Shown: positions 1-64,000 of the stretch, one piece after another
Numbering within the stretch: position 1 is the first letter of the stretch
How the letters are laid out: each line of letters begins with the position of its first letter
Assembly (NCBI GenBank): GCA_963676455.1
Contig: OY781113.1
Coordinates: forward strand, 571,136-635,135
Origin: an uncultured Draconibacterium sp.
Lineage (GTDB): Bacteria; Bacteroidota; Bacteroidia; Bacteroidales; Prolixibacteraceae
Direction of reading: 5' to 3'
DNA length: 64,000 nt
The notes under the pieces: generated by a model
The model's input: only the letters and a program-made list of their open reading frames with translations
Told to the model about the DNA's origin: nothing
Database searches by the model: none
Program-made: the position numbers and the translations under genes

Positions 1-2
1 AT

Positions 3-1205
3 AATTTATGGACGGGAATGTACCTTGCCAGTCAGCTTTACCGCTACAAGGCAACGGGCTCTGAAGAAGCAAAAGAAAATGCATGGGAGGCTTTTGAAGC
101 TTTGGAACGGTTACACACCATTACAGGCATTAAAGGACTTTTTGCCCGTAGTTTTGAAAGAGATTACCTGGTAAAAACAACCAAAGATAAAGACTGGAAA
201 AGAAAAGAATTGCTTTCGGGAAGTCCAGAGAAACTTTGGTTCCATGGTGCCGACCATGAAAACTGGACATGGCGTTCAACTGTGAGTAGCGACCAAACCG
301 TTGGACAAATTTTTGCGCTCACCACTATTCTGGAATTGGTAGACGACTCGCTGTGGAAACAACGCGCCCTTACCATGCTAGACAATATGATGGGCTACAT
401 TGTTGACAACGACATGTACATAATTGACGTGGACGGCGAACCTACATTGTGGGGAAAATGGAACCCGGAATATGTAAATAGTTTTCCTAAAAGCGTGGGA
501 GACCGCAGGTTATATTCATCCAACATCATTGCATTTCTGCAAACGGCTTACCATTTCACGAAAAAAGAAAAGTACAAGAAAGCTGCCTATAACCTAATGG
601 ATAAATACGGGTATCTGGACAATCTTACACGTCCGATTTCAGAAATTGGCCCTTCGGAGGCCGATGAATGGAGCAAACATCTTTCGGAAGAATGGAACCA
701 TTCTGACGACGAAATGTATTTTCTTGCTTACCCAGGACTATTCTCATACGCATTTACTCCCGAGCTAAAAGAAAAATACAAAAAAGCTATTTACGACCAC
801 TGGAATGTGGAACGTCCGGAGAAGAATGCACTCTGGAACTTTATTTATGCTATGACAGGAGACCAGGAATTCGACCTGAACCAGTCCATTGGCTTTCTCC
901 AACAATACCCAATCGATTTGCGAAACTGGAGTGTACATAATTCAAATAGAAAAGACATTGAACTTTTGCCTGAAAATTTTCGCGGACAAACTACCCCTGA
1001 ATTATTGCCACTAAGTGAAGCTCCGCTTTACCGGCACAACCGGCAAATATTTAAACTCGACAGCAATGGCAACGGAAAATCATTAATAAGCGCCGGAGAT
1101 GTGTGGCTTCTGCCCTATTGGATGGGGCGTTACCTCGGTGTTATCAGTGCTCCGGAAAGGGATACAAATCAAAATGCGATTCAGTTAGATAATAAAATGA
1201 ATTAA
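3..1205 (+). CDS. C-terminal part of an uncharacterised six-hairpin-glycosidase-like (alpha/alpha barrel) protein, 5'-truncated by the window edge
   Basis: The frame is open from position 3 (NLWTGMYLASQ), so the ATG at 18 is internal. Motifs LWTxMYLA, SSDQxVG, GDRRLYSS and WNHSDDEM resemble an uncharacterised Bacteroidota/Planctomycetota family. Confidence 0.6.
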   Translation, partial: NLWTGMYLASQLYRYKATGSEEAKENAWEAFEALERLHTITGIKGLFARSFERDYLVKTTKDKDWKRKELLSGSPEKLWFHGADHENWTWRSTVSSDQTVGQIFALTTILELVDDSLWKQRALTMLDNMMGYIVDNDMYIIDVDGEPTLWGKWNPEYVNSFPKSVGDRRLYSSNIIAFLQTAYHFTKKEKYKKAAYNLMDKYGYLDNLTRPISEIGPSEADEWSKHLSEEWNHSDDEMYFLAYPGLFSYAFTPELKEKYKKAIYDHWNVERPEKNALWNFIYAMTGDQEFDLNQSIGFLQQYPIDLRNWSVHNSNRKDIELLPENFRGQTTPELLPLSEAPLYRHNRQIFKLDSNGNGKSLISAGDVWLLPYWMGRYLGVISAPERDTNQNAIQLDNKMN

Positions 1206-1210
1206 AAAAC

Positions 1211-3355
1211 ATGCTCATGAAACATTTTCAAAAAAACAACAATCACACTGGTACAATGAAGCAAACAGTACTTTTATTTGCCATATGCTTATTGCTGATA
1301 CACAATGTTCTTTTTGCCGCCGCAAAAAAAACAGACAAACCTGTTTTTCATGCAGAATCTATTTTTCCTGTACAGGCTCAACATGTGCACAGTAGCTCAA
1401 TTGTTGAACTTCCAAACGGCGACATGCTCAGCTGCTGGTTTCAGGGCTCCGGAGAACGTCATGCCAACGATGTTCAGATAAAAGGCGCCCGGTTAAAAAA
1501 AGGCGCATCAGAATGGAGCACACCATTTACACTGGCCGATACACCTGACCATCCGGATTGTAACCCAACCCTGTTTATGGACAGGCAAAATCGGTTACAC
1601 CTAGTTTGGATTGTAGTTGTGGGAAACAGTTGGGAAGCCTCTGTATTAAAAACAAAAATATCTTCAAACTACCAGAATGAAGGCGCTCCGGCTTGGGATA
1701 AACAGGATATTATTCTGCCAAACCCGGGAGAGATATTTGCCGAGGTAGTTGAAAAAAAATTAAATGAAATAGATGTGCCTGATCGGGCCTGGGCCGAATA
1801 TGCACCACCTTATGAAAAACAGATAAGCGAAGCTGCCAAAGACCCCCGGAAAAGGGAATTAGGATGGATGACACGTATTCAACCGTTGATGCTGCCGTCC
1901 GGTAAAATTTTACTTCCGCTTTATTCCGACGGATACAATGTATCTTTACTAGCCATTTCTGAAGATGACGGAAACACCTGGAAAGCCAGTGAGCCCATTG
2001 TTGGAAGAGGAAACATACAACCTGCGCTACTCCAAAAAACCGACGGAACAATTGTTGCGTACATGCGCGACAGTGGCGATGCTCCGGGCCGTGTATTTAA
2101 AAGTACGTCAAAGGATGAAGGTTACAGCTGGGAACCAGCGCTAAAAATCGATATTCCAAATCCGGGGTCAAGCTTGGCAGCCATAACTTTAACCAGCGGG
2201 CATTGGGTAATGGTATACAATAACACAGAAAAAGGGCGGCACCGTTTGGCTGTTAGCCTTTCTGATGATGAAGGCAAAAGCTGGAAATGGACTAACTACC
2301 TCGAAAATGAAACACCGGAAAAAGGAGGTTTTTCTTACCCCAATGTAATACAAACAAAAGATGGGCTGATTCATGTTAGTTATTCCTCTCACAGGCAGGG
2401 CGACAATACAATCAAACATGTTTCTTTTAATGAGGCATGGATAAAAGAAACTCCGCAGGATATGAGCAATGCCGAAAAACTGGGTTTTCCCAAAGGGAAA
2501 AAAGTATTGCTATTACACTGCGATGATGCAGGAATGTGCGAAGAAGCGAACAAAGCGGTACAGGAATATGCCAATAAAGGTTTTATCCGTTCAGCAGCAG
2601 TAATGATGCCTTGCCCTCAAGCAGAAGAAATGGTTGAATGGGCAAAGAAAAATCCGAAAGCAGACATTGGCGTTCATTTAACGCTTACCAGTGAATGGGA
2701 AACCTATCGCTGGGCACCGCTTACAGATCCGAAACAGGTACCGGGATTGATCGATCCGGAAGGAAAATTCTGGCATGAAGTTCCGGGAGTAGTAATGCAT
2801 GCAAGCCCGCAAGAAGTGGAAACAGAAATTCGTGCCCAAATAGATAAAATGCTAGCGCTGGGGCATACTCCCTCTCACATTGATACACATATGGGAACAT
2901 TGTATGGCTCGATTGATTATGTAAAAGTTTTTCTGGAAACCGCAGAAGCATACAACATTCCAGCCAATGCCATTGACCTTTCAAATCCGGAAGTGGCAGA
3001 ACATTATAAAAAAGCCGGATACCCAATTACCAACGAAGTTGTTGAAATTCTCAATGCATATAAACTTCCCAAACTGGATAACTTTACCAGCGTTCCCTCA
3101 GGAAAAACGTATGAGCAAAAACGAAACAACTTCTTTGAACTGGTAAAATCTCTCGGTCCCGGATTAACAGAAATCATTTTTCACCCTTCCGTAGAAACAG
3201 AGAACCTGAAAACCATTACAAACTCTTGGCAACAGCGGGTTTGGGAAGCAGAAATGTTTTCGGATCCGGTAGTGCTTGAATTCTTTAAAAATAACGGCAT
3301 CCTTTTTACAGACTGGGGAGATATTATGAAAAGATTTAACAGTAAAAAGAAATAA
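1211..3355 (+). CDS. Secreted BNR/Asp-box sialidase-like domain fused to a C-terminal YdjC/ChbG-type carbohydrate deacetylase
   Basis: Signal peptide; HSSSIVELPNGD..WFQG..E and Asp-boxes (SEDDGNTW, SKDEGYSW, SDDEGKSW). C-terminal half has LHCDDAG, GVHLTL, HIDTHMG and EIIFHP, typical of YdjC. Confidence 0.8.
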   Translation: MLMKHFQKNNNHTGTMKQTVLLFAICLLLIHNVLFAAAKKTDKPVFHAESIFPVQAQHVHSSSIVELPNGDMLSCWFQGSGERHANDVQIKGARLKKGASEWSTPFTLADTPDHPDCNPTLFMDRQNRLHLVWIVVVGNSWEASVLKTKISSNYQNEGAPAWDKQDIILPNPGEIFAEVVEKKLNEIDVPDRAWAEYAPPYEKQISEAAKDPRKRELGWMTRIQPLMLPSGKILLPLYSDGYNVSLLAISEDDGNTWKASEPIVGRGNIQPALLQKTDGTIVAYMRDSGDAPGRVFKSTSKDEGYSWEPALKIDIPNPGSSLAAITLTSGHWVMVYNNTEKGRHRLAVSLSDDEGKSWKWTNYLENETPEKGGFSYPNVIQTKDGLIHVSYSSHRQGDNTIKHVSFNEAWIKETPQDMSNAEKLGFPKGKKVLLLHCDDAGMCEEANKAVQEYANKGFIRSAAVMMPCPQAEEMVEWAKKNPKADIGVHLTLTSEWETYRWAPLTDPKQVPGLIDPEGKFWHEVPGVVMHASPQEVETEIRAQIDKMLALGHTPSHIDTHMGTLYGSIDYVKVFLETAEAYNIPANAIDLSNPEVAEHYKKAGYPITNEVVEILNAYKLPKLDNFTSVPSGKTYEQKRNNFFELVKSLGPGLTEIIFHPSVETENLKTITNSWQQRVWEAEMFSDPVVLEFFKNNGILFTDWGDIMKRFNSKKK

Positions 3356-3616
3356 CCAGGTACATATTAAAATCAAATTCAAACTATTGGGAAATGCAAC
3401 AGATAAAAAGAACAAAGAATAAAAACTGTTCCACTTAATTTAGCGAAGAGCATCCTGATACTTGATGCAAAATAACTACCTCCCTGACTTCTATCTAAAC
3501 AATGAAAAAAATACCGTCCAGAAAAATTTGGACAATGGTTTACTATTTGATTCACAGCAAATCAGAAATGGGTTGATATAATTTAGATAGAACATGATAT
3601 TTTAAAATAAAGTACA

Positions 3617-5362
3617 ATGAAAATTAAGATTCTGATTTTATCTGTGTTGCTTTTGCCGGCAACTTTCCAGGCAAAAACACAGGAGAAATATGCTATTGGC
3701 ATGTTTCATTTTAACTTACAGTATGTAGCCGGTGATTATCGCATTGAAAACCGGATTATCAGGGAATCGCTATACCCTGCCCTCCAGTTTTTCGAAAAAA
3801 ATCCCAAATACAAATCCGACATTGAAATTCAGGGATATGCCATTCAGGTGTTGTCAGAAGAGCACCCCGAAGTATTGAAATTGCTAAAAAAACTGGTAAA
3901 ACGAGGACAAATAGAATTGGTAATTGCCCACTATTCCGATCAGTTTTTTATTGGCTATCCGGCGCTGGATTTGCAAAAGTCAATTGAAATATCGGATAAA
4001 ATACTGGCAGAAAATGGAATGCAACGTTCGCGTGTTTTCTTTGGTCAGGAGATTCAATGGACACCTGCCTACCCAAGCGCTTTAAAAGGACAATATGATT
4101 TGGTGGTAACCAGTTCGCAACCACACGGGTATTACCGCGATGAAACCTTACCGCTGGTTAATGTACAATATGGCAACGACAAAATTCTGGGGTTGATAGA
4201 CAGTAAACATGACCTGGATGGACTCACCTGGACCTATGCTTTCCTCGATGATGGAGAAGTTTTTAACTCGCTCGACTACAACAGCGATTTCTATTTTGTT
4301 CCGGAACAGGAAAAGAAAAACATTGACAGGTACAAAAAACTGGAAAAAGAGGGATACAAATTTGTAACCATGAGCGAACTGGCAGAGAAAATAAGAAACC
4401 TGAAAGGATACAAAATACCCGATTACCCGTTTGTACCGGAAGGAACCTGGAACATGTCGGTTTGCGGGCCGTTTATGTGGATGGGACGGCAGCGCAGCGG
4501 TGTGGAAACAGATGGCATAACCCGGGCTTTGTCTTACGATTTACGCGGCGAAGTATTAATGGTGGAACAGCTGGTAAAATATGCAAAAAAACAAGGAAAC
4601 GATGTAAGCAAACTAGACTCACTGGTTGAAAAAGCGTGGCGCCATTTGTTGCTTTCTGAAGTTTCGGATGCCAGTGGCTGGACTCCATGGCTCGTAGAAG
4701 TTCAATACACTGCCAACGAGGTTGCAAATGCAAAAAGCGAACTCAAAAAGGCGATGGATAAGCTGGCAAAAATTCTTCCTGAAAAAAGCCTGCTGGTCGA
4801 TACAAAAAATGGCGTCTCTGCAGGAACAAAAGAAAGCAGCGCAAAAAGTACGGAAAGCTTTCTGCCTATTCCCTATGCCGTTCGTGCCGGAAAAACAACC
4901 AGCACCACAACGCAAATTGGCGAAAACCTGTATCAAATGGACATTAACTGCAAACGCCCGGCCGACGGAGCTGTTGAAATTGTTTTTGACACACCTGCCA
5001 GTGGCATGTATTATTCTGCAGGCGCCGGCGAAGATATTGCCGTTGAGATACCAACGGGGCTGAAACACGATCCTGCATTCTCATTATCCAATGGTTTTAT
5101 TTACCTAAATAATGGTTACAGCCTTATAAAAGATTGCTCAGTTGAGCATCTTGCCGCCACCTGGAAAGAGAATGAAAAAAAACTGGTTTTCAGAGAAGAA
5201 CTGGCTGAAACCAATCCGGAAATGAATATGCGTTTTTACGTTATAAAAGGGAGCAAAGAAAAAGGGCTGGATTTTGCCAATCAACTAAATACATGGCCAA
5301 GTTACCAACTAACAAAATCGGACAATAAATTCGATATTGAAAAAATAGTACCAAAAATTTAA
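3617..5362 (+). CDS. Secreted GH57/GH38-like (deacetylase-fold) hydrolase of unknown specificity
   Basis: Signal peptide; N-terminal GMFHFNLQY, GQIELV..HYSD, FFGQE and a later LLSEVSDASGW motif resemble GH57/GH38 N-terminal barrels. Confidence 0.55.
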   Translation: MKIKILILSVLLLPATFQAKTQEKYAIGMFHFNLQYVAGDYRIENRIIRESLYPALQFFEKNPKYKSDIEIQGYAIQVLSEEHPEVLKLLKKLVKRGQIELVIAHYSDQFFIGYPALDLQKSIEISDKILAENGMQRSRVFFGQEIQWTPAYPSALKGQYDLVVTSSQPHGYYRDETLPLVNVQYGNDKILGLIDSKHDLDGLTWTYAFLDDGEVFNSLDYNSDFYFVPEQEKKNIDRYKKLEKEGYKFVTMSELAEKIRNLKGYKIPDYPFVPEGTWNMSVCGPFMWMGRQRSGVETDGITRALSYDLRGEVLMVEQLVKYAKKQGNDVSKLDSLVEKAWRHLLLSEVSDASGWTPWLVEVQYTANEVANAKSELKKAMDKLAKILPEKSLLVDTKNGVSAGTKESSAKSTESFLPIPYAVRAGKTTSTTTQIGENLYQMDINCKRPADGAVEIVFDTPASGMYYSAGAGEDIAVEIPTGLKHDPAFSLSNGFIYLNNGYSLIKDCSVEHLAATWKENEKKLVFREELAETNPEMNMRFYVIKGSKEKGLDFANQLNTWPSYQLTKSDNKFDIEKIVPKI

Positions 5363-5389
5363 TTTTGTAGCGTAATTAATTAATAACCA

Positions 5390-6271
5390 ATGATGAATTT
5401 ATTTCAGAAAAATTTAGCAAAAGTCCGCTTTGCCGGCTTGTTTATTTCATTAACCCTCTTTCTGGCAGCGTGCCAAACGCAACAACCTGTAGATAAAATA
5501 CTGGAGAAGTTCCACAATCCGGAATCCGGTTATGTAATGGTTTCGGCGCACCGGGCCGGGCACAACGGGAACCCGGAGAATTCCATTGCTGCCATACAAC
5601 ATGCCATTGATGTAGGAGTTGATTTTGTTGAGCTGGATGTAAAAGTAACAACCGACGGCATTGTTGTTTTAAACCACGACCGCACTATTAACCGCACCAC
5701 AACAGGCACCGGCGATCCGGAAGAGTACTCTTGGGAAGAACTTCAGAAGTTCAAAGTTAAATTACCCGACGGAACCATTACCGATAAACCGCTGGCAACT
5801 TTTGAGGATGCGCTAAACCTCGTAAAGGGAAAAGTAATGGTTGACATTGACCTGAAAACATCGAACCTGCAACCGGTGATGGATTTGGTAGAAAAAACCA
5901 ACACACTAAAGCAGGTTATCTTTTTTGACAGCGATTTTGAGATTCTAAAGGAAGTGTTAAAACTAAATCCCAACGCCATGGTTATGCCACGTGCGCATTC
6001 GTATGAAACAGCTGATTCGGCGCTGCAAATTTTTAGTCCGCCCGTTGTACATATCGACGACTCTTTCTATACGGAAAAGGTAACTAGCCTGATAACCGGG
6101 AAAGGAGCCCGTACCTGGATAAATGCCTTGGGCGACCAGGATGATATTATCCGCGCAGGGAATACAGAACAAGCTGTAAACAATGTGCTAAAATTTGGCG
6201 CCAACGTTGTTCAAACTGACGAGCCGGAAATACTGATTCCCTACTTAAAATCAAAAGGACTGCGAAACTAG
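5390..6271 (+). CDS. Glycerophosphodiester phosphodiesterase family lipoprotein
   Basis: Lipobox FLAAC; SAHRAG..PENS, VELDVKVTTDG..VLNHD and C-terminal VVQTDEP motifs. Confidence 0.9.
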   Translation: MMNLFQKNLAKVRFAGLFISLTLFLAACQTQQPVDKILEKFHNPESGYVMVSAHRAGHNGNPENSIAAIQHAIDVGVDFVELDVKVTTDGIVVLNHDRTINRTTTGTGDPEEYSWEELQKFKVKLPDGTITDKPLATFEDALNLVKGKVMVDIDLKTSNLQPVMDLVEKTNTLKQVIFFDSDFEILKEVLKLNPNAMVMPRAHSYETADSALQIFSPPVVHIDDSFYTEKVTSLITGKGARTWINALGDQDDIIRAGNTEQAVNNVLKFGANVVQTDEPEILIPYLKSKGLRN

Positions 6272-6291
6272 AAGCAATCTTTTTCATTACT

Positions 6292-6336
6292 AAAAAAGCA
6301 TCTTTCTTGGCACAACAAAAAGAAGGATGCTTTTTT
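6292..6336 (+). terminator. Intrinsic (probably bidirectional) terminator
   Basis: AAAAAAGCATCTTTCTT...AAGAAGGATGCTTTTTT inverted repeat about 20 bp after the GDPD stop codon. Confidence 0.85.
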
Positions 6337-6586
6337 ATTGATCAAAAATTGAATGACTCTCGTCCCTACGTCAAAAACAAAAATAGCAGAGGCGCTACCA
6401 TCGGGCTACATTAAATTAGACTTTCAGTCAGAAATGGCATTTACGTATAGGTTGTTTCCCGCTCAATGTAACGCATCGAGAATACTCATTACCAGCAAAC
6501 TATTGACTCTTTTTGAAATTATGTTTAATTTAGATAGATAAAACGGCTTAATAGTGATAATAAAACTCTAACAAAAACCAAAAAAT

Positions 6587-8440
6587 ATGAAACTTGAAAA
6601 AATCCTCGACAACATTAATTCTCTTGAAAAAAATTCATTCTTAAAGATAATTGATAACATTAAATCCTGTAATCCTAAAAACAGTAAAGAAATAGACAAA
6701 ATTCTATCTGATAGCAGCAATAACCTAAAAAGTGTTGACAGCATTAATATCGTCAAAGTTTTCGATTTAGTAAAAGATGAGTTTGCAGAAACGATTAAAG
6801 CAGAGTTTGTAAATACAACATCTCAATTAGACATTTTAGTTGATATAATCATAAAAGATGGCAATAACATATTAAAACAAAATTGGTTCGCCCGGCTTTA
6901 CGAAAAAGAATTAGACAAAATAAAAAAGAAAACAAGAGAGCTAAAAACTCAACTTGACTCTGATAAATCAGAAATTGAGGAATTAAGAAAACGCGATTAT
7001 CTAATTTATAAAGCATGCGTAGAAACCGCATACAATAACGATTATGCCAACAACAGAGATTCAAAAATTACCGATGATGAATTAACAATTCTATTAACCT
7101 TAACGAATCAATTAGAGTTATCACAAGAGGAAGTAAAATTAATTAATTACCTAATTATTCCACCTCAAAAAACAGATATTGATAATGTAACAACATTCCT
7201 TAAAAATATTGGAGTAATATTTTATTCTAAGAAAAACAACCTGATTTATGTCGCCGATGAAGTTGTTCGTGTTTTGCGAAAAATCAGGAAAAAAGAAATC
7301 GCTGACAAATATTTTAGGCGTGTGCTAAAAACATTAAAAGAACCGCAAATTAATCTTATTTGCAAAAAGCATAACATTGATATAAAAGAACTTGACTATG
7401 AATCTAAAATTAAACAAATCATTAAAGAAGGAATTTCATTTTCAAATTTACTTAAAAGTAGTATTCATAAAGACGGAACTAATTTAACCGACAGAAAAAA
7501 AGTAGTTAATGATATTTGGACTAAAGGTTTAAAAGTTCCAACAAACTTGAAAGGAGTAACCTTGGAAGAAAAGATTGAAAATATAATTAGCTATTTCAAT
7601 GAAATTGAACTTGATGAAAAAGTGGGTATTTCTGTAGAAGGTTATGAAAAGCTACTTTTAGAAATGAATGATGAATTAAAGTCATTTAGAAAATTAGTGC
7701 TGAATGAATTTGAAATGCCCGAAGAAACTATTTTGAACAGCAGCACTCTTTTAGACTTCAACATCAAACCTCGGGATATTCTTGACATTTTACCGACAGA
7801 AGACCTTAGAGCTTTTATTGCTGCCAAAGAATTAAAATCGAGGGGAGATTTAGTTCTTAATATTTTAGATGCTTATAAAGATGCAGAAAACTTACTAATT
7901 GAGAACTACGTTGCAATTGGCTTTCGAAATTTGAATTTATTAAAAGAGAATGGTATCTCTATTAAAGAAAGCGAACTAGGATTAAAATTTGAATGCCTTA
8001 CCCAAAAAATATTTGAGCAACTAGGATTCAATGTTGATGAATCATTAAAGAAAAAACTGAACACCGCTAAAAACAAAATTGACTTAGTTTTAAATTTAGG
8101 CAACGATGATATAATAATTATAGAATGTAAAACAGTTAAAGAAAGCGGATATAATAAATTTAGCTCTGTTTCAAGACAAATAAAATCGTACGTTGACACA
8201 GCAAAAAAAGAAGGTTTTAATGTTGTAAAATCTTTACTTGTGGCACCAGATTTTAGCGATGAATTTGTCAACGATTGCGATTTGGAATTTGAAATAAATT
8301 TATCATTAATTACCGCGGAGTCGTTAGTAAATATACTTGACGGATTCAGAGAATCGAAGCATAAACAGTTCCCGTATCAATTACTAATGAAAGACGTTTT
8401 AATAAAAGAAGAAAGAGTATTGAAAGCAATAAAGAAATAA
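6587..8440 (+). CDS. Large helical protein with C-terminal Mrr-like PD-(D/E)xK restriction-endonuclease domain
   Basis: C-terminus FECLTQKIFEQLGF..KIDLVL..IIIECKT..RQIKSY..LLVAPDF matches the Mrr_cat-type nuclease pattern. The N-terminal ~450 aa are unassigned. Confidence 0.7.
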   Translation: MKLEKILDNINSLEKNSFLKIIDNIKSCNPKNSKEIDKILSDSSNNLKSVDSINIVKVFDLVKDEFAETIKAEFVNTTSQLDILVDIIIKDGNNILKQNWFARLYEKELDKIKKKTRELKTQLDSDKSEIEELRKRDYLIYKACVETAYNNDYANNRDSKITDDELTILLTLTNQLELSQEEVKLINYLIIPPQKTDIDNVTTFLKNIGVIFYSKKNNLIYVADEVVRVLRKIRKKEIADKYFRRVLKTLKEPQINLICKKHNIDIKELDYESKIKQIIKEGISFSNLLKSSIHKDGTNLTDRKKVVNDIWTKGLKVPTNLKGVTLEEKIENIISYFNEIELDEKVGISVEGYEKLLLEMNDELKSFRKLVLNEFEMPEETILNSSTLLDFNIKPRDILDILPTEDLRAFIAAKELKSRGDLVLNILDAYKDAENLLIENYVAIGFRNLNLLKENGISIKESELGLKFECLTQKIFEQLGFNVDESLKKKLNTAKNKIDLVLNLGNDDIIIIECKTVKESGYNKFSSVSRQIKSYVDTAKKEGFNVVKSLLVAPDFSDEFVNDCDLEFEINLSLITAESLVNILDGFRESKHKQFPYQLLMKDVLIKEERVLKAIKK

Positions 8441-8624
8441 AAGCAAGCATAACAAATATGACAGAAATATTGCAACCAAAGTTTACCAATTCAGCAAAAC
8501 AATAATTTAGATGGACTCCAATGCCTTTGAAATTTTATCGGGAATTTATACTCAATAAAAAGCGAATTACAATATCAAATATATTATTGCTAATTTAACC
8601 GCATGTCGAAACATTTATAAAGTC

Positions 8625-9209
8625 ATGACAAAAAATCTTCTGAAAATATTGCTTTTTTTATTGACTTTTAACCCTGCTTTGGGGCAAACAAATTTTTACG
8701 ACCAACTTGCAGACTCTGCATTAACATTGACCAAACAGAGAGTTCAGTACGATCCTGGATATTTTCAGATTGACTACCCCAATGGAGATGTTCCTGCTGG
8801 CAAGGGAGTTTGCACTGATGTTGTAATTAGGGCATACAGAAAGTTAGGAATCGATTTACAAAAAGAGGTACATGAAGATATGATTACCAACTTTGACAAA
8901 TATCCTAAAAATTGGGGTTTGAGTCATACAGACAAAAACATTGACCACAGACGCGTTCCAAACCTCATGACATTTTTCGCAAGGAATGGAATAGAAAAAA
9001 AGCGAACGAACGATGCAAAAGACTATCAGCCAGGAGATATTGTTTGCTGGAATTTGAAAGGTGGAATTACACACATCGGAATTGTAAGTCGCAAAAAATC
9101 TGCAGACGGATTGCGAAATCGGATCATCCATAATATTGGGAATGGTCAGGTTCTTGAGGATTGTTTGTTTCGATTCAAAATAATTGGCCATTATAAATAT
9201 GGGAAGTAG
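8625..9209 (+). CDS. DUF1287 (YijF-like) secreted protein
   Basis: YDPGYFQIDYPNGDVP..GVCTDVVIRA, NIDHRRVPNL, PGDIVCW and HIGIVS motifs. Confidence 0.85.
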   Translation: MTKNLLKILLFLLTFNPALGQTNFYDQLADSALTLTKQRVQYDPGYFQIDYPNGDVPAGKGVCTDVVIRAYRKLGIDLQKEVHEDMITNFDKYPKNWGLSHTDKNIDHRRVPNLMTFFARNGIEKKRTNDAKDYQPGDIVCWNLKGGITHIGIVSRKKSADGLRNRIIHNIGNGQVLEDCLFRFKIIGHYKYGK

Positions 9210-9252
9210 CACTTGGGTACGATTATGTCTCCCAAAAAACGGGTAAAAACGA

Positions 9253-10056
9253 ATGAAAGAAACCAAAAGAAAAGGAGCACTTTCAACAAAAGATATTCCA
9301 ACAGAAATTCTGGAGCAACTAAATAGCGGACAAATTGAAACCGTAAACCTTGTTGAATGGCTAGCTGTTGACCAACGACTTTTGCTTGAAAATCTATTAA
9401 TCCAATTCGATAGGACTAACTATTTGAAACCAATATTGGCCAACATTGAAGCCTTGAAAAAGCAAACTGTAAATACAATAAATGAAGCTATTGGGATTGG
9501 ACTTTTTGAACAAACAGCCCAAAATAATGACAATGAATTTTTAGAAATAATATCTCATCACAAAGCCGACCTCGTACGTTGTTGGGTGACCTATACAATA
9601 GGAAAAAACAAAGAATTGAGCATAACTGAAACATTGAAACAAATTCAGCCATTTTCGGCCGACAAGCATTTTGGAGTACGAGAAATTTCATGGTTAGCTG
9701 TAAGACCCAAAATAGCTCAGAACCTAAAAGAAAGCATTGAAATACTCTCTCAATGGACAACAAATGACGACGAAAATATAAGAAGATTTACCACAGAATC
9801 AACAAGACCTCGCGGAGTTTGGTGCGAACACATTGAAGAGTTGAAACAAAACCCGGAACAAGGGTTGGCAATATTGGAAGCATTAAAATCTGACAAGAAA
9901 AAATATGTTCAAGACAGCGTTGGAAATTGGTTAAACGATGCAAGCAAATCCCAACCCGAATTTGTAAAAAAACTATGCCAGCGTTGGAAAAAAGAAAGCA
10001 ACACAAAAGAAACAAAGTACATTCTAAACAAAGCACTGAGAACGATAAATAAATAA
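9253..10056 (+). CDS. DNA alkylation repair protein (AlkD/YhaZ-like HEAT repeat)
   Basis: HFGVREISW, RRFTTESTRPRGVW and YVQDSVGNWLNDASK motifs. Confidence 0.85.
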   Translation: MKETKRKGALSTKDIPTEILEQLNSGQIETVNLVEWLAVDQRLLLENLLIQFDRTNYLKPILANIEALKKQTVNTINEAIGIGLFEQTAQNNDNEFLEIISHHKADLVRCWVTYTIGKNKELSITETLKQIQPFSADKHFGVREISWLAVRPKIAQNLKESIEILSQWTTNDDENIRRFTTESTRPRGVWCEHIEELKQNPEQGLAILEALKSDKKKYVQDSVGNWLNDASKSQPEFVKKLCQRWKKESNTKETKYILNKALRTINK

Positions 10057-10308
10057 GCATACCTCATTAATAGATAATATTTTTTAATTTCCGGGTAACA
10101 TTTGGGATATAGAATGCACCTATATATAAAACTGTGGCCCGTAAAGAAATCCATAACTGCAACTCTAGGGAGGCAAACGATTCAAAAGCAACCCATTCGT
10201 ATAGATGATGTTGTAAATAAAATGAATGCCCAATGTCAACAAAAGCAAGGATAGAAATTTGTTGCTCTTATTTTTGCTACACTTTGGAGTAACCAGAACA
10301 AATGTAAA

Positions 10309-11747
10309 TAGTCAAACCTTAAAAACACAATAGATTGTTGGTAATCAATTCATAACAATTTTTATTTGGTTTCTAAAAATGCAAGCAAATAGGTAAATTA
10401 GTGAAAAAGCTTGCAGATATGGTTGGGAAACAAGACAAAGCACCACAGTTGAGTATTTTTGACACACCTCTGAAGAGGTTCATTAATTTAGAACATGAAC
10501 TTTGTATTTTATCTCATCAAATAGATTGGGATTCAATTGAGGAAGAGTTTTCTGTTTATTATTCGGAAACGGGCCGTCCTTCAGTTCCTATCCGCAGGAT
10601 GGTTGGACTGCTATTGCTAAAGCACATCTATAATTTAAGTGACGAGGCCATGGTTGACAGGTGGATTGAAAACCCGTACTGGCAATACTTTAGCGGCGAG
10701 AAAGTTTTTCAAACCCAAAAGCCCTTCGACCCGACAGAATTTATACATTTTAGGAACCGGATAGGCAAAGAAGGTGCGGAAAAACTATTGAAAGTATCGA
10801 TACAACTATTTGGAAAAGAGGCTCAAGAAAAAGAGGTGTTGATTGACAGTACCGTGCAGGAGAAGAACATTACCTACCCGACCGATGCGAAACTGCATAA
10901 ACGTATTATCGGGAAAGTAAACAAGATAGCCAAACAGGAAGGGATAACATTGCGCCAAACTTATACAAGGACTTTAAAGCAGTTAATGATAGACCAGCGT
11001 TTTCACAGTCATCCCAGAAGGAAAAAGCAAGCCAAAGCAGCCATGCGCAAAATCAAAACCATAGCAGGCCGCCAGGTCAGGGATATTGAAAGAAAGTTTA
11101 CACCTGTACAGCAACAAAAATATAAGGAGTTGTTCATCATTCTCAATAAGATTTTACTTCAGGAAAAGACAGATAAAAATAAGATTTACAGCATTCACGA
11201 ACCAGAGGTTAGTTGTATTGCGAAGGGAAAAGAAGCCAAGAAGTTTGAGTTTGGGAATAAATCGGGGATTGTATTAACTAAAACCACTAAGATTGTAGTG
11301 GGTGCTATTGCTTTTGAAGGCAACCCCTACGATGGTCATACACTTGAAGAACATTTTACCCAAACAGAATATTTAACAGAAAGCAAACCAAAAACAGGAA
11401 TTGTTGATAGGGGCTATAAAGGGAAAAAGAAAATTAATGGAACAGAAATCATATCACCATCGGTCCCTAAAAATGAAACCACACAATACCAAAAACAGAA
11501 AGCAAGGAAACAATTTAGGGCAAGGGCAGGAATAGAACCAGTGATTAGTCATATCAAATACGATCACAGAATGTTAAGAAATTATTTGAAAGGTGTAATT
11601 GGTGACCAATTAAATACAATATTGGCCGGAACAGGTTACAACCTGAAGAAAATGCTCAATAGAATTAAAGAGCAAATTCTTTTTGACCTTATTCAAATCT
11701 TAAGTCTTGGGAAATTGCTTTTTTTCAAAGATAAGGTTCCAAAAAAT
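10309..11747 (+). mobile_element. IS5-family element, copy 1 (right terminal IR missing)
   Basis: Begins TAGTCAAACCTTAAAAA and matches the reverse complement of 33766-35204 (three upstream differences seen by eye). It diverges after ...GGTTCCAAAAAAT (11747) and lacks the final 24 bp present in copy 2. Confidence 0.9.
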
Positions 11748-11774
11748 TTAAGTCTTTCTATGTTAGATGTATAA
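10401..11774 (+). CDS. IS5-family DDE transposase (likely start ATG 10419)
   Basis: GRPSVPIRRM, LSDE..WIENPYWQYF, IDSTVQEK, KGK..K.EFG, DRGY and RAGIEPVISH motifs. The last ~9 codons read into flanking DNA. Confidence 0.95.
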   Translation: MKKLADMVGKQDKAPQLSIFDTPLKRFINLEHELCILSHQIDWDSIEEEFSVYYSETGRPSVPIRRMVGLLLLKHIYNLSDEAMVDRWIENPYWQYFSGEKVFQTQKPFDPTEFIHFRNRIGKEGAEKLLKVSIQLFGKEAQEKEVLIDSTVQEKNITYPTDAKLHKRIIGKVNKIAKQEGITLRQTYTRTLKQLMIDQRFHSHPRRKKQAKAAMRKIKTIAGRQVRDIERKFTPVQQQKYKELFIILNKILLQEKTDKNKIYSIHEPEVSCIAKGKEAKKFEFGNKSGIVLTKTTKIVVGAIAFEGNPYDGHTLEEHFTQTEYLTESKPKTGIVDRGYKGKKKINGTEIISPSVPKNETTQYQKQKARKQFRARAGIEPVISHIKYDHRMLRNYLKGVIGDQLNTILAGTGYNLKKMLNRIKEQILFDLIQILSLGKLLFFKDKVPKNLSLSMLDV

Positions 11775-11879
11775 ATGGTAGTTACACCCTCTTCTTCCAT
11801 TCTGTCCTTTAATGTAGGGAATGTTTATTAAAGGAATGTATTCAGATATCTACTTTTTCATGTGATCATGTCAAACCAG

Positions 11880-13163
11880 TTAGTCGCCCAACATGATTCG
11901 GATAATCTCCTTATCGGTTTCACGCATACCTTTGCTGGCTAGTCTTCCAATATTTTCTATCGTGTTTTCAACTCCTTTTTTTACTATGCCATCACCACCG
12001 TAAAACTGTTGTCCGTTTTTATACATATGGTAACCCAGAATTCCGGCATCTACTGCTGAGGCAATTTTACCGGCACATGATGGTTTTGCACCATCACAAA
12101 CTATTCCTGATACTATGGCCAAAGCATTTACAATGGTATGCGCAACTTCATCCAGTCTTCCCCCGTGCAGCCATGCAATTCCTGCTCCGGCGCCAACACC
12201 AGCTGATATGGCTCCACAATAGGCAGATAAACGCCCGATTTGCGTTTTTTGATGAATGGTAACAAGGTTGGCAACGATTAGCCCACGATACAATGTTTCC
12301 CGGGTTACCCCCAACTCTTTAGCATATTCAATAACGGGTAATGATGCTGTTAATCCCTGGTTCCCGCTTCCCGAAACAATCATTACCGGTAACCCGCAAC
12401 CGCTCATTCGCGCATCGGAACCTGCAGCAGCCATTGCTTTTGCCCGTATTTTTATATCAGCATTGCCCCAAGTATTTAATAACACCGAACCAATATTTGC
12501 CCCCCAATTGCTTTTTATTCCTTCATTGGCAATTGCTGTGTTGAAACTTATCTGCTTTTCAAGAAGATCTTTTAATTCTGAAATTTCCACAGATTCGGCA
12601 AAGTCGAGAATGCCTTCCACGCTCATAAAGGAACGGTCCAGTATTTGTTGAGGAGTTATATCATTACAATCCTGCTTATAAATTTCGGCTAAATTATTTT
12701 TAATCACCTTTACAATGTTGGTGTGATAATGAGATATCTGGACGGAAGCGCTTTCATCTCCTTTATAAACACTTACTCTTAAGTCAAAAACGATTTCGCT
12801 TTGTAAAGTGGTAACCTTTACTTCTCTAGTTTCAAGGAACCTGACAATATCGGCACGCTCTTCATCGGTAACTGTAGAAATTACTTCCAAAGCTTTATCA
12901 GCATCGCCTGCAACTATTCCTGCCACTGCCGACACTTCAATCCCTTTTAAACCTCCAGTGTTGGGAACAACAACACTCTTTACGTTTTTTATTATATTAT
13001 CACTGGCTTCTATCCAAACACGCTCCGGCATTGTTCCCAATATCCTCTTCGCCATGGCACTTGCATAAGCAATAGACATCGGTTCTGTACAGCCCATGGC
13101 AGGGATCAGCTCTTCTCTTAATATGCGTAAATATGCATTATATTTTGCATCTGCTCTTTCCAT
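11880..13163 (-). CDS. yhaM: UPF0597 / serine-dehydratase-alpha-like L-cysteine desulfidase (YhaM/CdsB family)
   Basis: PAMGCTEP, ASDARM-like AGSDARMSG, SGSGNQG, RLSAYCG and CDGAKPSCA motifs. Confidence 0.85.
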   Translation of the reverse strand: MERADAKYNAYLRILREELIPAMGCTEPMSIAYASAMAKRILGTMPERVWIEASDNIIKNVKSVVVPNTGGLKGIEVSAVAGIVAGDADKALEVISTVTDEERADIVRFLETREVKVTTLQSEIVFDLRVSVYKGDESASVQISHYHTNIVKVIKNNLAEIYKQDCNDITPQQILDRSFMSVEGILDFAESVEISELKDLLEKQISFNTAIANEGIKSNWGANIGSVLLNTWGNADIKIRAKAMAAAGSDARMSGCGLPVMIVSGSGNQGLTASLPVIEYAKELGVTRETLYRGLIVANLVTIHQKTQIGRLSAYCGAISAGVGAGAGIAWLHGGRLDEVAHTIVNALAIVSGIVCDGAKPSCAGKIASAVDAGILGYHMYKNGQQFYGGDGIVKKGVENTIENIGRLASKGMRETDKEIIRIMLGD

Positions 13164-13258
13164 TCCTTTTGTTTAAAATGACCAATTAGGATAAAATTCC
13201 ATGTCCCGAAAATCATGGTTTATTTAGCAACGTTAATATTTAATAAGGATATTACTTA

Positions 13259-14272
13259 TTAAATGTTTAGCTCTTTTAAGAGCGTTTTTAGTTCTTCGCT
13301 AGAGGGTCTTGGTGCATCGGCAGAAACTATGTTTCCTTGTGGATCTATTAAAATAAACCGGGGTATTCCATCGATTTTATATGCTGTTACAAAATCGGAC
13401 ATAAAATTTTTATCTGCCAACAGTTGAATTCCCCCCATTTTTTTTTCTTTAATCATTTCTTTCCACTTTCCATAGGCATCTGGCTTGTCAACAGAAATAC
13501 TTACGAATTCTATGTTTTTCCCATGGTATTCTTGCTCTACTTTTTGTAAAAACGGGATTTCAGCCTTACAAGGCCCACACCAAGTTGCCCACACATCAAT
13601 ATATACATATTTTCCTTTCAAATCCTCTAATGAAGTGGTGCCTCCTTTGTAATTTTCGTAGTTCACAAATTTTGGAGATTCTTTTCCCCGGCCCAAAACA
13701 TCTCTTAAATACACATTTTGTTCGTATGCATTGGTTAAATATTCAGTTAACCCTTCTAGCTGCGTTATTTGCTGTACAGAAAAGGCAGAGTCCAGATTCT
13801 TGGTGTTTTCAAGTAAATCATTGAATTTATTAACTATACCTCTCGCTTTATTTTCAAATGCTTCTTTATCTAAGTCAAACATTGATTGATCACTAAACTC
13901 TTGCTCTTGTAGTAAGTACATTTTAGCCAAATAATTGCTTCCTTCAGCTCCAGTTCCAGAATAACTAATGGTTTCATCAAATTTTTTTGCGTCAATAGTC
14001 ATATGTATATCAAAACCATTCTTTAAATAAATATTAGTCGATTCTGTTCCATCAAATAGATTATAGACTCCCGCTTCTACTTTCAAAGTATCAGAAAAGG
14101 TTCCATCTTTATACACTTTTATTTTTTTTGAATAGGTTCTGGAACGAACAATTAGGGAATCTGAATTTTGGTTGGTAATCGTTCCCGAAAAAGAAGCATA
14201 ATCTTTTGGGGCTTCTTTTTTGCATGATACAAGTACTAAAGTAATGATCGCTGTGTAAATTAAATTCTTCAC
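13259..14272 (-). CDS. TlpA/ResA-family thiol-disulfide oxidoreductase lipoprotein
   Basis: Lipobox LVSC; YIDVWATWCGPCKAE; GIPRFILIDPQG. Confidence 0.92.
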   Translation of the reverse strand: MKNLIYTAIITLVLVSCKKEAPKDYASFSGTITNQNSDSLIVRSRTYSKKIKVYKDGTFSDTLKVEAGVYNLFDGTESTNIYLKNGFDIHMTIDAKKFDETISYSGTGAEGSNYLAKMYLLQEQEFSDQSMFDLDKEAFENKARGIVNKFNDLLENTKNLDSAFSVQQITQLEGLTEYLTNAYEQNVYLRDVLGRGKESPKFVNYENYKGGTTSLEDLKGKYVYIDVWATWCGPCKAEIPFLQKVEQEYHGKNIEFVSISVDKPDAYGKWKEMIKEKKMGGIQLLADKNFMSDFVTAYKIDGIPRFILIDPQGNIVSADAPRPSSEELKTLLKELNI

Positions 14273-14287
14273 TGGATTTATTTTAGA

Positions 14288-16264
14288 TTAATTTTTAAAT
14301 TTTGAAATGCCCCTTTTTAACCAATTGTAATAGTTATCAACATTTGGCGTATAGGCTATGGGGTCTATAAGATTCTCTCCATTATGGTCCATTAACACAT
14401 AAAAAGGTTGCGTATTCGCTTTATATTTAATGGTTTGTAATTCACTCCATTTTTGACCAATGTACTTCAATTGATTGCCAGGGCGCAACTTAGACTCTAC
14501 CACATCTCCTTCTGGCAAAGGGCGCTTATCATCAACATATAAAGAAATCAAAACAACATCATTCTTTAAAATATTTAATACCTTTTCATTTGGCCAAACG
14601 TTCTGTTCCATCTTTCTACAATTCACACATGCCCAACCCGTAAAATCTATCATGACTGGTTTTCCCTTTTCTTTTGCATAGGCCAAACCTTTATCATAAT
14701 CATTAAATGCCAAAATATCGTGGGGTTCCAGTAAATGTGCTCCTTCAGGTAAACCATCATGATTAGTTGCTGATGCTAACGTTCCACTTCCAACTTTAGT
14801 AAAACCTACTCCATAAGGTGATTCACTATAATTTTGTGGCGGAGGAAACGCACTGATCAAGTTCAATGGCGCACCCCAAAGTCCAGGAATCATGTAAATG
14901 GTAAACGATAATACCAATAAGCCTAAACTTAATCTACCGACAGATATATGTGTCACTGGAGAATCGTGCGGCAATTGCATTTTTCCAAATAGATACAATG
15001 CTAAGGCTCCGAATATGGCAATCCAAATAGCAAGGAACACTTCGCGTTCCAAAAAGTGTGCTTGCAATACCAAGTCTGCATTCGATAAAAATTTAAACGC
15101 CAATGCCAGTTCCAAAAAGCCCAGGACCACTTTAACGGAATTTAACCACCCACCAGACCTCGGGAGCGAGTTCAACCATCCTGGAAAGGCAGCAAACAAC
15201 GCGAATGGTAAAGCAAGCGCCAATGAAAATCCTAACATTCCTATGATAGGTGCCAGCCCTCCCTTGGATGCTGCCTCGACCAATAGCGTGCCCACAATCG
15301 GTCCCGTACAGGAGAACGACACGATCGCAAGGGCTAGAGCCATAAAGAAAATACCGATAAGCCCGCTCCTGTCTGCCTGCCTGTCGACCTTGTTGGCCCA
15401 TTTGTTAGGCAACATGATTTCAAAGGCTCCTAAAAAGGACAACGCAAAGATGACCAACAGCAAGAAGAAAATTATATTGAACCATACATTAGTGGCCAGT
15501 GCGTTTAGGGAATCCGCCCCAAAGATGCCCGTTACGGCCGTACCCAACAGTACATAGATGAAAATGATACTGACTCCAAAAATAATGGCGTTCTTGATGC
15601 CCGCAGCTTTGGTCTTGCTCTGCTTGGTGAAAAAACTCACCGTCATGGGGATCATGGGGAACACGCATGGAGTCAACAGAGCCGCAAATCCCGATAAAAA
15701 AGCTATGAAAAAGATGGACCACAGTCCTTTGTGTGAATCGTCATTATTCGTTGTATTTTCATTGGCTAAAGCAGCTGTCTCTGTACTTTTTTCTGTAGTA
15801 CTCGCAATAGCATTTTCATCCAATTTAAAAACTAATTCCACTTCAGAAGGTGGCAAACATCTGCTGTCGTCGCAAACCATAAATTCCACAAAAGCATTGA
15901 TGGATTTCACATCACCTTCAACCACTATTTTTTGTTTGAAAGTCGTCGTTTTTTCGAAAAACTTGATTTTCATTCCAAAAACGGGGTCATCAATGGTATG
16001 CCCTTCTTCTTCTGAGGTATTCCCAACTAGGTTAAAAATTCCGTTGCTATCATCATACGTAAATGTCGTTGCTATAGGTCCACCTTCTGGAACCGTTTGT
16101 GAATATAAGTGCCATCCAGATTCTATGGTTGCTTTAGCTATTAACTCATATTCTGTGTCTGAAACCTTTTCAACAGACGTTATCCATTTTACAGGTGTTA
16201 AAACTTGTGAATTAACTGTGGCGCTTAATAATAAAGCACATAATACAATAAGGTACTGTCTCAT
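14288..16264 (-). CDS. dsbD: Thiol:disulfide interchange protein DsbD (N-domain, membrane domain, thioredoxin)
   Basis: GWHLYS/CDDSRC N-domain; [10 protein letters not shown] and FSCTGP membrane cysteines; [14 protein letters not shown] thioredoxin domain. Confidence 0.95.
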
Positions 16265-16278
16265 TTTCTAATACTGAT

Positions 16279-16725
16279 TTATTTGATATTGAATACCAGA
16301 TCGACTTCGGTTGGTGGTAAACATCTGCTATCATCACATACCATAAATTCAACTGTTGCATCGACTTTGAATGGTACTTTTTCTTTTAATTTGATTCGTT
16401 GTTTGAAAGATGCTTTATTCTCAAAAAATTTAATTTGCATTCCAAAAACAGGATCATCAACCATATGTCCTTTGTCTTCCAGGGTATTTCCTTTTTTAAG
16501 GTAGTTTCCGTTGCCTTTAAAAGTAAAACTTGTTGCAATTGGACCACCTTCTGGAACATTCTGAGAATACAAATGCCATTTAGACTCTATAGTTGCAGTT
16601 GCAACTAACTCGTATTCTGTATCTGATATTTTAGTTACTGATGTAGACCATTTTACAGGTTTTAAAATTTGTGCTTGTGCGAAAGTTGATGTAAGCAAAG
16701 CAATTACTAAAATTAAATTTTTCAT
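16279..16725 (-). CDS. Stand-alone DsbD N-terminal (DsbD-alpha) domain protein
   Basis: KWHLYSQ..GGP and [12 protein letters not shown]; clearly paralogous to the N-terminus of the adjacent DsbD. Confidence 0.9.
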   Translation of the reverse strand: MKNLILVIALLTSTFAQAQILKPVKWSTSVTKISDTEYELVATATIESKWHLYSQNVPEGGPIATSFTFKGNGNYLKKGNTLEDKGHMVDDPVFGMQIKFFENKASFKQRIKLKEKVPFKVDATVEFMVCDDSRCLPPTEVDLVFNIK

Positions 16726-16742
16726 TTATTTATAATATTAAA

Positions 16743-19553
16743 TTATTGTTTCGGTTTAAATACAACTTCATACGATTTACCCCCACTAAGAACTTCTTTT
16801 GCCATAGCTTGAATATCCTTTTTACTCATCTTGTTTACAATGTCTTCGAAATTTCCAGGATCATTAATATTTTCATTAAATCTAAAATACGCTGTTAGCC
16901 ATTGCATATCGAAAGCATTTTTATCTTTTCCCTGTTCACGTTCTTTAATAAAATTGGTCCTTGTTTTACTTAAATCGTCATCATTAATCGTTCCATCAGC
17001 TATTTTTTGTAGCTCTTCATTAACAATATTGACTAATTTATCGGCCATATCCGGATTACAATCAAAACGGAATGCTACATAAATTTGAGGTTTTGGTTCT
17101 CTAATAAAGTAAGCACCAGCTTGTGGACTATATGCACCGCCCTCAGCTTCTCTTACTGTTTCTGTTACCCGTAATTGTAAAATATCTCCCAAAGCACTGG
17201 TATAAATGCTGTTTTTTATTGAATATGGCATTTCTTTCAGATAAGCAATATTCACAGATGCTTTTGGATCTTCCATGGTTAAATAGATATCCTCATCTAT
17301 TTTGTTAGAATTCCATTCAGGACTATTACTTTCATAGGATTCTTTTGTATTTTTAGTAGGAATACCAGCAAAATATTTCTCCAAAAGTGGTTTTAATTGC
17401 TCTATTTTCACATCACCTACTATGAAGAACTCAAAATCTGAAGCATCGGCAAAACGCTGGTTGTAAATCGTTTTAATTTTTTCAAGCGAAATGGCATCAG
17501 CATAATCTTTGTTAAATATTCGTTTTCTGGGATTGTTTTTACCATATAAAGTAACGGTTAAACTATCTTTCATTTTCTCACCAATATCCTTACTTCTTCT
17601 AACAATATAATTGTCTATATTGCTCTCTAAAACTTGAAAGGCTTGTTCGTCAAAACGGGGTTTTACAAAATAAACATATACCATTTGTAACATGGTTTCT
17701 ACATCTTTTGTATTTGAAGATCCAGAAAGCGATTCGTTTATATCTCCAAGGCTAATCCTGACATTAGCCGTTTTTCCTGCTAATATTTTTTGCAAATCGG
17801 TCGCATTGAAATCACCTAAACCAGACATTGAAATTAAATCACCTAACAAATTTGCAGATGGCAACTCATCATCACTTAAAAGCGAGGTTCCACCATAACT
17901 AACAGCACTTAAAGACACCATGTCCTTTTCTTTATCTACATACTTATAATGTACTTTTATACCGTTACTCAAGACAAATGTGGTTGATCCGGTTTCTTTA
18001 TTAGGAATTGTTTTTGATATTGCTCCTGCTTTAATATTTAAATCGGATACTAATGTTTTTCCATCTAAAGCTTCGGTATAAGGGGCTATGTCAGCATCAC
18101 TTTCTACTTCTGAAATAATTTGTTTGGCTTGGTTTTCGGTTAAATTATCCTGGCCCTCAACACCTGTTACATTTAAATATCTATTTTCTTTAGAATATAA
18201 CCTCTTTATTGTTTCATGGAGTTCTTGTGGGGTAATTTCTTTAAAAATTTGCTTTGCTAACTCATATTCCTTTTCAATATCCGTCATTGTGCTATTTGAT
18301 AAGTAGTTGCTTTGGATAACGTTCTCTATTTCCCCATGGCTGAGATCATTTTTCTTGGCAATTTGATTTTCATAAGAACTTTTAGACTTAGCAATAGATC
18401 TATCTATCTCTGATTGCGTAAATCCAAATTTTACGGCTCTTTCCACTTCTGTCAACACTTCCTTAAAAGCCTTAGCTTGTTTATTTAATTTAGGATAGAT
18501 TCCTATACTAAAAACATTGGAGGTCCTGGTAAATCCCCAATATCCAATTTGAGCCCCTAAAAAAGCAGCATCAGGATTTTGTGATTTTTCTGAAACTCTT
18601 TCAGACAGCATGCCTGTTGCCATTGACTCCAGTAACGTCCTTTTTAAATCTGCAACAGTTTCTGGTTTTAGTGACTTTTTATGACGAATCCTTAAACTAA
18701 CGGATGCTGTTGACACCTCAGGATCTGTACCAAAAACAAAGGCCATGTCTTTATTGCCTGGTATATCAACTATAACACGCTCTTTTGGGTTTTCTACCGC
18801 TGGAATATCAGAAAATTTCTCTTTAATTTTTTGCTCTATATCATTCACATTTACATCACCCACAACGGCAATAGCTTGTAAGTCTGAACGATACCAGTCG
18901 TGATAAAAATCGCGTAACGCTTTATAATCAAACCCTTCAACCACAGACATCAATCCTATCGGCATTCTATCGGCATATTTTGAATGGTTATATGTAATAG
19001 GCAAAGCCTTTTCAAACAAACGTCTTCTACCACTTTGACCAGTGCGCCATTCTTCTTTTATAATACCTCGCTCTGCATCGATTTCTTCGTCGGTTAACAA
19101 CAAATAATTGGACCAATCGATTAACACTGTTAAACAAGTATCTATCAACCCGTCTTTTGTTGGTATATTGTCTAAATTATAGACTGTTTCATCAAAATCA
19201 GTATAGGCATTAATGTCCTGACCAAACACAGCACCGTGCTTTTGTAATGTATTTAAAATGCCTTTACCAGGGAAATGTTCTGTTCCGTTAAAAGCCATGT
19301 GCTCTAAAAAATGGGCTAATCCACGTTGATCCTCATTTTCTAAAATAGAACCTACGTTTTGTATGATGTAATAACTTGCAGCGCCTTTTACCACATCGGT
19401 ACTTTTTATGTAGTAAGTCATTCCATTGGGCAAAACGCCTTTTTTTATGGTCTTATCTACAGGTAATGGAGTTTCATAATTTAATGGCTGGCCTACTGAT
19501 TTGAACGTAAAAGCCACTGATAGAGTAAAAAGAAAAAATAAAATGCGTTTCAT
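16743..19553 (-). CDS. M16 family zinc metallopeptidase (PqqL-like)
   Basis: GLAHFLEHMAFNGT (inverted HxxEH), NAYTDFDETVY, ERGIIKEEWR and RETVREAEGGAY-type C-terminal motif. Confidence 0.95.
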   Translation of the reverse strand: MKRILFFLFTLSVAFTFKSVGQPLNYETPLPVDKTIKKGVLPNGMTYYIKSTDVVKGAASYYIIQNVGSILENEDQRGLAHFLEHMAFNGTEHFPGKGILNTLQKHGAVFGQDINAYTDFDETVYNLDNIPTKDGLIDTCLTVLIDWSNYLLLTDEEIDAERGIIKEEWRTGQSGRRRLFEKALPITYNHSKYADRMPIGLMSVVEGFDYKALRDFYHDWYRSDLQAIAVVGDVNVNDIEQKIKEKFSDIPAVENPKERVIVDIPGNKDMAFVFGTDPEVSTASVSLRIRHKKSLKPETVADLKRTLLESMATGMLSERVSEKSQNPDAAFLGAQIGYWGFTRTSNVFSIGIYPKLNKQAKAFKEVLTEVERAVKFGFTQSEIDRSIAKSKSSYENQIAKKNDLSHGEIENVIQSNYLSNSTMTDIEKEYELAKQIFKEITPQELHETIKRLYSKENRYLNVTGVEGQDNLTENQAKQIISEVESDADIAPYTEALDGKTLVSDLNIKAGAISKTIPNKETGSTTFVLSNGIKVHYKYVDKEKDMVSLSAVSYGGTSLLSDDELPSANLLGDLISMSGLGDFNATDLQKILAGKTANVRISLGDINESLSGSSNTKDVETMLQMVYVYFVKPRFDEQAFQVLESNIDNYIVRRSKDIGEKMKDSLTVTLYGKNNPRKRIFNKDYADAISLEKIKTIYNQRFADASDFEFFIVGDVKIEQLKPLLEKYFAGIPTKNTKESYESNSPEWNSNKIDEDIYLTMEDPKASVNIAYLKEMPYSIKNSIYTSALGDILQLRVTETVREAEGGAYSPQAGAYFIREPKPQIYVAFRFDCNPDMADKLVNIVNEELQKIADGTINDDDLSKTRTNFIKEREQGKDKNAFDMQWLTAYFRFNENINDPGNFEDIVNKMSKKDIQAMAKEVLSGGKSYEVVFKPKQ

Positions 19554-19636
19554 AAAAACTATATTTTAATTGATGTTTATCTTTTTAAGAATAAATCCTT
19601 AACTGTTTGTTCTGTAGTTATTTTGAAAGTTTTGTT

Positions 19637-19668
19637 AAAAGAGGACTTCTTTTGAACACCCCTCTTTT
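19637..19668. terminator. Probable intrinsic terminator
   Basis: AAAAGAGG...CCTCTTTT inverted repeat in the 19554-19832 intergenic region. Confidence 0.6.
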
Positions 19669-19832
19669 CTCGGTTTTTGTTCAAAATTGAGTGACTAATT
19701 CAAATAAGTTTTTTAAAGCAAAAAAATATTGAAATGCTATGAATAATATTTTTGTTTCTGATGATTTTTGAAACGATTATTAAAACGTCAATAACCATTA
19801 ATACCGTAAAATATTACATAAAAAAGAACGAA

Positions 19833-20741
19833 CTAATTATTAAATATTTCGGATAATGTTGTTTGTAGATTTTCTCCCCTAAGGTTTTTAGCCACAATTT
19901 TACCGTCCGGATTGATTAAAAAATTTGCAGGAACGGTTGTTACACCATAGATATTTGCAACTGTACTTTCGGCAATCGTTTCATCTAACAAATTTAACCA
20001 CGGCAAGTTATCCTCTTTAACTGCTTTCATCCAGGAGTTCTTATTTCTATCTAGTGAGATAGAAATAATTTCAAAATTGTTACTCTTGAATTTCTTATAA
20101 GCTTTAATTAGATTGGGGTTTTCTGCTCTACATGGTTTACACCATGATGCCCAAAAATCTACTAAAACATATTTTCCACTAAATTGACTGAGACTATGCT
20201 CTTTATCTTTCGCGTCCTTAAGTGTAAAAGCGCTTGCTTGTTTTGTATCAGCTTCTTGTTGAGTTAGATAAGTATTATCATTGGGTGAAGCTTCTAAAGA
20301 ACCAGTATTAAAGCTTATCGAAAACTTTTCTATTTTAGGAGGTAAGCACATAGCATCTGTGCATGCCATATATTTTATAGTAAAATTTAAATTTATTTCT
20401 TCTTTTGATTTCAACCTTAAGCTTTGGGTAAAGATGGCTCCTTTAGAGTAATAAGAACTTTGCTCATGCCCTTTCTCTATTCCTCTTTCTTTAGTTCCAT
20501 CAATTAATTCAATATTGCTATTTTCTTTAAAACTTATTTGAGTTGGCATTGCCAATCCTGCATTAGATGCTTGTTGCGTATAAATATGCCATGGCTCCTT
20601 TACTGTTGCCTCCATTTTAAGATCGTAAGTAAGCGGACCTGTTTTTACAGTGTCAATTTTCCATGATACCATTTGGTTATTCTGGGAAAATCCCCAAAAT
20701 GCTGTCACACTCATTATTAGTAAAAAAATAATTCGTTTCAT
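19833..20741 (-). CDS. DsbD-N domain fused to a TlpA thioredoxin
   Basis: N-half PWHIYT..YMACTDAMCLPP; C-half LVDFWASWCKPCRAENP. Confidence 0.9.
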   Translation of the reverse strand: MKRIIFLLIMSVTAFWGFSQNNQMVSWKIDTVKTGPLTYDLKMEATVKEPWHIYTQQASNAGLAMPTQISFKENSNIELIDGTKERGIEKGHEQSSYYSKGAIFTQSLRLKSKEEINLNFTIKYMACTDAMCLPPKIEKFSISFNTGSLEASPNDNTYLTQQEADTKQASAFTLKDAKDKEHSLSQFSGKYVLVDFWASWCKPCRAENPNLIKAYKKFKSNNFEIISISLDRNKNSWMKAVKEDNLPWLNLLDETIAESTVANIYGVTTVPANFLINPDGKIVAKNLRGENLQTTLSEIFNN

Positions 20742-20771
20742 AATATAACTTGAATTTGATTTATTTAAACA

Positions 20772-22181
20772 CTACTCTGCTCTACGTGCCAGCTCAATCA
20801 TTTGAATTACTTCTTCTGCAGCAACTTCATCTTTGCCTTCAAAACCTTCAAGCTTAAAGCGTATTCTACTCTTGTCGTCAATAATAAATTTAGCAGGGAT
20901 ACCTTTTGCTTTGAAAGCAGTGACAGCAGGAGGAGTCATATTATCAGGATCTATGGCATCTATAAATAAATCGAAATCATAATTTCGTTTGCTTAGGAAC
21001 TCCTTAGCGGTTGTTAAAGGAGCCGCTACGTTTTCCCAAGTATCAATAAATAGAACCTTAACATCAGGATCATTTGAATAATGGTCAACAACCATCTGCA
21101 TGGCAGGAAAGGATGCTACACACGGGCCACACCAGGTAGCCCAAAAATCCAATACAATAGTTTTTCCCTTAAAATCAGCCAGGGTCACCTTTTTACCGTT
21201 CACATCTGTCACATAAAAGTTAGGTGCTGGCTCATTTACCATTAAGGGTTTTACTTGGTCTTGAATTGTATTTTTGAATCCTTCTTGTAATGAAGCAACA
21301 AAAGCGTCGACATCTTTACCTGGATTTAATTTTTGGTAACCCACTTTAACCAGATCGATGTATCTCTTTTCGTTTTGGCCTTCCTTTATTGCATTGATCA
21401 AAACAGGCAGCGCTTCCTCGTAATTTCCATCTAATGATGATGATAAAAAGGCATAGTTCAAAATAAGTTCACCATCTTTATTTTCGATGTTCTTGTATGC
21501 CTCTTTGGTATATTTATAAGCTTCCTCATTTTTTCCTGCCTTGAAGAGAAGTTTGCCATACATATTGATATAATTATTGTATGTAAATATGGGATCTAAC
21601 TTTAGCGATTTGTACAAGGCTGGCTCACTCTTCATCTTTTCCGCATCTTTTAAATGTTTGGTGGCAATATCCAAAGCCTGATCGATATCTATTGGCTCCA
21701 TTAACTCAATATTCATAGTTATAGCCGCTACCCGATAAACCGGATCTTCCATTGAATTAATGTATTCCATTACTTTTGTGCCATTAGGTACTTCAGCATA
21801 AGACATGGCTACTATGTTTCTTGCCATATCCATGTTCACATCGGGATATTCATCACTGATCGATTTAAAGTGAGCCTCTGTTTCTTCTGGACCTCCCTCT
21901 ATGTCAATAAAAAACATCACTATTGCCATACTTGTCTCATCGCTTTGCGGATATTTCTTACTGAGAATTTTTGTTATTTCACTACGTTTTACGGTATCTT
22001 TTGCATAATATTGGACTAATACCAGTAGATCCTCTGCTGTACCATTCTTTAAGTCACTTATTTTTTGCTGTAGCGTAGCCTCATTTTTTTCGTTTAGTAG
22101 AGATGCTAGTTTAGATTCGGCGTTCTGTGCTAGAACGCTGAATGTACCAAGCATTAATATGACAAAAAATACTTTTTTCAT
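20772..22181 (-). CDS. TlpA thioredoxin with N-terminal helical/TPR-like region
   Basis: Signal peptide; VLDFWATWCGPCVASFP; GIPAKFIID. Confidence 0.9.
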   Translation of the reverse strand: MKKVFFVILMLGTFSVLAQNAESKLASLLNEKNEATLQQKISDLKNGTAEDLLVLVQYYAKDTVKRSEITKILSKKYPQSDETSMAIVMFFIDIEGGPEETEAHFKSISDEYPDVNMDMARNIVAMSYAEVPNGTKVMEYINSMEDPVYRVAAITMNIELMEPIDIDQALDIATKHLKDAEKMKSEPALYKSLKLDPIFTYNNYINMYGKLLFKAGKNEEAYKYTKEAYKNIENKDGELILNYAFLSSSLDGNYEEALPVLINAIKEGQNEKRYIDLVKVGYQKLNPGKDVDAFVASLQEGFKNTIQDQVKPLMVNEPAPNFYVTDVNGKKVTLADFKGKTIVLDFWATWCGPCVASFPAMQMVVDHYSNDPDVKVLFIDTWENVAAPLTTAKEFLSKRNYDFDLFIDAIDPDNMTPPAVTAFKAKGIPAKFIIDDKSRIRFKLEGFEGKDEVAAEEVIQMIELARRAE

Positions 22182-22243
22182 CGATTTTAAAATTTATTAT
22201 ACAGTTAAATAAAAGGGAAACCGTATCTTTTTTCTGTTAATAG

Positions 22244-23542
22244 TTATTGAGCTTGATGTGCCTTTACGATTTCTACCATAGCCTTTAACTTATAATATTC
22301 TCTATCGGTAGAACCTGCATAAGAAATAGAATAAAACCGGATATTGCCCTTAGTATCGAAAACTATTTTATTTGGCGTTGCAGCTACCTCATATGTTTCG
22401 TTATCCTCATCATGTAATACATCCAGAGAAATCCCTTTTTTGGCTATAAAGCTTTTAACTGTTTCCTGCTCTTCAAATATATCGATAACAAAAAGTTGGA
22501 AAGGCTCATTTTTATATTCAGAAACAACACGTTCAAATCCGGGAAAAGAAGCTACACAAGGCGTACACATGGTGGTCCAAAAGTCGATAACAAGAATTTT
22601 TCCTTTATAATCACTAAAGTTTATGGTATTACCATTCAAGTCTGGTAAGGAAATATCATATGCATGCTTAGTAGCATTAAAAATAGTAAATGTTTTATCA
22701 CTATCACTAGGGTCTGGGACTACACCTTGAAATGGTATCGTGCTTTCTGCTATGTACAGTTTTTCAACTTCTTTGTATTCCTTTTCATAAGCCTCTTCCT
22801 GTAAATCTGTAATTAATTTATCGGCTCCTTTATCGCTCTCGTGTACTTTTATATAAATCTTTCTTAGAGTCTGAATCAATTTAGGATTTGAGTCTGCATT
22901 CCGAACTGCATTAACGAGCGTATCTAATGCCTCTTTGTCCTCACCTGCTGCTGATAAAACAATAGCGTATCGGTTATAGTAATTGGCTTTAGAATCCTTA
23001 AAATATTTTATTTCCCTGGCTCCATCCTTAATATCTGATGACTTTTTAATATTTTTTAAAGCCACATCAACGTTTCCTAATTCAGCATTAGCCATGGCAT
23101 TTACCTCTAGTAACACCTGTAATTGAAAAATGCTTATTACATCTTCATCATTATCTTTTTTCTCAATATCGTTTATAAGACCTGCTGAAATTTCTTCAAC
23201 AATATTTAAGTATTTTTTATCTTCCACCAAATCTTGTAAAACATAGGTTAAATTAATCAAACCTACACTTGACATTTCAGGAACTGTTTGCATATAATAT
23301 CTGTATTTTTCAACATTTCCCTTAGCTAACCAATTAGATGCTATAGATTCACGAATTACGTTATACAGTTTAGTATTGGATTCATCCTCAGCTTCTTCCT
23401 GAAGCATTTTATTAAAATACACCTCCTGATCTTCTACTTTTACAATCAAATTAAAATCCTCATAGTTGTACTTTTTAATTGCATCCTGTTGTGCCCAGCT
23501 TGAACAGCTTATCATTAAAAGACAGATTAATAGTTTATTCAT
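22244..23542 (-). CDS. TlpA-like thioredoxin with helical/TPR-like N-terminus and atypical CTPC motif
   Basis: Signal peptide; VIDFWTTMCTPCVASFPG; ATPNKIVFD. Confidence 0.85.
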   Translation of the reverse strand: MNKLLICLLMISCSSWAQQDAIKKYNYEDFNLIVKVEDQEVYFNKMLQEEAEDESNTKLYNVIRESIASNWLAKGNVEKYRYYMQTVPEMSSVGLINLTYVLQDLVEDKKYLNIVEEISAGLINDIEKKDNDEDVISIFQLQVLLEVNAMANAELGNVDVALKNIKKSSDIKDGAREIKYFKDSKANYYNRYAIVLSAAGEDKEALDTLVNAVRNADSNPKLIQTLRKIYIKVHESDKGADKLITDLQEEAYEKEYKEVEKLYIAESTIPFQGVVPDPSDSDKTFTIFNATKHAYDISLPDLNGNTINFSDYKGKILVIDFWTTMCTPCVASFPGFERVVSEYKNEPFQLFVIDIFEEQETVKSFIAKKGISLDVLHDEDNETYEVAATPNKIVFDTKGNIRFYSISYAGSTDREYYKLKAMVEIVKAHQAQ

Positions 23543-23558
23543 AGTATTTTTATTTTGT

Positions 23559-24656
23559 TTATTTAATTAATTCTGCAAGCCTTTGTTGTAACGCCTGCCC
23601 TTTTAAGCCTCTCCCTATAATTTTTCCATTTTTGTCTATAAGAAAATTATCTGGAATAACGCTTACTCCATAAAGTTTTGCTGCTTCATTACCAGCCCCT
23701 TTTAAATCACTGACTTGTTTCCATGGCAGACTATCTTCCTTTATCGCTTTTAACCAAGCTTCTTTATCAGAATCTAGAGATACAGCTAGAATTGTAAAAT
23801 TTTTATCTTTGAATTTATTATATGCATTAAGAACGTTTGGATTTTCTGCCCTGCAGGGGGCGCACCAACTTGCCCAAAAATCCAAAAGCAAATACTTGCC
23901 CTTGTAGGATGCAAGTGATACGGGGTTGCCTTCTGGGTCATTCATGGTAAAGTCTGCTGCGATTATTTCTCCAGACTCAAACTTCTTTGCCTCATTCAAT
24001 CGTGGTTTCAAAGCAACAATTTTTGGCGTATTTTTCATTCTATCGCTTAACGTCTCATACATTGGCTCAACTATATTTAGGTTTATTGCACCTCCTGTTG
24101 TAAACAAATCCATAAGATCAACGCTAACATAACTGTCAGGATGACTTTTAATAAAATCTGCAACCAAATTCTCATAAAATGCCATTGTAATTTGATCATC
24201 TTTTAGGGCTTTGGATTTCGTTTCACTCATCTTAGCATATGCTTGCCAAGTTTTCTGCTCAGTACCTCCACCTGAATAAGACGCTATACCAGTAGAATCA
24301 AAAGAGATATCAATAGTTCCATCTAAATAAATTAGGGCCACATTTTTCATCGTTGAACCATCCTGCTCAATTTGGGAACTATCTATATCCTTCTTTGTAA
24401 GAGCTATTAGATTCAGTTCTGCCAATTGTGGTCTGCCAATTGTTCCTTTAAATTCAAATTTCCCATTTTTAATGGCAATAGTATCTGACTTGTAAGCTTC
24501 GCCTTTATCATTTTCAGGATATGATATTACAACTATATCTGCTTTTGTATTTGATGAAATTTTACCTTTTATAGTATATTCCACCCCGATAGAATCATTA
24601 TGTTTGCAAGCGGAAATTAGACTTGTAAACAATAGTAATAACAAATATTTCCTCAT
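23559..24656 (-). CDS. DUF4369-TlpA thioredoxin lipoprotein
   Basis: Lipobox ISAC; DTIAIKNGKFEFKG N-domain; LLDFWASWCAPCRAENP. Confidence 0.9.
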   Translation of the reverse strand: MRKYLLLLLFTSLISACKHNDSIGVEYTIKGKISSNTKADIVVISYPENDKGEAYKSDTIAIKNGKFEFKGTIGRPQLAELNLIALTKKDIDSSQIEQDGSTMKNVALIYLDGTIDISFDSTGIASYSGGGTEQKTWQAYAKMSETKSKALKDDQITMAFYENLVADFIKSHPDSYVSVDLMDLFTTGGAINLNIVEPMYETLSDRMKNTPKIVALKPRLNEAKKFESGEIIAADFTMNDPEGNPVSLASYKGKYLLLDFWASWCAPCRAENPNVLNAYNKFKDKNFTILAVSLDSDKEAWLKAIKEDSLPWKQVSDLKGAGNEAAKLYGVSVIPDNFLIDKNGKIIGRGLKGQALQQRLAELIK

Positions 24657-24664
24657 AATTTTAT

Positions 24665-26116
24665 CTAATCATTTTCAATTAGATTGGGGTTTTGTGAAGT
24701 AACTACCCCTCCAAATCTTAATACCAATCTTTCTGGAGTTAGTGTATAACTTTCCAATAAGTCACCTTCGGAATTATATTTATTATGTGTATAATTCACC
24801 AGGTTATTATAATCTGGATCTACAGATAATCTTCTCATATCAAACCATCTATACCCGCTTAATGGAAACTCTCTAATACGTTCTTCAAAAATAAATTTCA
24901 CTAAATTGTTTTGATTTGATGCAACTTCTGTTGGAACAGACGCGTCGCTTACAGGCATTCTTTTAGATCTAAAATTTTCAAGTGAGGTAGTTGCTTCTTC
25001 CAAAAATCCTAAACGTGCATTCGCCTCAATTATTAATAAATAAACGTCTGGTAAATATACTCCTGCTTGTTGCTGTAATGGACCAACTTTTCTTAACATG
25101 CCGTTAGGGTAATAAGGGGAAAAACCAAAAAACTCAGCATCGGAGAAAAAATTCAACCTTAAATCGGAATCATTATACAAATTTGCTGTTTCTGTACTTA
25201 TTACAAATTCATTATTTATAAATGCCCACGAATTAAAAACAGACCTGTCATACATTACTTCTGTATTATTTTTTGATAAAATGGATGCAGGACCAAAAAA
25301 AGGATCTATTGGTGTAAATACACCTTCATCTAAAAGTTCTAAATTATAATCATAAAGATTTACATTAATTTCAGAGCTTTGCGCATAGGTTAATGCTTGC
25401 TTAAGGTGAACTAATGCACTATCATATTTATGCTGAAACATTAATATTTTACCTAGCAAACCTTCTGCTGCTGCTTTAGATGCTCTATGCCTGCTACTAA
25501 CCGATTCTGGAAGATTGGGTAGTGCGCTTTCTATATCCTCGATAATGAAGTTATAAACTTCTTCCACTGTATTTCTAGTGAAGTTGGTTGAAGTTATATT
25601 TGAATATGTAACGATAGGAAGTCCTAAATCTGAACTAGCTGTAGACGCATCGTATGGCTTTCCATAATAATTTATAAGCATAAAATAATTAAAAGCTCTT
25701 CCTAAACGAGCTTCTGCTTCAAGCTTTTGCTTTTCTGAATCAGTTCCACCATTGGAGTCACTCACTTCATTAATTATTTTATTATAAACATACAAGGATG
25801 CCATTAATGGCTCAAGCTCTTGTGAATTTTGATCTGGATTATAAATATCGGCCTTCCACTGAAATGTTCTGCGAGGTCTTAGTTCAATAGTTGAATAAAA
25901 TGGATCGATAGCTGCCACTTCATCTCCCATTGGAACAGTAATATTAGACAACTCTCTTAATGAAGGATCTTCTAATAACAAATCATAATCTTCAGTATTT
26001 TGTGCTATTAAATTCCCTTTGGGAATCACTTCTAAAAAATCTTCACTACACGCAACCATTGATGCAGCAAGTAATGAAAAAACAAATAACCTTATGTGAA
26101 ATATTTTAATATTCAT
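24665..26116 (-). CDS. susD: RagB/SusD-family nutrient-binding lipoprotein
   Basis: Lipobox MVAC-SEDFLEVIPKG; EARLGRAFNYF; YLLIIEANAR; ERIREF...RWFDMRR. Confidence 0.92.
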   Translation of the reverse strand: MNIKIFHIRLFVFSLLAASMVACSEDFLEVIPKGNLIAQNTEDYDLLLEDPSLRELSNITVPMGDEVAAIDPFYSTIELRPRRTFQWKADIYNPDQNSQELEPLMASLYVYNKIINEVSDSNGGTDSEKQKLEAEARLGRAFNYFMLINYYGKPYDASTASSDLGLPIVTYSNITSTNFTRNTVEEVYNFIIEDIESALPNLPESVSSRHRASKAAAEGLLGKILMFQHKYDSALVHLKQALTYAQSSEINVNLYDYNLELLDEGVFTPIDPFFGPASILSKNNTEVMYDRSVFNSWAFINNEFVISTETANLYNDSDLRLNFFSDAEFFGFSPYYPNGMLRKVGPLQQQAGVYLPDVYLLIIEANARLGFLEEATTSLENFRSKRMPVSDASVPTEVASNQNNLVKFIFEERIREFPLSGYRWFDMRRLSVDPDYNNLVNYTHNKYNSEGDLLESYTLTPERLVLRFGGVVTSQNPNLIEND

Positions 26117-28063
26117 GAGTAACTATTTTTGTAATTATTAAAAGGATAAATGAACACCTAAAGCAATGCTTCCTTGATTTCTTTTAATATTTCTTTGACC
26201 AGTACCATAATAGGTGTATTGAAATTCTGGATCGATGCCAGATTTATTAGCTTTCCATAGCATTAAATTTGATACTGATAATCTGAAAGTTAAACCATCT
26301 ATCTTAAGTTTATCTAACACATTTTTGGGAATTCCGTAAGACAATGTAATGTCTCTTAATTTAATATAGGAAGCGTTTAATACATTTGTATTTCCTTTCA
26401 TATAATAATAGGTATCTCTGGTATTTCCAGTAAAAGTTCCTGAAGGATCATAAGAAGGAATATCTGTAATCAATTCGTCACCCGGCTTCTTCCACCTGTT
26501 TACAAAATCACTATGAGGAACATCTTCTAAAAGTGATGAGTAATTTGAATTTACATCCTTTCTCATCACATGGCCTAAATTGTATACCGTATTTATACTT
26601 AAATTAAAGTCTTTATATCTAAAAGAATTAGAGAAACCACCACTCCAAATTGGTTGCGATGTTCCCATATATATAACATCTTCTGCCGAAGTAACATTTG
26701 GCTCTTTAGTTATTGTACCATCACTTAAACGGATTAAAGGATCTCCTTCACCATCCAACCCTTGGTAGTCGTAGGCAAAGATGGCAAAAGCTGGATAGCC
26801 TTTTAAGTATGCCAAATTCACTTTTTGAGCTCCTGTTGTTACATCACCCGGTAATAATAATTCAGTAATTTTGTTTTTATTGTAAGCCATGGTAAACAAA
26901 GTAGTCCAACCAAAATCTTCATTTTGAACATTAATTGTTTTCAATGTTAACTCAAAACCTTTATTTTCCATAGAACCAAAATTCCCAATAGCTGATGGAA
27001 ACCCTGAAAACACATTAAGCGGTAATTGGCCCAACAGATTATCTGTATTTTTCTTATATATATCTAAATAAGCTGTTATTACATTAAGCAATCCAAAATC
27101 AACACCAAGATTTAAAGTTTTGGTACTTTCCCATTTTAAATTTGGGTTACCAGGTGTTTGAATAGTTAATGGGATGATGTTTCCGGTTAAACTATAACCT
27201 GTTTGTGGCCTTAAAATATCATATGATGAAGATGTCCCTGGTGTAGGCGCGTTACCCGTAATACCATATGTTCCTCTTAATGTCAGAAAATTAAGGGGTG
27301 TGACATTTTCAAAAAATGTCTCTCTCCCGATGTTCCACTTACCACCAACACTCCATGTTGGCTTATTTTGTGCTGATTTATCTAATCCGAACAAATTACT
27401 CTTATCCCGTCTCCAACTTCCATTAATGGTATATTTCCTATTTAAGGTATAGCCTGCATTCATATAGTAAGAAGTAAATCGACTTAAAACTTCAGATCGA
27501 GTAAAGGAGTCATCTGGTAAAAAACTTTGGTTCCCAGCGTTTGGCATTACCGGGTTATCGATTCCATTATTTTTTAATGTAGCATAATCTACAGATAAAT
27601 AGGTCTGTAATAACGGATTATAACCACGAACTGTTGTATTTGTAATTTCGGTTAATTGTTCTTGTGCTTCTTGTCCTAATATTACATTAACTTGATGCTT
27701 ACTATCATCCCAACTTTTATCGAATGATAGTTGATTTCTTACGGTATAATTTCTATTAGAAATGTTGCTTTCACTGTATTTGCCTCCGGTTTCGGGTAGA
27801 TAATAAATAGGAGTGGCATCTGGTGAATCTGCAACGGTAAACTGGGCTAATTCACTTCGTACACTATAGCTTTCATCACTTGTGTAATTGGAAACCTTAT
27901 TAGAACCTTGAGTGTAGCTATAAGTACCATTAAACGTAATTCCCCACATAAGAACCTCCGAAATAGATTTAAACTAAAGTTATCTATTCCTCCAGCCCTG
28001 ATTAAATCCTTTTGCTAACGTAGAGGGGAGCCCTGATTAAAAGTCTTGCTATATTTGGAACAG

Positions 28064-28265
28064 GCTCTTTGTGTAACCGATTTTTAAAATGGTGCTTTTA
28101 AAGCCCGTGCGTAATTCTGGTTGAAATGTAAAAAGCCCCTGAAGAGCATTTCAAGGGCCTGTTGATAAATCCAGTGGTGGCACTGACGATTAATGCCAGC
28201 GACCCCGTTCAGAATATTTTTCGACTCAAAGATACATTTCCTTAGGGCTTTTTACTGATTAATTC
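28064..28265 (+). ncRNA. Putative IS110 bridge RNA (boundaries approximate)
   Basis: Lies in the left non-coding end downstream of a TATATTTG -7-like element (28050-28057). Contains stems (TTGAAATG/CATTTCAA, GCCC/GGGC) and matches to both junctions: CGTAATTC at 28110-28117 and TCAGAATATT at 28209-28218. Confidence 0.5.
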
Positions 28266-28272
28266 TAAAATT

Positions 28273-29652
28273 ATGGCAAGGAAAAAGAAAATTGAAATGG
28301 ACATCGTCAACCATTATGCAGCAGGAATCGATGTGGGGAGCAAGTCTCATTTTGTTGCAGTAGGGCAGGCCCTGGACGATGTAAAAGAATTTGGCGTATA
28401 TGCCGAGGATTTGATTGAACTATGCCAATGGTTGTTGTCATTCGGAATCACAACGGTAGCAATGGAATCGACAGGTGACTATTGGCAAAACCTCTATGTA
28501 GAATTGCAAAAACATGGCATTGAAGTAATCCTGTGCAATGGAAAATTTACAAAACATGCCAAAGGGAAAAAGACCGATGTAAAAGACAGTCGATGGATTC
28601 AGAAACTACATTCACTGGGATTATTATCTGGCAGCTTTTTGCCTGACAAAACCACTGAAATACTTCGCACTTATTGCCGTCAAAGGGCAAATTGGATCGA
28701 GCAGGCAGCAAGCGCATCTCATAAAATGCAGAAGTACTTAAAACTTCTGAACTTTCGATTGGATGTTGTCGTAAATGATGTGTGTGGACTTACAGGTCTG
28801 AACATTATCCAGGACATTTGCAATGGAAACCTCGACCCATTTTTATTAGCAGAACACAGACATTACAATTGCAGGAAACCAAAACAGGAAATAGCAAAAG
28901 CACTACATGGAAACAACCGCGAGGATTACCTGTTTGGCCTCAGACAAGAGTTCGACAGCTACAGGTTTTTCCAAAGAAAAATGAAAGCATGCGACAAAGA
29001 AATTGAGCGGCTAATCAAAAATGAAATAAAAAAGTCACCCGAAAAGAAAAAACTTAAAACCACTGAAAAACCATACAAGAAAATCAACAAAAATGCCGTT
29101 GACATTAAGAATTTTAACCAAATTGCTTTCCAGTACTTTGGGGGAACCGACTTAATGGCTGTTGAAGGAGTAAGCCATGCTACGGTTATGGCAATAATGA
29201 GCGAAATAGGAATCGATGGTTTTAAAAAGTTTAAATCCGCAAAACAGTTTTGCTCCTGGTTACGACTGGCCCCAAACAATAAAATATCAGGAGGGAGAAT
29301 CCTGAGCAACAAAATCCCAAAAGGAAGCAACCGACTAAAAATAGCATTACGTCATTCTGCAAATGCAATTGGAAATTTAAAAGATACACACCTGTCTGAC
29401 TTTTTTCGCAGAATAGCTTTCAGAAAAGGAAGACAGTCGGCAGTTTCTGCCACCGCCAGAAAACTGGCAACAATTATCTGGACAATGATTGTGAAAAATG
29501 TACCCTATAATCCTCCCTCCCAATACCTGTTCCTCGACCAAAAAAGAAAGATGGGAATAGCAAAAAGAATTAAAAAACAAATCGCTAAATTTGACATAAA
29601 ACCCAATGAAATTGGACTTGGTAACTCATTGAGCCCCAACTACAATTTTTAA
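28273..29652 (+). CDS. IS110-family DEDD recombinase/transposase
   Basis: GIDVGSK (D), AMESTG (E), KTDVKD (DD) RuvC-like domain; C-terminal Tnp20 domain with RLAPNNKISGG catalytic-Ser motif. Confidence 0.95.
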   Translation: MARKKKIEMDIVNHYAAGIDVGSKSHFVAVGQALDDVKEFGVYAEDLIELCQWLLSFGITTVAMESTGDYWQNLYVELQKHGIEVILCNGKFTKHAKGKKTDVKDSRWIQKLHSLGLLSGSFLPDKTTEILRTYCRQRANWIEQAASASHKMQKYLKLLNFRLDVVVNDVCGLTGLNIIQDICNGNLDPFLLAEHRHYNCRKPKQEIAKALHGNNREDYLFGLRQEFDSYRFFQRKMKACDKEIERLIKNEIKKSPEKKKLKTTEKPYKKINKNAVDIKNFNQIAFQYFGGTDLMAVEGVSHATVMAIMSEIGIDGFKKFKSAKQFCSWLRLAPNNKISGGRILSNKIPKGSNRLKIALRHSANAIGNLKDTHLSDFFRRIAFRKGRQSAVSATARKLATIIWTMIVKNVPYNPPSQYLFLDQKRKMGIAKRIKKQIAKFDIKPNEIGLGNSLSPNYNF

Positions 29653-31511
29653 CGTTAGTCAGAATATTATCAAAAACATCAATAATCACCCCTCCAATTA
29701 AACGAGTGTTAAAAGCTTCTGAAGTTTCATCTGAAAAATTTCTTTCATCTAAAGGGTTATAATTCAAATCAATTCTGGATCTTGCTTCAAAATCTGCCCT
29801 AACATCTTCTGTTAGCATCCCCATAAAAGGAATTGAAATATTGTTACCATTATCGTCTCTAAATAATTGATATGGAAAAAAGCTATTGGTAATACTTAAA
29901 TTATTCTTAGTAAGGGATTTTGTTTTTGTGAAATCGGTAATCAAGAAAGACCTAATTTTGTTATTAAATTTAAAATCTTGTCTTACATTTAATTTATAAA
30001 GTTCATCAGTATCCCCAGGTCTATCTGATTTTGTATCAGTATATGCCATAGATGCGTAAGCTGAATGCTTTTCACCACCAAATGAAAGTGATAAAGTATG
30101 ATTTGTTTGCATGGCTTTCCGATACCATAATTTCTTAATTTGATCTCTATTATTGATATTCGATAAACTATCCAGCCTGGCATTTGCAACATTACTAGAT
30201 ATAACACCTCGATATTCGTCATAAAGCGTTTGTAAATGTGGAGGGGTACCGCTAGCGTCAAAAAAATAAGCGTTTAATTCATTATAAGAGTTAGATTCCG
30301 GATCAAAAACTTCTTTTGCTGCATTAATCAATTCTGAGCTATTCAGATATGGTTGATAATCCAAATCTGGACGACCTTGAATATTAGTAAAAGCATCATA
30401 CTCAATCTTCAATTCACTATTGTTTTCAGCCTTTTTTGTGGTGATTACAATAACACCATTTGCTGCTCTAGCCCCCCAGATAGATGAAGCAGTTGCATCC
30501 TTTAAAACCGTAACATCCTCTATATCTTGTGGATTTATATAAGAAATGTTATTGTTTGGAATCCCATCTACAACGAATAAAGGATTTCTATTTGTACCTG
30601 TACCTGTAGCTATATTATCGTCTGAATTAAATGTCCCAATACTTGTTAAACCTCTAATTAAATAAGGATTAGAAGCTGCATCCGGAGAATTATTAATAGT
30701 CAATCCAGCAACCAATCCATCTAGTTTTTGAACTATATTCATTGAGAAGTTTCTTTCTTTAGCTATTGTTAGATCTGGCTTAGAAAAAGACCCGGAACTA
30801 CGCTCTTTTGAGAGCTTTTGGTAACCAGTTGAAACGATCTCAACAGCTTCAAGTTCTGTAACATCTTCTTCTAATATAACATCTATATTTGTTTTATCAC
30901 CTACTAAAACTTCTTTAAACTTAAACCCCAAAGACTTGAAAACAAGTATATTTTCACGCGATGGAACTGTTATTTTATAATTCCCGTCATAATCTGATAT
31001 AACGCCTGTCGTAGTTCCCTTAATAAATATAACTGCACTACCAATAGGTAGCCCATTTGCATCTGTTACCTTTCCAGAAACTTGAATTTTTTGTTGAGTG
31101 TTTCTACTTTTAACTATAATTTTATTATCTGTTGATATTACAGTATAAAAATCATTTGAAGAAAGACTGCTTTTCAAAAGCTCATCTACGCTAATTGTAC
31201 CTTTTTGTAATTGTACTTTTGGTGCATCCTTAAATAAATCTTGCGGATAAATAAAACGGTAATCCGTTTGTGTCTTGATAATATCAAAAACATCTTCAAC
31301 CGTTACTTCTTTATCGGTATCAATTTTAACCTTGTTTTGAGCGAAACTGTTTTCAGGTTTCAACGAAAAAGCCGTTGTGCAGAATAAAATAATAAAGGTT
31401 TTAATAATCAATAATCGCAACCGTTTTTGCATGAGATAACGGCCTGTGCTAAATTTAATTTCCATAAATTTGCTTTGTTTTTATTAGACAATTGTTTGAT
31501 AAATACTATCT

Positions 31512-31561
31512 AAAGAGACGAAGTTGAGTCATCGCCAAATGTTTGACTTCGCTCTCTTTTT
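31512..31561 (-). terminator. Hairpin between fecR and susC (terminator/attenuator-like)
   Basis: AAAGAG-ACGAAGT...ACTTCG-CTCTCTTTT imperfect inverted repeat in the 5' leader of susC. Confidence 0.55.
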
Positions 31562-31638
31562 ATGTTTTTATAATAAAATCATTTTACTCTTTCGTAGAAA
31601 AATCTTAAAATCATAATTTCTAAATTTCAATTTATAGT

Positions 31639-32811
31639 TCACTTTAGTATAACCCTTTTATTATGAATTTCGTAATTTTTAATAACTCCGAAATCTTTAA
31701 TGATTTCCAAAATTTCATCAATACTTTGTTCTTTACCTAACACACCACTAAAACCTACTGATTCCAAGTCCTTATTTTCAAAATCCACCTCCATATCATA
31801 CCATCTAGATAAAACTTGCATAATCTCTTTTAGGCTTTTCCTTTTAAAGCTGAATACGCCTTTTTTCCATGAAATTTGATCGTATACATCAACCATGGAT
31901 ATGTTTGCGTTTTTGGTAAAAATATTTAGGTTCAATTGTTCACCTGGTTTCAGAATTTTGTTTTGGTTTTCAAAACTGACAGCCACCTTGCCCTGTACCA
32001 GTGTAGTATATACATTAGTTTCTTCTTTGTAAGCCTTAATATTAAACTCAGTACCTAGAACCTGTACTTCCTGTTGGTCGTGAATCACCCTAAAGTCAGC
32101 CCCTTTGTGTTCGGTGCTGTGGGATACGTCAAAATAGGCTTCGCCATAGACTAATTCCACTTGACGGCTCTCCCCATCGGTAAAACTCACTGGGAATTTT
32201 AGCAGGCTTTCGGAGTTTAACCATACCTCAGTATCGTCGGACAGTTTGATGTGAAATTGACCGCCTTGTGGTACAGAAAGGTAGTTATAAACCAACTCTT
32301 GTGATGAACTATTTGCTGAATTGTTATATACAATTTCTTCACCGTTGCTGGTTGCGTTTTGGGTTTGGTAGGTTATACCTTTTACTAGAGCGACTGCTTC
32401 TCCATTGTTTAAGGTAAGGGTAGCCTTTTCTGTTCCTGGTTCGATTTCGTTGTTGACAATGATTGGAGTTGTATTATTAAATGAAGAGTCGGTTATATTG
32501 TCCTTAAAAAAATAGGTAGTGGCCAAAATGCCGACAACCATAGCAGCGGCAGCGTAATGCCAATATATATTGCGTACCGGAACTTCTATTCTAGATTTTA
32601 TTTTTTTCCAATCGGATTTTTTGTCGATTTGTTTTTTTATGTCTAAACGCTGTTTTATAAGAGATTCATCCGTTAGATTTGTAAGAATATGGGTTTTATT
32701 ATCTTCATTAAACAAGTCGGATTTGTTTAAATCTGTAGGTTGTTCATCCTTTAATAGCGCATTTGCTATTTGTTTGGATAGAATTATGATTTTATTAAAA
32801 ATAGGCAACAT
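31639..32811 (-). CDS. fecR: FecR-family anti-sigma factor
   Basis: TM segment (HYAAAAMVVGIL); GGQFHIKLSDDTEVWLNSES, GEAYFDV, VLGTEFNI and SWKKGVFSF motifs. Confidence 0.93.
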   Translation of the reverse strand: MLPIFNKIIILSKQIANALLKDEQPTDLNKSDLFNEDNKTHILTNLTDESLIKQRLDIKKQIDKKSDWKKIKSRIEVPVRNIYWHYAAAAMVVGILATTYFFKDNITDSSFNNTTPIIVNNEIEPGTEKATLTLNNGEAVALVKGITYQTQNATSNGEEIVYNNSANSSSQELVYNYLSVPQGGQFHIKLSDDTEVWLNSESLLKFPVSFTDGESRQVELVYGEAYFDVSHSTEHKGADFRVIHDQQEVQVLGTEFNIKAYKEETNVYTTLVQGKVAVSFENQNKILKPGEQLNLNIFTKNANISMVDVYDQISWKKGVFSFKRKSLKEIMQVLSRWYDMEVDFENKDLESVGFSGVLGKEQSIDEILEIIKDFGVIKNYEIHNKRVILK

Positions 32812-32957
32812 ATTATATCATTATTTGGAGTTATGACGACAAAATGTTGCACTAGGGTTAAAATATTTGAAAAATTGTTATTTTTTTTGAATTCACAGGA
32901 TATTGAAAGTGTTATGAAACGATTTCAAAAAGAATTAACGTGCGTTCAATTTTGTTC

Positions 32958-33500
32958 TTAATTAACAGATACAAATATAAAAGCAATAAGGATGAAGTAG
33001 TCTTTTAATAAAGGTTTGAGGCGTTTGTAGGCTATTTTTTTTTGTGCCTTAACTGTATTAATTGAAATGTTCATTTCTTTGGCAATTTCTTCATTTGAAA
33101 AACTTTTGATACTCAAACGAATGATTTGGGCACATCGGTTAGGCAATTTGCTAATGGCCTCTTCGATAATCTTTGAGGTCTCAATAATTACCACTTCACG
33201 CAAAAAAAAAGGTTCGGTTTCGAGTTGTTCCATTTCACCAACTGATAAACGATCGGTTGTTTTAAAATGTTTGCTTTTAAGGTAATCCAAGCATTTGTTT
33301 TTTACCGAAGTGTATAAATACGATTTAATGTTGTTTTCATCACGAAATTCAGTTTTATCTTCCCAAATTTTTACAAAGACATCCTGAACAATATCTTTAG
33401 AGACCTCTAAATTTTCGATGTACTTATTGGCAAAAAGGCATAGCGATACATAAAGTTTATTAAAAAGACTTTTGTATTCTTTTAAATCCAACTTATACAT
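32958..33500 (-). CDS. ECF RNA polymerase sigma-70 factor (Bacteroides expansion type)
   Basis: DIVQDVFVKIW, SYLYTSVKNKCLD, LPNRCAQI and ISINTVKAQ motifs. The likely start is ATG at 33500 rather than 33605. Confidence 0.92.
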   Translation of the reverse strand: MYKLDLKEYKSLFNKLYVSLCLFANKYIENLEVSKDIVQDVFVKIWEDKTEFRDENNIKSYLYTSVKNKCLDYLKSKHFKTTDRLSVGEMEQLETEPFFLREVVIIETSKIIEEAISKLPNRCAQIIRLSIKSFSNEEIAKEMNISINTVKAQKKIAYKRLKPLLKDYFILIAFIFVSVN

Positions 33501-33741
33501 ATATGCACTTGCAAAATTTATTAAACCCTTCCAAATCCAAATAAAAGAAACCAAATATAATGAAAAGATTAAGTTTACTGAACGCTTTCCCTGTTTCCGG
33601 TCCAATCAAAAATGTAGTTTTAACAAAAGCTTAGTTTTAAGACAGTACTTTTGAGATCAAAATATCATTCATCTTGTGCAACATCAGTCCGTTCGGAGTA
33701 CTAAAAAAGAGCGAGAGTTACGTTTGGCAAAGTTTGTTATT

Positions 33742-35204
33742 TAGTTAAACCTTAAAAAGTCTACTATTTTTTGGAACCTTATCTTTGAAAAAAAGCAATT
33801 TCCCAAGACTTAAGATTTGAATAAGGTCAAAAAGAATTTGCTCTTTAATTCTATTGAGCATTTTCTTCAGGTTGTAACCTGTTCCGGCCAATATTGTATT
33901 TAATTGGTCACCAATTACACCTTTCAAATAATTTCTTAACATTCTGTGATCGTATTTGATATGACTAATCACTGGTTCTATTCCTGCCCTTGCCCTAAAT
34001 TGTTTCCTTGCTTTCTGTTTTTGGTATTGTGTGGTTTCATTTTTAGGGACCGATGGTGATATGATTTCTGTTCCATTAATTTTCTTTTTCCCTTTATAGC
34101 CCCTATCAACAATTCCTGTTTTTGGTTTGCTTTCTGTTAAATATTCTGTTTGGGTAAAATGTTCTTCAAGTGTATGACCATCGTAGGGGTTGCCTTCAAA
34201 AGCAATAGCACCCACTACAATCTTAGTGGTTTTAGTTAATACAATCCCCGATTTATTCCCAAACTCAAACTTCTTGGCTTCTTTTCCCTTCGCAATACAA
34301 CTAACCTCTGGTTCGTGAATGCTGTAAATCTTATTTTTATCTGTCTTTTCCTGAAGTAAAATCTTATTGAGAATGATGAACAACTCCTTATATTTTTGTT
34401 GCTGTACAGGTGTAAACTTTCTTTCAATATCCCTGACCTGGCGGCCTGCTATGGTTTTGATTTTGCGCATGGCTGCTTTGGCTTGCTTTTTCCTTCTGGG
34501 ATGACTGTGAAAACGCTGGTCTATCATTAACTGCTTTAAAGTCCTTGTATAAGTTTGGCGCAATGTTATCCCTTCCTGTTTGGCTATCTTGTTTACTTTC
34601 CCGATAATACGTTTATGCAGTTTCGCATCGGTCGGGTAGGTAATGTTCTTCTCCTGCACGGTACTGTCAATCAACACCTCTTTTTCTTGAGCCTCTTTTC
34701 CAAATAGTTGTATCGATACTTTCAATAGTTTTTCCGCACCTTCTTTGCCTATCCGGTTCCTAAAATGTATAAATTCTGTCGGGTCGAAGGGCTTTTGGGT
34801 TTGAAAAACTTTCTCGCCGCTAAAGTATTGCCAGTACGGGTTTTCAATCCACCTGTCAACCATGGCCTCGTCACTTAAATTATAGATGTGCTTTAGCAAT
34901 AGCAGTCCAACCATCCTGCGGATAGGAACTGAAGGACGGCCCGTTTCCGAATAATAAACAGAAAACTCTTCCTCAATTGAATCCCAATCTATTTGATGAG
35001 ATAAAATACAAAGTTCATGTTCTAAATTAATGAACCTCTTCAGAGGTGTGTCAAAAATACTCAACTGTGGTGCTTTGTCTTGTTTCCCAACCATATCTGC
35101 AAGCTTTTTCACTAATTTACCTATTTGCTTGCATTTTTAGAAACCAAATAAAAATTGTTATGAATTGATTATCAGCAACCTATTGTGTTTTTAAGGTTTG
35201 ACTA
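33742..35204 (-). mobile_element. IS5-family element, copy 2 (complete, 1463 bp)
   Basis: 17-bp terminal IRs TAGT(T/C)AAACCTTAAAAA at 33742-33758 and 35188-35204 (one mismatch). The terminal TA may be a target duplication. Confidence 0.92.
33745..35112 (-). CDS. IS5-family DDE transposase
   Basis: Protein identical to 10401-11774 except for the last residues; the stop codon lies in the right IR. Confidence 0.95.
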   Translation of the reverse strand: MKKLADMVGKQDKAPQLSIFDTPLKRFINLEHELCILSHQIDWDSIEEEFSVYYSETGRPSVPIRRMVGLLLLKHIYNLSDEAMVDRWIENPYWQYFSGEKVFQTQKPFDPTEFIHFRNRIGKEGAEKLLKVSIQLFGKEAQEKEVLIDSTVQEKNITYPTDAKLHKRIIGKVNKIAKQEGITLRQTYTRTLKQLMIDQRFHSHPRRKKQAKAAMRKIKTIAGRQVRDIERKFTPVQQQKYKELFIILNKILLQEKTDKNKIYSIHEPEVSCIAKGKEAKKFEFGNKSGIVLTKTTKIVVGAIAFEGNPYDGHTLEEHFTQTEYLTESKPKTGIVDRGYKGKKKINGTEIISPSVPKNETTQYQKQKARKQFRARAGIEPVISHIKYDHRMLRNYLKGVIGDQLNTILAGTGYNLKKMLNRIKEQILFDLIQILSLGKLLFFKDKVPKNSRLFKV

Positions 35205-35825
35205 ATTAGATTTTATTTAAGAAAACTACTGAACCTAATATTATAGGCTTTACATACCTTTTCAAAGGTAGTCATCCTCTTTTAAAGAAACTTAGGCATT
35301 GCCCCAGACAAATGCTGTCATATCGAGAACAAATGGTACAATTAAAATTATCAATGAATCAAGGGGGGAGCTACATATTAATGAGATGTCTCAAAAAAAT
35401 GTTACCATAAATGAAAATAGGAATATGAAAATAAATTGTAACCCTTAAAAGATAATATTGACCAAGTGAACCTAAGTAGCTCAATTCTGAACTTTTTACT
35501 AGAAAATAATGATACTGTGATGAAATTTATGAATACTGATCAGGAGAATAAAACACTAAAATTGTAATGAAGAAACACCGTTAGAAATTTACTTCCTTAC
35601 ACAAAGTAGTCACAAATAACAACTTATAGGAATTAGTATTCTTTAAACGATATAGCCACTAGTAAATAAGATAAAAAAGTCTTATATTACATATGTGATT
35701 GAATTTTGGTTTCAGTTGTTTGTAAATTACACTAATTAGCACGAACTTTTATCTCTCATTTGCAGCTACTAGTGGTGATTGAGATTGTGTTAAATAAAAA
35801 ACAATATTCGTAAATTTCCTCTTTC

Positions 35826-36715
35826 ATGAAGAAAAAAATCAAATTTTTGCTGCTCTTATCCTTAATGCACGTCCAATGTTTTCCTCAGTCAATCAAGTTT
35901 TTGGAATTTAACAATCTGCCTCTTTTTGACTCCGAAATAGAAATTTCAAGCATTTGCTATCAAGATGATTTATTTTACTTACCGGCAGAAAGACGTGATT
36001 CAATATTTGTAGTAAAAATTGAAGGTGACACCATAAAGCTAAATACAACTATTCAAATAAAAGGATTAGACAGCAAGGCGGAAATTGAAGCTTCTTTTAT
36101 AAACGCAGGCACAATCTTTCTGGTAGATGAGTATAACGCTAAAATCTATGCTGGTGATTTAAGTTCAGGAGAAGCAAAGTCGGTTGCTGTCAAAGGGCTT
36201 GAAATGGAAGATTTTAATTGTAGTAAAGATCAAAAAGGGAATGATTTTGGTTTTGAAGGAGTTACATGCAATCCCGACAAAAAACTGGTATATCTGTTAA
36301 GAGAGAAAAAACAAAAAAAAATACGAGTGATCTATTTATCTTCAAATTAAATAATTCAAACGATGTCAATAGTTTACAGTGTTTAGATACGATCTCTTTA
36401 GGGCGAACATATAATTACCGATTTAGTGATCTTTATTATAAAGAAGATTCAATGTTTGTTTTATATACATCAGAAATATTACAGAGATATTGGATTATTG
36501 AATATAAAATTACAAACGAAAATGGAACTACTGAATTAAAAAGGATAAGCAAAAGAGAAATAACCGACGAAATAATTAAAAATAGTAGTCAGGAAGGTTA
36601 TAGTACGAATCATGAGGGAATCACAATTAAAGGGAATAATATATATATGGTGAGTGATAATGGGGGATTTCCCAGCCAGAAGACAGCTTTTATTGAAGTA
36701 CCGCTTAAACAATAA
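35826..36715 (+). pseudogene. Secreted beta-propeller-like protein (SdiA-regulated/esterase-like), frameshifted at an A9 tract
   Basis: ORFs 35826-36350 and 36266-36715 overlap at A9 (36313-36321); A10 or A7 fuses them. Contains a signal peptide, GFEGVT and NHEGITI..YMVSDN motifs. Confidence 0.6.
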
Positions 36716-36759
36716 GTTTATATCTCTTTTGAGAACGTTATAAAGTATTTGATTCAAAT

Positions 36760-37878
36760 ATGAATAATTATACAGATATGCTTCAACAAATAATACAATT
36801 AGTAACTGTACTATTCCTTCTAAGTATGGTGTGTGAAAGAATTGCTGATTTCTTAAAATATTATTTGTCAAATAAGCAATTTTTGTGGATACCTAAAGAA
36901 TTTTTCAAGATTGGTGACACCCAGACCAAATATCCCAAAGATGAATTAAAAGAAAAGGCCAGGGCATTTAGAATATTGAAGATTAATGTTGGAAGTGGAA
37001 TTTTACTTGCAACAATACTAAAAGCAGATTTAATAAAAATATTCAACCATATTGAAAATCCAGGAGAAACGATCGGATGGAACAACTTGTGTTCGTCATA
37101 TGAAGGAATAGAGTACGGGGTACTCCCTTTTGGCATCATTTTAACTGGTTTGTTTATCAGTTTTGGGTCCAAATTTTGGCATGACCTCCTTGATTTACTC
37201 TATCAGATTAAGAATACCAAACGAGTACTCACTAACCCGGAAACCTATAGCGTTGATAATGTAAAATCATTGCAGAAGCTATTTGATACCTATCAGTCTG
37301 ATTTCATTAAAGCAGCATATTTGGATGCTAAAACCAAATTTATGGCCATTGATTCGGTTAAGGCAATCGGAATTAAACGCAATGATATTGGGTATTACTT
37401 TGAAATAAACATCAGTCAAAACGTGCCGGAAATCGAGCAGTCTTACCCATATATCATGGATGATGGTACACTTAAAAATATACCAATTAAAGTTGTTGTT
37501 TTAGATGACGGTGATGAAATTTTAGCACTCGGTGTTGATCTTTCAGCAAAGATATTTACTATTAATCGGGAGGAGTATGGAACTTTAGGAGTACTTGTCA
37601 AACGTAAAAACGATGAATCTAATACAAAGTATCTGCTCACTTGCTGTCATAATGTGGTACAACCGATTGAAAATATTCCGGTTGGTAATAGAAAAAGCAT
37701 AATCACTGCAACACTAGATGGTCGTGAACAGAAAACTATTGGCACTGTGTATACTGCTGTTAGAGATCACGAAATTGATGCGGCTCTAATTCAGATTGAA
37801 GATTCTAACCTAATTGAAAATTTTGTGCCTAATATGGGATCTGTTAATAAAACTCGAAGATGTTCAACAGGATGCTAA
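36760..37878 (+). pseudogene. Membrane-anchored trypsin-like serine protease, C-terminally truncated
   Basis: N-terminal TM motif GIILTGLFISFGSKFWHDLL; GTLGVLV..LLTCCHNVV (His) and DAALIQI (Asp). The GxSG catalytic-Ser motif is absent because the sequence switches to recombinase DNA near 37855. Confidence 0.6.
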
Positions 37879-39345
37879 CTTTCGTAAAACGTTCAAAAAA
37901 CGTCAACTATGTAATTGTCTATTCGTATGAACGCTTCTCCCGTTCCGGGATCAATGGTGCTTCTATTGCAGATGATCTATTAAAAAAATATGGTGTTATC
38001 ACGCTGGCAACCACGCAGGAACTTGATCCAACAACTCCTTCCGGTTCTTTTCAGCAAAAAATATTGTTCCTATTTGGCCAGATGGACAATGAGCTAAGAC
38101 GGGATAAGGTGGTAACCGGAATGAAAGAATTGCTATTGAAAGGCTATTGGCTATGGGTTCCCCCCCCGTGGATATAGAGATTTAAATAGAGGAAAAGCAA
38201 CAGAACGTAAACTTGTGATCAATGAAGAAGGAAAAATGCTCAAAAAGGCTGTTGAATGGAAAGCATATAAACGTTTGTCTAATGCGGAGATTACAAGACG
38301 TTTAAATAAAATGGGAGTGGATATAACTGAGAAACGGTTAAACAACTTGTTTTTAAACCCATTTTATTGTGGACTTATTACCAGCAAATTAATTCCGGGA
38401 CAAATAATTGAGGGAAAACATGAGCCGTTGATTTCAAGGGATTTGTTTTTGGCAGTTCATAATATCAGGCAAGAAAAGAGAAGCCAGGGATTTGTTCATG
38501 AAAGATTTAACGACAACTTGCCTTTAAAAGTATTTGTGAAGTGTGACAAATGTGGAACTCCTTTAACAGGCTATTTGGTGAAAAAGAAAGGTCTTTATTA
38601 CTATAAATGCAATACAAAAGGGTGTAAAATAAACCGCAGTGCTAAAGCAATGCATGAAATGTTTAAAGCAGTATTGAAGGCCTTTAAAATAGAGAAAGAG
38701 GAGTTTGAGATTGTAAAACTACAATTGGAAGAGCAGATGGCGGTCTTTTTTAAATCCCAGATTGAAGAATCAAAATCATTGAAAAACAAGCTGACGGGGA
38801 TAAAAAGGAAACTGGAAACGATTGAAGAGCGTTTTGTGATCGGGGAAATTGATCGCAGTCTTTATGAAAAATTTAAGCCGAAATACGAAAAAGAATGTTT
38901 CGAAATTGAACAGGAACTTAGTAAAACAGGGGGATATAGATCGAACCTTGCAAAGGTGGTGAATTTTGCCACAAAAGTATGCCTTAATCCACTGATAATG
39001 TGAGACAAATCAGATGTGGACGGCAAAAGGATATTTCAAAATCTGCTATTTCCTGAAGGAATTATCTATAACCGGGAATCGGACAGTTATCGAACCACGA
39101 GAATAAATGCTTTCTTTTCCCCAATCCCTGAATTGGCAAGGGCTTTGAAAGGGCAAAAAAAAAGGGATTCTATCAAAAATGATAAAATCCCCCATTTGGT
39201 GAACCCAAGCGGAAAAATGTCGAACTTTTTAGCTGACGATTTTGATGCTGTTTTAAAGTTTGTAAGATTAGAGAAACAGAAGAGAAGTTTAGCTATGCCT
39301 GAGAATAATGTGTTGCTAATTAAAAATTTAATGAACAAATTCTAA
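37860..39345 (+). pseudogene. Large serine recombinase remnant (5'-truncated, C8 frameshift, internal TGA)
   Basis: VIVYSYERFSRSG resolvase motif, FLNPFYCG..GKHEPLIS recombinase domain, CDKCG zinc ribbon and coiled coil. Frameshift at C8 38160-38167 (C7 gives PPRGY); in-frame TGA at 39001-39003. Confidence 0.85.
39197..39225 (-). other. tRNA-3'-end-like relic (possible att-site remnant) no. 1
   Basis: TGGTGAACCC-N-TCGAAC; its reverse complement ends ...GGGTTCACCA. Same 21-nt motif spacing as the copy at 54164. Confidence 0.35.
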
Positions 39346-39352
39346 AGAAAAA

Positions 39353-39445
39353 TGAACTACCCCGCTGCAAGCAGACGGGGTATCACTGAGGAATGAGTCT
39401 TTAACTCGCAGCAAGCTGCGGGGAACTAACCCCAAAGTGATTAGA
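39353..39445. repeat. Short double-palindrome element (REP/PATE-like, IS200/IS605-end-like)
   Basis: AACTACCCCGCTGCAAGCAGACGGGGTATC and CGCAGCAAGCTGCGGGGAACTAACCCC; two GC-rich hairpins with AAG-type loops in AT-rich DNA. Confidence 0.6.
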
Positions 39446-39626
39446 ATATTGCAACATTCCATAAAATTCCGGTCAAAATACTTTGTTGTTCGACGTGAAG
39501 TTTTTTTATAATCTTCATTGAAATAAAAAATATGATAAATGTAAAAATGAGTTTATGCGTTTCCTCCAGATCAACTATTTTTTAGTACTTTCAGCACGAT
39601 TTATTATCTGATATGGTTTTTAGTTT

Positions 39627-41318
39627 ATGATGTTTAGGGATAGCAAAATTATCTTTTATGTTGCCTTACTTCCTATTATTTTTTCTGTTGATTTAGTAGC
39701 AGCAATTGATGACGGCAATAGCAAGTTGCCGGATTTAGTAACTGAAATAAAGTATTATAGCAGCAATAAAGACTTATCAATCGATTCTGTAATAAATCTT
39801 TCTGACAGTTCATTCATAAAATTAGAGCATTATACCATACAGCCAAACGAAATATTCTGGCTCAAAGTAGCACTGGATAACCGGTTTGCTATGTCTGACG
39901 AATATTTTATTCATTTCTACGGACATTTAGACGAAGTTTATCTTTACCAGAAAAGCACCAACGGAAAATGGACGGTACAGCAGTCGGGGATTCTGGTTCC
40001 TGAAAAATTAAAAACCGTAAAAGGATATATCAAGGACAAAATTCCTTTCGGGATTACCGGTGACAACCAAACCATTCTGTATCTGAGAATAAAAAATGAG
40101 ATTGTTAAAGAACTCGACATATCCAGGATTCAGATTATCGATTCAGAATCGTTTGGCCGCACGATTTCCCAAACCAAACAAATTCAAAGCTTTTTTTTAG
40201 GAATTGTTAGCATCCTGTGTTTTTTTAATCTTCTGCTGTACCTTTTTACCGGAACCAGGATATACCTGTATTACATGCTACATGCCATTTTTTCAAGTAT
40301 TTATTTTATTTATGCCTTTCAATATGTCGAAACGGGTTATTTTGCCAATCATCCGGAAGTAAACTTATACTTTTTCTTTTCGGCCGCTTTTATTCCCGTG
40401 GTTTACAGTTGGTTTCTGTACGAATCGTTAAAGACTGATGTAAAAAGCAACGTATTAAGCATTGTTAGAAAATATGCTATTACAGTATCGGCTTTTGCCC
40501 TGCTTATTCCCGTAATCGCGCTTTTCGATTTTACTACGGCGGTGTTGGTCGATGATATTTATTCTATCGTAAATTCAATAATTATTGTTTTAATTGTAGT
40601 TCTGCTGTTCCGGAAAGTATCGAATACCGTAAAAATTATTTTAAGTGGTTCCCTGTTTCTGGTGGTTGGGGTATTTTTAACAGTGGTACTGAACTTCCGG
40701 AATGAACTTCCGGTTCATGTATATTTTTTCCAGGGTGGCTTTTTTATCGAACTCATATTCTTTACGGTAGCCATTAATTTTATGCAGCAAAACGAGCGTT
40801 TGGCAAAAATTAAAGCGGAATTAAAAAATACGCGACTGGTAAATGCAAAACTACGGGAAGAAAGAAAAGCACAGCAATTGCGTGAACAGGTTCAGCTTAA
40901 AGAACGCGACCTGGCTACCAAGGCAGCGGTGATCTCTCAAAAGGAAACATTGATAAAAAGTGTAACCTCGCAACTGGAAAAACAAGTTCAAAACAACTCG
41001 CTAAAAATAAAGGACATTAAAGATGTTGTTTCAAATCTGCATTCAAAAATTGGCAGTAATTTCTGGGATGAATTTGAAACACATTTTATACAGGTTCATC
41101 CTGATTTTTATAAATCACTGAATAAAAAGTACCCCACGTTAACCATAAACGAACGCCGACTTTGTGCGTTTATTAAATTAAACTTAACCACCAAGGAAAT
41201 TGCAAACATAACAAAACGAAATCCCGAAAGTATTCACATGACAAGGAGCCGGCTTCGCAAAAAAATGGGTCTGAATAAACACGACAACCTCGAAACCATC
41301 ATTTCCACAATCAGTTAG
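39627..41318 (+). CDS. One-component regulator: 7TM-DISM extracellular domain + 7TM + LuxR-like HTH
   Basis: Periplasmic FWLKV..HLDEVYLY domain; seven hydrophobic segments beginning FFLGIVSILCFFNLLLY; C-terminal FETHFIQVHPDF..LTINERRLCAFIKLNLTTKEIA..RSRLRKKMGL. Confidence 0.85.
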   Translation: MMFRDSKIIFYVALLPIIFSVDLVAAIDDGNSKLPDLVTEIKYYSSNKDLSIDSVINLSDSSFIKLEHYTIQPNEIFWLKVALDNRFAMSDEYFIHFYGHLDEVYLYQKSTNGKWTVQQSGILVPEKLKTVKGYIKDKIPFGITGDNQTILYLRIKNEIVKELDISRIQIIDSESFGRTISQTKQIQSFFLGIVSILCFFNLLLYLFTGTRIYLYYMLHAIFSSIYFIYAFQYVETGYFANHPEVNLYFFFSAAFIPVVYSWFLYESLKTDVKSNVLSIVRKYAITVSAFALLIPVIALFDFTTAVLVDDIYSIVNSIIIVLIVVLLFRKVSNTVKIILSGSLFLVVGVFLTVVLNFRNELPVHVYFFQGGFFIELIFFTVAINFMQQNERLAKIKAELKNTRLVNAKLREERKAQQLREQVQLKERDLATKAAVISQKETLIKSVTSQLEKQVQNNSLKIKDIKDVVSNLHSKIGSNFWDEFETHFIQVHPDFYKSLNKKYPTLTINERRLCAFIKLNLTTKEIANITKRNPESIHMTRSRLRKKMGLNKHDNLETIISTIS

Positions 41319-41335
41319 AACTAACATTTCCCTCA

Positions 41336-41451
41336 TTGTACTTGGTTGTACTTTCATCTCCAATCCCTTGATTTTTCTGCGTCTTTTTCTAATTGTATAG
41401 ACTTTGTTAGGTGTTTTTTTATTCGCAATAACCTAACCGGTGATACTTTTG
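41336..41451 (+). promoter_or_regulatory. Candidate promoter/operator of the T9SS-cargo operon
   Basis: TTGTACTT direct repeat (41336-41343, 41346-41353), a second TTGT pair (41393, 41404) and a TACTTTTG -7 element at 41444-41451. Confidence 0.5.
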
Positions 41452-41482
41452 TAGCCAGTACCAAAAACAATTAACGTGTTAA

Positions 41483-41962
41483 ATGAAAAAATCAAAGTTT
41501 TATTTCATCGTATTCTTTATTGCCTGTTTATTTTCTAAAACAAAGGCACAGGAAGTTATTGCAACATCGGGGAACCATTATGAAAATAATAAGATACAAA
41601 TAAGCTGGACGCTTGGCGAACCGGTTATTGAAACACTCTCAAATGAAAATTCCACACTAACACAAGGATTTCATCAGTCAAAACTAATTGTAACCGCAAT
41701 TAACGAAGTTTCTGTACCTGGGTTTAATATTACCGCGTATCCCAATCCAACCAGCGATATTCTGAAGGTTGAAGTTAAGAATGTAAGCGGGCAGGATTTG
41801 ATATATACCCTTTACAGTCCGGATGGTAGAATGCTGGTTCAGAAACAAATGGAATCCGACATTTCCGAGATCCCTATGTATAATTATGTGTCAGCTACCT
41901 ACTTTCTGAAAGTTTCCAGTAGTAATACGGTTTTGAAAACATTTAAAATAGTAAAGAGATAA
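41483..41962 (+). CDS. Small secreted protein consisting of a short N-domain plus a T9SS type-A C-terminal domain
   Basis: Signal peptide; QEVIATSG..ISWTLGEP..LTQGFHQ; AYPNPTSD..YFLKV..KTFKIVK. Confidence 0.88.
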   Translation: MKKSKFYFIVFFIACLFSKTKAQEVIATSGNHYENNKIQISWTLGEPVIETLSNENSTLTQGFHQSKLIVTAINEVSVPGFNITAYPNPTSDILKVEVKNVSGQDLIYTLYSPDGRMLVQKQMESDISEIPMYNYVSATYFLKVSSSNTVLKTFKIVKR

Positions 41963-42055
41963 TTTAAAGTATTCCTCAATTCCAAAAGCTAACCGTTTGC
42001 AACAAAACCGAATGCAAAAGAAAAAAAACATATCATGAAAACCTTCGCTGGCGCG

Positions 42056-42071
42056 TCCCGAAGTATCGGGA
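42056..42071. repeat. TCCCGA-N4-TCGGGA REP-like palindrome
   Basis: TCCCGAAGTATCGGGA lies just downstream of an ATGAAAACC start at 42035. Confidence 0.45.
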
Positions 42072-42105
42072 TGTAATTCCGTGCTTTAAGATTATTAAAA
42101 AGAAC

Positions 42106-42165
42106 ATAAAAACTATAATTGCAACAATTACATTCTTGATTTTAGGATTAACAACCTTTTCTTAA
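42106..42165 (+). pseudogene. Decayed signal-peptide relic (IKTIIATITFLILGLTTFS*T)
   Basis: Same GLTTF(S/A)Q motif as 42233 and 50753, with ATG->ATA and CAA->TAA changes. Confidence 0.5.
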
Positions 42166-42232
42166 ACTCACCGCTGCCGCGCGAATTTTTCGTGTGGTAT
42201 AACGAATAACCGGAAATCAACAACCAGATAAT

Positions 42233-42364
42233 ATGAAAACATTCCTTTTAACATTTATAGCATTAATCATCGGGCTAACAACTTTTTCCCAAACCCCAAC
42301 TTCGTTTAACTACCAGGCCGTGTTGCGTAATGCAGCAGGGAATGCTTTCATCATTAAGATATAA
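42233..42364 (+). pseudogene. 5' remnant (43 aa) of an S74-fibre-family gene
   Basis: MKTFLLTFIALIIGLTTFSQTPTSFNYQAVLRNAAGNAFIIKI*; DNA near-identical to 50789-50848 (GGGCTAACAACTTTT...TCGTTTAACTACCAGGCCGTGTTGCG). Confidence 0.8.
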
Positions 42365-42369
42365 TTAAT

Positions 42370-45300
42370 ATGAACATAAATATTTTACATCATTTCAAAC
42401 ACATTATCCTGACCTCTATTGTGCTTACAACTACGGTTTATATAGCTGTAGCACAAACCTATATTATAGGTGAAACAACTGGAACTGTAACAACCGACAA
42501 TGGTTATTTTTATGATTCTGGTGGCGAAACCGGTCTGTACATTAATAGTGAACACGATACACTAACATTTATACCTGCCACCGAAGGCTATTTTATAAGT
42601 TGCGAGTTTCTCTCGTTTGATGTTGAAGAGGGTTGTGACTACCTGTACATTTATGACGGAACAACTACCGATGCTACTCTAATTGGTAGCTATACCGGCA
42701 CTGACATCTCAACCATTGGAGATAATGGTATTGTAACAGCAGCACATGCCAACGGAGCCTTAACATTTGTGTTTTCTTCTGATGGTGGCGTAGTTGAAGA
42801 TGGCTGGAAAGCAGAAATTTCTATCACAACGCGCGAAGGCATATCAGCCTTTTTTTCAGCTGATGCAAGCAGCTCGTCAACATTTCCTTTTACTGTTAAT
42901 TTTACGGATGAGTCAATTGCTTATACCGGAGATGTAAGCTCCTGGGCATGGGATTTTGATGGTGATGGAATAACCGATAATACCGAACAAAATCCAAGTT
43001 ATACTTATACCGCTCCGGGATTTTATTCAGTAACCCTTATTGCCGGAAATGGAACCACATACGATACACTAACCGTAGATAATTACATACGTTGTGGAAT
43101 TTTTATAATGGGTGATGCTACCGGAACGATAACCACCGATGGCGGTTATTTTTATGATTCAGGAGGCAAAGACGGACAGTATAATCTTATGGAAAACTAT
43201 ACGCTAACGTTCATGCCCGAAACGCAAGGTAACTTTATAAGCTGCCAGTTTCTCTCACTTGATGTTTACAGCACCGACCTTTTATATATCTATGATGGAA
43301 CAGGTACCGATGCCACTCTAATAGGCAGTTATAGCGGTTCTGATATCGCAGCCATTGGAGATGGTGGTGTTGTAACTGCAACCAATGCCGATGGGGCTTT
43401 AACGTTTAAATTTTCTTCATCGTGGTGGGCTACTGCAGATGGCTGGGAAGCTAAAATAACTACAACCACACCTACCGAAGGTTTGTCGGCTAATTTTTCT
43501 GCCAATGCAACCAGTTCATCACTGCCCTTTACTGTTAATTTTACGGATGAGTCGGTTGCCTATAGTGGAGAAATAAATTCCTGGGCATGGGACTTCGATG
43601 GCGATGGAATAACCGATAATACCGAACAAAATCCAAGTTATACCTATTCAACTCAGGGTATCTATTCCGTAACACTTATTGCCGGAAATGGTACCACCTT
43701 AGATACGCTGACAAAAGAAGATTTCATAACTGCCGGAGAAGTCTTCCTAATGGGAAGTACAACAGGTACGGTTACCACCGAAGGCGGTTATTTTTATGAT
43801 TCAGGGGGCAATGACGGGCAATACAGTAATAATGAAGACTACACCATTACATTCATGCCGGCAACAGCAATAAAAACAGTAAGTTGTCAGTTTCTGTCCT
43901 TTAATGTTGAAAACAGTTACGACTATCTGGAAATTTATGATGGAACAACTACCGATGCAACGCTTATAGGGAGTTTTGATGGTTCTGATGCCTCAGCGAT
44001 TGGTGATAATGGGGTGATAACAGCAACAAATGTCAGCGGTGCTTTAACGTTTAAGTTTTATTCCGACAATAGTGGAACAATAGACGGTTGGGTAACAGAA
44101 ATAACAACCCAGTCCCGCGATGGTTTGTATACAACTTTTTCTGCCGATGCAACCAGTTCTAAAACACTACCATTTACCGTTAATTTTACGGACGAGTCGG
44201 TTGCTTTTAGCGGAGAGATAAACTCCTGGGCATGGGATTTTAATGGCGATGGAATAACCGATAACACCGAACAGAATCCTTCCTATACTTATACCGATGT
44301 TGGCACTTATTCTGTTACTCTTATTGCCGGAAACGGTACTACTCTGGATACACGAACAATGGAGGATTTCATAACAACAGGAGATACCTTTCTTATGGGA
44401 AGTACTACCGACACAGTAGTAACCTATGGCGGTTATTTTTATGATTCGGGTGGTGAAAACGAGCAGTATAGCAGTAAGGAAGATTATACAGTAACATTTA
44501 TTCCTGCCAATGAAGGCTATAATGTTATAAGTTGCGAAATCCTCTCTTTTGCCTCTGAACAAGATTATGACTATCTGGAAATATATGATGGAACAAGCAC
44601 CGACGCACCTAGTTTAGGATATGCTTCCGGTACCGATGCTTCAGGCATAGGGGGCAATGGCATAGCAACAGCAACAAACACAGAAGGAGCTTTAACGGTT
44701 AGGTTTATTTCTGATGATTGGAATCAGGCGGATGGTTGGAAGGCAAAGATTACTGTGCTGCCGCATGAAGGCTTAGCAGCAGATTTCTCTGCCGGTACAA
44801 GAGGCTCGTCAATTTTACCGTTTACGGTTGATTTTACAGACAAGACCATTGCTTATTCCGGAGAAGTAAACTCCTGGGCATGGGATTTCGATGGCGACGG
44901 AACAATCGATGACACCGAACAAAATCCAAGCTTTACTTACACTACGGCAGGGCTTTATCCGGTAACTCTTGTCGCCGGAAATGGAACAACATACGATACA
45001 CTAACCGTACAAAATTACGTTTTGGCAGGACTAACCGATTATATTATGGGAAATTCGCCCGACACCGTGATAACCGACGGCGGTTATTTTTATGATTCGG
45101 GCGGTGACAATGATACCTATATTAATAATGAAGATTACACGCTTACATTTTTGCCTGCAACAGACGGTGAATATATCAGCTGTCAGTTTTTATCATTTCT
45201 GGTTGAAAGCTCTTATGACTATCTTGATATTTATAATGGAACAAGCACTGATGCAACTCTTATAGGACATTTCGAAGGCACAGATGTATCAGCTATTGGA

Positions 45301-48300
45301 AGTAACGGAGTAGTAACAGCAACCAATGCCGATGGTGCATTAACGTTTAAATTTTATTCAGATGGAGGAGGATATGATGATGGATGGAAAGCGAAGATAA
45401 GCACAAAGACAGGTGTTTCAGCAGCTTTTGTAACAAATGAAAATAGCACACTGGAACTTTCTCTTACTGTTAATTTTACTGATGAATCGGTGGCTCTTTC
45501 CGGAGAAATAAATTCATGGGAATGGGATTTTGATGGCGATGGAATAACAGATAATACCGAACAAAACCCGACATATACTTATTCCACCGCAGGCATCTAT
45601 TCTGTAACTCTAATAGCCGGAAATGGAACCACAAAGGATACACTGACCATGGAAGATTACATTTCGGTTGGGCAGACAGATTATATTATGGGGAGTACAC
45701 CGGATACTATAATAACCGATGAAGGTTATTTTTACGATTCTGGTGGCGAAGATGGTGAGTATCGGAATAATGAAGACTACACGCTCACATTTATGCCTGC
45801 AACAGAGGGGACAGCTTTAAGTTTCCAATTTCTCTCGTTTGAGCTTTACGATGGCGCCGACTATTTGGAGATTTACGACGGAACATCTACCAATGCCACA
45901 TTGATAGGAAAGTTTATCTATATTGATGTCGCCTCAAGCATTGGAAGTGAAGGGAAAGTAACAGCAACAAATGTCAGTGGTGCATTAACTTTTAAATTCC
46001 ATTCCGGTGAGAGTTTTACAAAAAGTGGCTGGAAAGCTGAAATTACAGCTATAGGTGTATCTTCAGCTTTTACGATTGACAAAAACTGCTCATTAACGTT
46101 ACCATTTACGGTTAACTTTACCGATGAGTCAGTTGCTTATGTCGGAGAGATAAACTCTTGGAAATGGGATTTCAATGGGGATGGAATAACTGATGCCACC
46201 GAACAAAACCCAAGCTACACCTATACTGCAAACGGAGCTTATTCGGTAACACTTATAACCGGTAATGGTGCCGTATTCGACACAATAACAATGGATGATT
46301 ACATTACAATTGGGCATGCTATAATGGGAAACACACAAGACACCGTTATGGTAGATAACGGTTATTTTTATGATTCAGGAGGTGAAGATGGTGAGTATAG
46401 AAATGATGAAGACTATACGGTCACGTTTATGCCTACAACTGAAGGTAAAGCAGTAAGTTGTGAGTTTCTGTCTTTTGCTGTTGAATTCTTTTGTGATTAT
46501 CTACAGATTTATGACGGGGCAAGCACCGATGCTCCACTAATAGGTCAATATGACGAAGAATCAGCTGATATTGGAACCAACTGGAAAGTAATAGCAACAA
46601 ATGCCAGCGGCGCTTTAACTTTCCGTTTCTATTCCGATTTTACAGATTCAAGAAGTGGATGGAAAGCAAAGATGACTACGGTTGATGTATCGGCAGAATT
46701 TTCCGTAGATAAACACAGCTCGTTAACAGTACCATTTACAGTTAATTTTACGGATTTATCGACAGCATTTACCGATCCTATAAACTCCTGGGAATGGGAT
46801 TTTGATGGCGACGGAATAATCGATAATACAGAGCAAAACCCAAGCTATACCTATACTACCAAAGGTGTGTATCCGATAACGCTTATTGTCGGAAATGGTA
46901 GTGAGCAGGATACGCTTACAAAGGAAAATTTCATTGCTCCGGGTGGCTATATCCTGCAAGATGATGATGTAGTGGTAGAGAATAATGTCATCATTTCCTG
47001 CTCTTACGATTTTCTTATCACCGATATTATTATCCCTGATACGCTTGATGGACAGGCAGTGTTTGGTACAGCTGATGGCAGCTCTCTTATTAACGGGGTT
47101 TTTTATAATAAGGATATCACTTCCATTAACCTGCCCGCTACTATTGATACTATCGGATTCAATTCATTTTGCACCAATGATATTACTACACTTGACTTAA
47201 GTAAATGCTCTAAGTTGACATATATAGATGACTATGCATTCTATGGAAACTCGCTTACTTCAGTTGATTTGAGTGGTTGTTCATCCCTGAATTATATTGG
47301 TAGTGGAATCTTTAATGACAATTCTTTAACTTCTTTTACTCTACCTGCAAATGAGATATACGACTATTATTATTGGAAAGATGGTGTAGGAAATAATTAT
47401 GTAGCCGGCGATGAAGTCAGCAATCTTAATACCAATTATTATGTGGTTGGATACTATTTTATAAAGTTTATTGACTGGAATAGTACAGAGTTGAAAGTTG
47501 ATACTTTACTTTTCGGTGGTAATGCCGTTCCTCCTGCAGACCCAGTCCGTGAGGGATACGATTTCACAGGTTGGGACACAACTTATACCAATATCACTGA
47601 AGGTTATAATGTAACGGCTCAATATGAAATCAACACCTACACAATAACATTCAAAGATTGGGACAATTCGGTGTTAAAAAGAGATAATGTAGAATACGGT
47701 AGCGATGCAACAGCACCAACCGACCCGGTTCGAGAAGGCTACACTTTTACCGGTTGGGATACTACGTTTACAAACATTACCGAGAGTTATGATGTAACGG
47801 CCCAATATGAAATCAACACCTACACAATAACATTCAAGGATTGGGACAATTCGGTGTTAAAAACAGATAATGTAGAATACGGTAGCGATGCAACAGCACC
47901 AGACGACCCGGTACGGGTGGGTTACACTTTTACCGGTTGGGACACTACGTTTACAAACATCACCGAAAGCTACGATGTAACGGCCCAATATGAAATCAAC
48001 ACCTACACAATAACTTTTAAAGACTGGGATGACACTGTTCTTAAATTAGAAACAGTAGAATACGGTAGCGATGCAACAGCACCAACCGACCCGGTTCGAG
48101 AAGGCTACACTTTTAGCGGTTGGGACACTACATTTACAAACATCACAGAAAGCTACGATGTAACTGCCCAATATGAAATCAACACCTACACAATAACATT
48201 CAAGGATTGGGACAATTCGGTGTTAAAAACAGATAATGTAGAATACGGTAGCGATGCAACAGTGCCAGACGACCCGGTACGGGTGGGTTACACTTTTACC

Positions 48301-50625
48301 GGTTGGGACACTACGTTTACAAACATCACCGAAAGCTACGATGTAACGGCCCAATATGAAATCAACACCTACACAATAACTTTTAAAGACTGGGATGACA
48401 CTGTTCTTAAATTAGAAACAGTAGAATACGGTAGCGATGCAACAGCACCAACCGACCCGGTTCGAGAAGGCTACACTTTTAGCGGTTGGGACACTACATT
48501 TACAAACATCACAGAAAGCTACGATGTAACCGCCGAATATGAAATTAATACCTACACAATAACTTTTAAAGACTGGGATGACACTGTTCTTAAATTAGAA
48601 ACAGTAGAATACGGTAGCGATGCAACAGTGCCAGACGACCCGGTACGGGTGGGTTACACTTTTACCGGTTGGGACACTACGTTTACAAACATCACCGAAA
48701 GCTACGATGTAACGGCCCAATATGAAATCAACACCTACACAATAACTTTTAAAGACTGGGATGACACTGTTCTTAAATTAGAAACAGTAGAATACGGTAG
48801 CGATGCAACAGCACCAACCGACCCGGTTCGAGAAGGCTACACTTTTAGCGGTTGGGACACTACATTTACAAACATCACCGAAAGCTACGATGTAACCGCC
48901 GAATATGAAATTAATACCTACACAATAACTTTTAAAGACTGGGATGACACTGTTCTTAAATTAGAAACAGTAGAATACGGTAGCGATGCAACAGCACCAA
49001 CCGACCCGGTTCGAGAAGGCTACACTTTTACTGGTTGGGATACTACGTTTACCAACATCACCGAAAGCTACTATGTAACAGCCGAATATGAAATCAATAC
49101 CTACACAATAACATTCAAAGATTGGGATAATTCGGTGTTAAAAAGAGATAATGTAGAATACGGTAGCGATGCAACAGCACCAACCGACCCGGTTCGAAAA
49201 GGCTACACTTTTAGCGGTTGGGACACTACATTTACAAACATCACCGAAAGCTACGATGTAACCGCCGAATATGAAATCAACACCTACACAATAACATTCA
49301 AGGATTGGGACAATTCGGTGTTAAAAACAGATAATGTAGAATACGGTAGCGATGCAACAGCACCAACCGACCCGGTTCGAGAAGGCTACACTTTTACTGG
49401 TTGGGATACTACGTTTACCAACATCACCAAAAGCTACGATATAACTGCCGAATATGAAATTAATACCTACACAATAACATTCAAAGATTGGGACAATTCG
49501 GTGTTAAAAAGAGATAATGTAGAATACGGTAGCGATGCAACAGCACCAACCGACCCGGTTCGAGAAGGCTACACTTTTACCGGTTGGGATACTACGTTTA
49601 CAAACATCACCGAAAGCTACGATGTAACCGCCGAATATGAAATTAATTACACTATAACTTTTAAAGACTGGGATGACACTGTTCTTAAATTAGAAACAGT
49701 AGAATACGGTAGTGATGCAACAGCGCCAGACGACCCAGTCCGTGAGGGTTACACTTTTACCGGTTGGGACACTACGTTTACCAACATTACCGAGAGTTAT
49801 GATGTAACGGCCCAATATGAAATCAATACCTACACAATAACATTCAAAGATTGGGACAATTCGGTGTTAAAAAGAGATAATGTAGAATACGGTAGCGATG
49901 CAACAGCACCAACCGACCCGGTTCGAGAAGGCTACACTTTTACCGGTTGGGATACTACGTTTACAAACATCACCGAAAGCTACGATGTAACCGCCGAATA
50001 TGAAATTAATACCTACACTATAACTTTTAAAGACTGGGATGACACTGTTCTTAAATTAGAAACAGTAGAATACGGTAGCGATGCAACAGCACCAACCGAC
50101 CCGGTTCGAGAAGGCTACACTTTTACCGGTTGGGATACTACGTTTACCAACATTACTGAAAGCTACGATGTAACTGCCGAATATGAAATCAATACCTATA
50201 CAATAACTTTTAAAGACTGGGATGACACTGTTCTTAAATTAGAAACAGTAGAATACGGTAGCGATGCAACAGCACCAACCGACCCGGTTCGAGAAGGCTA
50301 CACTTTTACTGGTTGGGATACTACGTTTACAAACATCACAGAAAGCTACGATGTAACGGCTGAATATGAAATTATAAGTAGTGTGACAGAAACGATAAAT
50401 ACAGTGTTTGAGGTTTATCCTAATCCAACCAACGGAATGTTGTATGTATCAGGTAAAGTAGGTTGGCAAATACAGGTCTTTAGCCTTTCCGGTCAGTTCT
50501 TACAATATTTAATTATGAATAATGAGAAGCTTCAGTTGGATTTGTCAGAATATCCTGAAGGCATGTATTTGTTAAAAGCAGGCAATGAATCTGAACAAGT
50601 TATAAAAAAAGTGATTCGGAGATGA
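42370..50625 (+). CDS. Giant T9SS-secreted adhesin: 7x(CUB-PKD), short BspA-type LRR, 16x InlB-B/Flg_new-type repeats, T9SS CTD
   Basis: Seven GYFYDSGG..DYL.IYDG (CUB) units, each followed by VNFTD.S..W.WDF.GDG (PKD); FYGNSLTSVDL LRR; 61-aa repeats TYTITFKDWD..PVREGYTFTGW; C-terminal VYPNPTNG..GMYLLKA. Confidence 0.9.
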   Translation: MNINILHHFKHIILTSIVLTTTVYIAVAQTYIIGETTGTVTTDNGYFYDSGGETGLYINSEHDTLTFIPATEGYFISCEFLSFDVEEGCDYLYIYDGTTTDATLIGSYTGTDISTIGDNGIVTAAHANGALTFVFSSDGGVVEDGWKAEISITTREGISAFFSADASSSSTFPFTVNFTDESIAYTGDVSSWAWDFDGDGITDNTEQNPSYTYTAPGFYSVTLIAGNGTTYDTLTVDNYIRCGIFIMGDATGTITTDGGYFYDSGGKDGQYNLMENYTLTFMPETQGNFISCQFLSLDVYSTDLLYIYDGTGTDATLIGSYSGSDIAAIGDGGVVTATNADGALTFKFSSSWWATADGWEAKITTTTPTEGLSANFSANATSSSLPFTVNFTDESVAYSGEINSWAWDFDGDGITDNTEQNPSYTYSTQGIYSVTLIAGNGTTLDTLTKEDFITAGEVFLMGSTTGTVTTEGGYFYDSGGNDGQYSNNEDYTITFMPATAIKTVSCQFLSFNVENSYDYLEIYDGTTTDATLIGSFDGSDASAIGDNGVITATNVSGALTFKFYSDNSGTIDGWVTEITTQSRDGLYTTFSADATSSKTLPFTVNFTDESVAFSGEINSWAWDFNGDGITDNTEQNPSYTYTDVGTYSVTLIAGNGTTLDTRTMEDFITTGDTFLMGSTTDTVVTYGGYFYDSGGENEQYSSKEDYTVTFIPANEGYNVISCEILSFASEQDYDYLEIYDGTSTDAPSLGYASGTDASGIGGNGIATATNTEGALTVRFISDDWNQADGWKAKITVLPHEGLAADFSAGTRGSSILPFTVDFTDKTIAYSGEVNSWAWDFDGDGTIDDTEQNPSFTYTTAGLYPVTLVAGNGTTYDTLTVQNYVLAGLTDYIMGNSPDTVITDGGYFYDSGGDNDTYINNEDYTLTFLPATDGEYISCQFLSFLVESSYDYLDIYNGTSTDATLIGHFEGTDVSAIGSNGVVTATNADGALTFKFYSDGGGYDDGWKAKISTKTGVSAAFVTNENSTLELSLTVNFTDESVALSGEINSWEWDFDGDGITDNTEQNPTYTYSTAGIYSVTLIAGNGTTKDTLTMEDYISVGQTDYIMGSTPDTIITDEGYFYDSGGEDGEYRNNEDYTLTFMPATEGTALSFQFLSFELYDGADYLEIYDGTSTNATLIGKFIYIDVASSIGSEGKVTATNVSGALTFKFHSGESFTKSGWKAEITAIGVSSAFTIDKNCSLTLPFTVNFTDESVAYVGEINSWKWDFNGDGITDATEQNPSYTYTANGAYSVTLITGNGAVFDTITMDDYITIGHAIMGNTQDTVMVDNGYFYDSGGEDGEYRNDEDYTVTFMPTTEGKAVSCEFLSFAVEFFCDYLQIYDGASTDAPLIGQYDEESADIGTNWKVIATNASGALTFRFYSDFTDSRSGWKAKMTTVDVSAEFSVDKHSSLTVPFTVNFTDLSTAFTDPINSWEWDFDGDGIIDNTEQNPSYTYTTKGVYPITLIVGNGSEQDTLTKENFIAPGGYILQDDDVVVENNVIISCSYDFLITDIIIPDTLDGQAVFGTADGSSLINGVFYNKDITSINLPATIDTIGFNSFCTNDITTLDLSKCSKLTYIDDYAFYGNSLTSVDLSGCSSLNYIGSGIFNDNSLTSFTLPANEIYDYYYWKDGVGNNYVAGDEVSNLNTNYYVVGYYFIKFIDWNSTELKVDTLLFGGNAVPPADPVREGYDFTGWDTTYTNITEGYNVTAQYEINTYTITFKDWDNSVLKRDNVEYGSDATAPTDPVREGYTFTGWDTTFTNITESYDVTAQYEINTYTITFKDWDNSVLKTDNVEYGSDATAPDDPVRVGYTFTGWDTTFTNITESYDVTAQYEINTYTITFKDWDDTVLKLETVEYGSDATAPTDPVREGYTFSGWDTTFTNITESYDVTAQYEINTYTITFKDWDNSVLKTDNVEYGSDATVPDDPVRVGYTFTGWDTTFTNITESYDVTAQYEINTYTITFKDWDDTVLKLETVEYGSDATAPTDPVREGYTFSGWDTTFTNITESYDVTAEYEINTYTITFKDWDDTVLKLETVEYGSDATVPDDPVRVGYTFTGWDTTFTNITESYDVTAQYEINTYTITFKDWDDTVLKLETVEYGSDATAPTDPVREGYTFSGWDTTFTNITESYDVTAEYEINTYTITFKDWDDTVLKLETVEYGSDATAPTDPVREGYTFTGWDTTFTNITESYYVTAEYEINTYTITFKDWDNSVLKRDNVEYGSDATAPTDPVRKGYTFSGWDTTFTNITESYDVTAEYEINTYTITFKDWDNSVLKTDNVEYGSDATAPTDPVREGYTFTGWDTTFTNITKSYDITAEYEINTYTITFKDWDNSVLKRDNVEYGSDATAPTDPVREGYTFTGWDTTFTNITESYDVTAEYEINYTITFKDWDDTVLKLETVEYGSDATAPDDPVREGYTFTGWDTTFTNITESYDVTAQYEINTYTITFKDWDNSVLKRDNVEYGSDATAPTDPVREGYTFTGWDTTFTNITESYDVTAEYEINTYTITFKDWDDTVLKLETVEYGSDATAPTDPVREGYTFTGWDTTFTNITESYDVTAEYEINTYTITFKDWDDTVLKLETVEYGSDATAPTDPVREGYTFTGWDTTFTNITESYDVTAEYEIISSVTETINTVFEVYPNPTNGMLYVSGKVGWQIQVFSLSGQFLQYLIMNNEKLQLDLSEYPEGMYLLKAGNESEQVIKKVIRR
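47450..50376 (+). repeat. Sixteen tandem 183-bp coding repeats
   Basis: Unit period confirmed, e.g. CAACACCTAC at 47631 and 47814. One unit has a 3-bp deletion near 49647. Confidence 0.92.
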
Positions 50626-50752
50626 GGATTAATTTATGGATAAATATATTTTTTAAGGATTCTGCAAAAAATGAAACAGGTCACTTCTTTTGGGAGCCAC
50701 TGACAATTGTTATTTTTTTACTAACTGAGTTGAAGAAAAATAAAAACCAAAA

Positions 50753-53700
50753 ATGAAGGAACTATTTACATCGATTTTATTGTTAATTGGGCTAACAACT
50801 TTTGCCCAAACACCAACCTCGTTTAACTACCAGGCCGTGTTGCGCGATTCTTCCGGTGGAATTCTTGTCAACCAGCAAGTTGAAATCGGCGTTGCCTTGT
50901 TACAAGGCAGTGTTACCGGAACGGAAATATTTACCGAAACGCATTCGGTAACCACCAACAACTTTGGGCTGGCAAACCTGCAAATTGGTTCGGTAAACAC
51001 GGCCGATATGGAAAACATCGACTGGAGTGCCGGACCGTATTTTATTCAAATCTCGGTTGATGGAACCATAATGGGCACCAGTCAGCTGTTGAGTGTGCCT
51101 TATGCTTTACATGCCGTAACCGTGGAAAACGATAAAGTAGAAGATGCCGATGCCGACGCAAGCAACGAGTTACAAATTCTTTCCATAAGTAACGACACGA
51201 TTTACCTCAGCAACGGTGGAAAAGTAAAACTCCCGGCAGAAACCGACCCTACATTTGCAAGCAGCCAGGCAGTAAACATAACAGCAACCGACATTACAAA
51301 TTTAAGCAACTTAGCGGGCACCAACACAGGCGACCAGGATTTAAGCGCATTGGCAAGCAAAATCGCTTTGGGCGACTCCACAGCACAGGTACGTAGCGAA
51401 ATACCCGATGTAAGCGGTTTTTTAACTTCAGAAACCGACCCAATATATACAAGCAGCGAAGCAGCTAATATTTCAGCAACCGACATCACCCATTTGGGTA
51501 ATCTATCAGGCACCAACACAGGCGACCAGGATATTAGTGGTATTACTACAAATGCAACAGCAATAACAGCAATTGAAACAGAGCAAACAACACAAAACGA
51601 TGCTATTGCTCTCAATACTGCAAAAACAGGAATTACCACAGCACAAGCCAATGCAATTGTAGCCAATACAGGCAAAGACACAACAGGCATTTATCATGCA
51701 AACCGCACTGCATTAGATGCAGTAACAGGCACCAACACAGGCGACCAGGATTTAAGCGCATTGGCAAGCAAAATCGCTTTGGGCGACTCCACAGCACAGG
51801 TACGTAGCGAAATACCCGATGTAAGCGGTTTTTTAACTTCAGAAACCGACCCAATATATACAAGCAGCGAAGCAGCTAATATTTCAGCAACCGACATCAC
51901 CCATTTGGGTAATCTATCAGGCACCAACACAGGCGACCAGGATATTAGTGGTATTACTACAAATGCAACAGCAATAACAGCAATTGAAACAGAGCAAACA
52001 ACACAAAACGATGCTATTGCTCTCAATACTGCAAAAACAGGAATTACCACAGCACAAGCCAATGCAATTGTAGCCAATACAGGCAAAGACACCACAGGCA
52101 TTTATCATGCAAACCGCACTGCCTTAGATGCTGTTACTGGTGTAAACACGGGCGACCAGGATTTAAGTGCCTTGGCTACCAAAACCGCCTTACGCGATTC
52201 CACAGCACAGGTTCGCAGTGAAATACCCGATGTAAGCAGTATTGCCGATAACCGACAGGCAATAATCGACACTGCGGCAACTATCCGTTCCGATATGCTT
52301 ACAACTGAATTCGACCCGGTTTTTGCTGCTTCCATAGCTGCGGCGATTACTTCAACAGATACCGCCAACTGGAACCGGGACACTTCTGCAACCAACGAAA
52401 TAGAATTGCCCTCACAAACCGGCAATGCAGGAAAATACTTAACTACCGATGGAAGCAATACAAGCTGGGAGGCAATTAGTACAGCACACAATGCACTTAC
52501 CTTAGGCTCCGCAAACGGTCTATCCTTAAGTGGTCAAACGTTAAGTTTAGCACAAGCTTCAACTTCAAGTGCCGGGGCATTGTCGTCATCCGATAAAACG
52601 AAATTGAATAAAATAACATCTTATGGCACTACTGCCAGCGGAGGTTATTCAACTGCAATGGGCAATTTTATTAAAGTATCGGGCTATAATTCTTTTGGTA
52701 TCGGATTAGATGATACTGAAAGAACATTATCAAAAGATAGAACAATGGCAATTATGGGTGGCAACATTGGTATTGGAACTACAAGCCCTTCAAAAAAACT
52801 GCATGTTTATCAGGATGATGAAGGACAGCCTTTACTATTGGAAACAAATGGAGATTATGCCGGATTTGCATTAAAGAACAAAACCAAACAATGGGTGCTT
52901 AATAATTCAACCAAAGGTTTTGGAATTTGGGACGATGCTGCCAGTGCTTATCGAATGCTTATTGATGATGATGGCAACATTGGTATTGGAACTACAAGCC
53001 CTTCAAAAAAACTGCATGTTTATCAGGATGATGAAGGACAGCCTTTACTATTGGAAACAAATGGAGATTATGCCGGATTTGCATTAAAGAACAAAACCAA
53101 ACAATGGGTGCTTAATAATTCAACCAAAGGTTTTGGAATTTGGGACGATGCTGCCAGTGCTTATCGAATGCTTATTGATGATGATGGCAACGTTGGTATT
53201 GGTACTACTTCTCCCGATTATCCCCTGGAAGTATCAGGATCTGGTTGGTATCGCGAAAACCAAACCATTGCCTTTCTTGAACTTCCCAGCAGCATTTTAA
53301 AACCATATTATGGCCAAACAACCACTACGGCTTGGGATTATTCAATTGTTGCATCATCATATATTAAAGCAGAAGGACTCCATGTGTTTTCCGATAGAAG
53401 AATAAAAACCAATATTCAACCAAACAGTTGCAAAACAGACCTCGACTTGGTGAATAAAATGGAAGTGGTCAATTACCAATATATCGATAAAGTAGAAAAG
53501 GGAAACATTACCAAAAAAGGGTTTATTGCCCAGCAAATAGAAGAAGTATTACCCGATGCAGTGGGTAAGAGCAAAGCATTTATCCCCGATATTTATAAAA
53601 AAGCTAGCCGTGTTGTGGCCGATTCAACCACCAATACATTAACCATAAGTACACCTGTAGCCCACAATTTAAAAGAAGGCAATTTGCTGCGTTTTATTAC

Positions 53701-54079
53701 ACTCGGAGGAACACACGAAGAAGAAGTGCTTTCGGTACTTTCCGACAGTACGTTTATCGTTAGCTTGGTAGAAGGCGATTGTTCCCAGGTTTTCGTTTAC
53801 GGCAAAAAAATAGATGATTTCCGCGCCATCGATTACGACCAGGTTTTTTCGGCAGGCATTGGCGCCATACAGGAGCTCAGCCGACAAAACGACGAACTAA
53901 AACAAACCATCGAAAACCTGCAAAACGCAAATACAGCTTTAAAGGCAGAGAAAGACATTGATGTTGAAAAATTACAAGCTGAGAATTCTGAAATAAAACA
54001 ACGCCTCGAAACGCTGGAAGCGTTGATGAAAAATACGCTAAATACAATTACCGAAGAAAAAGCGGCCGTCCAAAAATAA
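50753..54079 (+). CDS. Secreted phage-tail-fibre-like protein with peptidase S74 intramolecular chaperone and C-terminal coiled coil
   Basis: Signal peptide + QTPTSFNYQAVLR..LLSVPYALHA N-domain; ETDP and GTNTGDQD repeats; GNIGIGTTSP repeats; FSDRRIKTNI..GFIAQ..IDYD (S74); coiled-coil tail. Confidence 0.85.
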   Translation: MKELFTSILLLIGLTTFAQTPTSFNYQAVLRDSSGGILVNQQVEIGVALLQGSVTGTEIFTETHSVTTNNFGLANLQIGSVNTADMENIDWSAGPYFIQISVDGTIMGTSQLLSVPYALHAVTVENDKVEDADADASNELQILSISNDTIYLSNGGKVKLPAETDPTFASSQAVNITATDITNLSNLAGTNTGDQDLSALASKIALGDSTAQVRSEIPDVSGFLTSETDPIYTSSEAANISATDITHLGNLSGTNTGDQDISGITTNATAITAIETEQTTQNDAIALNTAKTGITTAQANAIVANTGKDTTGIYHANRTALDAVTGTNTGDQDLSALASKIALGDSTAQVRSEIPDVSGFLTSETDPIYTSSEAANISATDITHLGNLSGTNTGDQDISGITTNATAITAIETEQTTQNDAIALNTAKTGITTAQANAIVANTGKDTTGIYHANRTALDAVTGVNTGDQDLSALATKTALRDSTAQVRSEIPDVSSIADNRQAIIDTAATIRSDMLTTEFDPVFAASIAAAITSTDTANWNRDTSATNEIELPSQTGNAGKYLTTDGSNTSWEAISTAHNALTLGSANGLSLSGQTLSLAQASTSSAGALSSSDKTKLNKITSYGTTASGGYSTAMGNFIKVSGYNSFGIGLDDTERTLSKDRTMAIMGGNIGIGTTSPSKKLHVYQDDEGQPLLLETNGDYAGFALKNKTKQWVLNNSTKGFGIWDDAASAYRMLIDDDGNIGIGTTSPSKKLHVYQDDEGQPLLLETNGDYAGFALKNKTKQWVLNNSTKGFGIWDDAASAYRMLIDDDGNVGIGTTSPDYPLEVSGSGWYRENQTIAFLELPSSILKPYYGQTTTTAWDYSIVASSYIKAEGLHVFSDRRIKTNIQPNSCKTDLDLVNKMEVVNYQYIDKVEKGNITKKGFIAQQIEEVLPDAVGKSKAFIPDIYKKASRVVADSTTNTLTISTPVAHNLKEGNLLRFITLGGTHEEEVLSVLSDSTFIVSLVEGDCSQVFVYGKKIDDFRAIDYDQVFSAGIGAIQELSRQNDELKQTIENLQNANTALKAEKDIDVEKLQAENSEIKQRLETLEALMKNTLNTITEEKAAVQK
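51317..52138 (+). repeat. Two tandem 411-bp (137-aa) near-identical repeats plus a partial third
   Basis: GGCACCAACACAGGCGACCAGGATTTAAG at 51317 and 51728; a diverged start at 52139. Confidence 0.92.
52760..53185 (+). repeat. Two tandem 213-bp (71-aa) identical repeats
   Basis: GGCAACATTGGTATTGGAACTACAAGCC at 52760 and 52973; the next GGCAAC falls at 53186. Confidence 0.92.
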
Positions 54080-54120
54080 CAGTTCCGGGATACCGGAACT
54101 TATCTGGGATAATTAATAAC

Positions 54121-54163
54121 AAAAAAGACGCTAAAAGTCAATTCTTGATTAGCGTCTTTTTTT
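54121..54163 (+). terminator. Intrinsic terminator (preceded by a second hairpin AGTTCCGG-GATA-CCGGAACT at 54081-54100)
   Basis: AAAAAAGACGCTA...TAGCGTCTTTTTTT. Confidence 0.85.
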
Positions 54164-54191
54164 GTGAACCCTACGGTACAGAATTCGAACC
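54164..54191 (-). other. tRNA-3'-end-like relic (possible att-site remnant) no. 2
   Basis: GTGAACCC-N13-TCGAACC; its reverse complement reads GGTTCGAATTC...GGGTTCAC. Confidence 0.35.
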
Positions 54192-54489
54192 GGCTTTTTG
54201 AGGATCTGAGGCTTCTAATTGAGATATTGTCGTTGGAACGATGAAGAATAAAATTAACAGCATTTATCCGCCTGGGGTTCACGTTAAAAAAACAACCTCG
54301 ATTATTTCTAATTCTCTGGTAAATATCGAGTAACCCTGATCGAAATTGCACAAAAAACAGTAGCAAAAACTATCTGTCACTGACGATTCAGTAAAACTGT
54401 CTCTATTCTCAAGTTACCCTGTTGCCCCTTAATAAAACAGACAAAATTTAAGGTTGTAATTATTTATTGTTTTTTACTTATGGATTAAA

Positions 54490-55042
54490 GAATCCACCCT
54501 CAAAGAAAGTGGACTTATAAGAAGGCCCCGATAATTGGCCAAAGTTGAGCCGCTGTTACTCTTCGAGACGTTCTTGTTTTTCTTGATATTTCATGTATTT
54601 CTTGATCTTGTCTTCGTCAAGACCAATTGTGTCAACACGATATCCTTTGGACCAAAAATGATTGCCCCAATATGGTTTTGTTCGCAATTGAGGATAACTT
54701 TTGAAAATCTTAATGGCTGTTTTGCCTTTCAAGATTCCCATTAGTTGCGATATTGAGATCTTCGGTGGAACACTGACAATCAGATGTACATGATCTTTTT
54801 TAATATTTATCTCGATCATTTCACAGGATTTCCATTCCAATAACATCGGGATATCATGACCAAGAAGCTCTTTGACAAGGCCTTCAAGAATACGAAATCG
54901 ATACTTCGGTGTCCATACAATGTGGTATGTACACCTATAAATTACATGATTTAATTTCTTAAAATTGCACATGTAACGAAGTTAAATAATTTTCAGGCTT
55001 AGCCAATTAAACATGACCACTCCCCAAGGAGGTGGTTTTAAC
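54490..55042 (-). mobile_element. IS200-type element (tnpA only)
   Basis: Subterminal hairpins TCCAC..GTGGA (54493-54513) and ACCACTCC-CCAA-GGAGGTGGT (55016-55036) flank tnpA. Exact ends are approximate. Confidence 0.8.
54556..54972 (-). CDS. tnpA: IS200/IS605 Y1 (HUH) transposase
   Basis: YHIVWTPKYR, DHVHLIV (HUH), HFWSKGY and KYMKYQ (catalytic Tyr). Confidence 0.95.
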   Translation of the reverse strand: MCNFKKLNHVIYRCTYHIVWTPKYRFRILEGLVKELLGHDIPMLLEWKSCEMIEINIKKDHVHLIVSVPPKISISQLMGILKGKTAIKIFKSYPQLRTKPYWGNHFWSKGYRVDTIGLDEDKIKKYMKYQEKQERLEE

Positions 55043-55180
55043 GATTATAATAAAACACTTTTTGTAAAAAAACGGGTATAAAAAATACGTTAATATAGTA
55101 TGCGGCACAATCGATGAATCTAAATTAATTAAAAGATATTTTATTGGTCTTAAGTTAAAATGTTTTTTTAATTTGCACCA

Positions 55181-56077
55181 ATGTTTATTATGAAAAAAAC
55201 AGAAAGACATAAAATTTTATTGGCCGACGACGAACCGCAAAATTTAAAGTCTCTCTTTGAGGCGCTGACATCCGAAAACTATCAGATTTACACAGCCCCT
55301 AACGGCGCAGTTGCTTTTGAACAGGCATTAAAATACCTCCCCAAGGCTATTATTATGGACTGGGACATGCCCGGAACAAGTGGTATTGAAGCGGTTAGGT
55401 GGATCAGGGAACAGCCTCAGACAAAAAACATCCCCATTATAATGGCCACCGGAAAAATGACTTCAGTTGAAAACCTGAAAGCTGCTCTTGATGCCGGTGC
55501 CAGCGATTATATCCGGAAACCTTTCGACACGGTTGAAATTATTGCCCGCGTAAAATCGATGATCAGGTTCTATCTGGAATACCAGAAAAACATTGAACTT
55601 CAGCAACAGGTTGCCGAGCGAGAAATTGCCAACCTGAAGTATGAACTCGAAATAAATACTTCGGCACTAACAGTTGCAAAGCTGAGATTGATAGAAAGCG
55701 GACAAAATACATCACAACTTATCAGCGATTTGGAAAAACTCAGAAATTGTGACTCAGAAACGGGAGAAGCAATAATTACAAAAATTATCTCTTATTGCAG
55801 AGCCAACAATCTTAAGGTAAACTGGATGGAATTTGAAACCCTCTTTCAAAAGGTACACCCATCTTTTTATAACCGGCTTCAGAAGATATTTCCCGGATTA
55901 ACAAAAAACGAAAGAAAAATCTGTGCCCTGATTAAACTAAACCTGGCTACAAAGGAAATTTCAGCCATAATGAACAGGGAAAGTAATGCAGTAAAGAAGG
56001 CAAAGCATCGGCTGAAAGGTAAACTTGGGCTGAAGAATATGGATTCGTTGTACTGCTTTGTACAGGAAATCAATTAA
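55181..56077 (+). CDS. Response regulator: receiver + LuxR-like HTH (alternative start 55190)
   Basis: ILLADDEP, IIMDWDMPG, GASDYIRKPF; C-terminal FETLFQKVHPSF..LTKNERKICALIKLNLATKEIS. Confidence 0.92.
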   Translation: MFIMKKTERHKILLADDEPQNLKSLFEALTSENYQIYTAPNGAVAFEQALKYLPKAIIMDWDMPGTSGIEAVRWIREQPQTKNIPIIMATGKMTSVENLKAALDAGASDYIRKPFDTVEIIARVKSMIRFYLEYQKNIELQQQVAEREIANLKYELEINTSALTVAKLRLIESGQNTSQLISDLEKLRNCDSETGEAIITKIISYCRANNLKVNWMEFETLFQKVHPSFYNRLQKIFPGLTKNERKICALIKLNLATKEISAIMNRESNAVKKAKHRLKGKLGLKNMDSLYCFVQEIN

Positions 56078-56089
56078 ATCGTTTTTATA

Positions 56090-58561
56090 TTGAATAAATT
56101 TTTCTATATATTACTTGTTTGCATTGCCCTTGTTTTTACAATCCTGGGAAGCCGGGTGATTCCTGAAAAGTATTTTGAACCGTACAATCTTGAATTGGAT
56201 TCTATTTGGCACAAAGTGGAAACCGATCAGGAATATACTGTAGATGTGGATAACGATAACCAGCCCGAATCTTTCCTGCACCATAACATCAATAAATCGG
56301 GACACTCAATAGAATTCAGGCAAAACAGCATGCTTCGCGAGATTTATATTTTTAGGGAAAATGAGTTTTTCATCAGCCCCTTTCTATATTTTGCCGATAT
56401 AAACCAGGATCACAATCAGGAACTTATCTTCGTTTCGGCAGAAGGAAATACAACTTATTTAAATATTCTTGAATATAAACCCGGGGAACAACTGTTCAGC
56501 CCGATTGAAAAAGCGAAAATAGACACGTTCAGCTTTTTTAATAATACCCCCGACATTATAAATAATTGTTTGGTTGTATCCAAATCCTGCATTTATTTCG
56601 ATTTACATGCAGGCTATTCTGTTCAGCCACGTAACATTTACAAATACAATTTTTCAGATAAAAGCTTGTCCAAAACAAAACTGAACAGTTTGGTAAACAC
56701 AAAGCTGGAACCGATTCAGTTTAACGGATCGGAATTTTTGCTGGCCAAAGAAGTAAAAGCAACCGGAAATACCATTTCGCCAGAGGAAGCAGAAAGCCTG
56801 AAAAACTCTTCGAATAAAGATACGCTGGAAATTTACGAATCGGTAAAACATTTAGAGTACCAATATGGCGACTTTTCATCTTATATTTTGTTATACAATC
56901 AGAACCTCGGTTTTGCTTTTGAGCCAATTGAATTTTTTGGATGGACAAACTACACAAAAGCTGAGATTACCAAAATCGACAGTATTCCGCACATTGTTGC
57001 CATAACCAATACAGAAAAAGGCGATAAAAGCAACAAGCTTGTTACTGTTTGCAACCTGCAGGGAAAAATAGAAAAACAGGTTCCAATGCCATACGATTTT
57101 ACCGATGTTTTTACCTGGAACGGAAATATTATTTTTTACGGCAACAAAACTTTATACCTGTATTCCATGAATCTTGAACCGGTGAAGGAAATCAAAAATA
57201 TTTCAGTTGCCAGCGGTTTCTTTGACATTAACCACGACAGCAAAAAAGAATTTATTGCTTTTGATAATAACGAGATGGTTATATTTTCCGAAGGGTTCGG
57301 TCACAAAACCACATTTAAAATCGAACAGGAGTTTGCGCCTTTCCCCCAAAAAAACGGAATTTCACTTTTACAAAAAAACGGGAAGTCTTGTTTCGTTTTT
57401 AATACCCGCTTGTTTTATTATCTGTTCAGCTACAGCCAAAACCGATTTGCCTTTCTAAAATATCCTTTTTACTTTTTATTATTTGCTTTTTGGTTGGGGA
57501 CTATGTTTTTCATTGTAAAATTATATTCCAGACGGCTCGAAAAAGAAAATCAACGCTTGGAAGAAACTGTTGCCGAACGTACGCAGGAGCTTAAACAGAA
57601 AAACCTTGAACTTGCCTCGCAAAAAACAGAAATTCAGGCGCAGGCAAAAGAACTAAGCCTGCAAAACGCACATCTCGAAGAACTGGACAAATTTAAACGC
57701 ACACTTACCAGTACCCTGGTGCACGATTTAAAAAATCCCCTTGGCCAAATACTTTCTAAATCGCAGGATAAAACGGTAACCAATCTGGCTGGAAGAATGT
57801 TGCGGCTAATCACAAATTTGTTAGACGTAGAAAAATACGAACAAACTGATTTTCGGATAAACAAAGAGATGCACCCACTCAGGGTGATTCTTGATGACGT
57901 TGTGAGTAGCCAGGAGATCAGTCTGCGCGAAAAGAACCTCGAAGTCATAATAAATATTGACAATGTTTCGGTTTGGACAGATAAAGGGGTACTTGTCAGG
58001 GTATTCGAAAACCTGCTTTCCAATGCCATACGTTTTTCGCCTCAAAACCAAAATATCGAAATAGTTGCGTGTTGCAACAATAATGAAACCGTTGAAATCG
58101 GCATAAAAAACAATGGCGAAAATATTCCTGACGGGACATTAGAACACATTTTTGATAAATACATGCAGGTGCATAAAACCGGGTCTTCTAATAATAAAAA
58201 CACTGGTTTGGGGCTTACTTTTTGTAAAATGGCCATACAGGCACACGGACACACCATTGAAGCCAAAAATTTTGATGGCGGCGTAATGTTTACTTTTTGC
58301 TTAAATGGGCAGGTTATTTCAACTCAAAAAATATCGACTGCTGTAGCAAACCGTTTTGTCGTTTTATCGTTGCACGAAAAAGAAATGCTAAAACCCTGGT
58401 TCGACTGCTTAAAAACTTTCGATATTTACCAAGTCTCCGACATTTACGAAATCTTAAAGCAAATCCCCGACAGTTCCGAAAACATTATTACGCTTAAACA
58501 ACAAATTTCCGATGCCGTTTTTGCCTCTAATACTGACCTGTTTTCACGGCTTATTAATTGA
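56090..58561 (+). CDS. Membrane sensor histidine kinase with large extracytoplasmic (FG-GAP-like) domain
   Basis: Repeats DVDNDNQPES, DINQDHNQEL, DINHDSKKEF; TM segment; LVHDLKNPL (H-box), NLLSNA (N-box) and GLGLTFCK (G2). Confidence 0.92.
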   Translation: MNKFFYILLVCIALVFTILGSRVIPEKYFEPYNLELDSIWHKVETDQEYTVDVDNDNQPESFLHHNINKSGHSIEFRQNSMLREIYIFRENEFFISPFLYFADINQDHNQELIFVSAEGNTTYLNILEYKPGEQLFSPIEKAKIDTFSFFNNTPDIINNCLVVSKSCIYFDLHAGYSVQPRNIYKYNFSDKSLSKTKLNSLVNTKLEPIQFNGSEFLLAKEVKATGNTISPEEAESLKNSSNKDTLEIYESVKHLEYQYGDFSSYILLYNQNLGFAFEPIEFFGWTNYTKAEITKIDSIPHIVAITNTEKGDKSNKLVTVCNLQGKIEKQVPMPYDFTDVFTWNGNIIFYGNKTLYLYSMNLEPVKEIKNISVASGFFDINHDSKKEFIAFDNNEMVIFSEGFGHKTTFKIEQEFAPFPQKNGISLLQKNGKSCFVFNTRLFYYLFSYSQNRFAFLKYPFYFLLFAFWLGTMFFIVKLYSRRLEKENQRLEETVAERTQELKQKNLELASQKTEIQAQAKELSLQNAHLEELDKFKRTLTSTLVHDLKNPLGQILSKSQDKTVTNLAGRMLRLITNLLDVEKYEQTDFRINKEMHPLRVILDDVVSSQEISLREKNLEVIINIDNVSVWTDKGVLVRVFENLLSNAIRFSPQNQNIEIVACCNNNETVEIGIKNNGENIPDGTLEHIFDKYMQVHKTGSSNNKNTGLGLTFCKMAIQAHGHTIEAKNFDGGVMFTFCLNGQVISTQKISTAVANRFVVLSLHEKEMLKPWFDCLKTFDIYQVSDIYEILKQIPDSSENIITLKQQISDAVFASNTDLFSRLIN

Positions 58562-58635
58562 AGGGAAGGCTTAAACTATACCTTCCTTTTGCTGAAAGGA
58601 TTTGCAATCATATAGGTCCGGAAATATATAAAGAG

Positions 58636-58729
58636 GTTGTATTAATTAAACAGTAATACAACTGCACAAAATGTCTCCCTTTTGTCAACCCCTAATATTT
58701 GTAAAGCCTTATCCCTCCCTGTAGTTTTG
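58636..58729 (+). promoter_or_regulatory. Bacteroidota housekeeping-sigma promoter with upstream operator-like repeats
   Basis: TTTG (58698-58701)-N20-TAGTTTTG (58722-58729). TGTC direct repeat with 11-bp period (58672, 58683). Perfect inverted repeat GTTGTATTA-N9-TAATACAAC (58636-58662). Confidence 0.7.
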
Positions 58730-58746
58730 CATAAAACACAAAACAC

Positions 58747-59169
58747 ATGAGTAAATTTACCTTACTATCTATTCTTATTTTAAGCACTTGCCTGTCGCGG
58801 CAAACGTTTGGTTCTTCGAACGCAACAGTCCCAATTATTGTAACAGTCCCAGTTATTTACGTCGATTCTGCCGCTGTAGCTGGCGGCAACGGCACAAGTT
58901 GGGCAAAAGCCTACGCTTCGTTACAGGATGCCCTGGATAAAGCGACTTCAGGCGACACCATCTTTATTGCCAAAGGAACATATTATCCGTCGTCGGGCTA
59001 TGAGCTTTGCGACGATTCGGGCGATTCTACCCGTTATTATCATTTCGAGATGAAAGACAATGTGGCAATTTACGGTGGCTTAGTTGGTGGCACCGAAAAC
59101 ACACTCTGCCCAACTGCCATGCCCGACGATTTGAAATTATCCGGATTACATCTAAAAATGACATCATGA
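58747..59169 (+). pseudogene. Truncated N-terminus of a secreted right-handed beta-helix (pectin-lyase-like) protein
   Basis: Signal peptide + VIYVDSAA..GTSWAKAYASLQDAL..IAKGTYYP..IYGG, homologous to the module starting near 61055. Homology ends at GTE (~59097). Confidence 0.75.
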
Positions 59170-62100
59170 AAAAATTATTATTAACAACCATAGCCCTTTG
59201 CTTTATGATATGCGCTTGGGCTTATGATTTTGAAAGTGATGGTATTTATTATAATATCATCGATGCAGAAAATTTCAAAGTAGAAGTTACTAATTCGGGA
59301 ACCCCCTATACTTATTATAATTCACCGTTAGATATACCAGAGACGGTAACGGGTAGTGATTATATAACCACTTATACCGTAACGGCAATTGGAGATTATG
59401 CATTTTGTGAATCAATGTTTCTTAAATCAGTCACTATCCCCGGCTCTGTTACGACTATCGGAAAATATGCATTTTCAGATTGCAGTAATTTAAATTCAGT
59501 TACGATTGTAACCCCGGAATTTGATCCTTACGAACCTGAGCCTGATCGCAACTCTTTTACTATTGGAACAGCGGCTTTCAATAATTGTTCTTTATTATCA
59601 ATAGAGCTTCCGAATTCACTAACTTCAATCCAAGATTCGGTATTTGTAAGATGCAGCGGATTAAGTTCTATTACTATTCCTGCTTCTGTTAAGTCTATTG
59701 GCAGTGAAGCTTTTTCGGGCTGTTTAAACATAAGTTCAATTAGTTTTGAAGATTTCAGTTCGCTTGATTCGATTAAATTCGGTGCTTTCTCTTATTGTGG
59801 TAGTTCTTCCGCTTCAATTACAATTCCTGAGTCTGTTACATTTATTGATAACTATGCTTTTAATCGTTCCGGGTTTGCTGCTATTGATATACAAGCTTCA
59901 ATTACCATAATTAACAGTAGTGTTTTTTCTGATTGTGAATCATTGACAAGTATAACTATCCCGTCATCTGTTACATCTTTTGATGACTATGCTATTTCCA
60001 AATGTCCTAAATTAAACTCAATCTCAATTTCTGAAAACGTTGAATTTATTGCAAGTAGTGCTTTTATGGGTACAGGCGGAACATTTGAGGTAGATGTAAA
60101 TAATCTGAATTATTCAAGTAGCGAAAATGTATTATTTAACAAAGATAAAACGGTTTTGATACATTGTTCTGCTTCTAAGACTAACTACGCAGTTCCTGCA
60201 TCAGTAATAACGATCGGAGAATATGCTTTCTCAAACTGTGAAGTTTTATCATCAGTTACAATTCCGAATACCGTTACAACAATTGATAAAAATGCTTTTC
60301 AATATTGTATTACATTAACAACTATTAACATTCCGACTTCTGTTTCATCGATATCTCAATACACATTTTATAATAGTGGATTAACAAACATAACACTACC
60401 ATCCGGCATTGATTCAATAAACAATAATGCTTTTAATTCCTGCAAAAGTTTATCATCAGTTACAATTCCCGAATCGGTTACTTATATTGGCAGTTCTACT
60501 TTTTCATATTGTTCTGCATTAACAGGAATAACCATTCCCAATAAAATTACCACTATTCCCAATAACCTTTTTTATAATTGTAGCGAATTAACAACAATCA
60601 ATCTACCTGATATCGTTAACTCGATAGAAAGTTATGCTTTTTCAAAATGCTCGAAATTAACAACAATTGCTATTCCTGATTCGGTCAAATCAATCGAAAG
60701 TTCTGTTTTTGAGAACTGTTCTTCATTAACTGAAATAACAATTCCGGATGCTGTCGAATCTATTAAAAAATATGCTTTTTCCGGATGTAGTAAATTAGAT
60801 TCCGTTAATATTCCGGAGGCTATTGTGTCTATTGGTATGAGGGCATTTAAAAATTGTGCCGGATTAAATGCCATTTCCGTCAATAACAAAATACCCGACA
60901 ATGTAACCTTAGGAAGCAGTGTTTTCCAAAATGTAAATAAAAACACCTGTACGCTTTATGTTCCTTCAGGAACGAAAGAGGCCTATCAGGCAGCTAACCA
61001 GTGGAAGGATTTTACCAATATTGTGGCACCAATTATACCGCAGTCCTTAAACGTTATCTTAGTTGACTCGGCAGTCACAGCAGGCGGCGACGGCAGCTCC
61101 TGGGCAAAAGCATACAACTCGTTGCAGGATGCCCTGGATGCAGCCGAAAAAGGCGATACCATCTGGATTGCCAAAGGGACTTACTACCCGTCATCGGGTT
61201 ATGACCTTTGTGATGTTTCGGGCGATTCTACCCGCTATTACCATTTCGAGCTAAAAGACAGCGTGGCCATCTACGGCGGCTTTGCCGGAACAGAAACTTC
61301 GCCCGGTCAACGCATCGATTTCAGGGATGGCGGCGCCAACGAAACGATCCTGAGCGGCGACTTTAAAGGAGACGATTATATAGATACAACCGCCTATTAT
61401 AAAATCAAAAACAACGATGAAAACTGCTACCATGTGTTTTATCATTCCCCTGCCCTGGCTTTGGACAGTACCGCCCTACTCGACGGAGTAACCATTACAG
61501 GTGGAAATGCCAATGGAACGGGAGCCCATGCCAACGGCGGCGGAATGTATAACGAATCATGTTCGCCAACCCTTAACAATATAACATTCAGAAGAAATAA
61601 TGCTTTCACGCATGGAGGTGGGGTGTACAACGATTCATCATCACCAACTCTCAATAATGTAACATTCAGGAACAATACTGCTTTCAATTCTGGCGGTGCG
61701 ATGTCAGATATTGATGCTTCCCCAAGTCTGACAAATATATTATTTTGCAATAACCATGCTGATGCAGGTGGTGGAATTTACAATTTTAATTCATCCGCCA
61801 TCCTGACGAATGTAACTATTTGTGGCAACAAGGCTAATGGAAGTGGCAAGGGCGGCGGAGGCATACTCAATGATGGTTCTTCAGAAACATTAAAATTAAA
61901 GAACTGTATTGTATATGGAAATACCGCGAATACGAACAATGGAAATGATTTTTATCTGAGACAAGGTGGTAAAATTACACTCGAATATTGCTGTTATGGC
62001 AACGGCAGTAACGATATCGGCGGTGACGGTGATTTCACTACCGATGATTTTACCCCAGATGACAACTGTATTACTTCCGATCCGAAGTTTGTATTTGTTG

Positions 62101-64000
62101 AGGACGGTGATTGCCGCGTTTACGGCAACTCCCTCTGTGTGGATGCGGGCAACAATGCTTACACCCAGGCTATAAACGATATCCGGGGTTCTGGTTTTCC
62201 ACGCAAACTGGATCAATACAACCATACAACAGAAGGTACTATCGACATGGGAGCTTACGAGTACCAGGAAGGTACAGACCTGATGGAGCCGGGGGCAGTT
62301 ATCTATGTAAAAACGACCGAAGATGGTGGCAACGACAGCTATGATGGAGAAACATGGGCTTCTGCTTATGCCTCCCTGCAAAAAGCCCTCGAAAAAGCCC
62401 AAAGTGGCAAGCAGATATGGATAGCAAAAGGTACATACAAACCTTCCAGCGCATACAGCCTGACAGTTGACGGCAACCGTGATTTTCATTTCGAGATGAA
62501 AGAAGGCGTGGAAATTTACGGCGGCTTTGCAGGCACTGAAGACCCGGCAACCTTCGACCCGGCTGGCCGTGACTTTATCACTAACAAAACTATCCTTAGC
62601 GGTGACATTGGTATCGAAGGCAACAACAGCGACAATTGCTACCACGTATTTTTCCACCCTAACGGCACGGGGCTTACCAGTGCGACTGTACTCGATGGGG
62701 TAACCATTACCGAAGGCAACGCCAATACCAATGGAATAGCGCCTCACATGTATGGCGGTGGAATGTACAATGACCATTGTTCCCCAACCCTAAGGAATGT
62801 GGTTGTCAGCGGTAATTCGGCAGATAAAGGCGGCGGAATGTATAACTCGAATTCGGCTTCGCCAACCCTTATTAATGTACTCATTTGCGACAACTCGTCT
62901 GACTACGGTGGCGGGATATATAACAGTGGCAGCGAATCTTCGCCAACCCTTATTAATTTGACCATTAGCGGCAATTCTGCTGCTACTTATGGCGGTGGAA
63001 TGTATAATAACCAATCTGTTACAACCCTTAACAATTGTATTATTTGGGGCAACGAATCGGGTTCCTCCGGCACGGAAATTTATAATAATGATGGTTCTGT
63101 ATCCTTGAACTATTCTTGTTACGGTAGTGTTTATGGAACCGTTACCCCGGATGCCAACTGCACCGCCACCAACCCGATGTTGGCAGATATTACTAACGGT
63201 GATTACCGCCTTTACCGAAACTCGCCCTGCGTAGATGCCGGCAACAATAACTATAATTCGGAAATGACTGATATCCGCGGTACAGATTTCGGGCGTAAGC
63301 TACTAAAAACAAACCAGGAACAGGAAGGTACCATCGATATGGGAGTTTACGAGTACAAAAATGGAACCGACCCGTTAATCCTTTACGTGAAAACCGATGG
63401 CTCCGACAGCTCCGACGGATATACATGGAGCACGGCCTATACAACATTGCAAAAAGCCCTTGAAACGGCAAAGCCAGGTAACCAAATATGGATTGCTGCC
63501 GGAACCTACAAGCCGGGAACTACCCGTGAAAGTTATTTTTCGATGAAAGAAGGCGTAAAAATTTATGGAGGCTTTGCTGGCACCGAAACTTCACTGGGCG
63601 AGCGCACCGGTTATAGCATGGGCGGAACTAACGAGACGATACTGAGCGGCGATATCGGAACGCCAGGGAATAACAGTGATAATTGCTATCATGTGATATA
63701 TAATCCGGCAACTCCGGGGCTGACAGTTAGCTCTATACTTGATGGCTTTACCATTACCGGGGGAAATGCAGATGGAGACAGCCCGCATAATTATGGTGGC
63801 GGTATATATAATGATTCTTCTTCACCTTTTCTCCGGAATATTACAATTCGCGGGAATTCAGCATCAAAAAACGGCGGGGGAATAACAAACAATAGCTCTT
63901 CGCCTGTTTTGACGAATATTATAATCAGCAAAAACAATGCAACAGAACACGGTGGCGGTATTTATAATGATTCTTCTTCGCCTGTCTTAACAAATATTAC
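59166..64000 (+). CDS. Large secreted protein: BspA/LRR_5 repeats followed by at least three beta-helix (PMP-like / choice-of-anchor-Q) modules; 3'-truncated by the window edge
   Basis: Translated by hand from ATG 59166 (MKKLLLTTIALCFMICAWAYDFESDGIYY) with no stop to 64000. (T/S)IP.SV..IG..AF..C repeats to ~61020, then W..AY..LQ.AL / GGGMYN / TIDMG(A/V)YEY modules. Absent from the supplied ORF track. Confidence 0.9.
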   Translation, partial: MKKLLLTTIALCFMICAWAYDFESDGIYYNIIDAENFKVEVTNSGTPYTYYNSPLDIPETVTGSDYITTYTVTAIGDYAFCESMFLKSVTIPGSVTTIGKYAFSDCSNLNSVTIVTPEFDPYEPEPDRNSFTIGTAAFNNCSLLSIELPNSLTSIQDSVFVRCSGLSSITIPASVKSIGSEAFSGCLNISSISFEDFSSLDSIKFGAFSYCGSSSASITIPESVTFIDNYAFNRSGFAAIDIQASITIINSSVFSDCESLTSITIPSSVTSFDDYAISKCPKLNSISISENVEFIASSAFMGTGGTFEVDVNNLNYSSSENVLFNKDKTVLIHCSASKTNYAVPASVITIGEYAFSNCEVLSSVTIPNTVTTIDKNAFQYCITLTTINIPTSVSSISQYTFYNSGLTNITLPSGIDSINNNAFNSCKSLSSVTIPESVTYIGSSTFSYCSALTGITIPNKITTIPNNLFYNCSELTTINLPDIVNSIESYAFSKCSKLTTIAIPDSVKSIESSVFENCSSLTEITIPDAVESIKKYAFSGCSKLDSVNIPEAIVSIGMRAFKNCAGLNAISVNNKIPDNVTLGSSVFQNVNKNTCTLYVPSGTKEAYQAANQWKDFTNIVAPIIPQSLNVILVDSAVTAGGDGSSWAKAYNSLQDALDAAEKGDTIWIAKGTYYPSSGYDLCDVSGDSTRYYHFELKDSVAIYGGFAGTETSPGQRIDFRDGGANETILSGDFKGDDYIDTTAYYKIKNNDENCYHVFYHSPALALDSTALLDGVTITGGNANGTGAHANGGGMYNESCSPTLNNITFRRNNAFTHGGGVYNDSSSPTLNNVTFRNNTAFNSGGAMSDIDASPSLTNILFCNNHADAGGGIYNFNSSAILTNVTICGNKANGSGKGGGGILNDGSSETLKLKNCIVYGNTANTNNGNDFYLRQGGKITLEYCCYGNGSNDIGGDGDFTTDDFTPDDNCITSDPKFVFVEDGDCRVYGNSLCVDAGNNAYTQAINDIRGSGFPRKLDQYNHTTEGTIDMGAYEYQEGTDLMEPGAVIYVKTTEDGGNDSYDGETWASAYASLQKALEKAQSGKQIWIAKGTYKPSSAYSLTVDGNRDFHFEMKEGVEIYGGFAGTEDPATFDPAGRDFITNKTILSGDIGIEGNNSDNCYHVFFHPNGTGLTSATVLDGVTITEGNANTNGIAPHMYGGGMYNDHCSPTLRNVVVSGNSADKGGGMYNSNSASPTLINVLICDNSSDYGGGIYNSGSESSPTLINLTISGNSAATYGGGMYNNQSVTTLNNCIIWGNESGSSGTEIYNNDGSVSLNYSCYGSVYGTVTPDANCTATNPMLADITNGDYRLYRNSPCVDAGNNNYNSEMTDIRGTDFGRKLLKTNQEQEGTIDMGVYEYKNGTDPLILYVKTDGSDSSDGYTWSTAYTTLQKALETAKPGNQIWIAAGTYKPGTTRESYFSMKEGVKIYGGFAGTETSLGERTGYSMGGTNETILSGDIGTPGNNSDNCYHVIYNPATPGLTVSSILDGFTITGGNADGDSPHNYGGGIYNDSSSPFLRNITIRGNSASKNGGGITNNSSSPVLTNIIISKNNATEHGGGIYNDSSSPVLTNI

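Follow-up and report, generated by a model that had tools for sequence, protein, structure and literature searches.

A CAZyme-free SusCD locus with thiol reductases and an M16 peptidase suggests a Bacteroidota-wide import family for small disulfide-stabilized proteins or peptides

What does a SusC/SusD pair import when the genes that follow it encode thiol reductases and a peptidase, not glycosidases? The question is raised by a locus on the minus strand of a 64,000-nucleotide stretch of contig OY781113.1 (the window) from an uncultured Draconibacterium sp.; we found no paper describing such a system. From 33500 down to 13259, the gene order is ECF sigma factor, FecR, SusC, SusD, four TlpA-like proteins (TlpA1–4), an M16 peptidase, a free DsbD N-domain, DsbD, and a fifth TlpA-like protein (TlpA5). 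ORF calls, Pfam searches, and a motif check recovered every gene listed in the original prediction, all co-directional, and the glycosidase-free character that it described holds, that is, no Pfam glycoside hydrolase match was obtained in 13259–33500. The intergenic gaps are 8–62 bp from susC to TlpA4, 279 bp between TlpA4 and M16, and 14–17 bp from M16 to TlpA5; by inspection, the N-terminus of each locus protein has a signal peptide or a lipobox. Gene content, intact catalytic motifs, synteny, and homologies are established by sequence and comparison; from these we infer the substrate entirely, and they suggest disulfide-bonded small proteins, not sugars.

The ECF-type sigma-70 factor (32958–33500, minus strand; Pfam Sigma70_r2 and Sigma70_r4_2) lies in an ORF that extends to 33605 (32958–33605); the true start is likely the ATG at 33500, as in the 180-aa ortholog in a related locus (L001), and a −7-like box (TATATTTG) is found at 33552–33559 on the same strand as the gene. 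It is followed by a FecR-type anti-sigma factor (31639–32811, minus strand; Pfam FecR and FecR_C). The susC gene is split between codons 601 and 602 by a 1725-bp IS110-family insertion sequence (27938–29662, plus strand; transposase at 28273–29652; Pfam DEDD_Tnp_IS110 and Transposase_20); the junction was mapped against L001, and its exact position is uncertain by 3 bp (ATT). The 5′ part (29663–31465, minus strand; codons 1–601; Pfam CarbopepD_reg_2 and Plug) encodes the signal peptide, an STN-like region, a CarboxypepD_reg domain, the plug, and the first portion of the barrel; the 3′ part (26138–27937, minus strand; codons 602–1200) encodes the β-barrel. In silico excision of the element restores a 1200-aa ORF that matches TIGR04056 with 548.7 bits (cut-off 368) as well as the TIGR04057 signature, and the contigs of three related isolates lack exactly 27938–29662 and have an intact susC. 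Judged from its sequence, the importer gene is insertionally inactivated in this genome; thus, the system cannot act as an importer here, and this counts against an import reading. Of the STN-SusC in the original prediction, SusC stood; for the STN domain, the sequence in the window reaches only 19 bits (cut-off 28.4), but the corresponding region in homologs does match STN.

The closest structural relatives of the transporter point to protein as the cargo. The best PDB relative of the rebuilt SusC is ButC (8ypu_C, 1.1e-67). SusD (24665–26116, minus strand; Pfam SusD-like_3 and SusD_RagB), a lipoprotein in which the lipobox MVAC precedes an acidic stretch (SEDF), has ButD (8ypt_A) as its best PDB relative both by sequence (2.5e-20) and by predicted fold (Foldseek 5.4e-20, TMt 0.81); the identity to ButD is a modest 22%, which counts against an import reading. 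ButCD is a SusCD pair that imports BfUbb, an 8.8-kDa disulfide-containing protein, and its native substrate is judged by its authors to be a protein (PMC11467351).

All five TlpA-like proteins have a CxxC motif and a cis-Pro loop. TlpA1 (23559–24656, minus strand) is a lipoprotein whose Trx fold (WCAPC) is preceded by a DUF4369 N-domain; in most related loci, a protein of this type follows SusD. TlpA2 (22244–23542, minus strand) joins a helical, TPR-like N-domain of ~285 aa to a Trx fold (MCTPC), and its type is also found in Chitinophaga sancti (L089). TlpA3 (20772–22181, minus strand) joins an all-α, TPR-like solenoid of ~300 aa to a ResA/TlpA-like Trx fold (WCGPC); its AF2 model (pLDDT 90.2) has 17 helices before the Trx fold and is matched by Foldseek to ResA, TlpA, and Etrx. 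It has 1309 homologs at E ≤ 1e-20, and full-length proteins from Pedobacter, Chitinophaga, and Sphingobacterium (~50–60% identical) are among the matches listed. In TlpA4 (19833–20741, minus strand; Pfam DsbD_N and Thioredoxin_8/AhpC-TSA), an N-terminal domain like the α-domain of DsbD, with its own C-x4-C pair (C127/C132), is fused to a Trx fold (WCKPC); L001, L005, and L089 have the same fusion. TlpA5 (13259–14272, minus strand), a lipoprotein with an N-domain of ~190 aa and a Trx fold (WCGPC), represents a type that follows DsbD in L009, L019, L037, L038, and others. Because FecR and the mature SusC and SusD are free of Cys, the reductases are not required by the transporter itself. To our knowledge, the TlpA family is known for the maturation of cytochrome c and copper centers and not for nutrient processing, a further point against import.

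The M16 gene (16743–19553, minus strand; Pfam Peptidase_M16 and M16_C) encodes a periplasmic, single-chain peptidase (HFLEH) of the clamshell-type PqqL/FusC subfamily (PDB matches 9ldy, 1.3e-157; PqqL 6ofs, 2.5e-65; FusC 6b03, 4e-39). Peptidases of this subfamily are the periplasmic partners of TonB-dependent protein import (PMC6793856), and degradation of NCR peptides, which are cysteine-rich, is reported for another M16 peptidase, HrrP (reviewed in PMC12731061). The free DsbD N-domain (16279–16725, minus strand; Pfam DsbD_N), which is secreted and has C130/C135, recurs right after M16 in 28/69 M16-anchored loci. DsbD (14288–16264, minus strand; Pfam DsbD_N, DsbD_TM, and Thioredoxin_7) is full-length, with its six canonical Cys complete (α, C131/C136; TM, C200/C319; γ, C546/C549), and is found ≤2.5 kb downstream of M16 in 47/69 of these loci.

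The original prediction proposed the co-occurrence of SusCD, TlpA, M16, and DsbD as a check, and it does recur: the arrangement is found in well over 100 fetched loci, and by these counts it exceeds chance. In metagenome loci of the SusD subfamily, a TlpA-type gene starts ≤400 nt past SusD in 43/58, and FecR is upstream in 34/35; a TlpA gene directly follows SusD in every SusD-anchored genome context inspected and also in a Chitinophaga locus reached through TlpA3. The same four TlpA types recur with SusCD in Chitinophaga sancti, and the SusCD–TlpA linkage is kept in three Bacteroidota classes. Confluentibacter sediminis has the identical architecture; the full architecture is also found in Maribacter, and the Flavobacterium version has fewer TlpA genes. 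When Flavobacteriaceae loci are anchored on M16, a Trx gene is upstream in 42/69 and a co-directional SusC/D pair is upstream in 32/62. L001, with a SusD that is 95% identical, is shorter and lacks TlpA1, TlpA3, M16, and DsbD, which counts against an import reading. In loci from Sphingobacterium and from soil metagenomes, the M16 at the equivalent position belongs to another lineage (21% identity), and this looks like independent recruitment; other variant loci carry added S1, S51, M20, or Met-zincin peptidases and a PNGase-F-like protein.

The coupling to DsbD is looser. M16–(DsbD_N)–DsbD occurs without a nearby co-directional SusCD in 20/62 loci, where its neighbors are unrelated housekeeping genes, so M16 and DsbD may have a general envelope role that is only loosely coupled to import. 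Genomes sampled more than once have at most one locus with DsbD each, together with additional SusCD–TlpA–M16 cassettes that lack DsbD, consistent with a single shared electron source. For these two reasons, DsbD is probably shared and not locus-specific; the original prediction, a dedicated pathway, is partly supported.

A candidate cis-antisense sRNA gene resembling DonS (31465–31565, plus strand) is located at the start of susC. Its Bacteroidetes −7 box (TAAATTTG, 31465–31472) overlaps the susC start codon and is followed by a hairpin (31513–31556; −16.1 to −16.8 kcal/mol, z −2.6 to −4.0) and a T-run that begins at 31557; no Rfam family matches it. In related loci, a −7 box is found at the equivalent position in 28/37 and an antisense terminator in 29/37; in an independent set of loci, both occur together in 26 of 38. 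At the other end of the locus, a co-directional SDH_alpha/UPF0597-family gene (11880–13163, minus strand; Pfam SDH_alpha 1.4e-63; no NCBIfam match) lies 95 bp past TlpA5; it presumably resembles cysteine desulfidase (cf. YhaM/CyuA). None of 86 labeled loci has this gene beside it; because it is adjacent only here, it is probably outside the conserved system. Two inverted, 99% identical copies of an IS5-like element (DUF772 and DDE_Tnp_1) are on either side of the locus (10300–11760, plus strand; 33753–35213, minus strand, beginning 253 bp ahead of the sigma gene's start codon); the element is multi-copy in related genomes.

The explanation that we favor, tentatively and with somewhat less than even confidence, is ligand-induced import of disulfide-stabilized small proteins, a reduction relay from DsbD to the TlpA proteins, and digestion by M16. 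SusD, on the surface, would capture the ligand, and SusC would import it with energy from TonB; the STN-like N-terminal extension of SusC would signal through FecR so that the ECF sigma factor is released and transcription of the operon increases, and the DonS-like antisense RNA, which would span the start of susC, may damp the operon. In the periplasm, electrons would pass from cytoplasmic thioredoxin through the TM, γ, and α domains of DsbD to the TlpA-like CxxC reductases, either directly or via the free DsbD_N and the DsbD_N–TlpA4 fusion, and the accessory N-domains of the TlpA proteins (DUF4369, TPR-like solenoids) may hold the substrate or partner proteins. With its disulfides reduced, the cargo would unfold and fit the chamber of the PqqL/FusC-type clamshell; M16 would cut it to peptides, to be taken up by transporters encoded elsewhere. 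The locus itself encodes no inner-membrane peptide transporter, which counts against this explanation.

The 20 loci in which M16–DsbD stands alone, amid TilS, DabA, and methyltransferase genes, also fit two loosely linked modules, which we judge unlikely: M16–DsbD_N–DsbD–TlpA5 would be a housekeeping unit for general envelope redox and proteolysis (maturation of cytochrome c or copper centers, quality control of mis-oxidized proteins), and SusCD–TlpA would handle a cargo that needs thiol chemistry, not necessarily a peptide, and merely be near the electron source. The 279-bp gap is compatible with such a division, as are L001 and Mariniflexile L006, which have SusCD–TlpA without adjacent M16–DsbD, and most soil SusD-anchored loci, which have TlpA without M16 within 8 kb. 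However, the spacer has neither a consensus, promoter-like −7 box nor a significant hairpin or terminator, M16 paralogs follow SusCD–TlpA without DsbD in 9/62 loci and in several multi-copy genomes, an unrelated M16 lineage is at the equivalent position in Sphingobacterium-type loci, and the full architecture is kept across Confluentibacter and Maribacter, with Flavobacterium having fewer TlpA genes. The envelope could also be the client in another sense, that is, SusCD, FecR, and sigma would sense an external oxidant or thiol-reactive compound, TlpA/DsbD would repair periplasmic proteins that have become oxidized, and M16 would clear damaged ones. Envelope stress is often under the control of ECF sigma factors, and the matches to the Trx domains include the Etrx proteins of pneumococcus, surface thioredoxins that feed methionine sulfoxide reductase in oxidative-stress defense. 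This reading is very doubtful: Pfam finds no gene for Msr, peroxidase, or catalase in the locus, all five TlpAs are CxxC with no peroxiredoxin-type active site, and a stress sensor has no need of SusD as a lid that binds ligands or of dozens of paralogs that are each ligand-specific.

The remaining alternatives keep import and change the cargo. SusCD might import a small metalloprotein with Cys-bound metal, such as ferredoxin or metallothionein, that M16 cleaves while the reductases help to free iron, zinc, or copper. FecI/FecR/STN-type control is classically iron-linked, and proteins of the TlpA family act on Cys-ligated copper centers; the Foldseek matches include the complexes 4txo (TlpA-ScoI) and 4txv (TlpA-CoxB). 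The characterized member of the FusC/PqqL subfamily does degrade imported plant ferredoxin for iron (PMC6793856, PMC6071955). Such piracy is nonetheless quite unlikely here: the locus has no inner-membrane metal transporter and no FusB-like or FusD-like gene, the window has no Fur-box-like site at ≤3 mismatches (weak evidence), the Fus and PqqL systems, unlike this locus, have no thiol reductases, and the several differently regulated paralogous cassettes per genome argue for a diverse substrate class and not for one metalloprotein. An ordinary polysaccharide utilization locus with CAZymes encoded elsewhere would share the SusC/SusD pair and the sigma/anti-sigma control of host-glycan loci, and BNR/YdjC and GH57-like genes are present at 1211–5362 of the window; however, these are on the opposite strand, past an IS element, and missing from the orthologous loci, and in the fold search, ButD and RagB outrank the characterized SusDs that bind glycans. 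No variant locus that we inspected has gained a glycoside hydrolase, whereas peptidases are gained; an ordinary polysaccharide locus is extremely improbable, in agreement with the original prediction.

Import, reduction, and proteolysis of disulfide-stabilized small proteins, likewise proposed originally, is made more plausible by the likeness to ButCD, the PqqL/FusC-type M16, and the SusCD–TlpA linkage in three classes, all of which bear on it by inference. Together, the data suggest that the locus belongs to a family of SusCD systems, Bacteroidota-wide, CAZyme-free, and controlled by sigma and anti-sigma factors, for the import of small disulfide-stabilized proteins or peptides.

The locus comprises 12 genes, all encoded on the minus strand between 33500 and 13259, that we assigned with Pfam and NCBIfam. 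The genes for an ECF sigma factor (ORF 32958–33605; the ATG at 33500 agrees with a 180-aa ortholog) and a FecR anti-sigma factor (31639–32811), both with clear Pfam matches, adjoin susC, which is present in two pieces; SusD (24665–26116) follows after a gap of 21 bp, with the lipobox MVAC and both Pfam domains above their cut-offs (SusD-like_3 and SusD_RagB, 73.1 and 40.7 bits). Next are four Trx-fold proteins, TlpA1 (23559–24656; DUF4369 and WCAPC), TlpA2 (22244–23542; a helical N-domain and MCTPC), TlpA3 (20772–22181; a helical N-domain and WCGPC) and TlpA4 (19833–20741; a DsbD_N domain with C127/C132, and WCKPC), and then an M16 peptidase (16743–19553; HFLEH), a free DsbD N-domain (16279–16725; C130/C135), a full DsbD (14288–16264; one Cys pair in each of the alpha, TM and gamma domains) and TlpA5 (13259–14272; WCGPC). 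All these proteins have a signal peptide or lipobox (motifs and N-termini were read directly in the sequence). The spacers are 8–62 bp from susC to TlpA4 and 14–17 bp from M16 to TlpA5; that before M16 is 279 bp.

These assignments bear out the gene list of the original prediction, with two refinements. The CxxC motifs of all five TlpAs are present, and TlpA4 is a DsbD_N-Trx fusion; SusC had been described as carrying an STN domain, which is matched by the homologous SusCs, but the window's copy scores 19 bits (E 0.0013), under the cut-off of 28.4. No glycosidase had been recognized, and Pfam likewise finds no CAZyme or glycoside hydrolase domain, lyase or esterase in 13259–33500; the accessory genes of the locus are thiol oxidoreductases and one peptidase. 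The hairpin in the TlpA4-M16 spacer is no better than those of shuffled sequences (z −0.24), so we rejected it as a terminator, and this spacer also has no −7 box. A scan with sigma-70 and terminator consensus sequences gave no more matches than shuffled sequences (the consensus is ill-suited to Bacteroidetes promoters), and no Rfam family reaches its gathering threshold in the whole window.

Outside the locus, a 714-aa BNR-sialidase-like/YdjC fusion and a GH57-like protein are encoded upstream of an IS5 copy (1211–5362, plus strand); we rejected these genes as members of the locus because they are on the opposite strand and are absent from orthologous loci. Also on the plus strand are a 2751-aa T9SS-sorted protein (42370–50625) with CUB and PKD repeats (642-nt period), a BspA-type LRR and 15 Listeria-Bacteroides repeats arranged in tandem with a period of 183 nt, and, after it, a protein of 1108 aa that carries Peptidase_S74, the endosialidase chaperone domain (50753–54079).

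The two pieces of susC are separated by an insertion (27938–29662) that we mapped by alignment to the most similar related locus (L001, 94–97% identical). The insertion is an IS110-family element (DEDD transposase N-domain, 73.8 bits; Transposase_20 C-domain, 44 bits) that splits susC exactly between codons 601 and 602, so the frame is interrupted and the window's copy of the system is inactivated. When the element is removed computationally, an uninterrupted SusC of 1200 aa is recovered that matches TIGR04056 (548.7 bits, cut-off 368.25) and the TIGR04057 signature (56.9 bits, cut-off 46.2) and contains the plug domain. In three related isolates, the contigs lack precisely this 1725-bp stretch, and susC is whole in related strains, so the insertion is recent and strain-specific; the element occurs in multiple copies elsewhere in the genomes of those isolates.

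Two IS5-like copies (DUF772 and DDE_Tnp_1; 10300–11760 and 33753–35213), inverted and 99% identical, bracket the whole 22-kb locus together with an SDH_alpha/UPF0597-family gene (11880–13163, minus strand), the second copy ending 253 bp upstream of the sigma factor, an arrangement reminiscent of a composite transposon or of an invertible segment. The SDH_alpha/UPF0597 gene, 95 bp downstream of TlpA5, presumably belongs to the YhaM/CyuA cysteine desulfidase family, and its link to cysteine catabolism is thematically tempting; it is found beside none of the other loci that we labelled, so we rejected it as a member of the system and treat it as a passenger of the rearrangement. When two public runs (X1 and X5) were compared with 9600–14600 and 26000–31600 of the window, apparently two related strains were present: one at low depth that is identical to the window over 9600–10334 and 11742–14600, and a second, approximately tenfold more abundant and ~97% identical, with an intact susC. 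In these runs, no contig of the dominant depth is at least 88% identical over 11771–14600 (the CyuA-like gene, TlpA5 and the 3′ end of DsbD).

The nearest relative of the transporter with a solved structure is a protein importer. The best structural relative of the SusC is ButC (1.1e-67, across the barrel), ahead of glycan SusCs and RagA; for the SusD it is ButD, both by sequence (2.5e-20) and in a Foldseek search with its AF2 model (pLDDT 84; rank 1, 5.4e-20, TMt 0.81), in which RagB occupies ranks 7–10 and characterized glycan-binding SusDs are lower. ButCD from Bacteroides fragilis (PDB 8YPT/8YPU) imports BfUbb in intact form, an 8.8-kDa ubiquitin-like toxin with a disulfide at the C-terminus; the authors of that study concluded that the native substrates are proteins, not glycans, and proposed a function in protein nutrition (PMC11467351). 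Like the window's locus, that of ButCD is CAZyme-free and protease-associated; however, it adjoins a Zn-metalloprotease (ZnMc), a gene that the window's locus lacks, and no sigma/FecR, TlpA, M16 or DsbD is described around butCD. Because the SusD is only 22% identical to ButD, ButCD is a homolog, not an ortholog. RagAB from Porphyromonas gingivalis (PDB 6SLI and others), a SusCD-type peptide importer, is more distant than ButCD (RagA homology, 169 bits) and is without sigma/FecR control, an STN domain, and linked reductases or M16.

The peptidase also has relatives in protein import. Its best match in the PDB is 9LDY ('Peptidase, M16 family'; 1.3e-157), followed by E. coli PqqL (2.5e-65, residues 30–870, nearly full length) and Pectobacterium FusC (4e-39); the matches to IDE and pitrilysin are far weaker, and a look-up of the exact sequence returned no record. 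PqqL and FusC are periplasmic peptidases of 'protease-associated import systems' (PMC6793856), and FusC breaks down imported ferredoxin (PMC6793856, PMC6071955); a review (PMC12731061) provides a precedent for M16 peptidases acting on cysteine-rich peptides, which HrrP is reported to degrade. The window's locus shares with Fus (FusA/B/C/D, Pectobacterium) and YddB-PqqL (E. coli) a TonB-dependent transporter with a single-chain periplasmic M16 of the same subfamily and the logic of importing a small folded protein that is then proteolyzed. In contrast to those systems, the transporter is SusC-type with a SusD lid rather than FusA/YddB-type, the locus has neither FusB (TonB-like) nor an ABC transporter gene (FusD/YddA), and its battery of thiol-disulfide reductases and DsbD has no counterpart there. 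Iron regulation is not indicated; a search with the Fur consensus found no site with three or fewer mismatches.

All five TlpAs are exported Trx folds with CxxC and a cis-Pro loop, that is, of the TlpA/ResA/CcmG type, and their Trx domains match ResA, rhizobial TlpA, pneumococcal Etrx and several TlpA-like proteins from Bacteroides structural genomics in the PDB. Against the NCBIfam equivalog and subfamily models for ResA, TlpA and DsbE, all are below the cut-offs (best 71–94 bits, cut-offs 123–230), so by NCBIfam they are assigned at the level of the family only, with no orthology to a characterized member. TlpA3 has 1309 homologs at E ≤ 1e-20, and the full-length homologs listed (Pedobacter, Chitinophaga, Sphingobacterium) are ~50–60% identical; in its AF2 model (pLDDT 90), 17 helices form a TPR-like solenoid ahead of a ResA-like Trx fold, and Foldseek matches the Trx domain only, with none for the helical N-domain. 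The DsbD is canonical (DsbD_N, DsbD_TM and Thioredoxin_7 in Pfam; Cys 131/136, 200/319 and 546/549). Mature SusC, SusD and FecR contain no cysteines, so the reductases do not serve the transporter itself, and we rejected the TlpAs as keepers of its cysteines. As in the known DsbD-dependent reductive pathways (CcmG/ResA/TlpA, DsbC/G and PilB/Etrx-Msr), a three-domain DsbD with six Cys is combined with TlpA/ResA-like Trx folds with CxxC and cis-Pro, and alpha-type and Trx-type carriers alternate as expected; unlike in those pathways, the five TlpA paralogs carry large N-domains (DUF4369, TPR-like, DsbD_N), they sit in a nutrient-importer operon that also encodes a free DsbD_N and a DsbD_N-Trx fusion, and no cytochrome c maturation, Sco or Msr genes are found near the locus.

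We then compared related loci from genomes and metagenomes using the SusD as anchor; its identity is 88–95% in close relatives, 57–68% in Maribacter, Zunongwangia and Flavobacterium, and ~45–50% in Pedobacter, Chitinophaga and Sphingobacterium. Every genome context that we inspected has sigma, FecR, SusC and SusD and then a TlpA-type gene. A Confluentibacter locus (L005) has an architecture identical to that in the window with an intact SusC, and loci from Maribacter (L002) and Flavobacterium ajazii (L003) both have M16-DsbD_N-DsbD; in Pedobacter (L004), Mariniflexile (L006) and Pseudoflavitalea (L087), a TlpA-type gene directly follows SusD. In Sphingobacterium (L088), there are two DUF4369-TlpAs and then an M16, and a Chitinophaga sancti locus fetched through TlpA3 (L089) has SusC, SusD, a DsbD_N-TlpA, a DUF4369-TlpA, two TlpA2-type genes and one TlpA3-type gene. 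The L001 locus (ERZ22147072 contig, SusD 95% identical) contains only sigma, FecR, SusC, SusD, TlpA2 and DsbD_N-TlpA4; it is without TlpA1, TlpA3 and M16-DsbD, and a divergent MFS/PTR2-type transporter gene is next.

A metagenome scan by SusD alignment added 80 loci. A TlpA-type gene starts within 400 nt of the SusD stop in 43 of the 58 metagenome loci with at least 1.3 kb downstream; FecR is upstream of SusD in 34 of 35. The loci without a TlpA after SusD are mostly the most divergent members and have three alternative contents: an ABC ATPase, an ABC-2 permease with ABC_transp_aux, two MutS2-like proteins (MutS_III/V) and a DUF4369-TlpA (L036, L146, L148 and L149); an ABC transporter with a DUF4857 gene; or an 847-aa DUF5118/DUF5117/DUF4953 Met-zincin with no TlpA (L164, L168 and similar loci from aquatic metagenomes, ~39% SusD identity). 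MutS-like proteins are a puzzling presence in a SusCD locus; the Met-zincin beside SusD recalls the Zn-metalloprotease next to ButCD.

With an M16 alignment as anchor, a scan of genomes yielded 80 Flavobacteriaceae loci, in which we labelled the ORFs by phmmer with the window's proteins. DsbD is within 2.5 kb downstream of M16 in 47 of 69 loci, a free DsbD_N is just 3′ of M16 in 28 of 69, and a Trx gene is upstream in 42 of 69. SusC/D are upstream and co-directional in 32 of 62, that is, a single-chain M16 of the FusC/PqqL type is encoded with a TonB-dependent transporter. Both SusCD and DsbD are present in 23 of the 62 loci, and SusCD-TlpA-M16 without DsbD in nine; M16-DsbD alone occurs in 20, with unrelated upstream genes (TilS, DabA, methyltransferases). 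Five genomes have two or three loci, with DsbD in at most one locus each; the rest are SusCD-TlpA-M16 cassettes. The variant loci also encode trypsin-like S1, S51 and M20 peptidases, a PNGase-F-like T9SS protein, DUF4843/PKD-like lipoproteins and DUF4465, and no GH was found among the extra genes of those inspected. In Sphingobacterium and soil metagenomes (L088, L096, L108, L110 and L114), an M16 of ~980 aa from another lineage follows SusD-TlpA, and DsbD_N, DsbD and a TlpA5-type gene come after it in L096; that this M16 is only 21% identical to that in the window yet is encoded in the same position points to an independent recruitment to the cassette in Sphingobacterium-type loci. From these counts and variants, the modules (sigma/FecR/SusCD, TlpAs, M16, DsbD_N/DsbD) are combinatorially but non-randomly linked. 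As regards the dedicated pathway of the original prediction, DsbD is probably shared between cassettes and not a dedicated electron source, and M16-DsbD also stands alone.

The spacer between FecR and susC contains a further shared element. It was seen in the window and among the FecR-susC spacers of the loci L001–L085 and L087–L161. The spacers of 37 related loci have in common an A-run followed by a hairpin in which the sequence of the stem varies with complementarity kept, an AT-rich block that carries stop codons in each frame of the sense strand (TTAATTAATTAA..TAACTAACTAA) and, where susC starts, CAAATTTATG. On the antisense strand, a Bacteroidetes −7 box (TAnnTTTG) overlaps the susC start codon in 28 of 37 spacers, and a hairpin and T-run terminator is located 85–105 nt downstream of the −7 box in 29 of 37; both are present in 26 of 38 spacers from a second, independent metagenome set. 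In the window, the predicted features of this candidate antisense sRNA (plus strand) are a −7 box at 31465–31472, a hairpin at 31513–31556 and a T-run from 31557; the signature spans 31465–31565, and the RNA itself is predicted at approximately 31478–31565. Rfam gave chance-level matches only for the spacer, with no matching family, and RNAalifold predicted no structure on the MAFFT alignment because the stems cannot be aligned by sequence; per-sequence folding was used instead. Predicted from the −7 box and terminator alone, the signature has the architecture of the DonS-type cis-antisense sRNAs, which PMC7366714 (citing Cao et al. 2016) describes as RNAs of 78–128 nt that act in Bacteroides PULs of the sigma/anti-sigma kind by repressing the susC homologs. 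As in that description, the candidate is divergent at the 5′ end of susC, between the anti-sigma gene and susC of sigma/anti-sigma SusCD loci, and its predicted length of ~85–100 nt falls inside the reported range; it differs in occurring in loci without CAZymes from Flavobacteriia, Sphingobacteriia and Chitinophagia. If the predicted RNA is made, such control of PULs would reach beyond gut Bacteroides.

DsbD chemistry proceeds by alternation of alpha-type and Trx-type carriers. In the mechanism that we propose, SusD and SusC would import a small disulfide-stabilized protein or peptide, with the STN-like extension, FecR and sigma factor making the system ligand-inducible. The TlpAs would receive electrons from the cytoplasm by way of DsbD; a bridge to the lipoprotein TlpAs could be formed by the free DsbD_N and the DsbD_N-TlpA4 fusion, as fits the alternation of carriers. 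The DUF4369 and TPR-like N-domains may hold cargo or partners, and the reduced, unfolded cargo would be cut inside the clamshell chamber of the M16. The genes present, their intact catalytic residues, their homologies and the conservation of their linkage are observed in the loci themselves; a redox-assisted form of TonB-dependent, protease-associated protein/peptide import is a plausible reading of them, backed by the comparative evidence. The original prediction of import, reduction and proteolysis of disulfide-rich peptides remains plausible, but with a DsbD that is probably shared, an M16-DsbD unit that also occurs alone and, in the window, a copy inactivated by IS110. We hold the model as a whole tentatively, at somewhat under an even chance. 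A more specific version is possible but doubtful: a widespread, as yet uncharacterized SusCD class in Bacteroidota for disulfide-rich mini-proteins (for example, molecules resembling defensins, knottins, toxins or effectors that come from algae, plants, fungi or competitors), in which every cassette would come with a sigma/anti-sigma pair and an antisense sRNA of its own, and a purpose-built relay from DsbD through a soluble DsbD-alpha shuttle or DsbD_N-TlpA fusion to the TPR- and DUF4369-TlpAs would unfold the cargo for an M16 'cryptase'.

The 20 loci with M16-DsbD alone and the 279-bp spacer before M16 could instead reflect loosely coupled modules with a housekeeping M16-DsbD unit; this is unlikely, given that M16 paralogs travel with SusCD-TlpA, that M16 recruitment appears to be convergent and that the spacer is without a −7 box or significant hairpin. 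The subfamily of the M16 and the Fec-type control would also suit Fus-like piracy of metal from Cys-ligated metalloproteins; with no metal transporter, no Fur-like site and many paralogous cassettes, we consider this quite improbable. That the reductases and DsbD serve envelope redox defence seems very unlikely. With classical Sus-like PULs, the locus shares the SusC/SusD pair, downstream accessory lipoproteins and dedicated regulators; however, CAZymes accompany SusC/D there and none are present at the window's locus or the inspected variant loci, and a glycan PUL with its CAZymes encoded remotely would be the most far-fetched explanation.

The single families are known and their genes are routinely annotated; in the literature that we searched, however, no paper turned up that describes SusCD together with a battery of TlpAs, M16 and DsbD. 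Many SusC/SusD pairs in Bacteroidota are located in CAZyme-free loci; as to what such pairs transport, the SusCD-TlpA family provides a testable answer for one large group, with 1309 TlpA3-type proteins and a SusD subfamily that numbers hundreds in Flavobacteriia, Sphingobacteriia and Chitinophagia. If the model is correct, protease-associated protein import (Fus, PqqL, ButCD) would gain a redox-assisted form, and TlpA, DsbD_N and DUF4369 proteins would acquire a catabolic role; it would also be relevant to how Bacteroidota in the sea and in soil obtain nitrogen and sulfur from disulfide-rich proteins that resist proteases, or withstand cysteine-rich antimicrobial peptides. If the cargo is mini-proteins, the family would represent a new SusCD nutrient class or a detoxification route, and a new physiological role for the TlpA family.

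Follow-up and report, generated by a model that had tools for sequence, protein, structure and literature searches.

The closest known systems to the element described here are IS621 and IS622, bridge recombinases of the IS110 group from E. coli (Durrant 2024, Hiraizumi 2024 and 2026, Perry 2025). In these systems, as in the present element, the recombinase joins a DEDD RuvC-like domain to a serine-bearing Tnp domain, the gene is preceded by a long non-coding left end, and there are neither inverted repeats nor target duplication. Sense guides of 9 nt for the left target and the left donor end on a 2-nt core, in which the T is nearly invariant, the first base varies and AT is functional in experiments. 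They are also found inserted beside sequences that are similar to their own right end ('half-match'). Site-selection rules for IS622 avoid a match between target and donor at position 7, because it interferes with the handshake step.

IS492, in the eps locus of Pseudoalteromonas atlantica, is an IS110-family element in a surface-related gene that precise excision would restore, and its high-frequency, context-dependent excision has been demonstrated experimentally (Higgins 2007, as cited in PMC2536512). ISPpu9 and ISPpu10 target REP sequences and form modular circles, while IS4321/IS5075 and the IS1111-attC group target the ends of other mobile elements. In expanded IS110 loci, tandem modules and non-coding repeats keeping left-donor-like ends are found with cargo genes between them (Hu et al., bioRxiv 2026, 10.64898/2026.08.14.744561).

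Here we analyse a 64,000-nucleotide stretch (the window) from one strain of a Draconibacterium-like bacterium. Very probably, an active IS110-family element has recently inserted, through a guide RNA and at the dinucleotide AT, in the susC gene of a SusC/SusD locus with ECF-sigma and anti-sigma genes (Table 1).

Table 1. Features of the element and of the susC locus that it interrupts, by position in the window
Feature	Position	Strand	Description	Basis
IS110-family element	27941..29662	+	1722 bp between AAT triplets; 1 of 20 genome copies	
Left AAT copy	27938..27940	+	position 7 (A) of left target plus AT core	
Right AAT copy	29663..29665	+		
Non-coding left end	27941..28272	+	332 nt upstream of recombinase gene; starts TCCCCACATAAG; holds bridge-RNA-like structured region	
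GCTAACG	28014..28020	+	invariant in all relatives examined; GATAACG in satellite	alignment
Promoter-like TATATTTG	28050..28057	+	fits Bacteroidota -7 promoter consensus	read from alignment
Candidate target-binding loop	28075..28122	+		RNAalifold consensus
Candidate left-target guide GUGCGUAAU	28107..28115	+	sense of left target plus core	covaries with left flanks
Hairpin P2'	28174..28207	+	precedes donor guide	compensatory pairs, columns 124-129 / 141-147
Candidate left-donor guide GUUCAGAAU	28207..28215	+	sense of right-end tip plus core	covaries with right end
Recombinase gene	28273..29652	+	459 aa	
Right-end tip CGTTAGTCAG	29653..29662	+	the 10 nt after the stop codon; whole downstream non-coding end	
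susD-like gene	24665..26116	-	downstream of broken susC	
susC 3' part	26138..27937	-	codons 601-1200, now without start	
susC 5' part	29666..31465	-	codons 1-600: N-terminal extension, CarboxypepD_reg domain, plug, barrel start	
Anti-sigma (FecR) gene	31639-32811	-	upstream of susC	
ECF sigma factor gene	32958-33605	-	upstream of susC	

The element and the interrupted susC

The preliminary description had called the insert an IS110-family element, and its protein bears this out. The N-terminal DEDD RuvC-like domain matches PF01548 (DEDD_Tnp_IS110, residues 17-158, 73.8 bits against a cut-off of 29) and the C-terminal Tnp domain matches PF02371 (Transposase_20, residues 294-367, 44 bits against 21.3), which is sufficient evidence for the identity of the recombinase. 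The DEDD residues can be read as D20, E65, D102 and D105; S339, within KISGG (..NNKISGG..), is the candidate catalytic serine, assigned by motif. The protein is longer than its IS621/IS622 counterparts and too distant for a PDB sequence match, none being returned even at E<=10. Terminal inverted repeats are absent, as in IS621/IS622: the left end shares no match with the right end read as its complement (CTGACTAACGTT). An Rfam scan of the element, left end included, gave no family at E<=1. Judged from its sequence, the element belongs to the IS110 family (IS110 group), of the RNA-guided 'bridge' recombinase type.

Both junctions, TAAACGT-AAT-TCCCC on the left and GTTAGTCAG-AAT-ATTATC on the right, are as first described. 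Removal of 1725 bp yields the predicted single 1200-codon susC ORF (minus strand, 26138..31465 without the insert), with ..DVFDNITFNGTY.. at residues 596-607, and any 1725-bp deletion frame between the two AATs gives one and the same sequence. The left AAT, read on the susC strand, is the ATT codon of Ile600. As the gene stands, translation enters the element for 26 codons and ends in a 626-aa product, so that the proposed knock-out corresponds to a truncation after codon 600 of 1200. Polarity on the susD-like gene is probable. The outcome for the host would be one ECF-sigma-controlled SusC/SusD uptake locus probably silenced in one strain.

Empty sites came to light through exact-protein look-ups and the SusC protein cluster; among 40 species-level relatives, a search at the DNA level found none. 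The locus L073 of a conspecific strain (99.5% nucleotide identity) aligns in two parts, to window positions 23138-27940 and to 29663-33743, with an overlap of exactly 3 nt between them. Its susC strand reads GATAAT-ATT-ACGTTTAATGG, and therefore AAT is present once. The same empty site, also with a single AAT, is carried by L054, a relative at about 95% identity, and both keep the order of the anti-sigma and ECF sigma genes upstream of susC. Insertion thus took place at a short shared core and without target duplication.

The 90% cluster of this SusC holds 22 intact 1200-aa members and only one truncated member, the 626-aa product of this genome. The rebuilt protein differs from that of a sister strain (P0254) at one of 1200 residues, and a third strain has an identical recombinase together with an intact susC. 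The susC copy is 100% identical to three others in the genome. On the grounds of this identity, the otherwise intact frame and the single SusC difference, the insertion can be regarded as recent, in agreement with the preliminary description. Since sister strains keep susC intact, it is an ordinary strain-specific knock-out and belongs to ordinary strain-level variation.

Misplacement of a copy in susC during assembly of a repeat-rich genome could be imagined, as there are twenty near-identical copies, four of them mutually 100% identical. However, the genome is a single 6.72-Mb contig with 100% completeness, both junctions lie in unique DNA, their ends agree exactly with those of all other copies, and the target guide fits the site. 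We give this explanation practically no weight.

The preliminary description went further and took the insertion for an ON/OFF switch of the transporter, a reading that nothing supports. A programmed, reversible switch would resemble IS492, with frequent precise excision restoring susC. IS492 provides a family precedent for phase variation; excision in the family is scarless, post-excision junctions have been detected for IS621, the nineteen other copies could provide recombinase and RNA in trans, and empty alleles do exist within the species. Nevertheless, the flanks of the empty-allele strains differ by at least 0.5%, and these alleles therefore look ancestral rather than reverted; the polymorphism between occupied and empty alleles is seen between strains only. 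Precise excision is a general property of the family, but it is reported to be less efficient than insertion and to proceed mostly by single-strand copy-out that leaves the donor site intact. The susC copy differs from IS492 in being antisense to its host gene, so that read-through from the susC promoter is not expected to drive the element in sense. Moreover, five of the 20 copies occupy unique sites that are unrelated to one another; of the four besides susC, at least three also interrupt ORFs, which resembles scattered off-target events and not a dedicated locus. There is no sign of a built-in switch at susC, and we consider one very unlikely.

The extent of the crossover core

That the shared bases are a recombination core and not a target duplication stands, and so do the AAT flanks. 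The trinucleotide extent claimed for the core is not supported, because in related elements the left and right junctions disagree at the first A. AAT flanks too many copies to be there by chance. The 20 full copies in the genome (98-100% identity, identical ends) all have AAT at the left junction; at the right junction 16 have AAT and four AAG, which runs partly against the uniform junctions that the preliminary description expected and shows that the core T can go unmatched.

A trinucleotide core AAT, in a class distinct from the CT of IS621, would agree with the AAT on both sides of these 16 copies and with the two guide-like RNA segments, which both end in AAU; for this lineage, target and donor thus agree at all three bases. 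Against it, related elements in G007 (two sites), in the metagenomic locus L066 and in G004 combine a left CAT with a right AAT, with target guides ending ..CAU and donor guides ending ..AAU in step with their junctions (the guide-like left-end segment reads ..GCGCAU there versus ..GCGUAAU here). In one satellite copy, likewise, the left junction is TAT and the right one AAT. We therefore assign the first A to position 7 in both the left-target and the left-donor arm: target and donor may differ at this base, which always goes with its own flank, and this places it outside the exchanged core. The 2-nt core of IS621, with its nearly invariant T and variable first base, argues the same way. A 3-nt core thus appears unlikely, and we take AT, a dinucleotide, as the most likely crossover core. 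The core does differ from that of IS621, as had been noted, but only at the poorly conserved first base.

A cut-and-paste transposase leaving a 3-bp target-site duplication would also produce the 3-nt direct repeat around the susC copy. Such a transposase is scarcely credible here, as the same triplet occurs at nearly all copies and is encoded twice in the RNA of the element, the unequal flanks are asymmetric (AAT left, AAG right), and the literature attributes such 'duplications' in IS110/IS1111 to mis-set ends.

An AT crossover would make this element a natural case of an AT core in bridge-recombinase biology. It would also be a natural case of identity between target and donor at position 7, where both carry A, a match avoided in engineered IS622 systems.

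A candidate bridge RNA and its guides

The left end probably encodes a guide RNA with target and donor loops, whose left guides match the left target and the left donor, core included. The consensus fold by RNAalifold has 37 pairs, 14 of them with compensatory changes. The candidate target-binding loop consists of stem P1 (28075-79 / 28118-22) and hairpin P2 (28089-28108) around a 9x9 internal loop with strands AUUUUUAAA (5') and GCGUAAUUC (3'). The stem of P2' is replaced in relatives by other complementary sequences.

Guides and flanks change together, for the target guide in four lineages and for the donor guide across three right-end types. In G007 and L066 the target guide is GGCGCAU and the flanks read ..GCGCAT and ..GGGCAT; in a strain locus (L074) the flank GTGTGTAAT matches the left-target guide at 8 of 9 positions. 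The donor guide TCAG-AAU of this element accompanies a right end GTCAG|AAT, UUGG-AAU in G004 accompanies GTTGG|AAT, and AUAC-AAU in satellite Y accompanies TATAC|AAT. Among upstream positions 1-6 of the insertion sites, at least five of six pair with the target guide (wobble counted) in 8 of 17 sites, versus 4.4% of all AAT sites.

Assignment of the right-target guide is tentative. The usual right flank, AT|TTTAAAAA, finds its complement in the 5' strand of loop A (UUUUUAAAAU), and in G033 this strand (..CAAUU) shifts in step with the flank AAT|TG; these flanks are AT-rich and several sites match weakly. For the right donor, no left-end segment complementary to AT|TCCCC was recognised, a difference from IS621/IS622. 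A search for GGGGAAU and its wobble variants gave only a GGGGAG that precedes the likely promoter and is not conserved, and it was discarded. Another candidate, a CCCGU lying upstream of each guide, which might pair with the CGT box by means of a 3-nt DNA bulge, was also rejected, because the L074 flank (CCGTT-GTGTGTAAT) gives a plain 9-nt guide register and RNAalifold places CCGU in P2.

The left guides appear 3' of the hairpins, unlike those of IS621/IS622, and hence the RNA model does not simply reproduce the solved one. Bacteroidota promoters have the -7 consensus TAnnTTTG. The segment TATATTTG, whose position is kept in relatives (TAAATTTG, TAATTTTG), is a possible internal promoter for the guide RNA, and such a likely Bacteroidota-type promoter sets the element apart from IS621/IS622.

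For the expression of this RNA, a circular intermediate and strand exchange at AT, we infer the mechanism from the family model. In this scheme a circular copy, closed at ..GTCAGA-AT-TCCCC.., would recombine with the chromosomal ..AAACGTA-AT-ATTATC.. at the common AT, directed by the left-end RNA, in which one guide would read the left target and the other the element's own right end. Strand exchange would proceed with no base gained or lost, which is why the 1725-bp deletion restores susC.

Target sites, satellite and gene arrays

The usual landing sites are the ends of other repeats and mobile elements finishing in CGTTA-N5-AAT; 15 of the 20 copies lie directly after such repeats. Among them are a 331-bp satellite, the end of an IS91-family element that has a tyrosine recombinase, and repeats similar to the right end of the element, as in the 'half-match' insertions of IS621/IS622. 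Relative to the conserved left-flank sequence, the 20 copies are all oriented alike, and CGTT occupies positions -13..-10 in 18 of the 20 left flanks. The susC site, CATTA-AACGT-AAT, retains CGTAAT and has CATT in place of CGTT. It is a degenerate, guide-compatible target in unique DNA.

Such a preference for repeat ends, at fixed distance and orientation, is shared with ISPpu9/ISPpu10, IS4321/IS5075 and the IS1111-attC group, although the targets here are different repeats in a Bacteroidota genome. The CGTT box, 4 nt beyond the guide footprint, has no counterpart in IS621/IS622; it is the most conserved feature of the targets and, in our assignment, neither guide accounts for it. Target choice rests more on a box outside the known footprint than on the distal bases of the guide, a further natural case of interest for bridge recombinases. 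Both the right end and the targets contain a CGTTAGC box, to which the conserved GCTAACG of the left end is the reverse complement.

The satellite is present in 12 copies without a recombinase gene and appears to encode its own bridge-like RNA. Its putative target guide, UCAGAAU, matches the right end of the IS, and its donor guide, AUACAAU, the satellite's own end. Small non-coding modules seem to travel with the recombinase as hitch-hikers, in the manner of ssr9 with ISPpu9; unlike ssr9, an unrelated sRNA, the satellite looks like a bridge RNA gene with changed guides. Roughly 45 or more repeats end in CGTTA-N5-AAT, some of them carrying the last 168 bp of the IS, and they separate co-oriented accessory genes. 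The arrangement recalls the expanded IS110 loci of Hu et al.; the difference is that the repeats here separate many such genes at about ten genomic regions.

The satellite and the IS-end-like repeats in gene arrays are more unusual than the insertion in susC. It is tempting, though speculative, to propose that the susC insertion is an off-target event of a larger self-targeting modular system, composed of an autonomous IS, the RNA-only satellite and the CGTTA-N5-AAT repeats, in which an RNA-guided recombinase builds and shuffles cassette-like arrays. The guide RNA would have a permuted IS621 architecture, with the extra CGTT box possibly read by the invariant GCUAACG. Current understanding is unchanged unless the satellite and array observations hold up. 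The 20 copies, together with a retargeted RNA-only satellite and the empty sites of sister strains, would make this genome a convenient natural system for the study of target fidelity, half-match insertion and hitch-hiking modules.

The CGTTA box, which is GTTRRRY-like, and the gene arrays also recall integrons. An integron origin was discarded: no TIGR02249 (IntI) match reaches the 265-bit cut-off, the best (C1:6575868-6576668) scoring 121.9 + 88.2 bits in two pieces, and on reading there is no convincing attC-type inverted repeat. The multi-copy recombinases of this genome belong to IS91-family elements.

Insertion in susC and its empty alleles

Both junction strings of the preliminary description are present in the sequence, the left one as ..TAAACGT AAT TCCCC.. 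and the right one as ..GTTAGTCAG AAT ATTATC... The 1725-bp deletion that it had proposed can be placed in four equivalent frames, each fusing both minus-strand ORFs. It yields a single susC ORF of 1200 codons, which includes ..IIDVFDNITFNGTY.., and the matching empty site exists in the loci of a conspecific strain (L073) and of a relative at ~95% identity (L054). A SusD-like gene lies downstream of susC, and genes for a FecR-type anti-sigma factor and an ECF sigma factor lie upstream. On reading its sequence, the recombinase of the inserted element has D20, E65, D102, D105 and S339 in the usual motifs. More than 7,700 homologues of this recombinase score at E<=1e-5. What happened to susC is an ordinary disruption by an IS110-family element. 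The thioredoxin-like gene that follows susD is kept in L073 and missing from L054, which at this position runs directly into the next thioredoxin-like gene.

Positions of the features discussed (unprefixed coordinates are window positions; C1 is the contig of the genome studied)
Feature	Position	Strand	Remarks
DUF4369 + AhpC/TSA (thioredoxin-like) gene	23559-24656		365 aa, after susD
Downstream susC ORF fragment	26138..27949	-
AAT, left junction	27938-27940
GCTAACG	28014-28020
Likely -7 promoter box	28050-28057
Target guide candidate GUGCGUAAU	28107-28115		matches left flanks
Donor guide candidate GUUCAGAAU	28207-28215		matches IS right-end tip + AAT
Recombinase ORF	28273-29652	+	459 aa; matches both Pfam domains defining IS110-family transposases
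Upstream susC ORF fragment	29585..31465	-	CarboxypepD_reg + Plug domains
AAT, right junction	29663-29665
Satellite (example)	G000:C1:1476733-1477063 (L056:1234-1564)
Regions of two IS copies with the same right flank	C1:1607607-1612442; C1:6576792-6581627
Group II intron match (domain V/VI)	L055:244-360 (C1:4869243-4869359)
Gene array (example)	C1:4869000-4888900 (L055)
IS91-family transposase + tyrosine recombinase	L063:2109-4063 (C1:5313109-5315063)		Y2_Tnp + Zn_Tnp_IS91; 276-aa tyrosine recombinase

The susC locus was not found by DNA search among species-level relatives. The rebuilt SusC joins a 90%-identity cluster of 23 sequences, 22 of them intact at 1200 aa; the sole truncated member (626 aa) is that of the genome studied. 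P0254, the SusC of L073, differs from the rebuilt protein by one residue. On either side of the insert, L073 matches the window at 99.5% identity, and its two alignments overlap by exactly 3 bases, the empty site being CCATTAAACGT-AAT-ATTATC with a single AAT; L054 has the same single-AAT site. A third assembly, ERZ21831104, carries an identical recombinase in two sister-strain loci (L074 and L075), together with an intact susC (P0247, 10 differences) on a 2,482,096-bp contig shared with L074. Since related strains have intact or empty alleles, the susC insertion is a strain-specific polymorphism, and the element is active in the species. The insertion is recent; three of the other IS copies are 100% identical to this one, and susC has no lesion besides the IS.

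The preliminary description took the insertion for an ON/OFF switch of the transporter, potentially reversible through precise excision. Scarless excision is a property of the IS110 family, post-excision junctions have been detected for IS621 of E. coli, and IS492 at the eps locus is described as a classical case of phase variation. However, the empty susC alleles belong to other strains and the other IS copies strike unrelated genes. Moreover, IS621 excision required transcription through the element, and as the IS lies antisense to susC, host read-through cannot transcribe it in the sense direction. Excision has also been reported to be less efficient than insertion and, according to a preprint, is mainly a single-strand copy-out in which the donor site stays occupied. 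Given the empty alleles in other strains, the scattered insertions and the antisense orientation, the switch is unsupported and we consider it very improbable, the disruption being a polymorphism between strains.

Predicted guide RNA and recombination core

We aligned the 332-nt left end with related elements at two distances, with DNA identities of ~82-84% for those of G016, G007 and a metagenome, and of 65-71% for those of G031, G033 and G004. Two segments behave as predicted guides in the sense orientation, as do the left-target and left-donor guides of IS621. The donor guide candidate changes together with the right-end tip: UCAG-AAU goes with GTCAG/AAT in this IS, UUGG-AAU with GTTGG/AAT in the G004 element, and AUAC-AAU with TATAC/AAT in a 331-bp satellite, an element with a predicted bridge RNA only. 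As to the target guide candidate, the sister-strain copy in L074 has the left flank CCGTT-GTGTGTAAT, matching it at 8 of 9 positions, and the elements of G007 and of the metagenome locus L066 combine a GGCGCAU guide segment with the left flanks GTAGCGCAT, GTGTGGCAT and ATGGGGCAT. Positions 1-6 of the sites in the genome studied fit the target guide better than background: when G-T and U-G wobble are counted, at least five of the six pair in 8/17 sites, whereas 4.4% of all AAT sites reach this level. At the susC site, 5/6 guide positions are paired and CGTAAT is a contiguous match.

RNAalifold predicted 37 pairs from eight sequences, 14 of them with compensatory changes, and placed the target guide candidate as the 3' strand of a 9x9 internal loop closed by stem P1 and hairpin P2. 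In the hairpin 5' of the donor guide, pairing is kept and sequence is replaced lineage by lineage. No guide was found for TCCCC, the conserved start of the left end. The apparent loop order in the eight sequences is right-arm strand, hairpin, left guide, with the left-arm guide 3' of the hairpin in 28075-28122 and 28174-28215, whereas the order in IS621 is the reverse. This comparison suggests that the architecture of the bridge RNA is permuted in this clade.

The preliminary description had proposed the junctions of other genomic copies as a check; the genome contains 20 full-length IS copies (98-100% identity). Their ends are uniform, with start TCCCCACATAAG and end AACGTTAGTCAG, and the left flank ends in AAT in all 20; the right flank starts with AAT in 16 copies and with AAG in four. 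The proposed AAT core, said to set the element apart from IS621, correctly describes the susC copy but overstates the difference: comparative junctions and guides give AT. In IS621 the core occupies positions 8-9 (CT), with an almost invariant T and a variable first base, and recombination also works with AT. Here, the first flanking A differs between junctions in the elements of G007, L066 and G004 (CAT left, AAT right) and in one satellite copy (TAT left, AAT right), and this base always follows its own guide: the target loop has CAU, the donor loop AAU. Because it varies between junctions yet follows the corresponding guide, we assign it to position 7 of the left arms, which happens to be A in both target and donor of this lineage. 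As all guides and all junction pairs contain AT, mismatch cases excepted, the common core is, judging from sequence comparison, AT.

The mismatch cases are six copies with AAG or AAA at the right junction, four in the genome studied (two of which have a duplicated right flank in common) and two in G016, and one satellite copy with AAC at the left. They fit insertion into sites whose core T is imperfect and resolution of the heteroduplex in either direction; alternatively, they could be later mutations. Site-selection rules for IS622, another E. coli bridge recombinase, avoid the same position 7 in target and donor, which impairs the handshake step, whereas this natural element has exactly such identity.

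Target choice

Five of the 20 copies, susC included, lie in unique DNA, and three of these interrupt other ORFs (362, 1109 and 143 aa); the remaining 15 directly follow repeats ending CGTTA-N5-AAT. CGTT stands at -13..-10 in 18/20 left flanks. This box, the best-conserved target feature, also occurs in the IS right end and falls outside both 9-nt guides. Since the genome shows no excess of the CGTTA-N5-AAT motif (400 sites vs ~432 expected) and TCCCC follows only 24 of the 400, target choice must need more than the motif. GCTAACG, which is the CGTTAGC box of right end and targets in reverse complement, is invariant in the left end of each relative examined, and its counterpart in the satellite is GATAACG; being located upstream of the likely -7 promoter box, it may be outside the RNA. 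A transcript from this promoter would be expected to begin ~7-10 nt after 28057 and to have a length of ~180 nt.

In two IS copies the left flanks differ, but the right flank is the same, as are the repeats downstream of it and their spacing; this indicates that ~5 kb were duplicated or recombined in association with the IS. In L075 (ENA ERZ21831104), IS copies stand in head-to-tail tandem with AAT alone between them, one having ..GTCAG-AAT-TCCCC.. on both sides.

Satellite, repeats and gene arrays

The satellite (12 copies) is nearly confined to the genome studied. It has no recombinase gene, aligns to the IS left end and retains the two guide loops. Of its guides, the target-type one (UCAGAAU) corresponds to the right end of the IS and the donor-type one (AUACAAU) to the end of the satellite itself. 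..GTCAG-AAT directly precedes eight of ten complete copies, and five IS copies directly follow a satellite. In ~31 repeats the 3'-terminal ~168 bp of the IS are present, at 89-99% identity. Three repeat classes can be told apart: the IS 3' part terminates classes 1 and 2, and a ~125-nt 5' module (AATAAGGGATCAATCACACG..) is common to classes 1 and 3. The class with this module but not the IS 3' part numbers ~21 copies, and all these repeats, with the IS 3' part or of the ~21-copy class, end CGTTA-N5-AA(T/G). Modular hitch-hikers and expanded IS110 loci whose units keep left-donor ends have already been published, and our observations on satellite, repeats and arrays may be further examples of them rather than new.

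The repeats space co-oriented accessory genes in cassette-like arrays, at L055 (ABC-3C-type, BlaI/BlaR1-type, peptidase S41 and glycosyltransferase genes, among others) and in about ten other regions. A profile search of the genome found no integron integrase above the family cut-off. Just upstream of one array, Rfam matches a group II intron (47 bits, gathering score 40). The IS91-family/tyrosine recombinase element is present in seven copies, and several IS110 copies sit at its conserved end (..ACATGTACCAACCGTTA..), as they also do in G007 and G016.

Follow-up and report, generated by a model that had tools for sequence, protein, structure and literature searches.

A probable bispecific bridge RNA in the left end of a Bacteroidota IS110-family insertion sequence, with a within-loop guide order reversed relative to IS621

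The left end of an insertion sequence in the window (the whole 64,000-nt stretch of DNA that we analysed) very probably encodes the bispecific bridge RNA of the element's own recombinase. We observed the element's ends and its empty site, a fold that is conserved among related loci, and covariation of three short stretches: a left target guide (LTG), a 2-nt UC extension of this guide and a left donor guide (LDG).

The element, a member of the IS110 family, interrupts a SusC-type receptor gene of a polysaccharide-utilisation-like locus, which explains why this gene appears split in the genome annotation. It occupies positions 27941–29665 of the + strand (1,725 bp with one copy of the core), starts with TCCCCACATAAG and has a right end that reads ...AACGTTAGTCAGA+AT. 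An uninterrupted SusC gene, lacking exactly the 1,725-bp element, was found in four public runs from related organisms. In the contigs of these runs (X7, X25, X28 and X33), the joint leads from 27937 to 29663, skipping 1,725 nt with three ambiguous bases (AAT) and leaving no target duplication beyond the core. These empty sites and the copies of the element found elsewhere, including seven with identical ends within OY781043, confirmed the junctions that the initial annotation of this DNA had assumed. Loose ends were seen at 27936–27939 and 29664–29669, in multi-copy genomes whose flanks are merged into consensus sequences, and one related genome contains roughly 12–20 copies of the element (depth of 1,155 compared with 53–96). 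With multiple copies per genome, and with filled and empty sites coexisting in related strains, the lineage is evidently active. It is abundant in marine and sediment Bacteroidota. A close copy, L006, with a recombinase that is 92% identical, is present in a cultured organism, Mariniphaga sediminis SY21.

The non-coding ends of the element are 332 nt (left) and 11 nt (right) long. At the left junction, the five bases that the LTG would read (left target (LT), ACGTA, 27934–27938, +) are followed by the left copy of the core dinucleotide AT (27939–27940) and by the dinucleotide TC (27941–27942, +) with which the left end opens (RD1-2) and which the extension of the LTG would read. At the right junction, the 11 nt past the stop codon (CGTTAGTCAGA, 29653–29663, +), of which the last five constitute the left donor (LD, 29659–29663), are followed by the right copy of the core (29664–29665) and the right target (RT, ATTATCAAA, 29666–29674, +), the flank of the empty-site joint. 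The core was placed by this joint, with its AAT ambiguity, and by its register with the guides, as AT (UU/TT in the L060 group) is common, in register, to both left guides and both junctions. AA and AAT, prompted as cores by AG and AC right junctions, were rejected; we take AT (UU in L060) as the core because no other dinucleotide stays in register in the two guides of both subgroups. The second core base is G or C in 10 of approximately 106 right junctions elsewhere. The earlier suggestion of a new core is weak, as AT is already among the cores listed as tolerated in the IS621 literature (PMC11208158).

Downstream of the left end lies the gene for a 459-aa IS110-family recombinase (28273–29652, +), which matches the Pfam families DEDD_Tnp_IS110 (PF01548, E = 1.8e-20) and Transposase_20 (PF02371, E = 2.9e-11) and scores 205.5 bits against the NCBIfam model NF033542, 'IS110 family RNA-guided transposase' (cut-off 140). 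Residues D20, E65, D102, D105, P334 and S339–G340 are invariant among eight relatives. A single-sequence search of the PDB with the recombinase gave no match; a profile of the protein matched the ISCro4 transposase (9t56, E = 8.6e-4). RNA guidance is established for the IS110 family (PMC11208160).

The consensus structure of 159 related loci predicts a bridge RNA of ~190 nt that would run from an outer helix to a U-run (28063–28253, +). It consists of 35 pairs in six helices, and 19 of these pairs have compensatory changes. The fraction of alignment cells that were paired reached 96.7%, compared with 86.3% after shuffling and at most 48% in slid controls, and 0 of 500 shuffles attained the observed structure value for all five measures used. 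Helix A (28063–28068 with 28244–28249, +), in which five of six pairs have changes on both sides, is followed by the U-run (28250–28253). Helix B (28075–28079 with 28118–28122, +; 99.1% paired) closes the target-binding loop; its changes are one-sided only (G-U to A-U or G-C), making it conserved without compensatory proof, and its G-U pairs are compatible with the + strand only. The target loop contains hairpin C (28089–28108, +; compensatory changes in 4/6 pairs). Helix E, which pairs GAAAUGU (28123–28129, +) with ACAUUUC (28234–28240) and is 99.7% paired, has compensatory A-U to G-C changes at two of its seven pairs (L060, L077 and others). It closes a donor-binding multiloop, within which lies hairpin D (28176–28206, +; compensatory changes in 6/9 pairs).

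The stem system of the initial annotation was largely not upheld by the alignment. The TTGAAATG/CATTTCAA stem is unconserved, being absent in close relatives such as L001, and was rejected; helix E takes its place. The GCCC/GGGC pairing, thought to surround the first guide, is instead an optional hairpin, H1 (GCCCCUGAA...UUCAAGGGC, 28135–28158, +), which lies downstream of that guide without enclosing it and is missing from the alignment in L058 and L060. On the minus strand, H1 resembles an intrinsic terminator. Rfam searches gave no match better than E = 2.6 for the element region (27800–29900), nothing at the gathering score for the left ends of 17 loci and nothing for the conserved left-flank repeat.

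It has to be considered whether the functional molecule is a shorter, processed RNA of the seekRNA type, either the target loop (~28075–28122) or two separate halves, with helix A being incidental. Short species of 58–96 nt are abundant and sufficient in ISEc21 and IS1111 members (PMC11187229), and the IS621 synaptic complex takes its two loops from different RNA molecules (PMC11208158). However, helices A and E join the two loops into one fold, and their compensatory pairs (5/6 and 2/7, respectively) argue for selection on the full-length molecule. We therefore regard a shorter RNA as improbable; it would in any case be a variant of the main explanation, without contradicting a bridge RNA.

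The bridge RNA would be transcribed from a promoter of its own. Within the left end, 5 nt separate a Bacteroidota-type −7 box, TATATTTG (28050–28057, +), from the first conserved helix, which lies downstream of it. This box, already noticed in the initial annotation, is kept as TAnnTT(T)G in relatives, and an alignment of 43 left ends shows little or no variation in its TA..TT (A1 columns 9–14). We infer that it is a working promoter. A search for RNA-seq runs of a host returned none, and in one metatranscriptome only low-depth contigs covered 27936–28182, flank included.

The two guides had first been noticed as repeats of the junctions. CGTAATTC is present at 28110–28117 (+) and at the left junction (27935–27942), and was read as repeating the left target and core; TCAGAATATT is present at 28209–28218 (+) and at the right junction (29659–29668), and was read as repeating the left donor and core. 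When the 323-nt left end was shuffled 20,000 times with its dinucleotides preserved, 0.3% of the shuffled sequences contained the 8-mer, 0.04% the 10-mer and 0.005% both the 8-mer and TCAGAAT. Across the whole window, TCAGAATATT has no other site, with 0.28 expected. The first repeat could be upheld as described. Of the second, UCAGA+AU tracks the right ends of the element, but the terminal ATT is a chance match. The same division applies to the bases by which both matches overrun the core: the two of the first repeat covary with RD1-2, whereas the three of the second match by chance.

The LTG, GCGUA+AU (28109–28115, +), lies 3′ of hairpin C (A1 columns 89–96) and covaries with the left flanks of the insertions. 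Among the 159 loci, with 99 insertion events in 39 guide classes, it matched the left flank at 2.97 of five positions on average, compared with 1.83 after permutation (0/10,000; 3/5,000 in an earlier permutation with 79 loci), although these figures overstate significance because related sequences are non-independent. At positions −1 to −4, the observed match frequencies were 0.80, 0.58, 0.70 and 0.48, compared with 0.51, 0.33, 0.31 and 0.29 under the null. Natural sites match the LTG imperfectly, at approximately three of five positions on average. The LT of the window, ACGTA, matches GCGUA at four of five, and exact agreement between guide and flank was seen in L016 (GGCGCAT), L079 (GCGTCAT), L082 (GGCCAAT) and the L060 group (AAGGTTT).

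Directly 3′ of the LTG, the extension UC (28116–28117, +) is identical to the dinucleotide that opens the left end. Among distinct RNAs, the extension and RD1-2 are UC/TC in 82, CC/CC in four (L130, L131, L140/141 and L058) and UU/TT in one (L092), with single mismatches in another four; the CC/CC and UU/TT changes correspond to perhaps two or three independent events. Because it covaries with RD1-2, we consider the extension to be functional, probably as a handshake-like guide. We rejected a bulged guide that would pair the CCCG(U) preceding each left guide with CGTT in the target: this CCCG(U) forms the 3′ strands of hairpins C and D, which have compensatory changes, and no covariation was seen at positions −6 and −7.

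The LDG, UCAGA+AU (28209–28215, +), lies 3′ of hairpin D (columns 192–198) and has the same sense as the last five right-end bases and the core. Each of seven right-end classes (TCAGA, TCATA, TCAAG, TCATG, TCACA, TCTCA and, with a TT core, TCAGT) is matched by it, without exception. The AUU that follows (28216–28218, +), which ends the 10-mer, is not part of the guide: the corresponding bases are AAU or AUU in relatives regardless of the right flank, and they are unmatched in the L060 group. Judged by these relatives, the agreement of ATT with the right flank in the window is by chance. Thus, both segments change with target and donor among relatives, one with the flank and the other with the element end, in line with the original proposal that this IS110 left end encodes a bispecific RNA in which the target loop precedes the donor loop.

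The right-hand guides are less distinct, as the initial annotation had cautioned. Segment X (AUUUUUAAA+AU, 28080–28090, +), in the 5′ part of the target loop, is a weakly supported candidate for the right target guide; its reverse complement is AT|TTTAAAAAT, and most copies with this RNA have a right flank that reads T-T-G/A-A-A-A-A. Permutation across 53 segment X classes and 106 sites gave 4.15 matches compared with 3.81 (2/3,000), with an inconsistent register and a weak per-position signal. The right flank of the window, ATTATCAAA, matches segment X at five of nine positions. The place where a right donor guide is expected, the 5′ side of the donor loop, is occupied by segment Y (CUGUUGAUAAAUCCAGU, 28159–28175, +), in which UUGAUAA is conserved; it showed neither complementarity to the left end nor clean covariation. 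Column-by-column covariation scans for right guides returned signals that were weak or geometrically impossible, and no right donor guide was found in these scans or in the checks of segment Y. Two further candidates were considered. UUGAUAA (28162–28168) as a right target guide was rejected: it matches the flank with a 7-mer (TTATCAA) at chance level and is invariant in relatives despite differing right flanks. GUGGUGG (28174–28180) is a doubtful candidate for the right donor guide: it can pair with TCNNCAC through wobbles, but it is invariant, lies in the stem of hairpin D and fits the TCCACAC group more poorly.

Apart from the guided bases, a motif is shared by the element and most of its targets. 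CGTTAG(C) occurs in the right end as well as at most target sites, and its inverted copy, GCTAACG (28014–28020, +), is conserved upstream of the RNA in nearly all relatives. The distance of CTAACG(T) from the left terminus is 74 nt here and 36–42 nt in relatives with short left ends, and ACGTTAG ends 6 nt before the right terminus. At target sites, CGTT at positions −11 to −8 is more conserved than the guided bases and is not obviously read by a guide. Folding of reconstructed empty sites revealed no common hairpin at the target. The conservation of the inverted CGTTAG/CTAACG pair makes some recognition at the DNA level likely.

Such recognition would also suit a different explanation, in which the fold is the 5′ leader of the transposase mRNA, with a role in translation or stability, and the two motifs are subterminal DNA repeats bound by the transposase. 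The fold ends ~20 nt before the start codon, and the termini that we assign to the RNA are themselves predicted. However, the first motif covaries with the host flank outside the element, which a protein-binding internal repeat would not do. Moreover, both motifs are single-stranded in the loops of a fold that is kept by compensatory changes, and the protein belongs to a family with established RNA guidance (PMC11208160). A leader with DNA repeats is thus very unlikely, somewhat more so than a shorter RNA. Coincidence of both matches in an A/T-rich left end has a negligible probability: the 8-mer is not rare window-wide (3 found, 2.24 expected), but the joint chance within the left end is ~5e-5, and persistence of the matches, which change with the junctions in more than 100 related copies, refutes this reading.

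In the bridge RNA model, the RNA at 28063–28253 (+) would be produced from the element's Bacteroidota-type promoter box and would serve the DEDD/serine recombinase as its bridge RNA. Its outer helix would enclose two loops in series. From 5′ to 3′, the target loop would present the A/U-rich stretch at 28080–28090 (the candidate right target guide), hairpin C and the LTG with its UC extension; the donor loop would present the conserved segment at 28159–28175, hairpin D and the LDG. Strand exchange by the recombinase, bound to this RNA, would take place at the core, and the UC extension may stabilize the product in which LT, core and left end are joined, equivalent to a bottom-strand handshake. 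For the candidate guides, the target would take the form CCGTTGTGCGTA-AT-TTTAAAAAT.

Compared with known systems, the element shares many features with IS621 and ISCro4 (IS622) (PMC11208160, PMC11208158, PMC13626964). These include a DEDD RuvC-like domain and a Tnp domain with a catalytic serine; an RNA whose coding region, in a long left end, precedes the recombinase gene, with the target loop followed by the donor loop; and loops in which a stem is followed by two guides separated by an internal hairpin. As in those systems, the left guides have top-strand sense, target and donor have a 2-nt core in common, a 2-nt extension on the 3′-side guide reads partner DNA in a handshake-like manner, and there is no target duplication past the core. 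By contrast, the protein is very distant (459 aa compared with about 326–341 aa), and the left guides have a length of 5+2 nt, compared with 7+2 or 6+2 nt. The bottom-strand (left) guides lie 3′ of the hairpins, whereas the order in IS621 is left guide, hairpin, right guide and handshake (PMC11208158). The handshake-like dinucleotide follows the LTG and would read the donor left end; in IS621, it follows the right target and right donor guides. Further differences from IS621 are the core (AT, or TT in one subgroup, compared with CT), the donor loop, which here is a multiloop with an extra optional hairpin, and the conserved internal −7 box, which presumably replaces the promoter that IS621 rebuilds across its joined ends.

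The IS1111 group (ISEc11, ISPa11 and ISKpn4; PMC11187229) resembles the element in other respects: the bottom-strand match lies 3′ of the expected top-strand match (order T then B), the candidate top-strand partner here being weakly supported, and a conserved inverted motif, here CGTTAG/CTAACG, is present in both ends. The donor-binding bases lie in a multiloop, as in many IS1111 members (Durrant et al., PMC11208160). However, the RNA precedes the gene in a 332-nt left end, with a right end of only 11 nt, whereas that of IS1111 is located downstream of the gene in a long right end, opposite a short left end; the inverted motif, although it ends 6 nt from the right terminus, lies 36–74 nt inside the left end, whereas the IS1111 repeats are subterminal, 7–17 bp long and near both ends; and the IS1111 transposases have 330–350 aa compared with 459 aa here. 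With the ISEc21 seekRNA (PMC11187229), the element shares an upstream non-coding region, short RNA segments that match a specific target on both strands and a lack of target duplication, but the ISEc21 RNA has its bottom-strand match 5′ of the top-strand one, whereas here it is on the 3′ side. The new guide geometry proposed in the initial annotation therefore holds in so far as the order is reversed relative to IS621 and ISEc21, but the same order is known from IS1111 seekRNAs (PMC11187229). Going by its sequence features, we conclude that this is very probably a real bridge RNA of a kind already known, with the within-loop guide order reversed relative to IS621.

More tentatively, the element might represent a widespread Bacteroidota lineage of ~460-aa IS110 recombinases that use a 'mirror-image' bridge RNA from the left end. 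Members of such a lineage would have bottom-strand guides in the 3′ parts of the loops, a handshake reading the bottom strand of the donor left end, with the implication that strand exchange would begin on the strand opposite to that in IS621, a constitutive promoter of their own and, as a further requirement for target choice, a fixed CGTT that donor and target have in common, placed 6 nt before the guided bases and read by the protein in the manner of a PAM; we consider this combination possible but doubtful.

Bridge recombinases are under development for programmable DNA insertion, inversion and excision. To our knowledge, nearly all mechanistic insight into them comes from IS621 and its close relatives. 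The RNA described here suggests that an IS1111-like guide order also occurs in RNAs encoded in the left end, and it would provide a natural example of a handshake-like dinucleotide on the guide opposite to that of IS621. Its own, predicted Bacteroidota promoter may prove useful if editing of Bacteroidota with such systems is wanted.

The IS110-family element splits a minus-strand SusC-type TonB-dependent receptor gene, whose N-terminal part encodes CarbopepD_reg_2 and Plug domains and which is adjoined by SusD, FecR and ECF-sigma genes. In contigs of four public runs from related organisms, position 27937 is joined to 29663, with 1,725 nt missing and three ambiguous bases (AAT); the receptor gene is therefore intact in those organisms, and the restored sequence (...AAACGTAATATTATC...) translates in frame as VFDNITFNGTYSY. 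Seven copies within one other assembly have ends identical to those in the window. Together, the empty-site joint and these common ends place the element at 27941–29665: on the + strand it begins with TCCCCACATAAG and finishes, core included, with AACGTTAGTCAGA, only 11 nt beyond the stop codon, and the core dinucleotide at both junctions is AT. The element is multi-copy in other genomes; its depth in one sequenced organism was 1,155, compared with 53–96 for the flanking contigs.

The recombinase ORF (28273..29652, + strand; 459 aa) contains the Pfam domains DEDD_Tnp_IS110 and Transposase_20 and reaches 205.5 bits with the NCBIfam model NF033542 ('IS110 family RNA-guided transposase'; cut-off 140). 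Across eight relatives, catalytic D20, E65, D102 and D105 are unchanged, as is S339-G340, part of the P....SG motif. The protein is distant from the solved bridge recombinases: as a single query it matched nothing in the PDB, and a profile search reached only the ISCro4 transposase (9t56, E = 8.6e-4). The relatives comprised 79 loci from species-representative genomes and 80 from metagenomes, with recombinases 57–92% identical to that of the window and mostly Bacteroidota hosts (Marinilabiliales, Chitinophagales, Cytophagales and Flavobacteriales). Some short contigs with the element (L012, L014, L016, L019, L024 and L043) came from MAGs labelled Woesearchaeota, Desulfobacteraceae, Pseudomonadota, Patescibacteria or Nitriliruptoria; because the element is of Bacteroidota type, these assignments are most likely binning errors.

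Aligning 43 distinct left ends over ~230 nt yielded an RNAalifold consensus of 35 pairs in six helices for the predicted bridge RNA. Paired cells amounted to 96.7%, compared with 86.3% in shuffles (0 of 500 reached the observed value) and at most 48% with partners slid, and 19 pairs had changes on both sides. On the + strand, the outer helix A (28063–68/28244–49) is followed 3′ by a U-run; helix B (28075–79/28118–22) closes the first loop, which contains hairpin C (28089–28108); and helix E (28123–29/28234–40) closes the second, the donor loop, a multiloop with an optional hairpin (28135–58) and hairpin D (28176–28206). The G–U pairs of helix B are compatible with the + strand only. Just upstream of the structure lies a TAnnTTTG box (28050–57, + strand) conserved in the aligned left ends. 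A TTGAAATG/CATTTCAA stem proposed in the initial annotation showed no conservation in relatives. Read on the minus strand, the optional hairpin (28133–28160) resembles an intrinsic terminator (an 11-pair stem, then TTTTAC), which could block transcription that arrives from the element's downstream side. The left end also contains two copies of AGCCCTGATTAAA at a spacing of 36 nt (27994–28006 and 28030–28042), both 5′ of the putative promoter box at 28050–57; close relatives have a single copy.

The left target guide, GCGUA+AU (28109–15, + strand), comprises the seven bases 3′ of hairpin C and runs in the same sense as the top strand to the left of the insertion. Guide and flank correspond as GGCGCAU/GGCGCAT in L016, GCGUCAU/GCGTCAT in L079, GGCCAAU/GGCCAAT in L082 and AAGGUUU/AAGGTTT in sixteen copies of the L060 group, a subgroup with a TT core. 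Over 99 events and 39 guide classes, a mean of 2.97 of the five pre-core flank bases matched, compared with 1.83 after permutation (0 of 10,000), the signal lying at positions −1 to −4; permutation figures are generous here, given that the sequences are not independent of each other. The left-junction parser favoured canonical left-end starts, but the picture did not change in a pass run without that constraint. At the window's own, intragenic site, four of five bases match the guide. After the core, the guide continues into a handshake-like extension, UC (28116–17, + strand), equal to the first two left-end bases; extension and left-end start paired as UC/TC (82), CC/CC (4) and UU/TT (1), with single mismatches in 4.

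Directly 3′ of hairpin D, the left donor guide UCAGA+AU (28209–15, + strand) equals the right end's last five bases plus the core, and tracks seven right-end variants with no exception (TCAGA, TCATA, TCAAG, TCATG, TCACA, TCTCA and, with a TT core, TCAGT). The initial annotation had matched an 8-mer (28110–28117) to the left junction and a 10-mer (28209–28218) to the right; both motifs are present, each a repeat of one junction, with chance frequencies in a shuffled left end of 0.3% and 0.04%, respectively. All eight bases of the former are guide positions, because UC tracks the left end's first two bases. Of the latter, UCAGA+AU holds as a guide, and the last three bases, AUU, are a chance match: relatives have AAU or AUU there whatever the right flank.

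For the right-hand side, the first loop carries AUUUUUAAA+AU on its 5′ side (28080–90, + strand), a segment whose reverse complement reads AT followed by TTTAAAAAT. Copies with the window's RNA have right flanks of mostly T-T-G/A-A-A-A-A, and several other variants of the segment, such as those of L053 and L034, fit their own sites well. Permutation gave 4.15 versus 3.81 matches (2 of 3,000). The excess per position is small, however, with a register that shifts between subgroups, and the segment is a candidate right target guide only. Among the related loci, no RNA segment was both complementary to and covarying with the donor left end, as sought for a right donor guide.

In the main group, CGTT occupies −11 to −8 in ~90% of left flanks; the window's site has CATT. 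The motif also occurs at equal distance in the element's right end, with an inverted copy in the left end, and is not obviously read by the guides. A conserved intergenic repeat, ~60–90 nt long, ends at most of the natural insertion sites. In many genomes the left flank carries this repeat, its 3′ end at the insertion (...GACAGG..CCGAAATCC.C.ACG...CATAC..ACCGTTRK; for example, L001:2330-2410, L057:2300-2400 and L030). Rfam contains no match to this intergenic stretch, and the target used in nature therefore seems to be a repeat, or a gene for a small RNA, that is widespread and unnamed.

Right end–core–left end junctions were observed within chromosomes, at L004:3870-3900, upstream of the left end (L037, L065/L068) and downstream of the right end (L063, L064, L067, L148). 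These are head-to-tail copies or insertions beside a related element's left end; the junction is also the sequence expected of an excised circle, and suggests donor–donor recombination. At right junctions, G or C stood in the second core position in ~10/106 sites (L001, L002, L022, L020, L047, L050 and others), with AT retained at the left junction, which suggests that the core of the target passes to the right junction and that of the donor to the left. One element copy harbours a group II intron (L053:2038-2334; Rfam RF02001, 105 bits; RF01998, 43 bits).

The window also holds a second insertion sequence in two inverted 1,461-nt copies (10300–11760 and 33753–35213; 99% identical), whose IS5/IS1182-like ORF (10401..11774) contains Pfam DUF772 and DDE_Tnp_1. 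Between the copies lie 22 kb that contain the IS110 element as well as the SusC/SusD/FecR/ECF-sigma locus, and this segment could therefore invert or move as a unit. Long tandem repeats at 42462–46939 (period 642 nt, ~7 copies) and 47455–50500 (period 183 nt, 16 copies of 61 codons each) are probably part of a very large, repetitive gene for a surface protein.

In both loops, the bottom-strand guides lie 3′ of the loop's hairpin. This order is opposite to that of IS621 and ISEc21 (PMC11208158, PMC11187229) and like that of IS1111 seekRNAs, which, however, map 3′ of the gene (PMC11187229). Given its left-end position and 3′ guide order, the element combines an IS110-type RNA position with an IS1111-type guide order. 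The handshake guides of IS621 come after its right-hand guides and recognise the left arm of the partner (PMC11208158); here the dinucleotide comes after the left target guide and recognises the right arm of the donor. We infer from sequence that the predicted RNA is a genuine bridge RNA and that the IS110-family element encoding it is active. A bridge RNA was already implied by the family annotation; the lineage has not been described before, and its loop layout is a variant.

Follow-up and report, generated by a model that had tools for sequence, protein, structure and literature searches.

We found that two protein families of Bacteroidota, a small protein with a type A T9SS CTD and a family of CTD-less fibres sharing a conserved N-domain (FibN), are encoded by genes that are closely linked in many genomes of this phylum. 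The region at positions 41483–54079 of the window, by which we mean the whole stretch of 64,000 nucleotides from an uncultured Draconibacterium sp. that was analysed here, is best explained as a decayed copy of this widespread Bacteroidota cassette, in which a small CTD protein is followed by at least one CTD-less trimeric fibre.

Linkage of the two families across Bacteroidota

When the analysis was performed from the small-gene side, using 78 genome loci, a FibN gene was immediately adjacent on the same strand for 70 of 85 testable small genes (82%), and when performed from the fibre side, using 80 independently chosen metagenome loci, 59 of 75 testable FibN genes (79%) were found in a same-strand cassette, which strongly supports the original idea of co-occurrence as a two-gene system. 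For about 18–21% of the genes of either family the partner gene was not adjacent. The stop-to-start gap in the cassettes had a median of 12 nt, being at most 30 nt in 68 of 99. The small gene and FibN were also the only families conserved in these neighbourhoods (132 and 118 loci, respectively, with the next family seen in 21 loci), and neither a PorP-like nor any other outer-membrane partner was conserved in the neighbourhoods of more than 130 cassettes. Sec signal peptides occurred on both proteins, while the T9SS tag was always on the small protein and always missing from the fibres, with a CTD found by profile search in 0 of 193 FibN ORFs and in none of the 120 FibN homologs listed.

FibN defines a large unnamed family of 37,160 clusters, for which a profile search of PDB sequences gave no match and a structure search gave generic Ig-like folds only. 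S74 tips were found in 19 of 78 sampled family members, with the other tips being of the Fib_succ_major, Lcl_C (lectin-like), collagen, C1q/BclA_C or YadA-head types, or even an enzyme; judged by sequence, these tip domain types point to an extracellular nature of the fibres. The term domesticated phage tail fibre, as originally proposed, was too narrow for a family in which most members have non-phage tips. Among the 2.9 million viral contigs of IMG/VR, FibN was found in 2 and the small protein in 1, and no phage structural genes were found within the window, in agreement with the original observation of no such genes nearby and with a system that is not prophage-borne.

The small proteins and their fibres could furthermore be typed into matching classes, with E-type small proteins paired with non-MN FibN domains and Q-type with MN FibN domains. 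This held for 134 of 135 typed pairs, with the E-type combination seen in 90/90 direct and 20/20 chained pairs and the Q-type combination in 22/23 direct and 2/2 chained pairs (Fisher p = 1.6e-22, without correction for phylogeny). Both classes were found in one genome, with contig 3968110 carrying two loci of one class (L001 and L005) and one of the other (L166). The inter-protein MI-APC signal between columns of the N-motif of the small protein and those of FibN was about twice that between CTD and FibN columns; in a mirror-tree analysis, however, the N-motif did not stand out from the CTD (partial r 0.32 and 0.44, respectively). Inheritance or transfer of the cassettes as units could be a source of both the class concordance and the MI signal.

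The decayed cassette of the window

All window features with coordinates given here lie on the + strand. The small gene (41483..41962) encodes a protein of 159 aa with a signal peptide (aa 1–22, MKKSKFYFIVFFIACLFSKTKA, with predicted cleavage before Q23 of the following QEV), a conserved E-type N-motif (aa ~23–70, 41549–41692, containing ISWTLGEPVIETLSNENSTLTQGFHQ) and a type A T9SS CTD (aa 85–159 of 159, 41735–41959, by Pfam and NCBIfam). The Sec signal peptide was called by inspection, and AF2 predicted a helix for the same region. The CTD, located at the extreme C-terminus, scored 36.2 bits with PF18962 (Por_Secre_tail, cut-off 27) and 41.3 bits with TIGR04183 (cut-off 23), and was modelled by AF2 at pLDDT 80–93 with the Ig-like beta-sandwich fold of type A cargo CTDs, as also seen using Foldseek. 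The top Foldseek match was the mirolase CTD 8qb1 (E 6e-4, TMt 0.68), with further matches to the RemA and NucA CTDs in translocon complexes 8gl6, 8gl8 and 8glk (TMt 0.66–0.77), and T9SS cargo CTDs (mirolase, RemA, NucA) were the only matches of the small protein in Foldseek and hmmsearch. By all sequence and fold hallmarks the small protein would be a T9SS type A cargo, with secretion, CTD removal and A-LPS attachment being predicted. It had initially been described as little more than a CTD, but goes somewhat beyond this in having the N-motif, which shows the strongest conservation within the protein, spanning ~45 aa with W42, G45, E46, I49, T51, L59, Q61, G62, F63 and Q65 invariant in 32 homologs. 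This motif reached a pLDDT of about 50 in the AF2 model, where stand-alone folding is not predicted. Homologs of the small protein formed 772 clusters, with nearly all of the 120 matches listed being ~155–190 aa, and the mature protein without its CTD would be a peptide of ~60 residues with no other recognisable function.

The CTD-less fibre gene of the window (50753..54079, 1108 aa) encodes a signal peptide (aa 1–18, MKELFTSILLLIGLTTFA followed by QTP), a FibN Ig-like N-domain of the non-MN class (aa 19–~125, 50807–51127), 137-aa repeats (51317–52237, 411 bp × 2.2), 71-aa beta-helix-type repeats (52759–53208, 213 bp × 2.1) and an S74 intramolecular chaperone that stretches from S880 (53390) to the end and includes a C-terminal coiled coil. 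As seen in the homolog alignment the conserved N-domain spans QTPTSFNYQAVLR to LLSVPYA, and FibN was modelled by AF2 at pLDDT >93 over aa 22–112. The Peptidase_S74 core (aa 880–937, 53390..53563; PF13884, E 9.9e-15, 55 bits versus a cut-off of 22) has an intact SDxxxK dyad, S880-D-R-R-I-K885, a motif also present in 26 S74-bearing homologs, with Ser880 (codon 53390–53392) as the predicted autocleavage site and Lys885 as the predicted general base. A PDB search using aa 715–830 matched the Bdellovibrio MAT fibre Bd2133 (PDB 8ond, E 4e-10), and also the MYRF ICA domain. Searches of this fibre with Pfam, NCBIfam and a local HMM for CTDs revealed neither a type A nor a type B CTD, and the Sec signal, conserved N-domain, repeats and S74 domain that had been ascribed to it were all confirmed at the coordinates given.

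Directly after the small gene we found relic 1 (42106..42165), the signal-peptide stub of a FibN-Lcl_C fibre gene in which the start codon is now ATA, a Gln codon is now TAA and the remaining ~2.5 kb of the gene is deleted. At this position the relative L165 keeps an intact FibN-Lcl_C gene of 812 aa. In blastn, window 39503–42129 corresponded to L165 8019–10654 and window 42254–49548 to L165 13183–20475, with L165 10655–13182 absent from the window. What remains of the 3′ untranslated region of this gene (42166..42232) aligned with L165 13100–13140, just past the stop codon of the FibN-Lcl_C gene there, and includes a G+C-rich segment (GCTGCCGCGCGAAT..TTCGTGTGG) that is conserved, resembles a hairpin and is a putative terminator. 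Relic 2 (42233..42364) is a 43-codon stub of another FibN gene, reading MKTFLLTFIALIIGLTTFSQTPTSFNYQAVLRNAAGNAFIIKI followed by a stop codon and consisting of a signal peptide and QTPTSFNYQAVLRN, then unrelated residues. It is also found in L165, there with an in-frame stop, and being common to both loci it is the older stub. It had been suggested that the 42233 relic shows a fibre gene to have directly followed the small gene; a fibre gene did follow it, but the remnant of that gene is the one at 42106–42165.

Immediately downstream of relic 2 lies the gene for a giant adhesin (42370..50625, 2751 aa; CUB ×6, PKD ×7, LRR_5 and Flg_new ×15) with a type A CTD of its own. This gene has the same position in the relatives L165 and L163 and is absent from cassettes elsewhere, and is a neighbour lying within 41483–54079, not a cassette component. 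Upstream of the small gene is that of a 7TMR-DISM sensor with a C-terminal HTH (DUF6377/SusR_C-like by Pfam; 39627..41318, 563 aa), which has the same directly upstream position in L001, L002, L004, L037, L024 and L165, is not conserved outside the loci of this clade, and is a candidate lineage-specific regulator of the cassette. The neighbours in the window otherwise include regulators, IS elements, a broken serine recombinase, SusC/D, thioredoxin-like proteins and giant CTD adhesins.

Proposed export and anchoring of the fibres

Based on these sequence features, we give about an even chance to the fibres being exported and anchored by the small protein, acting as an adaptor that provides a CTD in trans. 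Both proteins would reach the periplasm via Sec, whereupon the fibre would trimerise, in the case of the window gene driven by its C-terminal S74 chaperone, which would then cut itself off at Ser880. The N-motif of the small protein would bind the FibN domain and its CTD would bring the adaptor–fibre complex to the T9SS translocon, where the sortase PorU would cut off the CTD and join the new C-terminus of the adaptor to anionic LPS. The fibre would thereby be attached through its N-terminus, and its variable tip, at the C-terminal end, would face outward as an adhesin. The geometry would be difficult with a CTD in cis, which would anchor the tip end of the fibre and, in S74 fibres, would be lost together with the released chaperone; a CTD in trans would overcome this. 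The resemblance of the small-protein CTD to cargo CTDs solved inside the T9SS translocon counts in favour of the adaptor reading. With regards to the window, the first partner gene of the adaptor has been deleted and the surviving S74 fibre, encoded 8.8 kb downstream and of the matching class, would be a plausible client; the distance of 8.8 kb was counted against the adaptor reading, as were the genes of either family that lack an adjacent partner.

In the literature searched we found no description of a CTD-less protein hitch-hiking through the T9SS, or of a CTD delivered in trans. The more general proposal, that the T9SS can export and anchor folded CTD-less trimeric fibres via a ~160-aa trans-CTD adaptor, with at least two orthogonal adaptor/N-domain specificity classes and as a general FibN display route in Bacteroidota, is tentative, and we place it somewhat short of an even chance. 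If true, this would be how mosaic adhesive fibres of a very large family, as yet without a name and comprising tens of thousands of clusters, are generally displayed.

All of the support for binding, i.e. the linkage, the 12-nt gap, the MI signal and the matching classes, would fit equally well with a small protein that leaves through the T9SS by itself and, once fixed to A-LPS, docks fibres that arrive otherwise, whether by another outer-membrane route, in vesicles or through lysis, and the MAT fibres of Bdellovibrio are indeed surface-exposed without a T9SS. We regard this as unlikely, however, considering that no alternative export component was conserved in more than 130 cassettes, that re-capture of a released fibre from the outside would be inefficient, and that the close spacing and probable translational coupling within the operon point to the two proteins being assembled ahead of export. 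The genetic coupling and matching classes, as well as an N-motif that is not predicted to fold alone, would also agree with the small protein being an assembly or quality-control factor for the N-terminal end of the fibre, for example an anti-aggregation cap, or a co-secreted partner having another role. Such functions would leave unexplained both the constant T9SS sorting domain of the small protein and the exit of CTD-less fibres from the periplasm, and we consider them a shade less probable again.

Mere co-regulation, with two independent surface proteins sharing an operon in the absence of physical interaction, appears less probable still. Gene clusters for surface proteins are frequent in Bacteroidota and some genes of either family stand alone, but co-regulation would not account for the almost perfect agreement of the classes, both of which were seen in one genome, for the median spacing of 12 nt, for the systematic lack of a CTD in the fibres, or for a mature small protein that, after CTD removal, would be only a ~60-residue peptide without other recognisable function. 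Finally, it is very hard to credit that the fibre should be part of a prophage, a tailocin or some other particle of phage origin whose genes lie elsewhere, with the small gene being unrelated. The S74 domain, the weak PHROG tail-fibre matches (E ~7e-9, confined to the S74 and beta-helix motifs) and the IS elements and broken recombinase of the window would be in line with such an origin, but the fibre has a Sec signal peptide, phage structural genes were neither found in the window nor recurring in 160 related loci, FibN and the adaptor were nearly absent from IMG/VR, and most family members have non-phage tips.

Comparison with known systems

S74 domains drive trimerisation of phage tailspikes and are then released, as for K1F endoNF and T5 pb1, with a counterpart in the MYRF ICA domain. 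The window fibre shares with these its S74 domain, the SDxxxK motif, the position after a beta-helix and the coiled coil that follows, and from its sequence the S74 domain would be expected to support trimerisation and then self-release. The fibre differs from tailspikes in being chromosomal and Sec-exported with an N-domain of a cell-anchoring type instead of a virion attachment domain, and S74 is optional in the FibN family. Canonical T9SS type A cargo, such as RgpB, mirolase, RemA and NucA, has the CTD in cis, which is removed by PorU with linkage to A-LPS, whereas the passenger of the small protein is a conserved peptide of ~60 residues and the large functional protein is separate and CTD-less. 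In Flavobacterium johnsoniae, SprB is a type B CTD cargo with a cognate adjacent outer-membrane beta-barrel of the PorP/SprF-like type, SprF, which is required for its T9SS-dependent display. The FibN cassettes are similar in having a dedicated helper gene beside that of a large surface filament or adhesin, and in forming cognate-specific pairs, but their cargo is CTD-less and their helper, instead of being a beta-barrel, is a tiny soluble protein that carries the CTD. In Bacillus, the collagen-like BclA fibres use their N-terminal domain to attach to BxpB, a protein of the basal layer, and the tips seen in the FibN family include BclA_C and collagen types. Tat hitch-hiker export, as exemplified by PaoABC, lets a signal-less folded partner ride on a signal-bearing subunit (PMC4273604). 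These two likenesses, i.e. piggy-back export and a trimeric fibre anchored N-terminally to a small dedicated protein, are analogies only, with machineries and sequences unrelated to those of FibN and the adaptor.

The closest known system is that of the mosaic adhesive trimeric (MAT) fibres of Bdellovibrio bacteriovorus, such as Bd3182 and Bd2133 (Caulton et al. 2024, PMC10769870). In these, a signal peptide is followed by a conserved, beta-rich N-domain of ~110–130 aa and a long stalk formed by the trimer, with tips that vary in mosaic fashion. Both S74 (SDxxxK) and non-S74 forms occur, each genome encoding many paralogs, and a cell-surface element is proposed as the binding target of the N-domain (PMC10769870). 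Going by this published description, the window fibre and the FibN family have the same plan of signal peptide, N-domain, stalk and S74 or other tip; FibN proteins likewise come with or without S74 and as many paralogs in a genome, and the stalk repeats of the window fibre (aa 715–830) match Bd2133 (8ond, E 4e-10). The MAT fibres differ in belonging to another phylum, having no T9SS and no reported adjacent adaptor gene, whereas FibN has a CTD-bearing partner next door, and no predatory context is known for the FibN cassettes. The original statement that no characterisation of such a system was known should be modified, as the MAT fibres are a characterised analogue of the same general plan, albeit without a known anchor and without a T9SS. 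If the trans-CTD adaptor reading is true, the FibN cassettes would provide a worked example of the anchor still missing for the MAT fibres of Bdellovibrio.

Gene content and remnants of the locus

Three genes, all on the plus strand, lie between positions 41483 and 54079 of the window. The first (41483-41962) encodes a small protein of 159 aa in which a signal peptide and a short, conserved central part precede a type A C-terminal sorting domain (CTD) of the type IX secretion system (T9SS), scoring above the curated cut-offs of PF18962 and TIGR04183, and it showed every feature of a type A T9SS cargo that could be checked by sequence or model. The second (42370-50625) encodes a giant adhesin of 2751 aa having CUB, PKD, LRR_5 and 15 Flg_new repeats together with a CTD of its own. 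The third (50753-54079) encodes a fibre of 1108 aa with a signal peptide, a conserved N-terminal domain, here named FibN, internal repeat units of 137 and 71 aa, and a Peptidase_S74 domain at residues 880-937 (Pfam, E 9.9e-15), but lacks the CTD expected of a T9SS cargo. The features on which the original prediction had been built, namely a signal-bearing S74 fibre without CTD, its repeats and N-domain, and a small CTD protein, were thereby confirmed. The SDxxxK catalytic dyad of the fibre (S880/K885) is intact, as in 26 homologs. Searches of the PDB matched residues 715-830, in the stalk, to the solved Bdellovibrio fibre Bd2133 (8ond, E 4e-10), and the C-terminus to the ICA domain of MYRF.

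The intergenic region at 41963-42369 contains two fibre-gene stubs. At L165, a related locus with a small protein 90% identical to that of the window, the gene order is regulator, small gene, an intact fibre gene (812 aa, FibN-Lcl_C), stub and giant adhesin, and blastn showed that L165 10655-13182, nearly the entire fibre gene, is missing from the window. What is left there is a signal-peptide stub (42106-42165), with ATG changed to ATA and CAA to TAA, and the 3' untranslated hairpin region. Because of this gene order, the blastn gap and the remnants, we conclude that a fibre gene once lay directly 3' of the small gene and was lost recently. This agrees with the original prediction as to gene order, but the stub upon which that had relied, at 42233-42364, is older and common to L165, where it has an in-frame stop; it is the stub at 42106 that marks the lost gene. 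At another related locus, L163, the order is as in the window (adhesin, S74 fibre with 98% identity, Y1 transposase, response regulator and kinase), and two more relatives have the small gene followed by FibN-Lcl_C and nothing else of the chain. Judged from these gene orders, the S74 fibre is a downstream member of a former chain. Insertion of the adhesin into the partner gene of the small protein was also considered, and rejected since L165 has an intact partner gene as well as the adhesin.

The adhesin itself carries 15.4 near-identical 183-bp (61-aa Flg_new) repeats at 47562-50372 and 6-7 CUB-PKD modules, and its length varies among close relatives (2751 aa here, 3057 aa or more in L165, 3301 aa in L163), which suggests fast change in repeat number. 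A second giant CTD protein follows the two-component system (about 59166-64000, by synteny with L163 18414-23327) and runs past the window end; its L163 counterpart has 5031 aa with LRR_5, a Pel9A-like beta-helix and Por_Secre_tail. Large T9SS surface proteins are thus clustered in this region.

Elsewhere the window consists of ordinary chromosomal DNA that bears several scars of mobile elements and encodes regulators, SusC/D, thioredoxin-like proteins, an M16 peptidase, IS elements, a broken serine recombinase and an IS200-like transposase. The large serine recombinase (37860-39003), just upstream of the cassette regulator, is interrupted, leaving at least two ORFs, one with the Resolvase N-domain and another with Recombinase and Zn-ribbon, and the IS200-like Y1 transposase (54556-54972, minus strand), just downstream of the fibre, is cut to 96 aa in L163. 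Apparently one IS transposase (DUF772 and DDE_Tnp_1, near-identical Pfam scores) occurs twice, at 10401-11774 (plus) and 33745-35112 (minus), this inverted pair flanking about 22 kb. A SusC-like TonB-dependent receptor (26138-31465) is seemingly split by an IS110-family transposase gene (28273-29652), with its Plug/CarboxypepD_reg part at 29585-31465 (minus) and an unannotated 603-aa ORF at 26138-27949 (minus) adjoining the SusD gene (24665-26116). Five paralogous thioredoxin-like (AhpC/TSA, Redoxin) proteins, encoded at 19833-24656 and 13259-14272, form an array that adjoins DsbD and the M16 peptidase, downstream of the SusC/D pair.

Two protein families linked in a cassette

Using the window protein as query, the small-protein family was found to be uniform, comprising 772 clusters at 90% identity, of which the best 120 were nearly all about 155-190 aa long. 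Its most conserved part is a motif, ..SWTLGEPVIET..LTQGFHQ.., rather than the CTD. This N-motif has no Pfam or NCBIfam entry and no sequence relative in the PDB. In AF2 models the CTD was confidently predicted and the N-motif poorly (pLDDT about 50), and by Foldseek the CTD model resembled the mirolase CTD and cargo CTDs inside the T9SS translocon.

FibN comprises the first ~125 residues of the fibre (QxPxxxxYQAVxR ... TTNxxGL ... W ... SQLLSVPYA) and heads proteins whose C-termini differ widely. Its profile, searched against 1.84 billion cluster representatives, matched 37,160 clusters at 50% identity, 15,334 of them at E <= 1e-30, with matches almost always at residues 1-138. AF2 gave an Ig-like beta-sandwich (pLDDT >93 for residues 22-112) followed by an invariant SVPYA segment that was not resolved in the model. 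FibN is absent from Pfam and NCBIfam and has no sequence relative in the PDB, fold searches gave no PDB match at E <= 1e-3 and only generic Ig-like ones, and comparison with viral models yielded marginal matches only (best E 1.7e-4, TM <= 0.48); after these searches of PDB and viral models the domain is unclassified. The tips in 78 sampled FibN proteins included S74 (19), Fib_succ_major (13), Lcl_C (11), collagen (10) and YadA head (6), and more rarely MopE (4), BclA_C (2), C1q (2) and single cases of GH97 and nuclease, and many of these types are typically trimeric and extracellular. A CTD was found in none of 193 FibN ORFs; signal peptides and CTDs are distributed in a complementary manner between the two families.

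Some family members deviate from this layout. Three proteins (P0361, P0362 and P0363) have FibN several times in tandem, with six matched stretches in the 916-aa P0361, so that FibN is not in every case a lone N-terminal module. Five others (P0009, P0010, P0016, P0050 and P0052) have two successive predicted signal-peptide-like segments before FibN, MKAFLLAF..IAVFA.TFRYRANFSRGVVLFVFLLLSFSTF[AS]QTP, which recall the stacked 5' stubs of the window and hint that conserved 5' ends might be recombination points for swaps of fibre genes. Single FibN proteins in related loci end in glycoside hydrolase 97 or a non-specific endonuclease, others in metal-binding MopE repeats, and FibN may therefore also display catalytic cargo.

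The original prediction had presumed that the two families co-occur, and their linkage could be firmly established from either side. When genomes were scanned with the small-protein alignment, 554 relatives were detected and 78 loci obtained, and 70 of the 85 testable small genes had a FibN gene directly adjoining on the same strand (59 followed by it, 11 preceded), with frequent tandem cassettes. When metagenomes were scanned with FibN as seed, 80 loci were obtained, where many FibN genes were preceded by a more divergent small CTD protein (..SGGxAxGSGGSxSYSVGQVVYT..GSVAQGVQQPYEI..). Counted with an HMM spanning both motif types, 59/75 testable FibN genes belonged to a cassette: 50 came immediately behind a small gene, 4 stood at a later place in a chain, and 5 had the small gene right on their 3' side. 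The distance from small-gene stop to FibN start had a median of 12 nt, with 68/99 gaps <=30 nt. Upon clustering of all neighbours within 8 kb, only these two families were conserved (132 and 118 loci), followed by a TPR histidine kinase (21 loci) and a LytTR regulator (16 loci), and no conserved third component such as an outer-membrane barrel or a PorP-like protein was found; a 7TMR-DISM/HTH regulator is encoded upstream of the small gene in the clade to which the window belongs. The cassette is a genetic unit, and fusions of adaptor motif with FibN, or of FibN with a CTD, occurred in no locus examined.

At L167 (1589-1867 and 1868-2137), a related locus, a truncated gene for bAvd, an accessory protein of diversity-generating retroelements (DGRs), lies between two FibN-Lcl_C genes, and in the intergenic region that follows, a small CTD adaptor gene has left its decayed 3' end (..YFVRVISENQSIKEFKIIKN*). 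The C-type-lectin-like tips of these fibres have the fold classically targeted by DGRs. A DGR tied to the Lcl_C tips was nonetheless rejected, as neither template repeat nor reverse transcriptase was found at L167.

Matching classes of small protein and FibN

In paired alignments of 100 cassettes, columns of the N-motif co-varied with FibN about twice as strongly as those of the CTD (0.31 versus 0.17 in the top 0.1% of MI-APC), and this signal resolves into two classes. E-type small proteins (WTLGE..QGFHQ) are paired with FibN of the ..SFNYQ..TTNxFGL.. kind, and Q-type proteins (YSVGQ..QGVQQ; 5,983 clusters at 90% identity, with the 120 listed nearly all of 162-165 aa) with FibN of the ..KMSYQ..TTNANGL.. 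(MN) kind. When every locus is counted, E-type was found with non-MN in 90/90 direct and 20/20 chained pairs, and Q-type with MN in 22/23 direct and 2/2 chained pairs (Fisher p = 1.6e-22, uncorrected for relatedness). Both classes occur inside single genomes, as on contig 3968110 with E-type cassettes (L001 and L005) and Q-type cassettes (L166), and the matching is therefore not merely a species signal. It could still stem from inheritance of whole cassettes. A mirror-tree (Mantel) analysis of N-motif against FibN gave a real correlation, but as its partial r of 0.32 was no stronger than the 0.44 of the CTD control, this analysis cannot separate interaction from co-inheritance. The window's small protein is E-type and its surviving fibre non-MN, and the pair thus matches.

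A putative route of export, and known systems

The original prediction proposed a two-gene system for export or anchoring of the fibre; the linkage of the families stands firmly, and the mechanism is what we infer. Both proteins would be exported by Sec, with predicted signal cleavage before Gln in each, which we take to fit the 'Q-rule' of Bacteroidota. The fibre would trimerise in the periplasm, here by means of the S74 chaperone freeing itself at S880, whereupon the N-motif of the small protein, as adaptor, would fold onto FibN. The complex would then be carried through the T9SS by the adaptor CTD, which PorU would exchange for A-LPS, leaving the fibre N-terminally tethered and its variable tip facing outward. 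Such a mechanism would explain why these fibres never have a CTD in cis, because it would fix the fibre at the wrong end and, where S74 is present, be lost with the chaperone.

We give this trans-acting adaptor, serving both export and anchoring, an even chance of being correct. Far less probable is that the small protein only anchors a fibre exported by other means, and slightly less so again that it acts as an assembly factor for the fibre. Mere co-regulation of the two genes we consider a little more doubtful than either. A phage-derived particle is highly improbable: no phage structural genes were found in the 64-kb window, as had been noted originally, and in 2.9 million viral contigs both families are all but missing, on which grounds a prophage or tailocin was rejected.

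If the adaptor model holds, it would add a new rule to the T9SS, with cargo recruited via a separate tagged subunit and anchored N-terminally. Two families that are very abundant but uncharacterised would also gain a function, and the model would account for the way in which phage-like, collagen-like and lectin-tipped trimeric fibres, which matter for adhesion to particles, host or prey, are displayed by Bacteroidota. The two orthogonal classes would then be a testable specificity code, and could become a tool for protein display on Bacteroidota surfaces. Strong genetic evidence, two very large families that lack a name, and a hypothesis open to direct testing come together here.

In the literature searched, no trans-acting CTD adaptor was described, nor a system of this kind. 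SprB/SprF and Tat hitch-hiking offer conceptual analogues only. The fibres are closest, with the N-domain compared by description, to the mosaic adhesive trimeric (MAT) fibres of Bdellovibrio bacteriovorus, which have a signal peptide, a conserved ~130-aa beta-rich N-domain, a trimeric stalk and either S74 (13) or non-S74 (8) tips (PMC10769870); neither the paper nor its supplements refer to Bacteroidota. The MAT stalk is homologous to that of the window fibre.
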